Assembly: GCF_002113885.1 (NCBI RefSeq)
Contig: NW_018404672.1
Coordinates: 248,259-312,258 of the forward strand
DNA length: 64,000 nt
DNA from: Mizuhopecten yessoensis
Lineage: Eukaryota
Direction of reading: 5' to 3'
Part shown: piece after piece, positions 1 through 64,000 of the stretch
How positions within the stretch are numbered: position 1 is the first letter of the stretch
How the letters are laid out: each line of letters starts with the position of its first letter
Notes under the pieces: model-generated
What the model was told of the DNA's origin: nothing
Database searches by the model: none
What the model saw: the letters and a program-made list of their open reading frames with translations, nothing else
Made by a program: the position numbers and the translations under genes

Positions 1-2120
1 ACAACATGAAACAAGGAGACACCAAAACAAAGGGAAAGACAACATGACACAAGGAGACACCAAAACAAATAGAAATACAACATGAAATAAGGAGACACCA
101 AAACATATGGAAATACAACATGAAACAAGGATACACCGTAACAAATAGAAAGACAACATGAAACAAGGAGACACCAAAACAAATGGAAATACAACATGAA
201 ACAAGGAACAACCAAAACAAATGGAAATAAAACATGAAACAAGGAGACACAAAAACAAATGGAAATACAACATGAAACAATGAGACACCAAAACAATGGG
301 AAAGACAACATGAATCAAGGAGACGTCAAAACAAAGAGAAAGACAACATGAAACAAGGAGACACCAAAACAAATGGAAAGACAACATGAACCAAGGAGAC
401 ACCAAATCAAATTGGAAAGACAACATGAAACAAGGAGACACCAAACCAAATGGAAATAAAACATGAAACAAGGAGACGTCAAAACAAAGGGAAAGACAAC
501 ATGAATCAAGGAGACACCAAAACAAAGGCAAAGACAACATGAATCAAGGAGACGTCAAAACAAAGAGAAAGACAACATGAAACAAGGAGACACCAAAACA
601 AATAGAAAGACAACATGAAACAAGGAGACCCCAAAACAAATGGAAATACAACATGAAACAAGGAGACGTCAAAACAAACGGAAAGACAACATGAAACAAG
701 GAGACCCCAAAACAAATGGAAATACAACATGAAACAAGGAGAAACCAAAACAAAGGGAAAGACAACATGAAACAAGGATACACCAAAACAAAGGGAAAGA
801 CAACATGAAACAAGGATACACCAAAACAAAGGGAAAGACAACATGAAACAAGGAGACATCAAAACAAATGGAAATACAACATGAAACAAGGAACAACCAA
901 AACAAATGGAAATAAAACATGAAACAAGGAGACGTCAAAACAAAGGGAAAGACAACATGAAACAAGGAGACATCAAAACAAATGGAAATACAACATGAAA
1001 CAAGGAACAACCAAAACAAATGGAAATACAACATGAAACAAGGAACAACCAAAACAAATGGAAATACAACATGAAACAAGGAACAACCAAAACAAATGGA
1101 AATAAAACATGAAACAAGGAGACACAAAAACAAAGGGAAATACAACATGAAACAAGGAGAAACCAAAACAAAGGGAAAGACAACATGAAACAGGGAGACA
1201 CAAAAACAAATGGAAAGACAACATGAAACAAGGAGACACCAAATCAAATGGGAAAGACAACATGAAACAAGGAGACACCAAAACAAACGGAAAGACAACA
1301 TGAAACAAGGAACAACCAAAACAAATGGAAATAAAACATGAAACAAGGAGACACAAAAACAAATGGAAATACAACATGAAACAAGGAGACACCAAAACAT
1401 ATGGGAATAAAACATGAAACAAGGATACACCGTAACAAATAGAAAGACAACATGAAACAAGGAGACCCCAAAACAAATGGAAATACAACATGAAACAAGG
1501 AGAAACCAAAACAAAGGGAAAGACAACATGAAACAGGGAGACACAAAAACAAATGGAAAGACAACATGAAACAAGGAGACACCAAATCAAATGGGAAAGA
1601 CAACATGAAACAAGGAGACACAAAAACAAAGGGAAAGACAACATGAAACAAGGAGTCGTCAAAACAAACGGAAAGACAACATGAAACAAGGAACAACCAA
1701 AACAAATGGAAATACAACATGAAACAAGGATACACCGTAACAAATAGAAAGACAACATGAAACAAGGAGACCCCAAAACAAATGGAAATACAACATGAAA
1801 CAAGGATACACCGTAACAAATAGAAAGACAACATGAAACAAGGAGACACCAAAACAAAGGGAAATACAACATGAAACAAGGAGAAACCAAAACAAAGGGA
1901 AAGACAACATGAAACAAGGAGACACCAAAACAAAGGGAAAGACAACATGACACAAGGAGACACCAAAACAAACGGAAATACAACATGTAACAAGGAGACA
2001 CCAAAACAAATGGAAATACAACATGAAACAAGGAGACACAAAAACAAATGGAAATAAAACATGAAACAAGGAGACACCAAAACAAATGGAAATACAACAT
2101 GAAACAAGGAGACGTCAAAA
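1..2120. repeat. 38-bp minisatellite, ~55 units, running off the window start
   Basis: Unit ACAACATGAAACAAGGAGACACCAAAACAAATGGAAAT with recurring variants. Confidence 0.95.
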
Positions 2121-3929
2121 AGGGGGGGGGACAAAAATAGGTTACAGAGAATCAATAACAGTTGGAATTGTAATTAACGTATGTACAATATATTGCTAAT
2201 GAAGACTGATAACCAGGACCAGAACTTCCTGGTCCTGTCTATATATAGCTGTACCAAGCTTCCTCAGCATAACGAGACAGTAGTACAAATGTTTTAAAAT
2301 GATTTTTGTTTTCATACAAGCATAGATCTATAAGTATTTTTGTGAATATTATTGAACGGTGGTCCTTTTGAAATTCAGTCCATCATTTTTTGTTTTAAGT
2401 GTAATAATTGTGAAAATACCTTCGATTTAAAATTTATCTTGATGTGGGTTTTAAGTCACTAAAATAAATACATATGGCCAGGTAGATATTATGATTGTAG
2501 TCATTCACTGCAATTGCTATTCATATTGCTATGACAACAGATTTACCTTTGGTTTCTGCAACAGTATCGATTTCAAGATGATGTAAAAAAAAAACTCAGC
2601 GTTATCTTCATTATTTAAGGAGACACGCGTCAATATTGATATCACATAGGAGGGCAGTGAGGACTACAGAAAGGACGTGTTCCCGTAGACCGCAGTAGCT
2701 GCGACAGCCTGTCCGCATCTAAGGAGCTGTCCGACCTTAGAGCGTGACCTGGATGGGCTGGATGTTTGAATCTCAGAGGCCCCAACCCTACGGTCCGTAT
2801 ATATGTATATAATTTATTAATGTACTATATTTCTACAGACTACAGCAGTATATGTTGATACTGAATACACATACATGTATATACCGACCTTTGGGTTGGG
2901 GATATGTGCCAGGCCAATATTAGTGAGGAAACATCAGCAACCTCCACGATAGCAGTTAGTGAAAGCAATCTCTCCAAACAATTAAGACATATATACGGAC
3001 CTTGGGTTTTAAGAAATGTGCCACGCCCCTGTGCCGACACAATGTGATGTCAGACATATATAGATGAATTTGTGTGTGAGGCAATGAGTGCAGATATTGT
3101 GTGTTTATGTTACATGCACGGGTTTTTATATGTTTAATAAGACATAGGTCCGAATTATGCCTTTCGTTATATAATTATGTGCCATTGACAAAGATTTAGT
3201 GTAGTTTTAGTATCCTTTGTGATTACTATGGATTCAGTGCATTTCCGGTGTGATTCAATTAAATAGAAAGGTATCCTCGATAGTCAGGTCAAACAATACA
3301 GAAAAAGACATGGAAATGAAATTTAAATTGTCATGTAAACACAAAGAAATGCTCGTGCATTTGCAGTAAAACTAAGATTTTCTCAATACTCACCTCTTTG
3401 TTTCATGTCATGCAAGCAACCAAATACAAAATCATTAATTATTTACTACACTGCCATGGCGCCTGTCTTGTGTTGTCACATTTTTATTTTACATCTATTG
3501 TTTACACTCGATAACATGTATATATCTAAAAAAAACTGTTTTAATAGTAACAGTTGCATTCGATCTCACCTAGATATCGACCTGTAGCAACTCGTGTGTC
3601 AAACGTTTAATTTCCGCATGATTCTTATTTTTCCTATTTTCGTGGTAAATCTAAACCACTAAAAGAAAAACACGATAGAAATGTGTAAACAAAACCTTAA
3701 CTCGAACCCAAAATCGATCAAACTGGGGCAAAGTTTGAACAAAGGAAAGATTTATCAGGAGAACATTGAAAAAAAAATACATTTAGAGATTAAGACAATG
3801 CGTGGGTTTCGAAACGGTTATGAGAGATCCGGGTAAGTGACAACAAAATGCAAGGCAACCTAATGTAATTAAATGTAACAAAGAAAAACTTCCATATGTA
3901 TAACGCACAAGGAAACAGACTTCCTAATG

Positions 3930-4520
3930 AGATTATGATTGCGCCAATAACACTTTTCCATAGTCTTTATCAACCGAATCTCTCAAAACCTTGTGTCGTT
4001 AGTTTGTTCGACACCATTCAACGTCTATACGAAAATCTAGACTTTCGGATCAAAAGAGTGAGTATAGAACTGCGCCATGTTAACACCATAGGTTGGGGAA
4101 GCTGGGATGTTACTGTCAAGAAAGGGAAAATTCACGACCAGAAAATCAAAATCGCAACGCTTATCATACAGGTCGGTAGAAAGTCGTTTCTGCTTGTTTT
4201 AAGTAAAGATCGAGGTAAGCGTTTGATGAGAAAAAGTCTCCATGAGGAATTCAGAATATGATCAATGTGGGGAATTTCGTAGTTTTTAAGACGGCACAAT
4301 GTTGATGTATCTGTAAGTCAAATTGAAGGACTTGGGAAAGTTTTTGTTACCAGTCTGATAAACTCATCAATAAGTTTGCTTCATATGAAAACAAGCACAA
4401 ATCGTCCAAAAAAAGGGGGCACGGTTTGTTCCCAGAAGAATGCCTAGACTGCTGGAAATTCTTGCAATCAAGCTCAACTCATATATCGTCAACCAGGAAC
4501 TCAATCATCCTCAATCCTAC
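3930..4520 (-). mobile_element. Decayed Penelope-like element reverse transcriptase fragment
   Basis: Minus-strand translation with stops and frameshifts gives EFLVDDI*VEL..FQQ..GILLGTNRAP..DLCLFSYEA, FNLTYRYIN, YLDL and LYDKRCDFDFLVVNFPFLDSNIPASPTYGV. These match the PLE RT pattern GIPMGTNCAP / RYIDD / LYDKRDDFNF.IVNFPFL.SNIP. Confidence 0.8.
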
Positions 4521-5327
4521 GTGAAGTTTGGGCCTTTTAGCTCATTAATAAAATTTGAATCACGAAAGCAAAAATAAGTAGGTCAAGAGGGGGCACAATG
4601 TATCCGCATGGGTCTTGGTTAGACTATTTCCGTCCCATAAAAAACAGATAGTCAGTTATTTCGGAGTAGCTTTCATGAGGCGGTCATACAGGCTGCTAAA
4701 CAACAATGAGAACCTTCGAATAAAATTAATCTAAACTATCAATGGAAACCCTTGAACTGAAATTGCATTAAGCAGAAGTGGCATTAAAGTCGGTATCTTA
4801 TATGATGAAGATAGGGATACATTTAATGCGTGCGTTCAATCCCAGTAACAAAGAGACCAATGGGCCTGTATCACTCACGGGCAAACACGTCTCATAGCAA
4901 GGTTCAATGTCAAATTATACAGACAACCTTGATTATAAGAAATTAACAGACTGATATCAGTAGACGACACATTGTTGGTCTTTGTTGGAAAATTTTAAAT
5001 CATTGTATTCCTGCAACCTTCATGGTTGACCAGGGTCAATCTGCCAATATTTTATCCCTAAAAAATACAGGCCAAATGTTAAGTATTAGTTAATTTATTT
5101 GAAGATATTTGATATCCTTTCATCCTATTGGCGTAGAGTCTATATACCTTGTCCATTTAAAGCTATGTCCATCAGCAAGTTATACAGGCACAATATAATT
5201 ACTCTCGACCTTACATAAGGATTGAACGGGTTTTTTTTAAATGCCGTGTAATCCTGATATTTGCATATCAAATTGTATAGTTATTATTGATCTAAATATA
5301 GATATTCACTTATGTTTTTGATATTTA

Positions 5328-5720
5328 GGGCTACATTCGCGTTACCGGTTGAAACGGTACGTGTGGCGCAGAAATTTTCTACGATAAACGAACACACTTG
5401 GACCGTTCTATAAGCAGAGCTAAAAATCCACAGTTTCGGAGAATAATAAACAATGTATCAAGAATATTATGCCCTTCTCTCACGCGTCCACTAAAATACA
5501 TAACGTATCTTAAAAAATACATGTGGCTTGACATTGTTTTAGAAAGAAATAACGCAAACTAGCAATATTCAGCAGTTTAGTTTCGGCCAGGTACGTCTGG
5601 ACCCCTCAATCTACACGTACCAAATTTTCCTGAGGTCAGACTCGGTCCAAATCTGTACCTGTCGTTTTCTTTACAGGTTCAACCGGTTCAACCGTTTCAA
5701 CCGGTAACGCGAATGTACCC
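5328..5720. mobile_element. Non-autonomous TIR element (MITE), copy 1
   Basis: TIRs GGG(C)TACATTCGCGTTACCGGTTGAAACGG / CCGTTTCAACCGGTAACGCGAATGTACCC. A second copy lies at 23870-24246. Confidence 0.85.
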
Positions 5721-6249
5721 TAAGTGTCTGTATCGTAAGTGCACACCGAGATTTCTGGAACAACCTAACGTCACTAACATGTTTGTTTTTAACGGGTGTC
5801 TCACGTTATTCGAGACCGGAGGAGAAGCTTCAAAATGACGCAGATCAAATTGCAGTCAGAGTCTTTTAAATGCAATTTCTTCTGGTAATGGTTATAGAAA
5901 AACAGTAGAAATGTAAATTTAGTTCTGCAAAAGTCAAATGAAGAGGTGTCAGTATCTTGAAGAAAAAAAGGTTCACCCCAGCAGGATACAGATCAAAAAC
6001 CGTGACCATAGGTGGCAGTTGTAGTAGTTGTTTAAAGATTTTAACATACATGTATGTGAGTTTCAGGGTTTCACAGTTAAATAAAGGGAGACTCCCTACA
6101 AATGAAGAGACATCAAACGTATGGACGTTATAGTTATGTTGGTGGTAGTAAATAAAGCGAGGTTTTTGTGGTTAGTGGTGGTAGAGGTTGAACAGTAGTT
6201 GTCATCACCCTTGGCGGCGCAGTGGTAGTGTTAGTAGCTGGTTGGTTGT

Positions 6250-9200
6250 ATTGGTATAATGGTGGACGTTGTATTGGTATAATGGTGGACGTGGTTGGTG
6301 GTGTTGGTATAATAGTGGATGTGGTTGGAGGTATTGGTATAATGGTGGACGTGGTATAGGTATAATGGTGGACGTGATTGGTAGTATTGGTATAATGGTG
6401 GATGTGATTGGCGGTATTGGTATAATGGTGGATGCGGTTGGTGGTATTGGTATAATGGTGGACGTGGTTGGTGGTATTGATATAATGGTGGATGTGGTAT
6501 TTGTATAATGGTGGACGTGGTTGATGGTATTGGTATAATAGGGGATGTGGTTGGTGGTATAGGTATAATGGTGTACGTGGTTGGTGGTATTGGTATAATA
6601 GGGGATGTGGTTGGTGGTATAGGTATAATGGTGTACGTGGTTGGTGGTATTGGTATAATAGTGGATGTGGTTGGAGGTATTGGTATAATGGTGGACGTGG
6701 TTGGTGGTATTGGTATAATGGTGGATGTGGTATTTGTATAATGGTGGACGTGGTTGATGGTATTGGTATAATAGGGGATGTGGTTGGTGGTATTGGTATA
6801 ATGGGGGATGTGGTATTTGTATAATGGTGGACGTGGTTGATGGTATTGTTATAATAGGGGATGTGGTTGGTGGTATTGGTATAATTGTGTACGTGGTTGG
6901 TGGTATTGGTATAATAGTGGATGTAGTTGGAGGTATTTGTATAATGGTGGACGTGGTATAGGTATAATGGTGGACGTGATTGGTAGTATTGATATAATGG
7001 TGGACGTGGTTGATGGTATTGGTATAATGGGGGATGTGGTTGGTGGTATTGGTATAATGGAGTACGTGGTTGGTGGTATTGGTATAATAGTGGATGTAGT
7101 TGGAGGTATTTGTATAATGGTGGACGTGGTATAGGTATAATGGTGGACGTGATTGGTAGTATTGATATAATGGTGGACGTGGTTGATGGTATTGGTATAA
7201 TGGGGGATGTGGTTGGTGGTATTGGTATAATGGGGGATGTGGTTGGTGGTATTGGTATAATTGTGAATGTGGTTGGTGGTATTGGTATAATGGTGAATGT
7301 GGTTGGTGGTATTGGTAAAATAGTGGACGTGGTTGGTGGTATTGGTATAATTGTGGATGTGGTGTGTGGTATTGGTATAATGGTGGATGGGGTTGGTGGT
7401 ATTGGTATAATGGTGGACGGGGTTGGTGGTATTGGTATAATGGGGGATGTGGTTGGTGGTATTGGTATAATTGTGGATGTGGTTGGGGGTATTGGTATAA
7501 TGGTGGATGTGGTTGGAGGTATTGGTATAATGGTGGGCGTGGTATAGGTATAATGGTGGACGTGATTGGTAGTATTGATATAATGGTGGACGTGGTTGAT
7601 GGTATTGTTATAATAGGGGATGTGGTTGGTGGTATTGGTATAATGGAGTACGTGGTTGGTGGTATTGTTATAATAGGGGATGTGGTTGGTGGTATTGGTA
7701 TAATGGGGGATGTGGTTGGTGGTATTGGTATAATGGAGTACGTGGTTGGTGGTATTGTTATAATAGGGGATGTGGTTGGTGGTATTGGTATAATGGTGTA
7801 CGTGGTTGGTGGTGTTGGTATAATAGTGGATGTAGTTGGAGGTATTGGTTTAATGGTGGACGTGGTATAGGTATAATGGTGGACGTGATTGGTAGTATTG
7901 ATATAATGGTGGACGTGGTTGATGGTATTGTTATAATAGGGGATGTGGTTGGTGGTATTGGTATAATTGTGAATGTGGTTGGTGGTATTGGTATAATGGT
8001 GGACCTGGTTGGTGGTATTGATATAATGGTGGATGTGGTTGGGGGTATTGGTATAATTGTGGATGTGGTTGGTGGTCTTGGTATAATGGTGGATGTGGTT
8101 GGTGGTATTGATATAATGGTGGATGTGGTTGGTGGGATTGGTATAATGGTGAATGTGGTTGGTGGTATTGGTAAAATAGTGGACGTGGTTGGTGGTATTG
8201 GTATAATGGTGGATGTGGTGTGTGGTATTGGTATAATGGTGGATGTGGTTGGTGGTATTGGGATAATGGTTGACGTGGCTGGTGGTATTGGTATAAGGGT
8301 GGATGTGGTTGGTGGTATTGATATAATGGGGGATGTGGTTGGTGGTATTGATATAATGGTGGATGTGGTTGGTGATATTGGTATAATGGTGGACGTGATT
8401 GATGGTATTGGTATAATGGTGGACGGGGTTGATGGTATTGGTATAATGGTGGACGGGGTTGATGGTATTGGTTTAATGGTGGATGTGGTTGGTGGTATTG
8501 GGATAATGGTTGACGTGGCTGGTGGTATTGGTATAAGGGTGGATGTGGTTGGTGGTATTGATATAATGGTGGATGTGGCTGGGGGTATTGATATAATGGT
8601 GGACGTGGTTGATGGTATTGGTTTAATTGTGGATGTGGTTGGTGGTATTGGTATACTGGTGAATGTGTTTGGTGGTATTGGTATAATGGTGGACGTGGTT
8701 GGGGGTATTGGTATAATGGTGGATGTGGTTGGTGATATTGGTATAATGGTGGACGTGATTGATGGTATTGGTATAATGGTGGACGGGGTTGATGGTATTG
8801 GTTTAATGGTGGATGTGGTTGGTGGTATTGGTTTAATGGTGGACGTGGTTTATGGTATTGGTTTAATGGTTGATGTGATTGGTGGTATTGGTATAATGGT
8901 GTACGTGGTTGATGGTATTGGTTTAATGGTGGATGTGGTTGGGGGTATTGGTATAATGGTTGACGTGGCTGGGGGTATTGGTATAATGGGGGATGTGGTT
9001 GGGGGTATTGATATAATGGTGGATGTGGTTGGTGGGATTGGTATAATGGTGGATGTGGTTGGGGGGATTGGGATAATGGTTGACGTGGCTGGTGGTATTG
9101 GGATAATGGTGGATGTGGTGTGTGGTATTGGTATAATGGTGGATGTGGTGTGTGGGATTGGTATAATGGTGGATGTGGTTGGTGGTATTGGTATAATAGT

Positions 9201-9430
9201 GGATGTGGTTGGTGGTATTGGTGTAATGGTGGACGTGGTTTATGGTATTGGTTTAATGGTGGATGTGGTTGGTGGTATTGGTGTAATGGTTGACGTGGCT
9301 GGTGGTATTGGTATAATGGTGGATGTGGTTGGTGGTATTGATATAATGGTAGACGTGGCTGGTGGTATTGGAAAAATGGTGGACGTGGTTGGTGGTATTG
9401 GTATAATGATGGGCGTGGTTGCAATTGTGG
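6250..9430. repeat. 30-bp GT-rich tandem array, ~105 units
   Basis: Unit GGTGGTATTGGTATAATGGTGGATGTGGTT. Occasional 23-nt deleted units occur in the left half. Confidence 0.95.
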
Positions 9431-11159
9431 TATATTAATAGAAGTCGTTGATGGTAGCAGTTGTGGTATAGTGGAAGGAGTGGTTGGTGGTAGTGGTATA
9501 ATGGTGGAAGGGGTTAGTGGTAGTAGTAGCAGTTGTGGTATAATGGCAGAAGTGGTTGGTTATAGTGGTATAATGGTGGCAGCAGTTGCAATTGTGGTAT
9601 TTTAATAGAAGTCGTCGGTTGTAGCAGTTGTGGTATAGTGGTAGGAGTGGTTGGTGGTGTTGGTGGTAGGAGTGGTTGGTGGTATAGTAGTAGCAGTTGT
9701 TGTCATTGCAGTAGTATTAGTAGTAGCCATGGTGGTGGTATTTATCCTGACACCAATTGGTATAAATGCAAGTTTAGTTTAAGCAGATTTTATTGCATAT
9801 TACAACAAAAGGATCACAACTTATGTATACCCTTTCCTGATAAATGCTAGTCAAGCAGAATTGAAACTTAAACAAAATCATAAAATAACACAAGGCAGTT
9901 TCTTTTTTAACTGAATTTTATTTTTTACCCACAAAAACATTTGTATATATCACAAATAGACATGGTATCAGAAAATTAAAATCCATTGAGAACCTGGTTT
10001 GACACAATTAAACGTCCAGGTATTAGCAAAAAAATAATAATATCTATTTCACTGTTTGATCATTAAAATACACATACACCATACAGTACCATAAAAATAT
10101 TCTAGAACACCTGGTAATACCCCTCATAAAATAACATTCTAAAACAGAAAACTGTTGACCTAGAAATGACCCAAAATGATACTTTTGATCAATGATGTAC
10201 ATAAGCATATCAACAAATATCACCAGAGTCTATCATATATCATATACCCATACTTCTTAACGACCCATTTAATACTTCAGTGAGTCACAGACTTGAGGAC
10301 CTGAAAAGTTTACTGATATGATTTACGCTATCATATGAAACTTTTTCTAGTTCTGACATCAAAATTAGCATCCTTTGGAAGGACTTTTATTCAACTCGCA
10401 CCTGTGTTAAAATAGTAGTTTGACGAACTTTTACCAGTTCTAACAGGGAAGCGTGATGAACTACTAACACATTCTAACAGAAAACAGTGATAAACCCCAA
10501 TCCTATTTTAACAGAGTAGCAAGATTATCTTCGACATGTTCATAAATCATTTACTTAAAAGACCTGAGCAGAATATGGTAAAGTTGCCCTAATATGTCAA
10601 TAATATATCCATGGTTAAGAAGTTTGAAATTCCTCCTGATGGAGGGAGACTTCTGATGAACACTGGGAGAGAGATTGTTATAACAACATTTATGAACACA
10701 AGTTACTATGAACTGTAGATTGTGATAACATATATACCTGATATTTTTTGCATTTAATTTGGGTTCAACATCCTCACAACAGTCAGGGTTAAATGGCGAT
10801 GGACAACTGAAGTAGGATTTATGGTGATTTTGTACTTTTACTGATTACTATGGATAAAAAGGCTCAGTCTGCTTTTATTAAAATTCGTAACAAATCTTAT
10901 AAATCTTAATAAAGAATAAGTTTACAGTCTTCAACATTTTGAGTGCTGTGATTTTAAAAGTTGGTCAAGGTCATTTATTTAAACCAAAACTGATAGGCCT
11001 TTACTCCAGTAACCTTAGTTACCTATGTTCAACAAAGCATGCCTCTGGGCCTTATGGTTGTGTAGAAGAAGTTAGTTTGAAGAATTAAACTGATAACAGG
11101 CGTAATTGCTATGGCATTAACTTAAGTCACTTTGTACCGGATGGGCTACTGTATTTCAC

Positions 11160-11480
11160 AGGTAATAAGCCCAACCCCACTTTTCCTTACCTTCCGTACA
11201 TAGAGTGGGTGACCAGTAATAAGCCCAACCCCACTTTTCCTTACCTTCCAGCCCAACCCCACTTTTCCTTACCTTCTGTACATAGAGTGGGTGACCAGTA
11301 ATAAGCCCACCCCCACTTTTCCTTACCTTCCGTACAAAGGTTGGGTGACTGTTAATAAGCCCACCCCCACTTTTCCTTACCTTCCGTACATAGGTTGGGT
11401 GACTGTTAATAAGCCCACCCCCACTTTTCCTTACTTTCCGTACATAGAGCGAGTGCCCAGTAATAAGCCTATCCCCCTTT
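11160..11480. repeat. ~54-bp tandem repeat, ~6 units
   Basis: Unit approximately GTAATAAGCCCACCCCCACTTTTCCTTACCTTCCGTACATAGAGTGGGTGACCA. Confidence 0.9.
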
Positions 11481-11912
11481 CTTCAAATTCATCAGCTATA
11501 GTAAAAAGATGTTTTTTGTAATGCTGTATGGTAATGAAAATCTCATACGCTGAATAAATTAGAATGTTATACTGAAACAATACATACACACTCTGTGCGG
11601 TCAATAGGTACATTGTAAATGACAATTTTAAGTTAAACCTACCATCACACTTTAAAATAAATACTAGGTTAATTTACATACATTGATAATTATACATGTA
11701 CAAACGATACCGAAGAACAAATAATACAGACAATTTACAGACTATAGCAGTCTTTCATATCTACAGAAAAGATGTCACAATTTTAAATATATAGCCACAA
11801 TGTTGAGAGTTTTGCCTTTTTCTATTGTACATAAGCCTTACAAAATTATATTATTGTTCCATTTATATTACTTCCTTTATATTCATACACAAAAGTTAAG
11901 GTTGCAAGACTT

Positions 11913-12003
11913 TTAACTCACTCACCCCTGAAAACACATTTAAACTCTTCCAATTCAAAGGTTAGAATTGTTCATTATGAAATTTCAGGGGCAAATGAGT
12001 TCA
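11913..12003. mobile_element. ~91-bp TTAA-flanked MITE, subfamily B
   Basis: TTAACTCACTCACCCCTG...CAGGGGCAAATGAGTT, homologous to copies at 13152, 47370 and 61013. Confidence 0.75.
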
Positions 12004-12121
12004 AGGAGCTGCAACATTTGAATTATTACAGAAAAGGATTAAGAAAACAAATTTCATTACTGTTAAAATGTGGATTAGCTCCCCTACTTTTTATTATTAA
12101 GTTGGTCCAGAGATCAAATCC

Positions 12122-12312
12122 CTATTCCGTCTTTGTGTATTGCAGAGTTATCTTCTCTTGGGGGCAGGGATTAATTGTTACGTCACTTGTTTGTGAGAGT
12201 AACGTCATCAATTTTTGAGAAAACGATGTAATTTTCTCACACAAACCAATGACGTAACAATCAATACCTGCTCCCAAGAGAAGATAACTCTGCAATACGC
12301 AAAGACGGCATA
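12122..12312. mobile_element. ~190-bp near-perfect palindromic (foldback) MITE
   Basis: CTATTCCGTCTTTGTGTATTGCAGAGTTATCTTCTCTTGGG... pairs with ...CCCAAGAGAAGATAACTCTGCAATACGCAAAGACGGCATAG. Confidence 0.8.
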
Positions 12313-12609
12313 GTAGAGAGAGAGAAAAAATTGTGAAAAATAGAATTGTTATAAATAAATTTATTTCATCTTTAACTATTTTCTTTTAATAAATGGGCAG
12401 ATAACTCTAAGTCAGAAAAAATGCAGAAAAAAAATGGAATCTTCTTTGTTGAAGATACTGGACTTCACAGAGAACTGCACATATCATCATTTAACACTGA
12501 AAATAAGCCACAGGTTCTTAATATTTTCCATTATATTAATATAAATCATTCTTTTGTATAGAAGACATCACTAATGTGGCAAAACATCATCTTTGACATC
12601 GACGAGATA

Positions 12610-12821
12610 TACTGTATACCAGGGACATTTCACTCAGTCAAACTCTCGGCCTCTTTGGCGCAATCTATATTTACCCACTGCTATTTTTTTCCGATCACAT
12701 GTAATTCTTATGCACAGTATACTTTGTATTATTATTCATTTCCGTGATAAATTTGCACTCGTTACAGAGCTTGAAAAAGGCCGAAGTAAAAACTGTGGCG
12801 AAAATTTCCTAGTCCACAGTA
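12610..12821. mobile_element. Decayed TACTGTA...CAGTA MITE
   Basis: Ends TACTGTATACCAGGGAC / GGCGAAAATTTCCTAGTCCACAGTA. A related copy lies at 17536-17731. Confidence 0.55.
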
Positions 12822-12853
12822 GCATTGTAAAATCATACACTATCACTGATGAT

Positions 12854-12944
12854 TTAACCCTTTCACCCCTATGTAACTTTAGTAGACTCTACCATGCATT
12901 GATATGGACATGTCCAGTATGGTCTACAGTGGTGAAAGGGCTAA
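12854..12944. mobile_element. ~91-bp TTAA-flanked MITE, subfamily A (piggyBac-like ends)
   Basis: TTAACCCTTTCACC...GGTGAAAGGGCTAA, with homologues at 25711, 29349, 53243 and 60500. Confidence 0.8.
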
Positions 12945-13151
12945 GTACTTAGATGATCATGTTACCATTTACCTGATAAAACATACTATCATTTCATTAA
13001 CTAGTGTTGTTCTAATTCATAGAATTTATTTGATGATTAGTCATTTCCCCTCCAACTACGGATAATCAATCATGATTTTCTATAATCAATCATGGTTTGA
13101 CTATTACATCAAAACTTTCAAGTGTCATTGAAAATCCAACCCGACAACTGA

Positions 13152-13242
13152 TTAACTCATTCACCCCTGTGGACACATTTGAACTCTCTCAATTCATAGG
13201 TTGGAATAGTTCATTATGAAATTTCAGGGGTGAATGAGTTAA
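13152..13242. mobile_element. ~91-bp TTAA-flanked MITE, subfamily B
   Basis: TTAACTCATTCACCCCTG...CAGGGGTGAATGAGTTAA. Confidence 0.85.
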
Positions 13243-13634
13243 GCAAACTACCATAATACTGCATTCAAACAATGATCCTGTCTTAAGCTAGGTAGTTGAA
13301 AATACACCATATAATTATCCATTTTAGGGAATGCTTCTCTACATACTTTTGTTTCATTTATGGTCTATTATTGATAAATCACTGGGGTTTTTTGAGAAAT
13401 ATCATGATAACTATCACATTTCCTATGACAAATGAGAAGTGATATTAAGTGAAATCTACTGTAGTCATAATTAATGATAATGAATCTTGAAATACTGTAA
13501 GAAGTGGAATTTTTCACGTCTGTAAATGTTTGTTTTGTGACTTTTTAAACTGATATCATTGAGGAAGTTTTGAGATGAGACGTTTGTCTTTGTTGTGACA
13601 AGATTTGGTAGGAGACACCCGATTAGCGATGACA

Positions 13635-16600
13635 TCATAAGCTGGATTTCTTTGCCTGTGCCACCTTGGAATGGGTAGGGCGATCTATGGCCGTGGAAAT
13701 AAACTGTCCGGCCTCCAGGAGCTTTTGTATATTGATGCCCTGTGGAATAGAAACAGAAAACAAATAATGAATACAGATAATCTTATTGCATTTAACCGTT
13801 TGTTTATTCCAACTCCACGAGGAAATACTCCCTAGAGATGTAATTTCTATAAACGGTTATATTTGACCTTATTTATTTCCCCCCTCTGGATTTTTTACTA
13901 TACAATTCTTTTACCTTATGTGCGATATCGGAATAAAACTAGGGTAAAAATCGACTGCTTTACTCTTTCCTATCTCACTAATTAATTAAAACAGAAACTT
14001 TATCTATGGAGACAGCATAAGATCATATACATTTGAAGACGACTGATTCAGTGTATTAAGCTATTAATCCTATAATCTCTATAATTAGCCATGGCATATC
14101 TAACTTTTTAGTTAGGAAACCAAGACTTATTTTCAAAGCTGGCCTTTTTTCAAGGCGGTCTTATTTTTGAAAACATTTAGACAGTAAGCAGTGAACACCT
14201 TATTTTAAAGACAGGAAGTGAGCTCCCAAGATCGTCAGACCTAGGACGGAGCAGAGTTAGAGATGAATATTGATGAAAACACCAGGAGATATTTATATAC
14301 AAATTAAAAATGTAATAATTAGAACTACCTAGTGTTTGACCATACAAAAAATCACGGCATGATTTCTATCTACCTTGGATACAAGGCTTAATTTTTAAGG
14401 ACAGCCTACTTCCTTTCAAGATATATGTCCTTTTAAGGCCAACCTTTTTTTTGAACCAGTCTTATTATTGAAATATTAGGGTATCTCATTGGTTCAAGCA
14501 GGCTACCTGATGACCTGATTTTCCTGAATTCTGTCAGTACAGTAAAGCTGACCTAATATGAGGTCTGGCACATAGTTGCAAAACTTCTGCTCTTCTGAGG
14601 AAGTGCCATGCTTGCAATTATAAATGATGCAATAGGCTAGCAGAATTTCTTGGCAGACAAGCAGCAAAGAAATGGAAAGTGGCAAAATAAACTTGTTATG
14701 TAGCATTATGATATTGTCGTGCGAGGCACTGAAGGATAATTTTATTGGCACAACACTTGTTTAGTATAGCAGGCTAAGGGTTAACCTAGTTTTTAAGAAT
14801 TGCATTTAGGCAAGGTAACAATCCTCATTATTACAGATCTAGTGAGTAGAACAAAAAGAAGAAACAAGAGGCCCATGGGCCTTAACGGTCACCTGAGTCT
14901 ATAGTATTTATTTTTGTTGTTGAAATATGTACCAATTTGAGTAAAAAATAGTATAATGTTAACTTAACTTTGTCAGGACCATGAGCTGATCATTCCTAGA
15001 CCAATTTTAAGTGAGATCGGCCTATTAGAACTTAGTAGCAAAATAGCGGCCATGGCAGCCAAATTGTATTTCTGATTGACCCGAAAAATAACAACACTTT
15101 GTCAGGACCATGATTCGATCATTCCTACAAAGTTTCAGTTCAATCGGCCAAGTAGATCTTTACTTTAAGTTTGAAATAGTTTACCAAAATGGCAGCTGTG
15201 GTGGCCATATTGGATTTCTGATCGACCTGAAAAATAACAACACTTTGTCAGGACCATGAGTCAATCATTCCTACAAAGTTTCAGTTCAATCGGCCTAGCA
15301 GAACTTGACTTTAAGTTTGAAATATGTTTTCAAAATGGTGGCCGTGGCGGCCATATTGGATTTATGATTGACCTGAAAAATAACAACACTTTGTCAGGAC
15401 CATGAGTCGATCATTCCTACAAACTTTAAGTTCAATCGGTCCAGCAGAACTTGACTTTAAGTTTGAAATAGGTTTTCAAAATGGCGGCCGTGGTGGCCAT
15501 ATTGGATTTCTGATCGACCCAAAAAATAACAACACTTTGTCAGGACCATGAGGCGATCATTCCTACCAACTTTCAGTTCAATCGGTCCAGCAGAACTTGA
15601 CTTTAAGTTTGAAATAGGTTTTCAAAATGGTGGCCGTGGCGGCCATATTGGATTTCTGATCGACCCGAAAAATAACAACACTTTGTCAGGACCATGAGGC
15701 GATCATTCCTACCAACTTTCAGTTCAATCGGCCCAGCAGAACTTGACTTTAAGTTTGAAATGTAAAATGTTAACGGACGACGGACGACGGACGACGGACG
15801 ACGACGGACGAAAACGGATAGCAATAGGTCACTTGAGCTAAAGCTCAGGTGACCTAAAAACTTACCGTTTTGATATTGAGACCATTTAACATGTAGACGA
15901 CGTCCTCAGTAGCGACGTTACCACTCGCCCCCTTGGCGTATGGACAGCCACCTAGTCCTGCTACAGAGCTGTCCACCACTGCTACCCCCATCTGTGAGCA
16001 TAGACATTAAATAATTCTGTAATACACGCTCAAGAGGAACCTGATAGGACCCTAAAATAGATGATGTTATCATGCTGATCTGAATTGCTAAACCTCAAAA
16101 ATGTTTATCTTGTGTTGAGGTTTTCTGTCTATATCATACAGAAGAAATTGGTGATTTTCTTCCATACCGTTACTTTTCTGATGTAAAAATAAATTAATCA
16201 TNNNNNNNNNNNNNNNNNNNNNNNNNNNNNNNNNNNNNNNNNNNNNNNNNNNNNNNNNNNNNNNNNNNNNNNNNNNNNNNNNNNNNNNNNNNNNNNNNNN
16301 NNNNNNNNNNNNNNNNNNNNNNNNNNNNNNNNNNNNNNNNNNNNNNNNNNNNNNNNNNNNNNNNNNNNNNNNNNNNNNNNNNNNNNNNNNNNNNNNNNNN
16401 NNNNNNNNNNNNNNNNNNNNNNNNNNNNNNNNNNNNNNNNNNNNNNNNNNNNNNNNNNNNNNNNNNNNNNNNNNNNNNNNNNNNNNNNNNNNTCACTTTC
16501 ATCATCATCGTCCATCATCATCTGTCATCGCCATGGTCATCACTTTCATCATCATCATCGTCCATCATCTTCTGTCATCGCCATTGTCATCACTTTCATC

Positions 16601-19600
16601 ATCATCATCGTCCATCATCATCTGTCATCGCCATTGTCATCATCATTCATTTTTGTTGTCATTGTCATCACCACCTTATGCCAAAACTGATCCTATTGTG
16701 ATACGGTCATGCTGCATAACGTGACGACGTATGATGTCATGATCCTATATTTAAGTGCTGATATTTTCAGAATAAGGTGCGTTGTGAGCTGTTTTTATTA
16801 TATTTAGTAGATACAGACATGTGTATCTTCACTCCTCTGTAAAGTGTGGTAGAATCAGCCACCCATGTTACCTAACTATCCACATCCCCCAGTCTACACG
16901 TTTCAAATCAGGAAAATTTGTTTTCAACTTATGAACAGCCTATGCAATGAACTAGCTTGACCACGCATGTCATGGTAGGGGCGTCATCATATCAATGACC
17001 GTGTAGAGTGCCCAGTAGACCTACCTGTAAAGCAGCAAATATATTGGCCAGAGCTTGACCATATGTATCGTGGCAGTGGACGGCAAGATTATTGACCGGA
17101 ACACTTTTCATCACCTCAGCAAGCATCTTCTTCATTCCCCCAGGCGTGCCAATCCCAATCGTGTCACCGAGGGAAATTTCGTAACAACCCATGTCATACA
17201 TACTCTTTGATACCTAGAACAACGCATCAAAAAACTTCAATCAATCAAAAATACTTTAACCAATCAAAAATACTTCAACCCATCAAAAAAACTTCAATCA
17301 ATGAAAAATACTTCAATAACAAATGTTATTCATATTCTTGGATAATTCACACTGAATCATAATTGTGTGCAACAACACATCCTTGAAATTCAAGGGTTCA
17401 ATTCTCAACATATATATAAATCTTCTCAACACATTTGGAAAATCAAACAATTTACAAAATTGAAGACTCTGTAGGTGTCACCTTGCAAATAATGCAATTA
17501 GATTAGTTTGATACTTTGATGTATGTCAAAAGTATTACTGTATACCGCTGCAGTTAAAATATCAACTTTTTTGCCCAACATACATAATAAGGGTGAATTT
17601 ATCATAACAGCGAATATTAGTAAAGAACATAAAATGCCTAGTAGCTAAATGTAAAGGCAAAATGAACACTGGGCGAATGTGGGTTGTTTTGGCAAAAGTT
17701 TTACTGGGCGAAAATTTCCTGGTATACAGTATGTAACAGTGTAACCGTAAAATTGACAGGACCTGAAGGTGGTGGGTGTCATTCCTTTGTGATCTAAGTA
17801 TCAGCCCAGTGACTGGTCAGGTTTTAATACCTTAAACCAATTTCAAATAGCTTACCGTAGCCTTCAGTTTTGCCGCAACATATTCCAAAGGCACAGAAGC
17901 TATGTGTATCGAAAGCTTTGGATTTCAACCACTGTCATACAGCCAATCAGACATGCCGTAACAACTTATGTCATGCATATAATCTTGGAAACCTAAATCA
18001 GCCAATCAGACATGCAGTAACAACCCATGTCATGTATATAATCTTGGAAACCTAAATCAGCCAATCAGACATGTCGTAACAACCCATGTCATACATATAA
18101 TCTTGGATACCTAAACTAGCCAATCAGACAGGTCGTAACAACCCATGTCATACATATAATTTTGGATAACTAAATCAGCCAATCAGACATGTCGTAACAA
18201 CCCATGTTATACATATAATCTTGGATACCTAAATCAGCCAATCAGACATGTCGAAACAACCCATGTCAAATATATAATTTTGGATAACTAAATCAGCCGA
18301 TCAGACATGTCATAACAACCCATGTCATACATATAATTTTGGAAACCTAAATCAGCCAATCAGACGTGTCATAACAACCCATGTCATATATATAATTTTG
18401 GATAACTAAATCAGCCGATCAGACATGTCATAACAACCCATGTCATACATATAATCTTGGATACCTAAATCAGCCAATCAGACGTGTCATAACAACCCAT
18501 GTCATACATATAATTTTGGATACCTAAATCAGCCATTCAGACGTGTCGTAACAACCCATGTCATACATATAATTTTGGATACCTAAATCAGCCGATCAGA
18601 CATGTCGTAACAACCCATGTCAAACATATAATTTTGGATAACTAAATCAGCCAATCAGACATGTCATAACAACCCATGTCATACATATAATCTTGGATAC
18701 CTAAATCAGCCAATCAGACGTGTCATAACAACCCATGTCATACATATAATTTTGGATACCTAAATCAGCCATTCAGACGTGTCGTAACAACCCATGTCAT
18801 ACATATAATTTTGGATACCTAAATCAGCCGATCAGACATGTCGTAACAACCCATGTCAAACATATAATTTTGGATAACTAAATCAGCCAATCAGACATGT
18901 CATAACAACCCATGTCATACATATAATCTTGGATACCTAAATCAGCCAATCAGACGTGTCATAACAACCCATGTCATACATATAATTTTGGATACCTAAA
19001 TCAGCCATTCAGACGTGTCGTAACAACCCATGTCATACATATAATTTTGGATACCTAAATCAGCCGATCAGACATGTCGTAACAACCCATGTCAAACATA
19101 TAATTTTGGATAACTAAATCAGCCAATCAGACATGTCATAACAACCCATGTCATACATATAATCTTGGATACCTAAATCAGCCAATCAGACGTGTCATAA
19201 CAACCCATGTCATATATATAATCTTGTATTAATAAATCAGCCATTCAGACGTGTCGTAACAACCCATGTCATACATATAATTTTGGATACCTAAATCAGC
19301 CAATCACATGAATTATTCAGTTGTTTGCATGAAACATCCAAAAACTGAACCATTTTTCAACAATTAAAAGAGGTTTAACCCTACAAAACATACAAGTGAT
19401 TTACTTGCCATATTTTTGTGTCGTCATTTCCATATTGTGTATTGGTTATTTCAATGTTGTAGTGTAAATTATGGTAAACAATGGGTAAACACTAGCACAA
19501 GTATGTAGCATTGATTTGTCAACACCCGGATATCTAGATGCATATATATGTTACTGGGGAAATATTTATGAAATAAACCTAAGAGAGAGAGATGCTTCCC

Positions 19601-22600
19601 ATTAATTTACCTGTGTAAGTGTAGTTTACCTGTGTACGTTTAGTTTACCTGTGTAAGTTTAGTTAACCTGTGTTAGTTTAGTTTACCTGTGTAAGTTTAG
19701 TTTACCTGTGTTAGTTTAGTTTACCTGTGTTAGTTTAGTTTACCTGTGTAAGTTTAATTTATCTGGGCTAGCTTGGGTAGTTTATATGTAGTAGTTTGAT
19801 TATAAACCGTGTTGCATTATATCACCCATACATGTACTCCTTTCCTTTTGCTAGTTAAGTTAACCTGTACTAATTTATTTTAACTGTACAACTTTGTACC
19901 TGTACTACATTACTTTACCTCCCCTACTTTGTTTTACCTGAACTACATTACTCTTTACCTCAGCTACTTTTTCAGGGGACACTTCGCCTTCATATGGACA
20001 TCCCATCACACAGGAAACATACCTGCAATCAACATACAAGTTATCAGGTATTGTTTGACCCAACAGGCCTGCCTGGTCAGATGATCCAGCACATCAAAAA
20101 TACACTTTATTCACAGTTCTGGTTGTGACCCATTTTTAGGTTACATTTTTTGTGTAAAAAGGAGTTATTGTAACCGTGGTAAAAACTGTATAAACATAGA
20201 AACATCTTACAAAAACAAGAAGCTGATTTCAGCCTTAAGGACAGGCCCTGATTTCAGCCTCAAGGACAGACCCTGATTTCAGCCTTAAGGACAGACCCTG
20301 ATTTCAGCATTAAGGACAGACCCTGATTTCAGCCTCAAGGACAGACCCTGATTTCAGCCTTAAGGACAGACTCTGATTTCAGCCTTAATGACAAACCCTG
20401 ATTTCAGCCTCAAGGACAGACCCTGATTTCAGCCTCAAGGACAGACCCTGAATTCAGCCTTAAGGACAGACCCTGATTTCAGCATTAAGGACAGACTCTG
20501 ATTTCAGCCTCAAGGACAGTCCCTGATTTCAGCCTCAAGGACAGACCCTGATTTCAGCCTCAAGGACAGACTCTGACTTCAGCCTCAAGGACAGACTCTG
20601 ATTTCAGCTTCAAGGACAGACTCTGATTTCAGCCTCAAGGACAGACCCTGATTTCTTTCTGATCCATTTGACTCGGGATGTTAACTATTAGTTGGCTAAC
20701 GTATAGATGTTTCTTCTGGTGAAAATTTGTTCAGTCGTTCATCTGAAGAAGTTGTTTAAAGAATTTAATTGGTGACAGACATACAACAGACATTAATCTT
20801 CAGACCAGGGGAACTTAAAAACAACGCACAGCCTGCTGTAGAGTGAATATGTTTTGAATATAACAGCTGCTAAGCACAAACTGTATTTGTTGTTGTTGTT
20901 TATTTGTTAATTACCAATGAAAGTTGACTGAATAACTAGTTACTCAGTAGGAAGTTCATAATGATCATTGCCTGATTTAGATAATGATCATTGCCTGATT
21001 TAGATAAAGATCATTGCTTGATCAAGATAAAGATCATTGCCCTATTCAGATAATGATCGGTGCCTGATTCAGTTGCCTGATTTAGATAATGACCATTGCC
21101 TGATTTAGATAATGATCATTCCCTGATTTAGATAATGATCATTGCCTGATTTAGATAATGACCATTGCCTGATTATGATAATGATCATTGCTTGATTTAG
21201 ATAATGATCATTGCTTGATTTAGATAAAGATCATTGCCCGATTAAGATAATGATCATTGCCTGATTCAGTTGCCTGATTTAGATAATGATCATTTCCTGA
21301 TTTAGATAATGATCGTTGCCTGATTTAGATACTGATCGTTGCCTGATTTAGATAATGATCGTTGCCTGATTTAGGTAATGATCGTTGCCTGATTTAGATA
21401 ATGACCATTGCCTGATTATGATAATAATCATTGCTTGATTTAGATAATGATCATTGCTTGATTTAGATAAAGATCATTGCCCGATTAAGATAATGATCAT
21501 TGCCTGGTTCAGTTGCCTGATTTAGATAATGATCATTTCCTGATTTAGATAATGATCGTTGCCTGATTTTGATAATGATCATTGCCTGATTTAGATAATG
21601 ATCTTTGCCTGATTTAGATAATGATCATTCCCTGATTTAGATAATGATCATTGCCTGATTTAGGTAATGACCATTGCCTGATTATGATAATGATCATTGC
21701 TTGATTTAGATATTGATCATTGCTTGATTTAGATAAAGATCATTGCCCGATTAAGATAATGATCATTGCCTGGTTCAGTTGCCTGATTTAGATAATGATC
21801 ATTGCCTTATTTAGATAATGATCATTGCCTGATTTAGATAATGAGCATTGCCTGATTTAGATAATGATCGTTGCCTGATTTTGATAATGATCATTGCCTG
21901 ATTTAGATAATGATCATTCCGTGATTTAGATAATGATCATTGCCTGATTTAGGTAATGATCATTCCCTGATTTAGATAATGATCATTGCCTTATTTAGAT
22001 AATGATCATTGCCTGATTTAGACAAAGATCATTGCTTGATCAAGATAAAGATCATTGCCCTATTCAGATAATGATCGGTGCCTGATTCAGTTGCCTGAAT
22101 TAGATAATGACCATTGCCTGATTTAGATAATGATCGTTGCCTGATTTTGATAATGATCATTGCCTGATTTAGATAATGACCATTGCCTGATTATGATAAT
22201 GATCATTGCTTGATTTAGATATTGATCATTGCTTGATTTAGATAAAGATCATTGCCCGATTAAGATAATGATCATTGCCTGGTTCAGTTGCCTGATTTAG
22301 ATAATGATCATTTCCTGATTTAGATAATGATCGTTGCCTGATTTAGATGATGATCATTGCCTGATTTAGATAATGATCGATGCCTGAATTAGATAATGAT
22401 CGTTGCCTGATTTAGATACTGATCGTTGCCTGATTTAGATAATGATCGATGCCTGAATTAGATAATGATCGTTGCCTGATTTAGATGATGATCATTGCCT
22501 GATTTAGATAATGATCTTTGCCTGATTTAGATAATGATCATTCCCTGATTTAGATAATGATCATTGCCTTATTTAGATAATGATCATTGCCTGATTTAGA

Positions 22601-25600
22601 CAAAGATCATTGCTTGATCAAGATAAAGATCATTGCCCTATTCAGATAATGATCGGTGCCTGATTCAGTTGCCTGAATTAGATAATGACCATTGCCTGAT
22701 TTAGATAATGATCGTTGCCTGATTTTGATAATGATCATTGCCTGATTTAGATAATGAGCGTTGCCTGATTTAGATAATGATCATTGCATGATTTAGATAA
22801 TGATCGTTGCCTGATTTAGGTAATGATCGTTGCCTGATTTAGATAATGACCATTGCCTGATTATGATAATAATCATTGCTTGATTTAGATAATGATCATT
22901 GCCTGATTTAGGTAATGATCATTCCCTGATTTAGATAATGATCATTGCCTTATTTAGATAATGATCGTTGCCTGATTTAGATACTGATCGTTGCCTGATT
23001 TAGATAATGATCGATGCCTGAATTAGATAATGATCGTTGCCTGATTTAGATAATGATCGTTGCCTGATTTAGATAATGATCATTGACTGATTAAGATAAT
23101 GATCGTTGTCTGATTTATGATAGTTGCTCTCAGGACTCCCATTTTTCTGCACAGTGATTACTATGCTGTATCATGGTCACTGCAAATTGCATGGTACTGG
23201 CTCTAGATCTCTGTAACCCATTTTCCTCGCAGCAGAAATATGCAATTGTAAGAGAAAACCCAGTAATGTACCAGTTATACTCACCCCCTTACAGGTATCC
23301 TACTTTCCTTAGCTGCCTTCATTACTTCTTCAAATCGCTTCAAGCTATCTGCTATACTGCAATTTATATTTTTCCTGTTGAAAAACAAACAAGAACTTCT
23401 ACAAAAGGACCTTTCATGAAGTTGCATACATTATCATCAACTGGGTTAGGACTTCTGATCTCATATTATATTATCAAATCAAAATTTATGTAAATCAAAA
23501 TATCTAAAAGGACACAAAAAACATCAAATAAATTGCTGAACACATCCTTTCTGCAAGTTCAGTTTTTAGAGCAAACATGAACTGAAGTGACTAATAAATC
23601 CTAAGGTTCAGGTGTCTGAAATTATTCCTTTATATATAATGCTCAGGATTCCCTTATTCAGAGGCTATCAAGAAAACTTGGCAGGAGGCACCACCCCTGA
23701 GGTCCGAGTGTCTGAAACAGATGATGGCACGGAAGCCTGATCACCTTCACTGGAGTTCTATTGTCTATCTCAGTGTAATAAACAACTTATTGTCATTTTT
23801 GAAAGGAAACATAAATCTTTGTTACCCTCGATCAGTCATGTTTCACGAGAGTTTGCCCTCGCAAAACCAGGGCTACATTCGCGTATCCCGGTTGAAACGG
23901 TACTTGTGGCGCAGAAGTAGTCTACGATAAACGATCGCACTTGGACCGTTCTGTGAGCAAAGCTAAAAATGCACAGTTTTGAAGAATAAAAAACAATGTA
24001 TCAAGAATATTATGCCCTTCTTTTACGCGTCCACTGAATTAAATTAACGTATCTTAAAAACTACATGTGACTTGACATTATTTTAGAAAGAAAAAACGCA
24101 AACTGGCAATAGTCAGCATTTTAGTTTCGGTCAGGTACGTCTGGACCCCTCAATCTACACGTGCCAAATTTTCCTGAGGTCAGCCTCGGTCCAGATCTGT
24201 ACCTGTCATTTTCTTTACAGGTTCAACCGGATACAGGAATGTACCCTTGATTGATCTGGAGGTAACAAAGAATCATGTTTCCCTTACCATAATGGCAATC
24301 AATGTATTATGTTCCTCATAGTAGTAGTAATCACATGGTAAACTGACCTTGTGCTAACTTCAGAGATTATCTGTGTTGAGAGATTATCTGTGTTGAGAGA
24401 TTATCTGTGTTGAGAGATTATCTGTGTTGAGAGATCCCTTTTAGGATTTCTTGAGGGTGGTCATCCCTTACTATACCCTGTAATATTGCCAACTACCATT
24501 CTGTATCATTTTGGCAGTAAAATGAGGGAGGCTATATACTGAGTCGACCATTATGAAAACTACACAGCTAACATGTTATATTAGATCATCCGAACATGAT
24601 GTGTAATTTTAGGTCATCCTGTAACATAGGCTTAATCTACCCTGTACATTTTATATTTTATATTAATAATTGAAAATAAATTATCATTTAGTCTACCACA
24701 GGAAGCACCTTGGTTTATGAACAAACAGATCAGCCTCTCCATTGGTGAAATTCTATATGATTTTTTACAATGTGTATTACACAGATTTTCTGTAACAGCT
24801 TCTCAGACAGAAATCAAAATCAAATAGTGATTATCCAGGACAGGTCTAATTTCTACTTCTTCTAATAACATCATCTGGTCTGAACGACAACAACAACAAG
24901 AGGGGAAAATCTCATTGACAAGATTTGTGTTAAAACGTCTGGAAAAAAGGTTAACTCTGTGGCTGATAATCAAAGAACACCACAAGTAATCCAGAAATGT
25001 TTGCTTTCTGATTTCAGTACTGTTTCTACATACCTGCTGGCTCTCTGATTTCAGTACTGATTCTACATACCGGCTGGCTCTCTGATTTCAGTACTGTTTA
25101 TACATACCTGCTGGCTCTCTGATTTCAGTACTGATTCTACATACCTGCTGGCTCTCTGATTTCAGTACTGTTTCTACATACCTGCTGGCTCTCTGATTTC
25201 AGTACTGTTTCTTCATAACTACTGGCTCTCTGATTTCAGTACTGTTTCTACATACCTGCTGGCTCTCTGATTTCAGTACTGATTCTACATACCTGCTGGC
25301 TCTCTGACTTCAGAACTGTTTCTACATACCTGCTGAAGCTTTCTGAAGCTGCTCCAAATATTGCTACTTCTGTCGCTTTTGCACTTACCTGAGAAAAAAA
25401 GGAAAATATTTCAAACTTGTGCAACATATATACCAGGTAGTTTCTGTTATAGGTGTAAAATACTTGACAACAAAACACAAACTTTATTCACAAAATCATC
25501 ATTACAGTAAAGTCTTAATCTAAATCATAAATGGAAACTTTCTTGATTTTAGAACAATTATGAAACAACAAGGTTTTTTTTCAACTTTTATTAATCACTC

Positions 25601-28600
25601 TTGTTGGGCAGGATAGAAGCAAGCATATGACCTTAATGTTGGAGGAAACACACTGAATTTACAAAAAATCTACCTTAGTTCAGATCTGTATTGATCATTT
25701 CTTTTCAGATTTAACCCTCTCACCACTGTAGACCATAATAGACTTAGCCAGATCAATGCATGGCAACATCTATTAAAGTTACATAGGGGTGAAAGGGTTG
25801 ATCAGTTGAAAAGGTTTGAACGGATAAAAGAAAAGGGCCCAGGTACTTACTGCCTTTTGGAAGCCTTGCAGATTGGGGGTGAGAGCAGCGTAGGAAATGT
25901 TTGGGTAATGTTTGATTCCCTCCAGGACTTCCGTATGATCTGCCATCTTGAGAAAAAAAAGGTGGAAAGGTTTGAAATTTTATTTTTCAAAACTGATGTC
26001 AGGTTTTTTTTCTTTTGAAAAACAAAGCATTTTATGTCATTTTGAGGCTTTTATTTAAGCATACTCGCAAACTGTTTGAAACTTCCATGGCAGAGATTAC
26101 GCATGCTCACTTTAAAAAATATCACTTTAAAAAGACAACTTTAATTTTGAGCTATTCTTTCAGATGAAATCATTAGATTTTAGAAAATAGGAACTCACTG
26201 GTTGAAAATGCTCAATTTAGGGTTCAAATAGGGAGAGCTAGCAAGTACGACATGTGATTTAAGAAATTCAAATGTTTTGTCCTGCTTAATAATCCAAGAC
26301 TGACGCACACTTTGTGAGAAGTTTGATTTCTGAAACAAACTTTAAGGGCTGGTGATATTGAAGAAATTCTGGAAGTCACATAACTACAAAACATATATAC
26401 AAAACACCAACGTGGGGGAAATACTAGCCAATTGTTCTCAGCAGACACTCGTCCTCAACATTAAGCAAAACCCTCTTATAATGCTAAATACTTTTGGAAA
26501 AACTGGAGGAAATATAAGGAGGTTTTAGTTTTGGGAGACGCAGTAGTCTAGTGGTAGGACGCCGGACTCTGCTTGTTCCAGTCTACTCAGCTGTAAATGA
26601 GTATGGAGTTTGGCAGTGCTAGAATTGTAGAATGCTAGCTTTGAGCGCCGAAATGACAGCACCGGCTGTATGCTCCCAAGGAAGTTGAGAAAGATGTTCG
26701 CTGGCTGCTAAGGCCCTATAACCACAGATAATAATTTGTAAACTGCTTTGAGACGACCTACAAACTAGGTTGTGATAAAGCGGTATATAAGAACCTTGAA
26801 TTATTATAATTAGTATATGTTTAGAGCTGTATAAAATGTCCGTACCTGTGGTACCCATTTCGGAGATACAAAACTTGTCACTTCAATCACAGGCAGCCCG
26901 GCCTCTGACAACAAGTCTATGAATTTGATTTTCGTTTCTGTCGGCACCATAATCTAAAATTTGAAACACCAGAAGTAATGCACATGACAGTATAACATAT
27001 TTATATATAGTTTACCTTGTTATAAACATGCATGTGATATAAACCCTTGGGTGTCAAACAGAACTATCATACAATAATCTGTACATTATCACACAGATTG
27101 TGATTTTCTTGGTTACAGTAGTAATTTATTCAATGTTATATTCTTATCAAACTGATGATATTTGATCCAACAAGAGTGAGATTGGAATGTTTTGGAGTCA
27201 TAAATTGAAATGTGACATCACAGATTGATTTCTTTGTCTTGTTTATATACTATTATGATGATACATGAGTTTTTCAGACAATGTGACATGGAACTTTCTT
27301 ATCCACATGATGTGTATGAAAGGAATATTACAGCACATTATTCTAAAAGAACTCTACAGTTTGGCTAAAGCTGTTCTGTTGTTACCTAGTGATGAATTTG
27401 CTGAACAAGAATGAGCTTGAATATCTTGCAGCCATCGGATGCTACATGTATCATGATGTAATTTTCAACTAACGATATCACTTTACCTGCCATTATTGTT
27501 TAGGTCAGTTTTTCGGGACATAAATTAAAATTGAATCTATGTATGTATCTATGTATGTATATATCCATATGACAAACTAACAACATTAATACATGAAGCT
27601 GATTTAGTAGATGCCAAAAGAAAAAGTTTTAAATACATTATAGCTGTGTGTAAGTATAGCTATCAGGTATATAGAAACATATACCAACCTTTTCATTCTG
27701 TAGTCCATCTCGGGGGCCAACCTCTACGACTTTCACGAATGACGGGAATCCTGCAAACTAAAATAAAGCAAACAATTGTTTATGAGAAGACACAAAGGCA
27801 GCAGATGTTTTCAAATTAAGTGAAGTAAAACAATAACATATTGTAAAGTTTTAAGCATGGACTTAACATATATATCTGGGCTGGTACCGTCGAGGAATGG
27901 GTGAAAATGTTAGCAAATGGTTTACGCTCTCATTTCAAAACAAATATCTAATTATTAAGTGGAAACCCTTTCTTCTTAAAAGGTGTTATACATCTACATA
28001 TTTTCTGCAGATTACTAACTTGTGATTCTCTTACTGGATAATGTATATAAGTGAAAGTAAATTTTATGAAAAACGAAGGTAGATTTGTTGAACTTTGTAA
28101 ACTGACATTTAAGACAAATTTCTCATAACAAATTATAAATGACTTGACATGCTTGAGCATTAATTAAAGATATTTTTTCATTTTAAAAAGTGAAACAATA
28201 TGAGATGTGTTCATTAGATTTAGAAAACATTACCAAGCACATGACGTATAAAATCATCAGACCAATTATTAGTAATGATTCTGAAACATCAACTGATTCT
28301 CAACACTAACTCCATCAGTGGAGTTTCACAAAATTGGCTTATAAGTGGTGCAAAGAGTCGTCCAAACGAGAATTTACCTACATTTAAATTAGGGCTGCGA
28401 CAATACGCATATATCACAATACGATACATATCGCGGTAAGATGCTTACGATACGATACGTATCGTGATACAAATTTCTGCTTAAAAGGTCAACTTCATAT
28501 AATGATTGAGTGCAGGATTTTATTGAGTTTTTTATAGACTTCAATAGTAAATAATATAGAAATATATTTTTGTATAATTTCTAGTAATTCCGGGTATGAT

Positions 28601-30476
28601 TGCACAGTGGACCACAGCTTAACTGATGGATTCAATAAATATAAGTAAACTTTTTTAGAGTTTGATAGAAATTAATTGATAATTTAAGTACTGTTAGTGT
28701 ATCGCGATACAAGCAATCAAACAATTTGATATGATACACAAGAAAGTCTCATGATACAATACAACATAATATATTGTTGTAGCCCTAATTTAAATCAGGC
28801 TTTTTGATCTTGATTACCTTGTAAAAAATGATATTTCTGGTAACTGTTTACAACCAGTTATCAGGTAAATCCTTTTAGTTAAAACACAAAAGAAATGTTA
28901 ATTTATACTATTTTTTTTCTGCTCAAGTACAAGCCCTCCCGTTCCATTATGTTATAACTGGAAGTCCTGTAGGTGAAGTTTTACTGCACGGAACTTTTGC
29001 ACATCTTTGCATGCATATTCGTACAGAAATTTCATATTTCAGAACTCTTTCGACAGGCAGATGCTATCGGATAGACACAAAATTAGGGAGGGGGCTAAAT
29101 TGTAGGCACCCACCCTGTTCCAAGGATTTTTGCCAAAGTGGGAAGGGGGCTTATTTGCGAGAGGGGGCTTATTTGCGGTCAAATAGGGTAGTTGCATACA
29201 GCAAGTTTTTGGCTGTTTCTGAATATGTATTTATGTATGCCACACCTCCTCGCTGTCTGCTTACGAAAATCATGTGACAGCTGTCACATGGTTACATCGG
29301 TCTGGTTGTTTTAGAAATTTGTATCGAAACCTTTTGGTTTAGGTAAAATTAACCCTTTCACCCCTAGGTAACTTTAGTAGACTCTACCATACATTTTTCT
29401 AGGTGAGTCCATTATGGTCTACAGTGTTGAAAGGGTTAAAGATTTAATAGTGTTGGTAAACAATGTGAAGCACATTGATTTTTGCTGAAATTTGTTTGTT
29501 CGAAGATTTCCATCTCAACGACTTAAGTGGCCAATCAACGCTACAGCTCATTTATTAAATATTAGTGTGGCAGATTTTAATTGTACATCATGGTCGCCTT
29601 CTAGTTTTGTGTTAGAAGGAATTTCCCTTTGTCTCAGTGGTAGAGCATCCAACTTGGAACCTAGAGATCGCAGGTTCAGCTCATGATGAAGAACACTGTT
29701 TTCTTTCCTTTTACAAATGGTTCTGTTGCCGTCTGTGTGGTGACAGGGAGTTAGAACCACGCTTGGTGTGGTGTTTTACCCGATTTACATGATCCTCGGT
29801 CTGTTGTAACACAGGCCCTTGTATCTGGTATTAAATACCTCAGCTATTTGGATTTTAGCTCAGGTATTAAATACCAGATGCATATATGTAAGTAGTGGAT
29901 TTTGGATTTTAGCTCAGTTATTAAATACCAGATACGTATACAAGTGCCTGTGGTTGTAAGCACTTGTTGCTTCTTGACCACCTATTTCATATTCACACTT
30001 TAACTCTGTTACTGATTGTGCATGCATGGCAATTGTCATACAATACATATTAAAAGCTTCATTGTCCTATCTCAGGTTATTTGCTTCCTGTGTACACCTA
30101 CAAGTAGATATGACGAACACATTTAAAAAGGGGAGGGGGAGTACTGTGGCAGATATTAATTGTATATAGTTTTTGGATTACGATTGTCTCCTAGCTTTGC
30201 GCTAGAGGAAATTTCACTTGCCCTCAGTGGCATAGCGTCCGACTAGGAACCTAGGGATCACGGGTTCGATTCCCGGTTTCCAAACAGTAACAATTAACTT
30301 TCAACTGGGCAACATCGCCGACAACGAGCAAAACAAGTATAGACAACATAAATTCGTGAATTGTAACAAAGACATATTCTTACAGCAGCATGTGAACAAT
30401 TTCTCGAGACCTTCTCTCGTGATATTTTTGCAAATATTTGAACAAATCGGTGCAAAGTGAAAGTCAGCGAGGCCAT
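13635..30476 (-). CDS. HMGCL: Hydroxymethylglutaryl-CoA lyase, 10 coding exons: 30476-30384, 27757-27689, 26953-26846, 25946-25851, 25388-25330, 23374-23285, 20022-19959, 17213-17025, 15991-15866, 13739-13635 (999 nt, 332 aa)
   Basis: Spliced translation contains [90 protein letters not shown] and [23 protein letters not shown]. All introns are GT-AG and phases join without a frameshift. Exon 1 (basic/hydrophobic presequence) is the least certain exon. Confidence 0.96.
14864..15860 (-). mobile_element. Helentron-associated non-autonomous element (HINE/pearl-like) with ~5.5 internal 146-bp repeats
   Basis: SubTIRs GGTCACCTGAG / CTCAGGTGACC, 5' inverted repeat, (CGTCCGT)n microsatellite, 146-bp tandem units, 3' palindrome AGGCCCATGGGCCT and T-rich flanks. 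A near-identical copy lies at 33863-34550. Confidence 0.88.
16202..16492. other. Assembly gap (N run)
   Basis: 291 N inside HMGCL intron 8, next to a CAT-rich repeat. Confidence 1.
16493..16672. repeat. CAT/CGT-rich compound repeat, ~60-bp period
   Basis: TCACTTTCATCATCATCGTCCATCATC..TGTCATCGCCAT, about three copies. Confidence 0.85.
17536..17731. mobile_element. Decayed TACTGTA...TACAGTA MITE
   Basis: Ends TACTGTATACC / GGCGAAAATTTCCTGGTATACAGTA. Confidence 0.55.
17940..19306. repeat. 59-bp minisatellite (~23 units, 236-bp higher-order period) homologous to the HMGCL exon-8 acceptor junction
   Basis: Unit AATCAGACATGTCGTAACAACCCATGTCATACATATAATCTTGGATACCTAAATCAGCC shares TCGTAACAACCCATGTCATACATA..GATACCTA with 17179-17216. 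Confidence 0.95.
19605..19958. repeat. 19-bp tandem repeat decaying into the HMGCL exon-7 donor
   Basis: TTTACCTGTGTAAGTTTAG x~8, then degenerate T(T/G)TACCT units up to the exon boundary. Confidence 0.8.
20222..20655. repeat. 25-bp minisatellite, ~17 units
   Basis: Unit CCCTGATTTCAGCCTCAAGGACAGA. Confidence 0.95.
20958..23120. repeat. 23-bp minisatellite, ~90 units, with an internal palindrome
   Basis: Unit GCCTGATTTAGATAATGATCATT contains the AATGATCATT palindrome. Shortened TTCAGTTGCCTGA units recur. Confidence 0.95.
23870..24246. mobile_element. MITE, copy 2 of the 5328-5720 family
   Basis: Collinear high similarity to 5328-5720, including the termini. Confidence 0.85.
24362..24434. 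repeat. 17-bp repeat, four units
   Basis: GAGATTATCTGTGTTGA. Confidence 0.9.
25008..25335. repeat. 37-bp repeat (~9 units) spanning the HMGCL exon-5 donor
   Basis: Unit TACATACCTGCTGGCTCTCTGATTTCAGTACTGTTTC, contiguous with the exon end at 25330. Confidence 0.95.
25711..25801. mobile_element. ~91-bp MITE, subfamily A (opposite orientation)
   Basis: TTAACCCTCTCACCACTGTAGACC...TAGGGGTGAAAGGGTT. Confidence 0.8.
26533..26810 (+). mobile_element. tRNA-derived SINE with Nin/Deu-like central domain (partly deleted head)
   Basis: A-box-like GTAGTCTAGTGGTAGG, core-like GTCTACTCAGCTGTAAATGAGTA and GGCTGTATGCTCCC, tail TGTAAACTGCTTTGAG..AAAGCGGTATATAA..ATTATTAT. Family recognised from memory only. 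Confidence 0.6.
28390..28787. mobile_element. hAT-type MITE with 8-bp TSD
   Basis: TIRs TAGGGCTGCGACAATA / TATTGTTGTAGCCCTA flanked by a perfect ATTTAAAT duplication (28382-28389 and 28788-28795). Confidence 0.85.
29349..29439. mobile_element. ~91-bp MITE, subfamily A
   Basis: TTAACCCTTTCACCCCTAG...TGAAAGGGTTAA. Confidence 0.8.
30145..30282 (+). mobile_element. tRNA-like (SINE head or pseudo-tRNA) segment, with a diverged second copy at ~29565-29685
   Basis: A-box-like CTCAGTGGCATAGCG and T-arm CGGGTTCGATTCCCG, but no convincing anticodon stem. Confidence 0.5.
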
Positions 30477-30790
30477 TTTTACCGGAAGTAAACAATCGCC
30501 CGTAATCGAGTGCTTTCTTTGAAGAAAAATGCTTTTATTTTAAAATAATATATCAACAGATATAATGAAATCAATATTTTTAACAATTGTTTTTCAACAT
30601 TTAATTTCATTTTCTATGCAGCAATATGGGAAAATTTCATTTCGTTTCAGAAACTATTTTTCTGCGGTCCTATACTATGGCAGCCTCCATGTGCCACGTT
30701 GAAATATCGTGATAAAAGTTAAGACTTTATTCTCTATTTGAAGGTGCTATACAGTCCGAATTTTGATCCAGCTAGTTCAAAAGGTATACA
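30477..30790. promoter_or_regulatory. Probable bidirectional promoter for HMGCL and MTHFSD, including a candidate non-coding first exon of MTHFSD
   Basis: ETS-type ACCGGAAGT at 30481-30489 next to the HMGCL ATG. YY1-like ATGGCAGCC at ~30677 and candidate donor AAG|gtatac at ~30783 on +. The exon itself is inferred. Confidence 0.5.
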
Positions 30791-31637
30791 ATATTTTATC
30801 TTAAAATGTATTCGAAGGTGATAGATATGATTTTTGAACGAAAATTTAGGTGAAACTTGACCGCCCTTTGGACCGGTCGGCTCGGGTGGAACTTTCAATT
30901 CCTTTTCAGTCTTTAGAACTGATTATTTTATTGGCAAGAAGCCATTTATAATTATTTGTGTACATTTTTCACTGCACACTTATATTAATTCTGCATTTAT
31001 ACGATGTAGGAATGTGCTGGTATTTGTTTGCAAATACCCCTTCCTCTAGAAAATATTTCAGAACTCTTTCGACAGGCGGATGTTTTGAAACGACGTTTTC
31101 TGCACGTGATCTCCATGGAAACGTCCAACTGAGCAGAAGCTGCATTCGAAAGACAAACATTTAGAATAAGTTTATTTCTATTGTTCTGTAAGTCATATAA
31201 TATGTATTTATTTCAACAAACATCATGCATTTAAGTGCATTGAAATATTTTCCTTTATCGTTATTTTCACTTTGATCAATATAGTTGCAGGTTTCAATGA
31301 GATGTACAAAAAGTGCTGCAGTTTTTGACATGTTTTCTCTAGATTTGTTTTCTTCATATGTTCAATATTTACTTAAGCCATTACTGAACTTATATTTTAA
31401 ACTGACACTTTTTTCTACTTTCTTAACACAAGTAGCTATATATAGGCATACAGTCATGGCACTCACCCTGGGTAGACTTTGCTCAGTATTGAGCTAATTT
31501 CCAGTACAAATACAGATACAGTCATCATGTGATGCCAAATAGGTCAATAGTAAATTAGATATAATGAACATTATTCAATATTGGACATGTACAGTACAGC
31601 AGTATCAGCTCAGGTAACGTTACTTAGTTGTACCAGT

Positions 31638-31897
31638 TGTATTCATGAAACCGTTTCATGCTCAAGCATGAATTCTGTGCTCAAACTAACTTTCTTGTAA
31701 CTCGCTTAAATCATGCCAAACAATCAAAAAGTCAAATGTAAACATTGAAAACAGTTTTTGGCTTTAAGTGTCTTCAATGTTTTTCCAAATCATTGACAAA
31801 ATTAGGCATTTTTATTAATTTATAACGGGAACAAGAAATTTGGCTTGAGCACAAAATCCATGCTTGAGCATGACAATGATTTCATTAATACAAGCCC
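31638..31897. mobile_element. ~265-bp MITE, copy 1
   Basis: IRs CATGCTCAAGCATGAATTCTGTGCTCAA / TTGAGCACAAAATCCATGCTTGAGCATG, homologous to 38824-39092. Confidence 0.75.
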
Positions 31898-32396
31898 AGG
31901 TCCTATGCGATGATGGACAACCTAAGGCAGAGAGGAATTTCCACCTTGGACGTAATTCATACACCAAATTCATGCAGTTTATGTGACTGCATTATTGTTT
32001 TGTCTGTGGAGAAACATATTTAATTATGTACTAGAACAGTTTCTAGATTATTTTTTATGTAATTTTTGGTTTTGTCTACATAAATATGTTCATTTATTTG
32101 ACTGGACCTTGAAACAGGAAGCAATTTGTGTATCAACCACTTGCAATATAAAATCAATGATGCTCTATTACCCAGTGAGACAAGACCTATCTGTCACATA
32201 TATCCTTCTTATCCATATACACATTTATGGCAATGCAAAACCAAACATTGAAGATGTATTGCTGCGCATACAGATATTATAAAGTCATCAGCCCAAATCA
32301 TGTTTACAGCATGTTACTTCAGGTTCACAAAATAATTTAGTAGATTTATCTGATGAAGATTTGCATATCATGTGTTTGAAAATAGGATTTGATGCC

Positions 32397-32735
32397 TAAG
32401 GCGGCAGTACCCAAATCGGATCACTTTTTGCAAAAATACTTTTAAATAAATAAATGTGTCAACAAATCAGTTATAACAATGATGTAGTCTTAGAATAGAT
32501 AGCTATGCACCATTTTTTGACTACAGATAATTAGTTTTAAGGTTCAAATAGCGCAAGAAAACTTAATTCCAACTCAAATGTCAATGTTTTGATTATGGTT
32601 TTTAAAAAAAATGGCACGTGCAACGACTATGCACCCTGTTTTGGACTATAGGAATAAATTCACACTATAGAAATACTTTTTGTCATATAAGGTCTAAAGG
32701 TCATCATAATATGTTCATATGCTGACAAAAAATAA
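32397..32735 (+). mobile_element. Left arm of a DNA-transposon-like element shared with 55207-56254
   Basis: TAAGGCGGCAGTACCCAAATCGGATCAC... for ~330 bp, collinear with 55230-55995 once the nested insert there is removed. Right boundary not found. Confidence 0.65.
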
Positions 32736-33762
32736 AATAAAAAATAAAATATAAAACCTGCAATGTGATTACCAAATAACTTCCAGTAGCTGTTTTTACA
32801 GTAAAATGTATAGCAACAAATAAACACATCAATTTGCAAAGGTTTTTTTTATTTATGTATTTTGAACACTCCTTCATGGATGGTAATACCTTGAATGTTG
32901 CTTATACAACGACAGGAAACTTGTTTAAACATGCTTTTTAATCCATTTGGGAAAATAAATGGGTCCCTGTTACCGGACCCTATAAAGACATGGCAAAACC
33001 CCTGATTTTAGTATTATCTATCTAAAGGACTAAAGGTGTTAAGGGTTTTTCCAGCCTCATCGAGGATTTAGAATAAGTAAGTTGTTATATTAGTAATATG
33101 GAATAGATGAAGTAATTATAAGCAAATATGAAATTTCAAATTCATTCGACAACTGGTCTAGGAGAAACGGCATTTCCAAGAGAGACATAAACCTGCATTT
33201 TCATAATACAGTGTGTGAATATATCTTCTGTTGTGTGCTATGTACAACGAATTTGGTTGAAAAATTGGCCCTTTTGAAGAAAATTTTAAACACTCTTCAA
33301 TTTTTGAAAGCCTCTGCATGCTAACTGTCTAAAACACCATATTTGGGCTATTTCTGCATATCAATGGAATTTTGTTGCTTTGGTTTTGCATTTATGCAGG
33401 CATATTGAAAAAGTCTGTACCAAGAAATTGGCCCCGAATATATGATGTTTTAAACAGAAATTAGTAAATAAACTCTGGTTGAATTTTTTACTTTTTATGA
33501 TGCCAAAAATGACCCATACTGGTAATTCCCCAAATCCTTTTAATAAACAACTTGTCGAAAAATTCCCAGACAAATTTGAACTCCTCTTTGTTGGATATAT
33601 ACAATACAGAACACTTGGATATTCTACCTTAAAATGCAAAAAATAAATATTTTCATAGAATGTATTTAACAGATCAACATTAGATCCTAGCTACCACAAC
33701 TGAATTGACAGTGATTTTTTACCAACTTTTGCCTACTTTACACCATTGTGTAAACATATAAA

Positions 33763-33805
33763 GGTCCTGATGAAGCCTCAACTTTAGAGGCGAAACTAAT
33801 CGGCC
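33763..33805 (+). ncRNA. Minimal hammerhead motif, same family, with a stem III mismatch
   Basis: GGTC-CTGATGA-A-GCCTC(aacttta)GAGGC-GAAAC-TA-ATC-GGCC, followed by AATAAAC..ATCCAC as at 48479. Confidence 0.6.
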
Positions 33806-33862
33806 AAATAAACTTTAAAATCCACTTATTGGTGACGCTTGTGTATGTTGTGATTATATCCA

Positions 33863-34550
33863 TTTTTAGGTCACCTGAGCTTTAGCTCAAGTGACCTATT
33901 GCTATCCGTTTTCGTCCGTCGTCCGTCGTCCGTTAACATTTTACATTTCAAACTTAAAGTCAAGTTCTGCTGGGCCGATTGAACTGAAAGTTGATAGGAA
34001 TGATCGCCTCATGGTCCTGACAAAGTGTTGTTATTTTTCGGGTCGATCAGAAATCCAATATGGCCGCCACGGCCGCCATTTTGAAAACCTATTTCAAACT
34101 TAAAGTCAAGTTCTGCTGGACCGATTGAACTGAAAGTTGGTAGGAATGATCGCCTCATGGTCCTGACAAAGTGTTGTTATTTTTCGGGTCGATCAGAAAT
34201 CCAATATGGCCGCCACGGCCGCCATTTTGAAAACCTATTTCAAACTTAAAGTCAAGTTCTGCTGGACCGATTGAACTGAAAGTTGGTAGGAATGATCGCC
34301 TCATGGTCCTGACAAAGTGTTGTTATTTTTCGGGTCAATCAGAAATACAATTTGGCTGCCATGGCCGCTATTTTGCTACTAAGTTCTAATAGGCCGATCT
34401 CACTTAAAATTGGTCTAGGAATGATCAGCTCATGGTCCTGACAAAGTTAAGTTAACATTATACTATTTTTTACTCAAATTGGTACATATTTCAACAACAA
34501 AAATAAATACTATAGACTCAGGTGACCGTTAAGGCCCATGGGCCTCTTGT
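33863..34550 (+). mobile_element. HINE-like element, copy 2, with ~3.5 internal 146-bp repeats
   Basis: Same termini and modules as 14864-15860. Unit starts at 33961, 34107 and 34253. Confidence 0.88.
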
Positions 34551-35486
34551 CTTTTATATGTGCCTGTATTCTGTAATCGCCCTGCTGCATACCTTTTGGT
34601 ATCCATATACTCAACGCGAGAAGAGCCTCACTGACCTACACCTGACGTTGGCTCTATTATATATACTTTACTTGTGTAAACATGTTTTGATGAAGGTGAT
34701 GGAATACATGTTGTACCAGTGGTAATTGAAACAACATGCATAAACACTTACTAGGTGTGCTTTGTGAACCGGTATACTAACAGTACTGTATAGTTGTAGA
34801 TTGGAGTTGAGGCTATTCAGCTTTACTATAAATTGGATCTTTTATTCAGAAACAATTCCTCGAGTCTGATGAGAGAGAGAAAAGTTCCAGAATGGCAGAT
34901 CAAACATCATTTATTAACTTTGCACAAAAGATGAAAGCAAACAGAAGAGAAGTAACCTATGAAGTCTGTTTTCTTATCGTGCCGTGACGACGGCCTGTTT
35001 AGCAGGCCGAAACATGTGAACAACCAGGCAAACATATATACCCAGTGGAAATTAAACCGGCTTCAAAAGTTGCTACTAATCTCTTCTTCTTTTTTTAATT
35101 TTCTAATTATGTTTAAGGGGGTTCTGTGTACGTACACAATAAAGTCCCTTCCTGAAACCAAGAAGTTAAACTATAACATACATACCCTGGTGTGGACTAA
35201 CTGGATGTTGGGTCTTTAGGATCTTACAAAACTTGGTTTTTGCACAAAAAAATGTCATTATAGTCATCTGTTCTCCAGCTAATTGAGTGCAGACACAGTT
35301 ATTATAGGAGAGCTGCACTGTTCAGGTGAAAGAGTCGAGACAAACACTGGCCTGGGTACCTAAAAGGAACAAGTACCCGAAGAAAGAGAATAGACATTCA
35401 AAACTTTCTAAAGTTCTATATTATATACCTACCATTAATTGGATGAGAATTTACAGGTTTTTCTTTATGTTTTCAGATAAGCAAGT

Positions 35487-38400
35487 ATGTCAGAATCAAG
35501 AACACCAGCGGAGTCCGTGAAGGAGATGGGTTCTGAAGGTCAGTAGATGTTCTAAATACAGCTAGTGGCGTGTTGCGGAGATTGGAGTTTCATTTGCTAA
35601 TATTAGGAGAATATGGGGTTTCTCAATCAAATTCAGGGGTAGAAATTCGAATTAACTTTCAATATGTTGCAAGTGGGCTAAAGCAGCTTTTGTTATCAGA
35701 ATAGTGAATACTACTAGCAAAGAATTTGGCGTAGAGACAGGATATTTAAAGAGAAGGGTCAGAGGATATTTAAAGAGAAAGTGTCGGAGGACATGTAAAG
35801 AGAAAGTGTCGGAGGATATTTAAAGAGAAAGTAACGGAGGATATTTAAAGAGAAAGTGTCAGAGGATATTTAAAGAGAAAGTGTCGGAGGACATGTAAAG
35901 AGAAAGTGTCGGAGGATATTTAAAGAGAAAGTAACGGAGGATATTTAAAGAGAAAGTGTCAGAGGATATTTAAAGAGAAAGTGTCAAAATATTTAAAGAG
36001 AAAGTGCGGAGAATATTTAAAGAGAAAGTGTCAGAGGATATTTAAAGAGAAAGTGTCGGAGGACATGTAAAGAGAAAGTGTCGTGGATATTTAAAGAGAA
36101 AGTAACGGAGGATATTTAAAGAGAAAGTGTCGGAGGATATTTAAAGAGAAAGTGTCAAAATATTTAAAGAGAAAGTGTCGGAGAATATTAAAAGAGAAAG
36201 TGTCGGAGGATATTTAATGACTTCCTGTTGAATACTGTACATTGTATATATTTTACAAGTATGGCAGAATATCAATATTTTTCACAATGGTCAGTTGGAA
36301 TCAATATTTCTCATGAGTGCTGGAATTAGTAGACTTAAGTGTAACATTTGAGGCCAGGTTCATGTGGCATCACATGTACACTCGACAACAATGCCATGCA
36401 TAAATTTGAATTGGTTACTCATCCCAACTCTACAAATTAAATTGCTTCTTTTATCGGGTATAATTTCTGAACGAAAATTGATCAATTGTGTATTGCGTGA
36501 CACTATGCAGCAAACAAGTACCAAAAGTCCAAAACAACCATTTATTCTTGTGTACTGTCGATCCATCCATTGAAAAGGAAACTCCATCTTTATATGCAGT
36601 GAATAGAAAGTACTGTTCTGATTGGTCAGTGCTGAAATAATATCGTCACGTGTGGAGATATGACATTTAATATATATATATTCACTGCAGTGAAAATATT
36701 TGTTTTATCAAAACAAATTGTGAATTTCTGATACCACACTGGTGAAAAATGTTATTAATATAGAAAAGAAACCAGGAGATTGTGAGCAGCTCCCTAGCAC
36801 TTCAATGTAGGTTCATCAGGAGATGCATTTATTTTGATACAATCGCAATAACAGGACAATAACACACTATAGAAAAGTATGGTGCCATGATACATTTTGT
36901 TGTCATCACAATACAACCTTTCAAAAAAATAACATGTATATATATATATATATATACCAGTGCTCCAGATAACTTTTGAACATGTGGGGTTTTTCACCCC
37001 TACCTCTCCAAAGTGTTGGGGTGAAAACTTAAATTTTAAACCATGAAGTGCTGTAAAAGCAACGTTACCTGAAAATGTTGAAATAAGATGAATAATTTAC
37101 ATGTGTTATTCTTATAGTATACTGTTAAGAATGACTCAAATTCATATTTTTGTGTTGTCTTGACATGTGGTATTATTTTTCCATTTCACTGTGATTGTGT
37201 TTAAATGTTTAAACCCAAAACTCAATGAGTTGCATATTTTCTTCGTTTGAATAGTACACATATCCTTCTTCGTTTTTTATCATTCCATATTCGAACAGTC
37301 CTTCTTGGCTCAAAGTCAGTTCAGGTCCTAACATTTTGATTTTCATCAATGTATTGACAGTTGCTGCTTTGAGAGAGCATCTGAATCGTGACTTCGGGCG
37401 GTTTTGCACACTGAATGATCGTTCACATTCTACTGATGTTATACATGAGGTTAATGCAATTTGTGCTGAAACAGAAAAGTTTGGAATCATTTCTGAATGA
37501 AGTAAAACTACCCGCCGATTGTTGACATTTTGATAGCGCCATAATTTAATTCTCTCTAGTGTTAGCGTTTGTAACAGGAGGCATTGATTTGCATTGATAT
37601 GCAAGCGTCTCGGTGACACACTGTAAGCGTATTATAATATGCTAAATTGGACCCGGAGACTGACGCAATGTTCCGGATTTCGCTTGCGTGAATTAAGCAA
37701 GTTCATTTTTTCTTTTGCGTAATTTGTGAAATATCGTGCGTGAATACGCATTCACGCAAGCTATCTGGAGCACTGTATACAATATAATATCAAGAAAGTT
37801 TGGTGTATGTGTTTACTGGTACTGACCAATAGATCTAGTAGATCCATAAAAGCTACGTTTGTTTTGAACACAAACAGGAATTGATAACTTATTTTACGAG
37901 CTTTTGAACATGTCTGTTTCCTTTGTCAAGCAAAGAGTGTAGATCACTAAATGACCAGTGTTTCGACTTTTAACCATTGAAAACAACTCGCAAAGTCACA
38001 GTTACCAAATAAGTCAATTTTGATAAGCAAAGATTGTAAATGACCAGCGTCTTGACTGACTAAACCACTAAAAACAACTCACTAGGCCACAGTGTACGAA
38101 ATCTGTTTATTTTGTTGAGCGAAGCATGTAAATGACCAGCATCTCTACTGATCACTCAACCACTGAAAACAACTTACTAAGCCACAGTATGCGGAATCTG
38201 CTGTCAAAGATCTAGAACCAGCTGTGGTTGTAGTCTTCCTGTAGGTACTATATCTATATAGCTACCCTGCATATCATTTCATAACCTTTTTTTTCAAATT
38301 GGGACATATATACTTATAGGATAGATGGGATTCAGGTTTTTGAGGCCTTTTATAATTATAATATAAAAATGTAGCTTACAATGACTGTTGGAACACAAGG

Positions 38401-41400
38401 GACTTACTACAATGAACTGTTTACAGAGATTACGAAGCAGTCCATTCGCAAAGCAGTCTGGGATTACCTGGAGCATAACAACCTGGTGAATTTCCCACGT
38501 CCAGTTTACAACAGGATTCCTAACTTCAAGGTATGTCACCTCACTAAAAAGTCGACTTGTTCAGTGTGTGCATGGGTCCATGTGTCCAAAGTAAACCGCT
38601 ATCTTGTGAACCCCCTCAACATCAGGTTCTTTCTAATTACTTGATTGGATTTTAGAGGTCATTGGTTAAGGTTGAATGGTAAAAAGTTATACTCCACGAC
38701 TTTGCGGGAGCTGGGCATTGGGGTAATATCTGTGTGAGTGCCCGCTGAAAAAATAATGATTTTGAAATAGTTGGGAGAATTTATCATAACTTCTGTATGT
38801 TGTCAAAATGCTTCTTATTGATCAGGGCCCATGTTCATGAACTATTCTCATGCTCAAGCATGGATTTTGTGCTCAAACCAACTTATTTGTAACTCACTTG
38901 AAATCATTTCATGCAATCAAACGTCAAATCTGAACATCGAGAACAGTATTTGGCTATAAGTCTCTTCATTTTTTTTTTACGAATCATTTACAAAATAACA
39001 TTTTATTATTAATCCATATACTAAATATAAAAATTAGGTTTGAGCACAAAATTCATGCTTGAGCATAAGAACGGTTTCATGAAAACAGGGCCAGATGTTT
39101 TCATCTTATACTCAGGGTTATAACTTGACAATGGAAGATTATTTTTGAGTATCCCTGCCATCCCGATAACTAATCTTAAATTTGCACAGGAATTGATAAT
39201 TCATATCTGAAAAGAAAACCTTACCTTGCAGCACTTTTTATAAAAAGTCAATAATAGAAATGAAGTAAAAAATGTAAAAATGCAATTGAGCAAGACTAGC
39301 ATTGGAACCACATACCTTGCAATTGTTATACTGTATCACCCTAACTGCTACCTGGTCAACATCAGCTACCTAACCAGTCATATACCTGGTACATCCAAAA
39401 TCAAATTAAGGAGAGGTTACCTTATGAACAAAAAGCTACAGTAGAATTCTCTATTGTTTTGCCTGTGATTGGACATGTATCTTTATAATGCTCTCTTTCA
39501 TACAAAAATGTAATCGTTAATTTCTATCATGACAAAGTGGTGTTACTCATTCGCACAAAATCATGCAGAAGAATAAAGAACGACATTCTCTACCTCATTG
39601 ATCAGTGTTGATTTGTCTGTCTTTTAACAGGGAGCTGCTAATGCCGCTGAGAAGGTGCCAACCATGGACGAATTCAAATCAGCGAATGTCGTGAAAGTGA
39701 ACCCCGATAAACCTCAGGAAAATGTGCGCTTCCTGACTCTGGAGGTAGGTTCAGTTTAAACCTTACTGTTCATTAATCTGGGGGTAGGTTTGGTTTAGAC
39801 CTTTACACCATTCCTGAATCTGGAGGTAGGTTTGGCTTAAACTGTCTCTTGACTTTTGAGGTAGGTGAGGTTTTGTCAAAACTGTTCCTGAATCAGGAGG
39901 TAGGTCCTGTTTAGGTTTGACTGTTTTCTGAATCAGGAGGTAGGTCCTGTTTAGGTTTGACTGTTTCCTGAATCAAGAGGTAGGTCCTGTTTAGGTTTGA
40001 CTGTTTTCTGAATCAGGAGGTAGGTCCTGTTTAGGTTTGATTGTTTTCTGAATCAGGAGGTAGGTAGGCCTGTTTAGGTTTGACTGTTTTCTGAATCAGG
40101 AGGTAGGTAGGTCCTGTTTAGGTTTGACTGTTTTCTGAATCAGGAGGTAGGTAGGTCCTGTTTAGGTTTGACTGTTTTCTGAATCAGGAGGTAGGTCGGT
40201 CCTGTTTAGGTTTGACTGTTTTCTGAATCAGGAGGTAGGTAGGTCCTGTTTAGGTTTGACTGTTTTCTGAATCAGGAGGTAGGTCGGTCCTGTTTAGGTT
40301 TGACTGTTTTCTGAATCAGGAGGTAGGTAGGTCCTGTTTAGGTTTGACTGTTTTCTGAATCAGGAGGTAGGTCCTGTTTAGGTTTGACTGTTTTCTGAAT
40401 CAGGAGGTAGGTCCTGTTTAGGTTTGACTGTTTTCTGAATCAGGAGGTAGGTAGGTCCTGTTTAGGTTTGACTGTTTTCTGAATCAGGAGGTAGGTCCTG
40501 TTTAGGTTTGACTGTTTTCTGAATCAGGAGGTAGGTAGGCCTGTTTAGGTTAGACTGTTTTCTGAATCAGGAGGTAGGTAGGTCCTGTTTAGGTTTGACT
40601 GTTTTCTGAATCAGGAGGTAGGTAGGTCCTGTTTAGGTTTGACTGTTTTCTGAATCAGGAGGTAGGTAGGTCCTGTTTAGGTTTGACTGTTTTCTGAATC
40701 AGGAGGTAGGTAGGTCCTGTTTAGGTTTGACTGTTTTCTGAATCAGGAGGTAGGTAGGTCCTGTTTAGGTTTGACTGTTTTCTGAATCAGGAGGTAGGTA
40801 GGTCCTGTTTAGGTTTGACTGTTTTCTGAATCAGGAGGTAGGTCCTGTTTAGGTTTGACTGTTTTCTGGAGCAGGAATGTGTGCAGTTTAGCAACACTGT
40901 TCTTTACTTTAGTCCAGTTGATGAAAAAATAGTTTTGTGAAAAATGTAAAAGTTTAAAAATGATAAATGTTTATGTGATAGTGATAGAAATGTACATAAG
41001 TATTCTTCTGTCAACTATGTTGATTATATATATGCAGTTAGATTCAAATATTGTGTTCCCTATTTTTATAGACTTTTTTCCCCAAAATTTACACATTTTT
41101 TTCCCCTTAAAGATACGCAATATTATTTAATACTATACTTAATTACAAAACGAAGTTAAGAAATTCCTATATTCTTTACAAGAAATGAGGAGAAGAAAAG
41201 GAGGAGATGAGTTTTAGTTTGAATCATTTTCAAAATCATTGCAGGACACTGTCAGTAAATATTCGACAGGGAATCCTCTGGATCTGAACCCCAGATGGTC
41301 AAATTAGGCAATTGGGATTGTATGTAGGAGTGGCCTGGAAATGATGACTCTAAGATAAAGAAATATATAAGGGGGTACACTTGAAAAATACCTTACCGTA

Positions 41401-44173
41401 GCACCTGTATTTATTACCAGGCAAACAAGACCCTGCTAGTGCCAACCCCACGTCTGAGGACTGGCCTCTTCAACAAGATCGTGGTCCCAGAGGACGCTGG
41501 CAAGGACATGCTGAGGATCTGTTCCACAACTCAGGTATGACCTACACCAACTTGTAAAGGCTCTGTCCAGCACACACACATATATGTGGATGTTAGGGTC
41601 AAAAACATGTGACATTTGCACAATAGGCTTAAGGAAAAAATAACTTCGGGGTTGTAGGAAAGGGTTGTGGCAAAAACATGTCTTTCGTCCCCACCCCCGT
41701 CATATGCTTACATGTATTTATAAATAAATCCTCTTAATCTGGAGAATCTAAACTGGATATTCCCAAATTCCTTCAAAATTTCCCCACTTTGAATGATTAA
41801 CATTACATTATTGCAATTTGGGGGGAGGGGGGGGGGATGGTTAAAAACTTTAAAAGAAATAGGGCGAACAGAAATGTAAAATTCTACTAGGCTGATGCCT
41901 AGTGCTAGTGAGCATTTTTTGATATAATTTCACTTTGTTTTCTCAATCTTCAAAACGAAGAATCAAAGAACATTGAAATCTTGTTGATCATGACGTAAGT
42001 TAAATGTAAAACTCAAGAATGTGCAAGTTTCTCAACGAAATTGATTTTTATGTTGGAAAAATTGTCTAGATAAACATAACCGGGACAATGTCTCTGTTAG
42101 AAAACAATTGCATATTACCCAGTCAAATATTTCCTTAAATACATAAAATGGATTGTGGTGAATGTTTAAGATGTTTTATGTTGTATATCATAGGGAGTGA
42201 GGGAACACAGCGAGCCGATTGGTCTGGACGACAAAATCAAGGTTGACCTCATCATCATTGGATCAGTGGCTGTGTCCAAGGATGGTAAGTACTGGTTTTA
42301 CTCCCATACAGGACTGATACAAATAACAGTGCCCCGCCTTTGTATATGTACCTTAGGCCAAAACAAAAATATAGTCTGTTTAGGGTTGCATGGGCAAAAA
42401 AACTAGGGTAGGTAGGTCGGATTTTTTTGTGTGTATATTTTTGGTCATGTGATTATGACCCTACTATTGTATGTAAAACAAAGAATTACATAAACAAGGT
42501 TCATTTGGAGACAAATTGTGCTCCATATGATGACATTTAGCGCTAACACGGACCTGGAAGCCATTTTGAAAGGCAAGGAACCTTCTAAAATTGGAAAATC
42601 AGTGGGGTTGTTATTTTTTTTCATCAAAAAGTTTTGGGTCGGGGGTAAAAAGCTAGGGTCGGTCGGGAACCCTAAACAGACACCTTTTTTTTTTTGGCCT
42701 TATATAGAACTGCTTCAAATGACCATCACATTGGTTTGATAGAGGAGCCTTTTATGGATCTTCCTTGTAAAGTTTAAGTTCATTTATAACTAGGAAATAC
42801 AGAAAATGTACATTTTCATTTGTTTGGGAGTTTTTCTTGAAAAAATGGGGGGAAAAGGGATTCGTTTTCAACTGGATAAGATGGGAATAGGTTCTCTTAA
42901 CAAACATAAACCAGAGCTTGATTAGCCTGTAATAACTATAGAAACAAATACAAATAGACAGTGACCTGTTTATTTCTGGAACACAATGAAGTGACAGTTA
43001 ACATTTACCATAAAACTCAGCATGAAATTCGCTTTATCTTTTTCAGGTTACCGTATTGGTAAGGGGGAGGGTTTTGGAGACTTGGAGTATGCCATGATGA
43101 AAAGCATGGGTGCCATTGACGACAGCACTATTGTCATCTCGACAGTCCATGACTGTCAGGTACTCGACATCCCCGAGTCGCTGATGACCCCCCACGATGT
43201 TCAGGTTAACTACATAGTCACGCCAACTGAGATTATCAAGTGTGACTGCAAGCGTTCGCAGCCAAAGGGGATCATCTGGTCTTACCTTACTCCCAAGAAG
43301 ATGCGCCAAGTTGCAATCCTGAAGCGCTTGCGTGTGTTGGAGCGCGAGGCAGGCATTGATGTGACACTGAAGGATGGAGAGGAGTTTGATGAGACAGCCG
43401 ATGATGGAGAGGACGAAAAAGAGGGAGAGAATGACCGCTACCGTCGCAGACGTCCACCATTTAATCGAAGGCGTCGTGCCCCGGGAGGAAGAGGACGTCG
43501 TAGGCCCAACAATGAGCGAGATGGAGAATCGGCCAATGAGGAGCGTGGTGAGTCGTCCGGCAATGAGGCTACCCATGCTGAAGGTGATCAAGGACAGGAG
43601 GGTCGCAATCAGCGCAGGAGACGTCCACGACCCCCACGTAGGAGGAGGAGGGCATCTGATCGCCGCGACGAGGGTGAGGAGAACTCGGAGCAGAATGCTG
43701 ATGACTATTCACCGAGGGAAGGTGATGGGGATAGAGAAATGCCAGAAAAGCGCCGGGGAAAGGGAGGAGAGCGTCGTGAGGGAGGAGAGCGTCGTGAGGG
43801 AGGTGAGCGTCGTGCCCCGCGCAGAATGAGAAACAACCCTCGCACCAGGATGCCTACGATCTTTGTTGGAAGTATACCGCGCGCAACTCGCGTCAGTGAA
43901 CTGAAAACAAAGATTCGTGAAATGAATATCTTTCCAATTCGTGTTATATGGCACGGGGCACGCGGATATGCATTCTTTCAATTCACCAAACAGGATGAAA
44001 TGGAAACGGCCTTAGACTCTCTCAAAGAATTTGAAATCAATGGCAAGCCGCTAAGAATCGAGGAATCCAAACCGCTGACAAATCGGTCAAATTCGTCTGG
44101 CGACCGGGGAGAGGAAGGAGACCATGATGTCGTAGATGGCATGCAGCGGATGGCCATTAAGAGCGATGATTGA
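35487..44173 (+). CDS. MTHFSD: Methenyltetrahydrofolate synthetase domain-containing protein with C-terminal RRM; coding exons 35487-35538, 38427-38530, 39631-39744, 41421-41534, 42194-42284, 43047-44173 (533 aa)
   Basis: Motifs [78 protein letters not shown] and STVHDCQV, then an RRM (TIFVGSI ... RGYAFFQF). An in-frame TAA just upstream of ATG 35487 and an acceptor at 35476 imply an upstream non-coding exon. Confidence 0.94.
35745..36216. repeat. 25-bp purine-rich minisatellite, ~19 units
   Basis: Unit GAGGATATTTAAAGAGAAAGTGTCG. Confidence 0.95.
36958..37775 (-). mobile_element. Internally deleted hAT transposon retaining the transposase C-terminal dimerisation fragment
   Basis: TIRs CAGTGCTCCAGATA / TATCTGGAGCACTG. 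ORF 37209-37619 contains [47 protein letters not shown] (hATC-like). Flanked by TATAC on both sides. Confidence 0.88.
37947..38200. repeat. Degenerate ~90-bp repeat, three units
   Basis: TAAATGACCAG...AACCA(C/T)T(G/A)AAAACAACT...CACAGT recurs three times. Confidence 0.7.
38824..39092. mobile_element. ~265-bp MITE, copy 2 (GGGCC-type ends)
   Basis: Long imperfect TIRs, collinear with 31638-31897. Confidence 0.8.
39730..40870. repeat. 40/44-bp repeat (~27 units) spanning the donor of MTHFSD coding exon 3
   Basis: Unit CTGTTTTCTGAATCAGGAG|GTAGGT(AGGT)CCTGTTTAGGTTTGA versus the authentic TTCCTGACTCTGGAG|GTAGGTTCAGTTTA. Confidence 0.95.
42353..42702. mobile_element. ~350-bp MITE
   Basis: IRs AGGCCAAAA..GTCTGTTTAGGGTT / AACCCTAAACAGAC..TTTTGGCCT. 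Confidence 0.7.
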
Positions 44174-47100
44174 GGCGATACTGGATACAGGTGGTTGGGA
44201 TGCGTGTTGCACTTCTGTGCTGTGCCCACATAGTGCTAAGGTATATATTTACTGTTATTTAAAATCAGCATCAGTAACCAACGACTCCAGTCTCAGTGGC
44301 GGGGCCTATAGACTCGCAGCAAATAATCCTGATGATCGTTCATGTTCGTGGTTTTAATAAAAGATGGCATGAGAAGAACTGCAGACTTTGTTAAAGAAAT
44401 AATCATTATCACTTACCCTCTGTAGTGAGTGTCATTGTTCCAATTATATGCAGTCATGGAAGGATGCCACACTGTCGTGTTTTGTTTGAAATGGAATGAG
44501 AAATCTATCAACGTTATAGAATTGATTTTTGTCCAGTTAATTTCATGGTGAGTGGGAGTTTCTCCGATAACCTTAATCCAAAACCAGTGATTTAAGACTG
44601 TTTAATTGACTGAAAAATGTGCTAGTCCCCGAGGGCAATCAAGCGATCCTTTGATGTGGAGGACTGGACACACATTCGATTATTCACTTTTGATGGCATA
44701 ATCATAACTTAGAAATTCTGTTGCTGGAGGACAAGTTCATTGTTAACGTCACAAAGAAAGTATTCTTGATTTTGATTAAAATCATATTCATTGAAATGTT
44801 TGACACAAAATATTTTTATTTCTCATGTTTGTTTCGCGTGGGTTTGTGTCTCACCATAAGATCTCCCTTTAGTTTAAGAGACAGTTTCTCGTTGATTGCA
44901 TATTTGGCAAACTGGTTTTGATTGGTTGAACCCTTTGACCTTGATTTGTAAATGCAATATGATTGGTTGGTTGACTAAACAGCTGTTTCCTTGTTAGATT
45001 GATTCTGTAAAATGTAAATGAAAACCCATGATATGTGATGTAAAACCTGAGAACCATCTTCAGCATTTTATTAGGCGTGTTGTGCCAATGTCCATGAAAT
45101 ACCGTAGTTTTTTTATTCGATCATTTTATTTGTACATAATTCAGAATCTGTGAACAAAGGAGGCAGAATTGTATTGTATGAATAACACATCCAACAGTTT
45201 AATAATAATAATATTTCAATGGGCTTTCCATATGAAGAGATAAAACTTGTATAGAAATAAGTTTGCTTTTTTAATTTGTGGTAAAGGGAGGGGTTAAAAA
45301 CTTTGTAAGCACTCTTTCACTTCACTTAGGCAAGGTGTTGTAACAGCAGAGTGACCCAAATATCATGATTAAGACGTTTAGACAGTGATGTATATATCTG
45401 AAATCAACTTTAATACTTATAGCATTACTGGGGGGAAAGCGGAAACAGTTGTTAAGGGTCATAAGGGTTTTAACCACCAAAGGATATACGATTGTATATG
45501 CATCATTACCATCATGTATTGTTTTATTATTTTTTAGAATGGGTGTTTTTAAAAAAAAATTGGATTGAAAAGGAATTTCTATCTGACAGCTTTTATACCC
45601 ATTACTGTTATGCTTATTTGTCAATGTGTATATAGATTATACACAAACTTGTTCAAGGTTGGACACATACAGTTATTTATGAATTCAGTGCAATTTCATA
45701 ATTTTCTGAAGTATTGACATTTTGCAATTTTGATTTCACATCAATTGAAAACAGACCCATACATGAGGCTATTATAAGCAAAAGTTTTTACATATCATCG
45801 TTAACATTTAAAACTTAGAATTAGTATGGCGTGAACATTTTAAGGTGGTATGCTACCTTCTCGGAAATGCATCCCCTTTCATAAAATTTCCAAAAATAAA
45901 TAAAAAAACTGTCAAATATCTTTTATGATTCATGTTTTTGGTTACGGAAAAGTTAATTAATTTATGAAACTTTTGATTGTTAAGCAAGAATGTCTGATTT
46001 GGAAAAATATCCCAAGGGAGATAACTCTAACATAGATTGCAGATAAAATGTCAGTTGGAATTTTGTATCTGCGACCCATATGCTTTCATCCTGATATACT
46101 GTCTGTTTTCAGAAATCACAGAAATCCTCAAAAGTTATTCTTCTTTGAGTTTAAACATTCTTGCAGCAGCTAGCATCATCTGCCAAAGAAATGGATAAAA
46201 AACCTATGCAATTTTGATCCAAACAAGTGCCAGTTATTTTCAGTATTTAGCAAAAATTGTTGGTAAAAGTCGAATTCATTAACCTTACAAAGAGGAAATG
46301 TTGAAAAATTAAGTGTATTTGATGATTTGGTCACAGGGTTGGAAGCTTAAGTCTGTCTACCAGATAACCAGGTAACATCTAGGTCTACGGGGGGAAAACA
46401 GGTAACTTTTAAAATACATGTAAGAACAGGTTTATCAAAGATGGGTTTCTGTTGATTTTAAGTTTTTTTAAAACAATCTGTTTCTTGTATTCCTTGGATT
46501 AAAAGATCATAAACAAAATAGAGATAGTACAGTATACAGTAGTTTAATTACATTTTGATAAATTTCTCATGGGTAGTGGCTGTACCATCGGTATATAAGT
46601 ACGCATGACCACAGGACATATCTAGTTCAATACAAATAGAGTAGTATTTGTATTTGTGTAAGTACAATGTACAGTAAAATCAAGAACAGCTATAGGTGAA
46701 TTTTCAAATTGGTCTTATAAATGGTGACTGGTGAAATGTGCTCCACTAAATGTAAACTTCACTGGTAGCTCTTTTTGAATGCAAGCAAAATCATTCATTC
46801 ATTCAGAGTTTTTAAACTCAATTTCACTGGTGACATTTACAGAAAGTTCCTCAATTGTTTTTTCTATCGGAAATATAACAGTTAGAATCTTCCCACACTC
46901 TGCCAAAAATCAGCTGGAACCCATTTTTTAATCTTGATTTTTTGGATACCGGTATTTAGAATTCAAACAAAAAAAAATGTAATTTAGACAGTTTATAACT
47001 TCCTCAATAATAATTCCAACCCTGTTTAAATGTAATGGAAATGAATGTTGATTGATTTGTATTGTGTGATATATATCTACTGATTTAAGGAAAAGTTATT

Positions 47101-47369
47101 TGGAAATTCAATTCCCTTCAAAAAAAAGTTATGAAATTCTATGAGGTTGTGACTCGAGAAAGCATGACTGCAATATGATAGTTTATAGATATAGTTTTTT
47201 ATTAATCAATAATGATTTAATAATAAAACAATGCATTGTCATTATTGAAGTCCTCGTTTGAATATTTTTTTATAGCATGTTTACTTCAGCGACAAGGTTT
47301 TACTGGTTTTAAGAATAGCAGCAACTTCCCTGATGTACCACTCAACTGCTGTTTATCTTTTCATCTTAT

Positions 47370-47460
47370 TTACCTCATTTACCCCTAACCACACATTTGA
47401 ACTCTTCCAATTCAAAAGTTGGAATAGTCCATCATAAAGTTTCAGGGGTGAACGAATTAA
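47370..47460. mobile_element. ~91-bp MITE, subfamily B (diverged)
   Basis: Internal CACATTTGAACTCTTCCAATTCAAA..TTTCAGGGGTGAA shared with the other B copies. Confidence 0.7.
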
Positions 47461-47555
47461 CCTACATGGAGCACCAATAGCAAAGGGGTTGAGGCGACTG
47501 ACCGTCTAGGATCACCAGGCCTCCCAACACTAGGAGTGGGTAACCCCCACCCCCC

Positions 47556-47675
47556 TGGTCACAGGTTTGAGACCTATGTTGGGGCAGATGACAGGTTGGT
47601 AGTTTATCTCTGGGTACTTCAGTTTTCCTTCACCACCAAAACCTGGCTTGAGATATGATAATAGGACATAAAGCA
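47556..47675 (+). mobile_element. Decayed tRNA-SINE fragment (V-domain-like core)
   Basis: B-box-like GGTTTGAGACC and core TCTGGGTACTTCAGTTTTCCTTCACC. Confidence 0.5.
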
Positions 47676-47906
47676 TGAACTCGCAAACGATTAAATTTGC
47701 TGTTGACAATCAGCACTTTCACGGACAGCTGTACTAGAGATCAATATCCATACAATTATTTGAAGTCCTCATATAGACATCCAACAACTGTTACCTGAGA
47801 CAACAAGTCATACCACCTCCATCAGTACACTGGAAGTCAAGGCTTCTACAGACATCGATTTCATCCATATTTACTGCTCAATACTCCACCTCTCTTGTAG
47901 AACAGC

Positions 47907-48460
47907 TTTTTAATTATAGCCTACCATCACCAGATGGTGGGCTGTTCAAATCACCCTTTGTCTGTATTCCATCTTTAAACAATATTTTTATCACTATTCT
48001 CAAGAAGTACTACACAGATCATTCTCAAATTTCAAATTTCATATGAAGACTACCTTAGTCAGTACATTCGTCATGCTTGTTACATTTTGAAACTGATTGA
48101 ACAACAACATGGCTGATGGTGGGCTGTTCAAATCACCCTTTGTCTCTTCCATCTTTAAACAATATTTTTATCACTATTTCTCAAGAAGTACTACACAGAT
48201 CATTCTTAAATTTCAAATTTCATATGAAGACTCCCTGAGTCAGTACAGTAGTTGTCATGCTTGTTACATTTTGAGACTGATTGAACAACAGCATGGCTGC
48301 TCTTGCAGCCATTTGGGGTTTCGACAGGTAAAGCCTGTTATTGGTATTTCTCATTTAACTACTACACAGATATTTCTAAAATATCATATGTAGGTTCCCC
48401 TTTGTCTGAAGTTGTGCATGTTTCATTTTGAGACTGATCAGAAATAGAAGATGGCTTGCA
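47907..48460 (+). mobile_element. Second, decayed HINE-like element with a ~180-bp internal duplication
   Basis: 5' hairpin AGCCTACCATC..GATGGTGGGCT after a T-run. The 47933-48113 segment is repeated at 48115-48295. Confidence 0.55.
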
Positions 48461-48478
48461 ACACATGTAGGTCCATCA

Positions 48479-48520
48479 GGTCCTGATGAAGACTCGCTGA
48501 AGAGTCGAAACTAGTCGGTC
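48479..48520 (+). ncRNA. Minimal type I hammerhead ribozyme motif (Penelope-type)
   Basis: GGTC-CTGATGA-A-GACTC(gctgaa)GAGTC-GAAAC-TA-GTC-GGTC: intact core, 5-bp stem II, palindromic ACTAGT stem III, GUC cleavage triplet and a 4-bp stem I with two G.U pairs. Confidence 0.7.
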
Positions 48521-49508
48521 ATAATAAACATCCACACTGATGAAGCCCAAGTTGTGTTGTGTTGGAACCAATCTCCAAATATTGACAAAGTTTCAACAGA
48601 ATCTGGTCATGTTTCGGACTCACTTATTGTGCAGAAACGTCAACCAATCGGAGTGAAGTATGCTAATTAGTGAGACATGAAATTTTCTCCACTTTGAGCT
48701 TAGCCTCAGTTTTGATATACTGTACAAGCTTACAGAGTTTCATAAAAATTGAATGATTTTTAAGCAAAATATCTTGTGGAAACCAAAGTGTGGACAGATA
48801 GACATTTCCCATAATATAGTATGTTCCGTATAACAAACAGTAAAATTATCACAGGTGTTATGCTGTACAAATATAATTACCCAACAATAAAACAAAACAA
48901 CAAAGTCAATGATTTTTCAGATACATGTATATGCATTTAATATTCTGGAACATAAATATTTTCTATAATATTTACATATGGAATCATTCACATTTGTTTG
49001 CATGAGATTGAAGAATACCAAATTTGAAATAATTTGCTTTTTCTGAAATCAAGAAATTTTCAAAACTGAATTCTACAAATATTTTATCTTGAATGCTCAT
49101 GCTGATTTATCACAAAACAAGGAAAATATTGGTCCCTAAAACCGATTCCGAGAACAGGTTGGCCCCTTAAAGTTTCAATTGGCAGCAAAAATTAATCGGC
49201 TGCTTTAAATCTTTTTTATAAAATATATATTGCTTAAGAATTATCACATATAAGCCACATCAGTGTTCAGCAGTACATGAATGTCAGCTAAAGAAATATG
49301 ATGTTTTCCATTGCTGATGAATGAATTTGGACGGCAGAGTGGAAACAATTCTTTGAAAATTTCCTTAGGATGACTTTCCATGCATGAATTTGGACGGATG
49401 GATTTGTACAATCCGTTAAAAGATTTTGAAAATACCGAACACATCCTTTAAAGTTGTTTCACTTAGAAAAGTTATTTTATCACATAGATGTCCTTCCTCG
49501 CTCAACAG

Positions 49509-52500
49509 TTACTTCTTTGGGGCAATGATCCCCTCTAGCTGAGTCTGAAATCAAAAATAAAATAAATCATGAATTCATCCAATGAAGAGATTATGAGCAT
49601 GGTTAACTTAAGGATGTATGCTACCTTATTGTGACAGGATTCGCTTTCACATAAAAAGTCACAAAGAATCCTGTAAAATGTATTTTTAATGACTGGGAAA
49701 TTTAGATATATGGCGAATTATTTTGCATTTGAAATGTACATTGATAGCACTTCAGTTATGATACGGTGACAATTCACACAAAAGAGAAACAACTCTCGCA
49801 AATTACTGCAAAGTAGTATACATGACCTTAAATTACACGCAAGTAGACAGTTCTATCAAAGACATTTTTCCTCCTTAAATTGATGTTTTGAACAGTTTTT
49901 GTTATTAAACAGCTACAGTATATGCTTTCACTATTAAAGAATTGATTTTATCACAAAAAAAAACATTAATAAGTTGCCTCATCTAATAGGGATGATCTGG
50001 TTATCAAAAATTTACTATTTTAGTAAGGTGAAACGTTCATCAATTTGATTTCAGTTCTAAGTACTGCATGAATATTTATTTTTTTTTTTTTTAAACCAGA
50101 CTTACTACTGAGTGTCAAAATTAATTGCTGATTATAATATGTGCTCAAAAAAAGTCCTCCTTATATCCCATATGGAAAAATTAAGATGATATTCACACAG
50201 GAACTGCAGGTTTAAACTTATTTTTCCCTATAGCTACCAAAGGCAAAATAAATTGTACGAGTGTGTTGCATGCAAGTCTTACATAACATTTCATTGTTTT
50301 TCTTTGTGAAAGTGAAACATGCTAAGGAACCTAAACCGCAACATAAATTGTAACTGCTTTTGTGATATAATATAGAAAGTATTTACCGACAATCAGAAGT
50401 TATTCTGTCCAGTTAAATAGAGACAAAGATACAGTTTTGCTTTCATGAAAATATTCAATTTAATGTCAGTTTATTTTTTTTGGGTCTATTGTAATATTTT
50501 TCTCTTGGATAAGACTGATATTTTGAGAAACTCTTACTTTCATCTTGGCCTGTGAATTAATAGACAAAGGAGTAGGAGTTGTTACTTCCCAAAATTTATC
50601 ATCGTCAATGTATAATTAAGACAAGTCAATTAGATGTAAACATATCAATATTATGTGATGCAGAATCTGTCATCAATTATTTTGATAAAATTCACATTTT
50701 TAATTGGCAGATAGTGAGTCATGTGACATAACTTCTCTGTTTTTGATTGGTTGATATTCATGCAACCCTGTGAAAGGAAATCCATATTCAGAAAAAAATC
50801 CTGTTGTTGATTGGCTGATCTGCAATCATGTGACATAACTCCTGTCATTGGACTCACCTTGAGTTGCTGATTGGTCCTCTTGAGGAACTGCATCTCCTCT
50901 GTGTGTTTCTTCTCCTCTACTTGTCTCTGTTCCTGAGCACGTTTCTCAATCTGTTCACATTTGCCCTTTAACTCGTTCACATTTCGCTCTAGATCACGCT
51001 TCTCATTTTCTAGTTCTGTGATCTGTGAATAGAGCAAAGTGGATCATAGAATTTTAAACACTGAACGTTTTCCAGGCTCACTATTTTTTCCACAAGATAT
51101 CTAAATGAAACATTAATGGAAACAAAACTACATGCACAAATTGAACATAAAATATATTACTGTGAATTTTCAATCTGACTCATATATATATGCAAGACCA
51201 CACACTTGTGTTTTTCTAACGAATAAGAAAGCACAAGTTTATTGCACGGACGAGAATATATATACGTCCGCGCAATAAACACAAGTGTATGGTCTTGCTT
51301 TTCTCACATACCTTCCGTATTTGGTAGGGATCGATACAAAGATTTTATAAACATGATATTTTTTGCAAATACCGGGAACTTTTCAGTTCCCCATGACAAG
51401 GTGATTCCCATAAAAAGGTAGTTCCGGCTAGAAGGTAAATACAACATTCCGTATTGCACATGTGCAATACAGAACGTTGTATTTCATGGTCTGAAAATTG
51501 ATTGTATTACTATAACAAGACTCAACAGGTATGTGATAAAACTTTATGCAGGATTAAACATTTTGTTCTGAATTTATGAAATATGGAGTTTCTAAACAAA
51601 ATGTAAGTTGCCATCAACCAGGTTTCAGCTAGTATTGTCCTTTAACCATGTAAAAACATATGGTAAATACACTGGGTATATAAACAGGATAATGTGTTGG
51701 AACGTAGTATACGTAAGGGGTGAAGATAAATTTTACACCAGCAATTCTTATCATAAAATGTTTTATGACAAAATATCTTAATCTTAATTTATTCATTATT
51801 TTCGTAGAAATCCAACCACAAATAAAAGTGCTGAAGTGATGCCATTTTTTCTCCGTCTGATAGTAAATTGTCACAGCAATTTTATGCATAGGGTAGAAAA
51901 TATTGAAATGCTAATGCCTTTTAACACCTTAGTACTTAACCTCAACACTTAGTTTTACGGAAACCTGCACCACAAATGAAGAAGCTAAAGAGGATGTTGC
52001 TGTGTGCCGGCAGACCATGAACAATCTAGATACCCCCTCTCTTAAATTTCATATTGGGGAGAAAGGCCTACCAATTAAGCTGGGATCAAATCCTACCTTT
52101 TTCTCCATGTCAGCCTTTCCTTGCTCGGCTTGTAGAGCTTTTCTCATACCGAAAGCCACACTGCTTTCGTACAATGTCTGGTAGGCTGCTATCGTCATCC
52201 TGATCTCATCTCTTACACGCAGGAGGAGGAGGCCACGCTCGGCACAGTTAATGGTCACCTGTCGGATCAGCTCATCTGTATGACAAAATAGATCATGCTT
52301 CATATAAAAGTGTACATTTTTGTAACATTTGTGGAAAATGTTCATATATTTTATGCATTCATTTGTTCATAATATTTTCATCACATATATTGTTGTCAAA
52401 ATGTAGTATTTGTCTTATATGTACATAATGAGATTCGGCTCCAACATCACAGAACTTTTCCAAGATTCTTAAGTTGAGTTGTGCAAGGTGTCATAATCTC

Positions 52501-54667
52501 ACAAAACACTGAAAGTACACTTTCTTTATAAAAGATGCAAGCTTCTCTGAGACTTAGCTCTATTTATATAAAGAGGATGTAACATAACATACAAACACCT
52601 ACCGAAACATTGTGAATACAGCTCTCTCCGTACTGGACAAATACCAGTCTCCCTTGCCTGCCTCTGTTGCAACCGTCTGTCAAGTTCTTCCTGTAGATTG
52701 ACCACATCAAGACGTGTGGCTGGAGTACTGGACACCTGCTGGACCCATAACTGACCACCCTCTGTCCATTCTCTATTGAATGTACAAGTGAATATACAGT
52801 AAAACATAATGGCTTCCGTCAGTTATTAGAAATAGCTGTATCTAAAACACTAATCTGACCATATTCATGCATACATGAGCCTACATTGCATGATATCTGA
52901 AAGAAGGCCTTGTGTCAAATGCAAATTGATAGCAGGAAATATTATGAACAGACATACTTAATCTCAGATTTATCAACATAGAATTTCAAGCATAAATCTA
53001 TCTTTTACATATCAATTCTTCATTAGAAATGTAAAGTATTAATTTTATATGACCAAAATGTATTATCAAATCAATCAGACTAATATCCATCAACATTTTA
53101 TTGATGTCTACAATCATTGGTACAGCAAAAACATTCTTTTTCCCTATGCAAATATTTAGACATTCTAAGCAGATAACTATTTTTTTAGCTAATTAAGTGT
53201 AATTTAAGTATGTTCTAATATCAAAGCATTTTATCTTTGTTTTTAACCCTTTCACCCCTAGGTTACTTTAGTAGACTCTACCATACATTGATCTGGATGA
53301 ATATATTATGGTCTACAGTAGTGAAGGGGTTAAATATAGATGTAATGCCTTTTGAAGTTACCTTGGTGGTAGGATGGAGTTGAGGATTTCGTCTGTTTGT
53401 TGTGCTGCTTTAGCGTCGACCGAGGTTGGCTTCTGTTTGCCTGGTGGGTTTGGGACAGGACCTGTTGCTGTGGACGGACCTGGGCTCACCTTCAACGCTC
53501 TAGCCTGTCAATGATTAAACTTATTTATTAAACTTCTAAAAGCCTCACGTATCCTGCTGCGTTAAAGGAGAGTGATAATCGAACTGACCCTAGCCTCAGT
53601 ATCGTCAAAGTAATGTGTATGCATATTATAATGCAAAAACAATAATGGAGGACAGCAAATGGGTAATTATACAAATACTTGATGTGCTGCCCCTTTGTAG
53701 CCTTTAATATGGAATTAGATAATTGATAATTGGGTTATGAATGACAACCATTGAACCAAGCAGGATCATTCATATTTAAGGTTGCTAAACATCTGGTTAG
53801 TCATAGTTTATGTAATTAGACATCTCCTGTAGCCTACTTGGGCAGTAAAATGTGGTACTATCGCTGCTTACCACCTATAAGAACTGATGTTTTTGCTACA
53901 TAGAAAGATCTTTTAAATACAAAGGATATTTTGTGTGTTGTACGTATACGTCCATACAAGATCTTTTAATAACTGTCAGATAGAAGTTCCAACCATAAAA
54001 TAATTTAAATTGCAAATTTATAGCTATACATGTGTGTCAATAAGTCTATGACAACATAACAGCTCATTCAGGAATGACTTAAATCACTTTCAAAGAATCC
54101 TTATTTGACAATAATGTGGGTAGAATAGCGACTGAATTACAAGTCGTATTACACCTAAATTATGAAGTGACAGAATAGCATAGCCTAATATATTTGGTTC
54201 ACATACATAATTGGTAGCCACCATGGGAATCTCGAAATTCATTTAACAAAATTTGGTTACACAAGTAAAATTTGAGGTAGAAATTTTCTTCCTATTTAAC
54301 CACATCAAATTCCATTCCTATTTGGTGTAACATAGCAACATTGATTAGTTGATTGCATTATAAGGATTTAAAAAAAATACCCATTTGGATCGATTTGAAA
54401 AGTGTATATTTATTATGAACAAAAACTTAGGTGAAACTTCTTAGTGAAAAACACAATTTCTCAAATATATCATTTAGAAACAAGTCCTGGATCCAAAACT
54501 TTCTGCATGTAAACACATCCATAAAACGTGTTTACAAACTGAATTGAACAATTAAAACATTTTACAAAACACTCGTCAACCCATACCCGTGGTGTCTTCT
54601 TGTCTGTGTTCCTACTGACGAGGACTGGGTTGTCATACTTGACTAAAGATGCGTTTGGTGGAATCAT
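49509..54667 (-). CDS. DNALI1: Axonemal dynein light intermediate chain (p28/p33); exons 54667-54587, 53504-53362, 52772-52603, 52275-52097, 51022-50858, 49544-49509 (257 aa)
   Basis: MIPPNASLVKYDNPVLVS, EILNSILPPREW, VSSTPATRLDVVNLQEELD, RQARETGICPVRRELYSQCFDELIRQVTINCAERGLLLLRVRDE, YQTLYESSVAFGMRKALQAE and C-terminal QLEGIIAPKK*. Junctions are GT-AG and in phase. Confidence 0.97.
51192..51540. mobile_element. Foldback segment plus adjacent TIR element
   Basis: GCAAGACCACACACTTGTGTTT / AAACACAAGTGTATGGTCTTGC (51192-51298), with an inner hairpin TTATTGCACGGACG / CGTCCGCGCAATAA. Then TTTCTCACATACCT / AGGTATGTGATAAA (51299-51540). Confidence 0.6.
53243..53333. mobile_element. ~91-bp MITE, subfamily A
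   Basis: TTAACCCTTTCACCCCTAG...GTGAAGGGGTTAA. Confidence 0.8.
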
Positions 54668-54804
54668 TTTGGCTAAGTTTGCTGCAAAATATTCCTGTCC
54701 CGGTCCTCTTCTTTGCTTGATCTGCTGCTATAGCAACACTGTAGTGCGCATGCTCCAATTTACTTCTCGCTTAACTTGTTTCCGACGAGATTTCAACGAA
54801 CAAG
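54668..54804. promoter_or_regulatory. Compact bidirectional promoter/5' UTR region between DNALI1 and EMC2
   Basis: Divergent ATGs are 137 bp apart. RFX X-box-like GCTGCTATAGCAAC at 54724-54737, NRF1-like TGCGCATGC at ~54745-54753, and YY1-like CAAGATGGCG over the EMC2 ATG. Confidence 0.75.
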
Positions 54805-57800
54805 ATGGCGCGACGCATTGGATGGGAGGGTAAGGTTAAAACAGGATGCTTTTTGTGCATACTTCACTCCAATATACATGTTTTGACAAGATTTTATGCA
54901 AAGACGTTCTTTATATAATCGGCATAACCACCAAGTATCCATCAGTAGGGTATTTGAGGAAATGATCGACCGTAGAGTACACGGCCATTAGTGACAGGTT
55001 CGACCACAAAACACTCGCTTTAAAACAGATGTGCATGTGTACAGTAGGGTTAAGACACCCTTGTGTTGATACTGACATTACCAGAAGTTATCTGTTATCG
55101 GCTAGGATATATGTGATCGGTTCCGCGTTTAAACCTGAATGGTATCTCTCGTACAGAGTACTGTTGACAAGATTGCCAAATTGCCATTGACAGGTTTAGT
55201 ACAGTATTAAGGAGACCCAAATCGCATCAGTACTCAAACCGGAGCACTTTTTGCAAATATACTTATCAGGGTGGGGAAAACCACCAACTTGCGTATAATA
55301 CGAAAACTCTCATATTATACGCCAATTGGAGTATGGATTTGTTACTAAAAATAACCAAAATCGCTTTAACAGTAACTTTTGCAAGAATCGCATTAATTTA
55401 CGACAAGGTAAATAATATTTTGCTAAAAGATGTTTACTGAAAGCGTTGGCTACTTAGAAACTTGATGTAACTTTACCAGAAGTATTGTATCTATTTTTGG
55501 TACTTTCCCACATGCAAATAAAGTTTATTTTTGCATTTGTATTATGTTTCATGACTGAATAAATGCGACTTGGACAAACCATTTGAAAAAGTTAAGATTA
55601 AAGTGATTTTGGCTATTTTTAGTAACAAATCCATACCCCTATTGGCGTATAACAGGCGAGTTTGCGTATTATATGCAAGTTAGTGGTTTTCTTCGACCTG
55701 CTTATAAATAAATAAACATGTCAACAAATCAGTTATGACAATGATGTAGTCTTAGAATAGATAGCCATGCACCATTTTTTGTCTACAGATGATTAGTTTT
55801 TAAGTTCAAATAGCACAAGAAATCGTAATTCAAACTCAAATGTCAGTGTTTTGATCACGTTTTAAAAAAAAGGGCACATGCAACGACTATGCATTCTGTT
55901 TTGGACTATAGGAATAAATTCACACTTTCGAAAATACTTTTTGTCATATAAATTCTAAATTTATAAAATATGAATGTTAATATGCTGACAAAAAAGGTGA
56001 AGCATAAGAAACTGCAAAACTCAGCCTTGATCCGATTTGGGTCCTGACATTCCTAAAATCTGGAGGTGCTGATTGGTGAGTTCAGGGTGTTCTATGAATA
56101 TCTCAAGTGAGCCCTGGGTGCTAATTTCGTTTGTAAGAACACCCATCGATATTCTATTTTTGATACAACCATAAATGAATATAATTCCTCCTCAGATATT
56201 TCAATGATTAATAAAATGATGGTTTGGTGATTCGATTTGGGTACTGTCACCTTACCCCTCATATCATGGGAAATAATCCTTTATAGTTAGAGTAAAATTT
56301 ACTGTGACTCCCATGGTGTCATACAAATTGAAATAAGAACATGCGAAGATCTCTTAAACATCAACATCAGTGACAAAAAGTGTAATATTCTTCGAAAGCA
56401 GTTCAATAGATAATACAATGGGCTGCAGTTATCGATAATAATGTCTATGTCTTAGTTAAATTTGCATCGCATGCTGGTATGTGTACCACCTGTTTTGCTT
56501 GCCGATATTCCGTAAACTGCAAGCGGAAACATTGTTCATTGATGGTAAACAATTTGTTGCAAACAAAATCTCAAAAAATCCTGGTCACAAAAGGATCCCC
56601 CGCTACCACTGACTGCCAGGAATTGTAACTTATCTGATTATTCCAGCATGACTATAGCTTCAAGAAATCATTTCTGAATAGAAAACCATGATGATATCTA
56701 AAAGGTCTTGAAAAAACTAAAGTGAAATAAAGAAAAAACACTCAACATTCTGAATGTTAATGCCATCAACATGGTCCCTTTCGATTATCTGGTTCAACTG
56801 GTTTAAATATGACATTTTCAGGTAAAAATCCTGGCGAACTTGCAAATGCTTATGCATGCTTTGTCAAGGCTCGCCTAAAAGCAGCCTCAAGTTACTAGGT
56901 CCCACCATAAATGAACAACTCTGGTTCATCCGTTTAGGATCGCGACAAATGAATGGGGCCTGCAATTCAAACCCCCGACTTTAAGATTGATATGCTATAC
57001 CGTTCTAACTGATTTAGCTTTCTGGGTAATGGAAGTGCTACAGTTACACCCAAAATTGAATTAAGTGGATATTACCGTTTATACAAAAAGGCACATTGTA
57101 GTTGGACAGGGATTTTTAACACTATATTAATATAGTATTTTCATTACCGGTTAGCAGATACACTGTATTTCTGATTCTGATACATACTCTCAAGTCGGAG
57201 ATAAAAAAAAATCCTGTGAACTTGGACATTTTTTAGCGAAGATTGTTATACATGGAAGTTGTCAAGTTCTTGTTAAACAGACTCTCTTTGCTTGTTTGTG
57301 TCAGCAAAAGGGTGTCTGCATCATCCTGAACTGTTTAAATGAAGTTCAATTTCTATTATTTTATTTTGTAGAAGCTAGAAATATATTGAGAAGGATCCGA
57401 GAAGAACAAGCCAGAGATGGTCAAACGGTGGTCCGCGTATGGGAGGAGGTCCTAATGAAGAACAGAAACAAACTAGGAGACGAATGTGAGTTGTGTACGA
57501 AGGGGAAGAGCAATCATGACGTTTTACCTACATGCTAATTAGTAATGATGTGCCCATTTTACAATCAGTTTGATATTTACCTCCCTTTCATAACAGACAA
57601 GCCATATATGATTGTTGTCTCCATTGGCTTTATATATTTATCTAACTTATTTCCTTAAGCTTTAATATCAGGCTTGAAATTGTCATATACATAATATATG
57701 CAGGCCTAAAGCAGTACCCTTCAGACGACAAGACATGCTAATCAGAGAGTAGAAATTTTGATTTTGAATTGTTCCAAGTTAAGAATAAGTGCCCATGAGT

Positions 57801-60800
57801 TGTTTTAAGGCCTGTTGGCTTTCAGTGTGCATTTTTGGGAGACAAACTATGGTAAAATATATGAGCTTCTTGTTTTAGTATTAAAAAGAAAAAATCAGTG
57901 ATAAAATTCATGCAATATCTGAAGTAAGATTTTTTTTCTGATTTTGTTTTGCAGTATGGGTCGTATACGAACAAGTGTGTATTGCTGCTCTGGATTGTCA
58001 ACGTTTTGATTTAGTTGATGTAAGTTATATATCAGTTTCATTTTGTGAGACATGTGTTTTCATGTTAACATGGCAAGTCATTCAACATATTTTTTTTCAA
58101 CCAGAAACACAAAGACATCCATTGTTCATTTCACAAATTCAAATTTTTGTGAACAAAGTTTTTTAAGCAAAAGTAATTAGTATTTAGGATAAAATTTGGT
58201 GTTTAACAGAATGTGAAAGTAGAGCAGGTTGACTTGTGAAATGGACTTTCTATCTGGTCAAATATACCATTGTACACTCATTTTCACTGTGTTCTATACT
58301 AAGTTTTAGAAAACATGTCTCTTTATGTACATGGGTGTCTGGAAGATAAAATATTTATTTCAAGAGTAAAGGAAGAATTGGTGGAAGTACCTGGTAGGCC
58401 AAATTGATAAAATATTTTTCTTGTAAAATACTGGGTAACTGACATTTTGCTTTGTTTAAAATCATTCACATGACTAATATCAGTTATTCAATTTATAATC
58501 ATCCCAAAAAGAAAAAATGAAAACACTCATTAAGTTTGTAGCTCGTAACATCGTTTTTAAAGTGTCACTGTATGATTTTTCAGGCCTGTATAACAGTGCT
58601 GAAGGACAACTTTCCAAAGAGTATACGAGTGGACAGATTACGAGGAATGTTTTTTGAAGCTCAGGAAAGGTAAAATATTTTTGAGACCAGGTGTTAAAAT
58701 TAATATATATACATTTTCCATAAGGTCTGAAATGTTTAAAAATTTGTCACTGTGATATCAAAAAGTTCTTTGTTAAAAATACATCCCAGTCAAAAACTTT
58801 ACTGCCTAGCAAGGTAAAATATTTTGAGATTTGAGACCAGGTGTTAAAATTAATATATATACATTTTCCATAAGGTCTGAAGTGTTTAAGAATTTGTCAC
58901 TGTGATATTAATAAGTTCTTTGTTAAAAATAAATGCCAGTCGAAAGCTTTACTGCCCAGCAAACAGCATTGTAGACAAAAAGGTTTATTATTATTATTTT
59001 TCATCCATAGAAATATTACTCTTTTCAGGTTCAGCAAAGCAGATGAAGTATACAAAAGTATAATTGACAGAGATGAAACAAATATGGTATGTTGAGTATT
59101 AAGATTGGGACTGTCATATTAAAAATATATTGCTGTTTTGAGAGAGGATGTGGAGAGGGGGGTGATAAATTATACAAAGGAAATTTCAGCTATATTTTCA
59201 CAAAATCAATGCCATCTTCACCAATCTTCATAATACATTGAAGTTTTTGGAAAGAGGAACACACTTTTCATTTTCAGACCATCCCTCAAATGTCAAGAAA
59301 AATGTTTTCCAATCAGATTAGGTGATGGTTTCCATTTACCAACTTCACTTTACACAAAAATAGAGTCTCTGCTAGTATTGGCATCTTCTATTTACTGTAA
59401 AAAGTGAATATTTTCATGCGATGGAAATATTTTCCTTTTTGTTATCGCAACTAAATCATTCAGTAAAGTGTGGAAAAAATGTTCAACACGGAGACAATTT
59501 TCCACTTTTGCAACACTGTCAACAAGTTATCGTAAACAGGAATTAAATTTTTGGTGTATCCTGCATCAATGCATAAATGTGTTTAAAAAAATATCTGATC
59601 TGTATTAAATCAAAATTTAAATCAGAATTAACAATGCATGTATATTTTTGTATTACATGTATTTGCCAAACTTTCTCATTAAACTGAATATTTTATTTTT
59701 TTCAGTTCGCCAAAAAGAGACAAGTCTCGGTTCTGAAAGCACAGAATAAAATTCCAGAGGCCATTGATAAACTGAATGGTTATCTCCGAGAGTAAGTAGA
59801 CTTTAAGGAGTTAAATTCCATGCCCCTTTGCTAAACTGAATGGCTATTTCTATGAGTAAGTTGTCTTATATCATGAATTTCCAGACTCCATTGGTAAACT
59901 GAATGGTGATTTCCATGAGTAAGTTGTTTTTATATCATGAAATTCCAGACCCAGTTGATAAACTGAAGGGTTGTTCTCAAGTGGAAAAATAATTCCTAGA
60001 GTAAATTTCCAGACATCATCAAAAAACTGGATGGTTATTCTCAAGAGCAGGTAGATTTCAATGAGTTAATTTAGGCAGATTTCATAGAGTTAATTTCCAG
60101 CTGCTATTGATAACGATAAACTAAATGTCTATTCACAACAGTAGTGATGATAGTATAAATTCCAGAGTACTTGGTTAACTGGATGACGTTTCCAGAGACT
60201 CAGAGTTTATAGTTGAATAAACTAAAATAAAAAAAAATCCCATCACATATCTTGTTTGGATCACGCAAAAATTATTATTGAAACAAAAAATATCAGAGCT
60301 TTCCCTTCAAATGTAAGTCGAAGGGCAAGACATTGCAGCACATGGTTTTTTTTTAAATTTGCCTTTTCACAAAAAAAAATTTTGGTCTGGACAAATCTTT
60401 TTCAAACTGTTGATCAGATTTTAACAAATCATTGTACATACTGCCAATAGCTTTATTACATTCATCACTGTAAACTGTATAGACTACATGTGGGGTTTTT
60501 TAACCCTTTACCACTGTAGACCATAATTGACTCAACCAGATCATTGCATGGTAGAGTTAGTTTATTAAAGTTTCATAGGGGTGAAAGGGTTTAGGGCTGT
60601 TCGAGAAGTTAGCAATTTGGGAGGGGTGGGAGGTACTTTTTCAGAAACCCCAAACACCCATCAAATTTTAACAGTGACTGGATGTCAGAAATGGTACATT
60701 GTAGGTAGATCTGGTTTTAAACCCACTACCCTTAATATGTTTATATAGATGCCTCCCACCTCCCCCATATGATTAATTATGGAATAGCCCTAATCCAAAA

Positions 60801-63435
60801 GAGCCACAGGTTATACAGAGCTGGTACAGAGGTACAGGCATATGATGTTCATGCCAGTAGCAGTTATAGTACATATGTATGTTAAAGAGACAGTTGACTG
60901 GAAAGCCCATTGGACCTCTTGTTTTTGAAACTTTATGTTTCTGTTATGCAGACAGCTTTTATTGCTGAGGTATCAGTGGATGTTTTCTGTATCTTAACAT
61001 TTCCTTGTCATGTTAACTCATTCACCCCTGAAGACACATTTGAACTCTTCCATTTCAAAGGTTGAAGTTGTTTATTATGAAATTTCAGGGGTGAATGAGT
61101 TAAATTACCGACATTGATATTGTATAAATTTGTTGTTTACAGATTTATGACCGATTTTGAGGGGTGGACAGAGCTGTGTGATTTATATCTGTCTCAACAG
61201 GACTATCAGAAGGCAGCGTTTTGTATAGAGGAACTGATAATGTCCAACCCCCACAATCACCTTTACCACCAAAAATATGCAGAGGTGAGTATACGTACCA
61301 CACAATTTTATATACCACCAAAAATATGCAGAGGTGGGTACCACACAATTATATTTACCACTAGAAATATGCAGATGTGGGTACCACACAATTATATATA
61401 CCACCAGAAATATGCAGATGTGGTTACCACTCAATTATATTTACCACCAGAAATATGCAGATATGGGTACCACACAATTATATTTACCACCAGAAATATG
61501 CAGATATTGGTACCACTCAATTATATTTACCACCAAAAATATGCAGAGGTGGGTACCACTCAATTATCTTTATCACCAGAAGTACAAAAAGGAGGGTATA
61601 AAACAATTATTACCAGAACTAGCAGATGTTGCGACATAGACATTGTATGTCACACCACACAATTATCTTTACAACAGAAATACGGAGATGAGGATATCAC
61701 ACAATTATCACCAGAAATATGCAGGAATCCAGTGCTCAAATCTGATCTTCAGAATCTTTGATGTTTTTAATGTGGATATTTTCACTGGATATTTTATTTT
61801 ATGCTGTGACTTTTATCACTGGACTGTCTTTGCTGCCTACGTTAATCTTCCTGTGTAGAACTTAATGTGTTCAAGTAAAATTTAAATAAATTTAAACATC
61901 TCATTGTTATTTTCAGATCTGCTACACCCAGGGCAACTTTGAACAAGCCCGGTCTTATTTTGCTCAGGCACTGAAACTCAACCCTAACAATATCCGTGCT
62001 CTATATGGATGTTTCCTGGTAAGAAGGATAACAACTTGTTTTCTGGTGTATTGATTTCTGAATCATGTATGCTGTGTAAATACATAATATTTTTCTCAAC
62101 TGTGTCCAGGAGTCATATTATGGCATGCTTCGTGTTAAGACATCATGGAAGTACGGACCAGGAACATGGGCACTACTTGTTCAAACAGTTTTCAAACCAC
62201 AGCCAATATTTTAGTATATTATGTTTGATTAGGTTTTAGTTTAGATCAAATCATCATCATCAAGATATAGGTTTTCTTGAATCTTTCCCTATAATGTAAT
62301 TTTTCATCCGATTTTCATTTAAAAATGTCCGTATATCAGCTTTAGTTCTGTGTTGTATTACAGTCATCGTGCAGTCTAGCCTCCACAAGTAAGAGCAAGG
62401 AGAAGCAAGCTAATGTAAAGTATGCGGCCTGGGCAGCTCAGCAACTCAAAGAGAAATATGTGGTAAGTACATAATGCCCCTCCAGTTAGTTACATGTTCT
62501 AACTCAGAGAGGAGTTTGTAGTTAGTTAACCGTAATGGTTCAGCACTATAAGGGTAAAGATTTACCATCTTCCTTAGGTAATAAAATAATTCAAGTTTTA
62601 AAATCTTAAGATGTGATATCCATTTTGGTTTTTGGCCGAGTTCACTTTTGAGAAAAATGAGAACATTTACGACATTCACTTATAAAACTGCATATACATG
62701 TGTGTTTCTTGTGGTCCACCTTCTAAAACATTTCCTTTCAAAGAAAATGTGAAATAAAAATAGGAATCGGTGTATTAGATATTAATGATTACAGAAGATG
62801 TTATGTCTGCTTTGATCTGGTCAGACTATATCTCGTCTGACATCTTGTGTTGTCGACCCTTCGTGGACTCCATCGCTGCATATATACCGGAACTTTTCGT
62901 GAATGATAACAAGGTCACATTTGCGTATCCCGTTAGAAATGGTTCAGATGGCGCAGAAATATACCTCGATAAATGAACGCCCTCAGATCCGAGTCTGTGA
63001 CAAATAAATAGCAATATATCAAGGTAAATAGGTTCTTTTTTCATGCATACATTAAACTTTATAACATTTCCTGAAAGTGCAGAAATAATGCATATTAGCG
63101 CCAGGCAGCATTTTATGTAGTCAGACACATCTGTACTCCTCGAGATGCACATACATGAACCAAGGGATTAGCCTCAGTTTAGATCTGAGCCTGTCACTTT
63201 CTGTTTAGGTTTAACTGGTTGAAACAGTTAGAATGCATGCATTTAAAATGTAAACAAAGGGAGATAATGAGTCACGAGGTTAATTTAACTTTCATATTTA
63301 AAAAAAATGTATTTCAGAATTTTTGATTTGTTGTTGTTACAGACAGTGCAGTCCGAAGATGGCACCAAACAAACCAGGATATTGGAAACAATTGACAGAC
63401 TTCTAGAATCTACCACAGAAAAAGCTAGTAATTGA
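54805..63435 (+). CDS. EMC2: ER membrane protein complex subunit 2 (TPR protein, TTC35); exons 54805-54829, 57372-57485, 57955-58019, 58584-58669, 59029-59086, 59706-59791, 61143-61284, 61917-62018, 62364-62462, 63343-63435 (289 aa)
   Basis: [86 protein letters not shown] and [21 protein letters not shown]. Junctions are GT-AG and in phase. The last exon is the least conserved. Confidence 0.93.
55207..56254. mobile_element. TIR element (TTAA/AGG-type, possibly Kolobok-like) carrying a nested MITE
   Basis: Right end TGATTCGATTTGGGTACTGTCACCTTA is the inverse of the left end of the 32397 copy. Confidence 0.6.
55267..55700. mobile_element. Nested MITE with ~115-bp TIRs and 5-bp TSD (CTTAT)
   Basis: CAGG..GAAAACCAC.AACTTGC.TATAATACG / inverse ending CCTG, with CTTAT on both sides. 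Absent from the 32397 copy. Confidence 0.85.
58667..58960. repeat. ~144-bp tandem duplication starting at the EMC2 exon-4 donor
   Basis: AAG|GTAAAATATTTT..GAGACCAGGTGTTAAAATT at 58667 and again at 58811. Confidence 0.9.
59749..60200. repeat. Degenerate ~63-bp repeat of the EMC2 exon-6 end plus donor
   Basis: AATTCCAGA..CATTG.TAAACTGAATGG..AT.TC..GA|GTAAGT, with GT at 59792, 59856 and 59919, then decaying copies. Confidence 0.8.
60500..60593. mobile_element. ~91-bp MITE, subfamily A (opposite orientation)
   Basis: TTAACCCTTTACCACTGTAGACC...TAGGGGTGAAAGGGTT. Confidence 0.8.
60592..60792. mobile_element. ~200-bp MITE abutting the right end of the 60500 MITE
   Basis: TIRs TAGGGCTGTTC / GAATAGCCCTA and subterminal IRs GGGAGGGGTGGGAGG / CCTCCCACCTCCCCC. 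Confidence 0.65.
61013..61103. mobile_element. ~91-bp TTAA-flanked MITE, subfamily B
   Basis: TTAACTCATTCACCCCTGAA...TTCAGGGGTGAATGAGTTAA. Confidence 0.85.
61262..61725. repeat. 43-bp repeat (~10 units) of the EMC2 exon-7 end plus donor
   Basis: TACCACCA(A/G)AAATATGCAGA(G/T)|GTGGGTACCACACAATTATATT versus the authentic TACCACCAAAAATATGCAGAG|GTGAGT. Confidence 0.92.
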
Positions 63436-64000
63436 TAAAGATTGCAAACCCCCTAGAACAAATATAATCAAGAAGCTTGTAGGAAATTTAAAAAAAAACC
63501 ATGAAAATCTCAATTTTATCACAAAATATGGACAGTATATACAGTATTTTATTTCAATGAAGAAGGGAATCTAGACAAGGCAATCTTACATACCACCATT
63601 TTGACTTGGGGCAATGTGGAACTAAACAGAAATACTATTTATATTGATTCTACGCACGGTGTTTTCATGGTAGTACTAGCTATTACTAGTGATAAATATG
63701 TGTTTAAGTTATGCACAACCGGGTTCCTTTTTCTAACTTACCTGCCTAGATTTAAATCATTTAACCAATGTGCTTCATACTGTTGAATTTTACACTTGAG
63801 CTGTGATTTCTGAAAAAAACACGAAATTGTTTGAATACCAATTTTGAAGAGAAAACCCCCTGTTCGGTCATAACTTACCTCAAGTTCTGTTTTATCAGAT
63901 TTTGTATTTTGTTAAATTTTTGTATTCTGTCTGTAGACCAGTTATTCTTTGATTTGGGGAAAAAAGGTCGTGTTCAATAAAAAAAAAACATCAAACAATA

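What the first reader, a model, noticed from the sequence alone, without database searches (positions are those of the whole stretch)
17179..61725. Recurrent splice-junction-seeded tandem repeats: intronic arrays built from copies of the gene's own exon boundary
Seen: at seven junctions in three genes, an intronic repeat unit includes the splice site, usually with adjacent exon and intron sequence. They are HMGCL exon-8 acceptor (59 bp x~23), HMGCL exon-7 donor (19 bp, decayed), HMGCL exon-5 donor (37 bp x~9), MTHFSD coding exon-3 donor (40/44 bp x~27) and EMC2 exon-4, -6 and -7 donors (144, ~63 and 43 bp). That is 7 of 28 coding introns. The units are unrelated to each other, so each arose independently, and they range from fresh to heavily decayed. 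Inference: either a mutational process targets splice junctions (for example transcription/splicing-coupled R-loops or breaks repaired by tandem duplication), or such arrays are retained as copy-number-tunable decoy or alternative splice sites. The null is that this genome makes minisatellites everywhere and junction-spanning ones survive because the original site still works. I cannot say whether this has been described already.
Basis: partly seen in the sequence, partly recalled or inferred. Interest (0 to 1): 0.9.

Follow-up and report, generated by a model that had tools for sequence, protein, structure and literature searches.

The report
Splice-junction minisatellites ("mirages") in scallop genes
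Seven intronic repeats in three Yesso scallop genes really are tandem copies of the genes' own exon-intron boundaries, a known kind of repeat (amphioxus "mirages", human F7) that here also occurs in related scallops, varies in copy number between animals and shows no sign of being used in splicing.

Summary
The window is Mizuhopecten yessoensis (HMGCL-MTHFSD-DNALI1-EMC2). All seven junction probes match their own intron better than all 200 controls. Corrections: this is 7 of 56 junctions in 6 (not 7) of 28 introns; the HMGCL exon-8 array lies ~725 bp from its exon; EMC2 exon-4 is a two-copy duplication holding 3 exon bases.

The class is known: amphioxus 'mirages' and the human F7, 6-16, CBS, LMNB2 and PDGF minisatellites. 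Independent DNA runs carry parts of the EMC2 arrays, and one lacks exactly one 63-bp unit. In two RNA runs the true EMC2 exon-4 donor is used and no decoy use shows at ~15-25x depth. Most decoys would meet a stop or shift frame.

Orthologous introns of Ylistrum (6), Pecten (1), Argopecten (1) and Mytilus (1) carry such arrays; three donors are shared with Ylistrum. Enrichment over uniform seeding is 5x here (window pre-selected) and 2.5-3.5x in unselected relatives, where 2-3x longer survival at junctions erases it. Best reading: neutral local duplication, anchored and kept at a boundary that cannot be deleted. A splicing-coupled mutational bias is not excluded. The scan noted the same class at many other places in this genome.

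The parts
17940..19306 (-). 59-bp array, about 23 copies (236-bp higher-order period), of the HMGCL exon-8 acceptor: about 16-20 nt intron plus about 40 nt exon; copies lack a polypyrimidine tract; detached about 725 bp from the exon
17025..17213 (-). HMGCL exon 8 (true acceptor AG at 17215-17214)
17226..17344 (-). 19-bp array (x4.9) just upstream of the true acceptor, preceded by a decayed exon-8 copy (about 17316-17344); probable remnant of the once contiguous array (inference)
19602..19970 (-). 19-bp array of the HMGCL exon-7 donor: decayed proximal part (19863-19970) and homogenised distal part (19602-19765)
19959..20022 (-). HMGCL exon 7
25003..25346 (-). 37-bp array x9 of the HMGCL exon-5 donor (17 nt exon plus 20 nt intron); 6 copies score as high as the true donor
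25330..25388 (-). HMGCL exon 5
39631..39744 (+). MTHFSD coding exon 3
39730..40876 (+). 39-44-bp array, about 27 copies, of the MTHFSD exon-3 donor (15 nt exon); first four units diverged (57-64%), core 89-100% alike; 25 exact donor 7-mers
58584..58669 (+). EMC2 exon 4; true donor used by 14 and 24 RNA reads in two runs
58667..58962 (+). two-copy 144/150-bp duplication starting 3 nt inside EMC2 exon 4; no RNA depth over it
59706..59791 (+). EMC2 exon 6
59748..60060 (+). 63/64-bp array, about 4-5 decayed copies, of the EMC2 exon-6 donor (44 nt exon); one unit (59845-59907) absent in DNA run X11
61143..61284 (+). EMC2 exon 7
61249..61725 (+). 49/43-bp array of the EMC2 exon-7 donor (about 36 nt exon): about 7 clear copies to 61581 plus decayed tail; copies keep ancestral bases at two exon sites
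62443..62525 (+). possible eighth, heavily decayed duplicate of the EMC2 exon-9 donor (58-bp offset); weak; Pecten has a fresh 55-bp array at this donor

Best explanation
These are mirage-type minisatellites, by-products of a genome that makes many local tandem duplications. (1, inferred) A short segment of 19-150 bp is duplicated in place by slippage or break repair, with breakpoints on either side of a junction. (2, shown for EMC2 exon 4, inferred elsewhere) The duplicate is tolerated because the true site stays outermost: the most upstream donor or the most downstream acceptor, giving the shortest exon. Splicing picks that site, as shown experimentally for human F7; rare use of a copy mostly meets a stop and should be removed by NMD. 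(3, shown) The unit expands, contracts and homogenises in mid-array while the edge units decay, and copy number differs between animals. (4, inferred) The seed includes coding sequence and a splice site that cannot be deleted, so junction arrays outlive or are re-seeded longer than free intronic arrays. That produces much or all of the 2.5-5x excess; a mild mutational preference for exon edges may add to it. No function is needed.
For: Anatomy matches the mirage description point by point. True donor used and no depth over the EMC2 exon-4 duplicate; the exon-6 bin is fully explained by the exon tail. One-unit deletion in an independent animal. Decoys are not purged and not useful: first stop at +1, +1, +12 and +79 in four of six donor arrays, and only two in-frame stop-free options in all. 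Arrays come and go at different junctions in different scallops with unrelated units. Exon share of the units varies from 3 to about 60 nt with no fixed breakpoint. Three donors are shared with Ylistrum although those introns are otherwise unalignable, and EMC2 d7 copies keep ancestral bases, which points to long persistence. The excess in relatives loses significance at 2-3x persistence. Upstream-most donor rule: PMC1557585.
Against: The excess in this window stays at P 0.02 even with 3x persistence (P 0.08 if the intron target is also cut by 30%), though the window was chosen for the feature. The persistence factor was assumed, not measured. RNA evidence covers only EMC2 at about 15-25x depth, and the joints table was truncated by a high-copy element. 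Run X24 shows about 5 reads in EMC2 intron 7 (none in X23). DNALI1 has no such array in any of six species, which uniform seeding does not predict but small numbers allow.
Confidence: 0.65

Rival explanations
1. A mutational process targets exon-intron boundaries of germline-transcribed genes (polymerase pausing or R-loops at splice sites, nucleosome or methylation steps, or meiotic break hot spots), and repair yields short tandem duplications centred on the junction. The arrays are still neutral.
For: Observed 7 vs 1.29 expected here (P 1e-4) and 8 vs 2.32 in three other scallops (P 0.001) under uniform seeding. Position-level test: 6 of 28 donors vs 3.7% background, P 5e-4. The same donors are hit in Mizuhopecten and Ylistrum (3 of 4, P 0.012, post hoc) with different unit lengths and with copies carrying lineage-specific exon bases.
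Against: Without the three shared sites the relatives give 5 vs 2.0 (P 0.046), and P 0.30 at 2x persistence. Pecten (1 vs 0.66) and Argopecten (1 vs 0.46) alone show no significant excess; Crassostrea has none. No fixed breakpoint and no exon-exon joined units were seen. CpG o/e does not separate genes with and without arrays. Shared sites fit one inherited event on either rooting of the scallop tree.
Confidence: 0.25
2. The arrays are kept by selection as tunable decoy or alternative splice sites that set expression (through NMD) or give isoforms according to copy number.
For: Many copies keep donor or acceptor scores equal to the true site. Human 6-16 and CBS use one or two proximal pseudo-sites (PMC1557585). 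Two in-frame stop-free options exist: HMGCL d7 +21 and EMC2 d7 +264. A few intron-7 reads in run X24. Copy number is polymorphic.
Against: No RNA depth over the EMC2 exon-4 duplicate or beyond the exon-6 donor in two runs. The X24 intron-7 reads extend past the array, as retention or pre-mRNA would. For the MTHFSD and EMC2 arrays, position and unit are absent in Pecten and Argopecten. The HMGCL acceptor copies have lost the pyrimidine tract and score below the 10th percentile of true acceptors.
Confidence: 0.07
3. Assembly artefact or chance similarity.
For: The longest arrays hold exact internal repeats (561 and 247 bp) that an assembler could inflate.
Against: Decay gradients from the exon into the array; independent DNA samples carry array edges with their own variants; the same structures occur in four other species' assemblies; scores beat all nulls.
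Confidence: 0.03

Closest known systems
Amphioxus 'mirage' minisatellites (Adh3, Canestro et al. 2002, cited through PMC3087553 and PMC3902484; globins BflGb6 and BflGb9; troponin C; PGBD5)
   Same: Tandem units of 10-160 bp spanning donor or acceptor boundaries; many but not all copies keep GT/AG; normal splicing; length polymorphism; homogenised core with boundary units excluded.
   Different: Host is a bivalve, not a cephalochordate. I found no paper reporting mirages in scallops in 8 searches of the held library. Here a local enrichment estimate and a cross-species comparison are added. Somatic instability was not tested. The original 2002 paper could not be read.
Human exon-intron-spanning VNTRs: F7 IVS7 (37 bp), 6-16 intron 2, CBS IVS13, LMNB2 (100 bp), PDGF intron 4 (81 bp) (PMC1557585)
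   Same: First unit spans the donor; identical pseudo-donors follow; the upstream-most site is used; alleles differ in copy number.
   Different: Those are scattered single genes and all donors. Here the density is 7 of 56 junctions, with acceptor cases too. 6-16 and CBS use one or two proximal pseudo-sites; such use was not seen here.
Intron gain from internal tandem repeats (Rogers model; PMC2812944; model in PMC3087553)
   Same: The same raw material: duplicated splice signals next to exon sequence.
   Different: No new intron or exon arose in these genes; exon boundaries map at the same places in all six bivalves compared.

Membership tests
mirage minisatellite | Tandem repeat whose unit spans an exon-intron boundary of the host gene | tested here: met
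   all seven; EMC2 exon-4 has only two copies and 3 exon bases; the HMGCL exon-8 array is now detached from its exon
mirage minisatellite | Many, not all, copies keep the GT or AG splice signal | tested here: met
   25 MTHFSD and 6 HMGCL d5 copies score as high as the true donor; 22 HMGCL acceptor copies keep AG but are weak
mirage minisatellite | Normal splicing at the authentic site, no aberrant mRNA | tested here: inconclusive
mirage minisatellite | Copy-number polymorphism between alleles | tested here: met
   DNA run X11 lacks 59845-59907 (one 63-bp unit), X5 has it; one array, one contig
mirage minisatellite | Concerted evolution of the core with boundary units excluded | tested here: met
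   MTHFSD edge units 57-68% vs core 89-100%; same pattern at EMC2 d7, HMGCL d7 and a8
mirage minisatellite | Unit length within the reported 10-160 bp | tested here: met
   19-150 bp vs PMC3087553
mirage minisatellite | Somatic instability (mosaic adults) | not testable with these tools
   needs small-pool PCR or deep long reads from single animals
intron gain by tandem duplication | A new intron or exon formed from repeat units | tested here: not met
   exon boundaries conserved across six bivalves
transposon-derived repeat | Unit dispersed elsewhere, independent of the host exon | tested here: not met
   none of the seven arrays falls in the window's dispersed-repeat intervals; each unit matches only its own junction; tested within the window only

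The most novel reading that the evidence does not exclude
Scallop genomes have a splicing- or transcription-coupled mutational hot spot at exon-intron boundaries that repeatedly seeds arrays at the same junctions in separate lineages, and exon ends go on exchanging sequence with their intronic copies. One hint: in Ylistrum EMC2 the derived last base of exon 7 is shared with 94 of 99 copies while the copy next to the exon keeps the ancestral base. Scallops would then be the model for how splicing shapes mutation and for intron gain by the Rogers route.
Probability: 0.2. Interest if true: 0.75.

Novelty: new member of a known kind. Interest (0 to 1): 0.3.

Why it matters
The structure is known, but how mirages arise is still open (PMC3087553 calls the mechanism unclear). 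Scallops carry them densely (7 of 56 junctions here, 6 of 42 in Ylistrum), have several assemblies and many resequenced animals, and so make the question of targeted mutation versus survival testable genome-wide. They also offer many natural tests of splice-site choice among identical copies, including acceptors. In practice these arrays can mislead gene annotation, read mapping and assembly polishing.

Tried and rejected
(1) Original mirage paper: not held under DOI, PMC or PubMed id; cited only through two papers that describe it.
(2) Gene-body methylation as the selector: CpG o/e does not separate DNALI1 (no arrays) from EMC2, HMGCL or MTHFSD.
(3) Faster exon change in copied stretches: none (8/232 vs 253/7012, P 1.0).
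(4) mRNA-templated origin: no unit joining two exons was seen in the seven arrays.
(5) The other arrays in these introns (12, 17, 23, 25, 25, 50, 92 bp and others) do not match any junction; the 146-bp arrays are cores of a dispersed element.
(6) The ungapped position scan misses the HMGCL acceptor array, which needs gaps; it was counted. It also flagged Mytilus MTHFSD a5 (score 38), which TRF and inspection did not support, so I did not count it.
(7) My three-branch tree does not settle the root; the unrooted split Mizuhopecten+Ylistrum vs Pecten+Argopecten agrees with PMC11354973.
(8) HMGCL exons 4-10 of relatives could not be fetched, so the three HMGCL arrays have no cross-species comparison.
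Spliced models were built only inside scripts and never sent to a search tool; searches used single exons by reference, and one search used a stop-free frame by reference with only the exon-7 residues scored. The N stretch 16202-16492 was not filled or looked up. L009 is another copy of this genome, returned when the matching protein was looked up; it does not cover the gap and was not analysed.
Full report
Identity and gene models. The window holds HMGCL (-, 30476-13635, 10 exons), MTHFSD (+, 35487-44173, 6 coding exons), DNALI1 (-, 54667-49509, 6 exons) and EMC2 (+, 54805-63436, 10 exons). All introns are GT..AG and all frames are open. EMC2 is identical over 280 of 280 residues to Mizuhopecten yessoensis OWF53423.1, so the organism is the Yesso scallop. 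The gene order is conserved in Ylistrum, Pecten and Mytilus.

Observation. TRF shows arrays at all seven named places. A 40-nt probe across each junction was aligned to its own intron and to 200 equal-length pieces of other introns. The seven named junctions score 30-53 against null maxima of 19-27, each alignment spanning the junction. The EMC2 exon-8 and exon-9 donors are marginal (22), and exon 9 looks like an old duplicate. Three corrections: the seven junctions lie in six introns; the 59-bp HMGCL array is about 725 bp upstream of the true acceptor, linked to it by a decayed copy and a 19-bp array; and EMC2 exon 4 is a two-copy duplication with 3 exon bases. Unit walks show homogenised cores and diverged edges, for example MTHFSD 57-64% for the first four units and 89-100% in the core.

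Reads. One call laid two RNA runs and two DNA runs on 57300-62600. DNA: two samples from studies other than the best holder carry the array edges with their own variants, and run X11 lacks 59845-59907, exactly one 63-bp unit, while X5 spans it. The arrays are therefore real and polymorphic. RNA: the true exon-4 donor is joined to exon 5 by 14 and 24 reads, and depth over the duplicate is zero in both runs. Depth in the bin after exon 6 equals what the 14-nt exon tail predicts (about 2.1 and 1.2 expected, 2.07 and 1.11 seen; my arithmetic from the depth table). Intron 7 is empty in X23 beyond 61370 but has about 5 reads in X24 that run past the array, which fits retention or pre-mRNA rather than decoy use.

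What use of a copy would do. With a donor matrix from 121 true sites, 25 MTHFSD copies, 6 HMGCL d5 copies and the EMC2 d4 copy score as high as the true donor, so decoys are not purged. Read-through meets a stop at +1 (EMC2 d4, d6), +12 (MTHFSD) and +79 (HMGCL d5, where the earlier decoys shift frame). Only HMGCL d7 +21 and EMC2 d7 +264 would be in frame and stop-free. The HMGCL acceptor copies score 0.6-4.4 against 6.0 for the true site.

Relatives. Exons were mapped in four scallops, Mytilus and Crassostrea. Junction-spanning arrays occur in Ylistrum (MTHFSD d3, 33 bp, 4.7 kb; EMC2 a3, d5, d6, d7, a9), Pecten (EMC2 d9), Argopecten (EMC2 a7) and Mytilus (EMC2 a2). There are none in Crassostrea and none in DNALI1 of any species. 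Three donors are shared with Ylistrum (P 0.012, post hoc) and absent in Pecten and Argopecten. My tree and the mitogenome tree of PMC11354973 give the same unrooted split, so one gain or one loss per site suffices. At EMC2 d7 both units begin at nearly the same exon position and the Mizuhopecten copies keep ancestral bases at two sites where the exon has since changed, which suggests an old array. Yet copies also carry lineage-specific exon bases, which implies re-seeding or conversion. Copied exon stretches do not evolve faster.

Enrichment. With seeds placed uniformly on collapsed introns and any overlap counted, this window gives 7 observed vs 1.29 expected (P 1e-4) and the three other scallops 8 vs 2.32 (P 0.001). 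The window was selected for the feature, so the relatives are the fairer test. Dropping the three shared sites leaves 5 vs 2.03 (P 0.046). Giving junction arrays twice the lifespan gives P 0.046 for all relatives and 0.30 without the shared sites; three times gives 0.20 and 0.60. A real 2.5-3.5x excess over naive seeding therefore exists, but a modest survival advantage can account for it. Such an advantage is plausible because the seed cannot be deleted and one copy is under purifying selection (inference; not measured).

Mechanism. Best reading (0.65): local tandem duplication with breakpoints on either side of a junction (inferred); tolerated because the true site stays outermost and is chosen (shown for EMC2 exon 4; shown experimentally for human F7 in PMC1557585); turnover by unequal exchange or slippage (shown by gradients and polymorphism); long persistence at the anchor (inferred). 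Rivals: junction-targeted mutation (0.25), selected tunable decoys (0.07), artefact (0.03).

Comparison with known systems. [quoted passage not shown] PMC1557585 lists human F7, 6-16, CBS, LMNB2 and PDGF. Five defining features were tested and met, normal splicing was met only at EMC2, and somatic instability was not testable. I found no paper on mirages in bivalves in the held library, which lacks most subscription journals.

Earlier scan notes report the same class on many other pieces of this genome and disagree on enrichment. I reached the mirage reading before seeing them. Their disagreement prompted the sensitivity test; they are not counted as support.

Verdict. Real, a new member of a known kind, probably neutral. 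What remains of interest is the high density in scallops and the testable question of origin. Interest 0.3.

Noticed in passing
L007 28220-28600 (Ylistrum EMC2 exon 8): The end of exon 8 is a patchwork of exon-7-end, exon-8 and neighbouring-array pieces, lying between two large junction arrays; the annotated protein is 5 aa short. Probably a consensus or polishing artefact caused by the arrays.
   Followed up: partly
L007 22770-28070 (Ylistrum EMC2 intron 7): The derived last base of exon 7 (A) is shared by 94 of 99 copies while the first copy keeps the ancestral G and is a stronger donor than the true one; hints at exon-array sequence exchange.
   Followed up: partly
window 60499-61104: MITE-like element with about 92-bp inverted ends in EMC2 intron 6; the ends recur at many places in the window and at very high depth in DNA and RNA runs.
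   Followed up: no
window 14864-15860 and 33863-34550: Two copies, in opposite orientation, of a dispersed element with 146-bp tandem cores (5 and 3 copies) and a short 7-bp repeat, like bivalve non-autonomous core-repeat elements (from memory).
   Followed up: no
window 6245-9693: 3.4-kb 30-bp array with extreme strand skew; minus-strand frames are open for 540-750 codons and read Thr/Pro/Ile- or His/Tyr/Thr-rich; may be a mucin-like exon or non-coding.
   Followed up: no
window 61285-61758: EMC2 intron 7 stays open in the exon frame for 158 codons through the 43-bp array; about 5 intronic reads in RNA run X24, none in X23.
   Followed up: partly
window 49509-54667: DNALI1 has no tandem array in this window and no junction array in any of six bivalves; the ends of its introns 1 and 5 are conserved between scallops. 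It shares a 138-bp bidirectional promoter gap with EMC2.
   Followed up: partly
window 20223-23122, 35739-36217, 37972-38200, 24362-24435, 1-2120: Other large minisatellites (25, 23, 25, 92, 17, 38 bp); the intronic ones do not match any junction, showing the general minisatellite load.
   Followed up: partly
L008, L010, L011, L012: Many non-spanning arrays in Pecten and Argopecten start 8-90 bp from a junction (e.g. Pecten EMC2 intron 7, 8 bp from the donor); proximity was not tested against a null.
   Followed up: no
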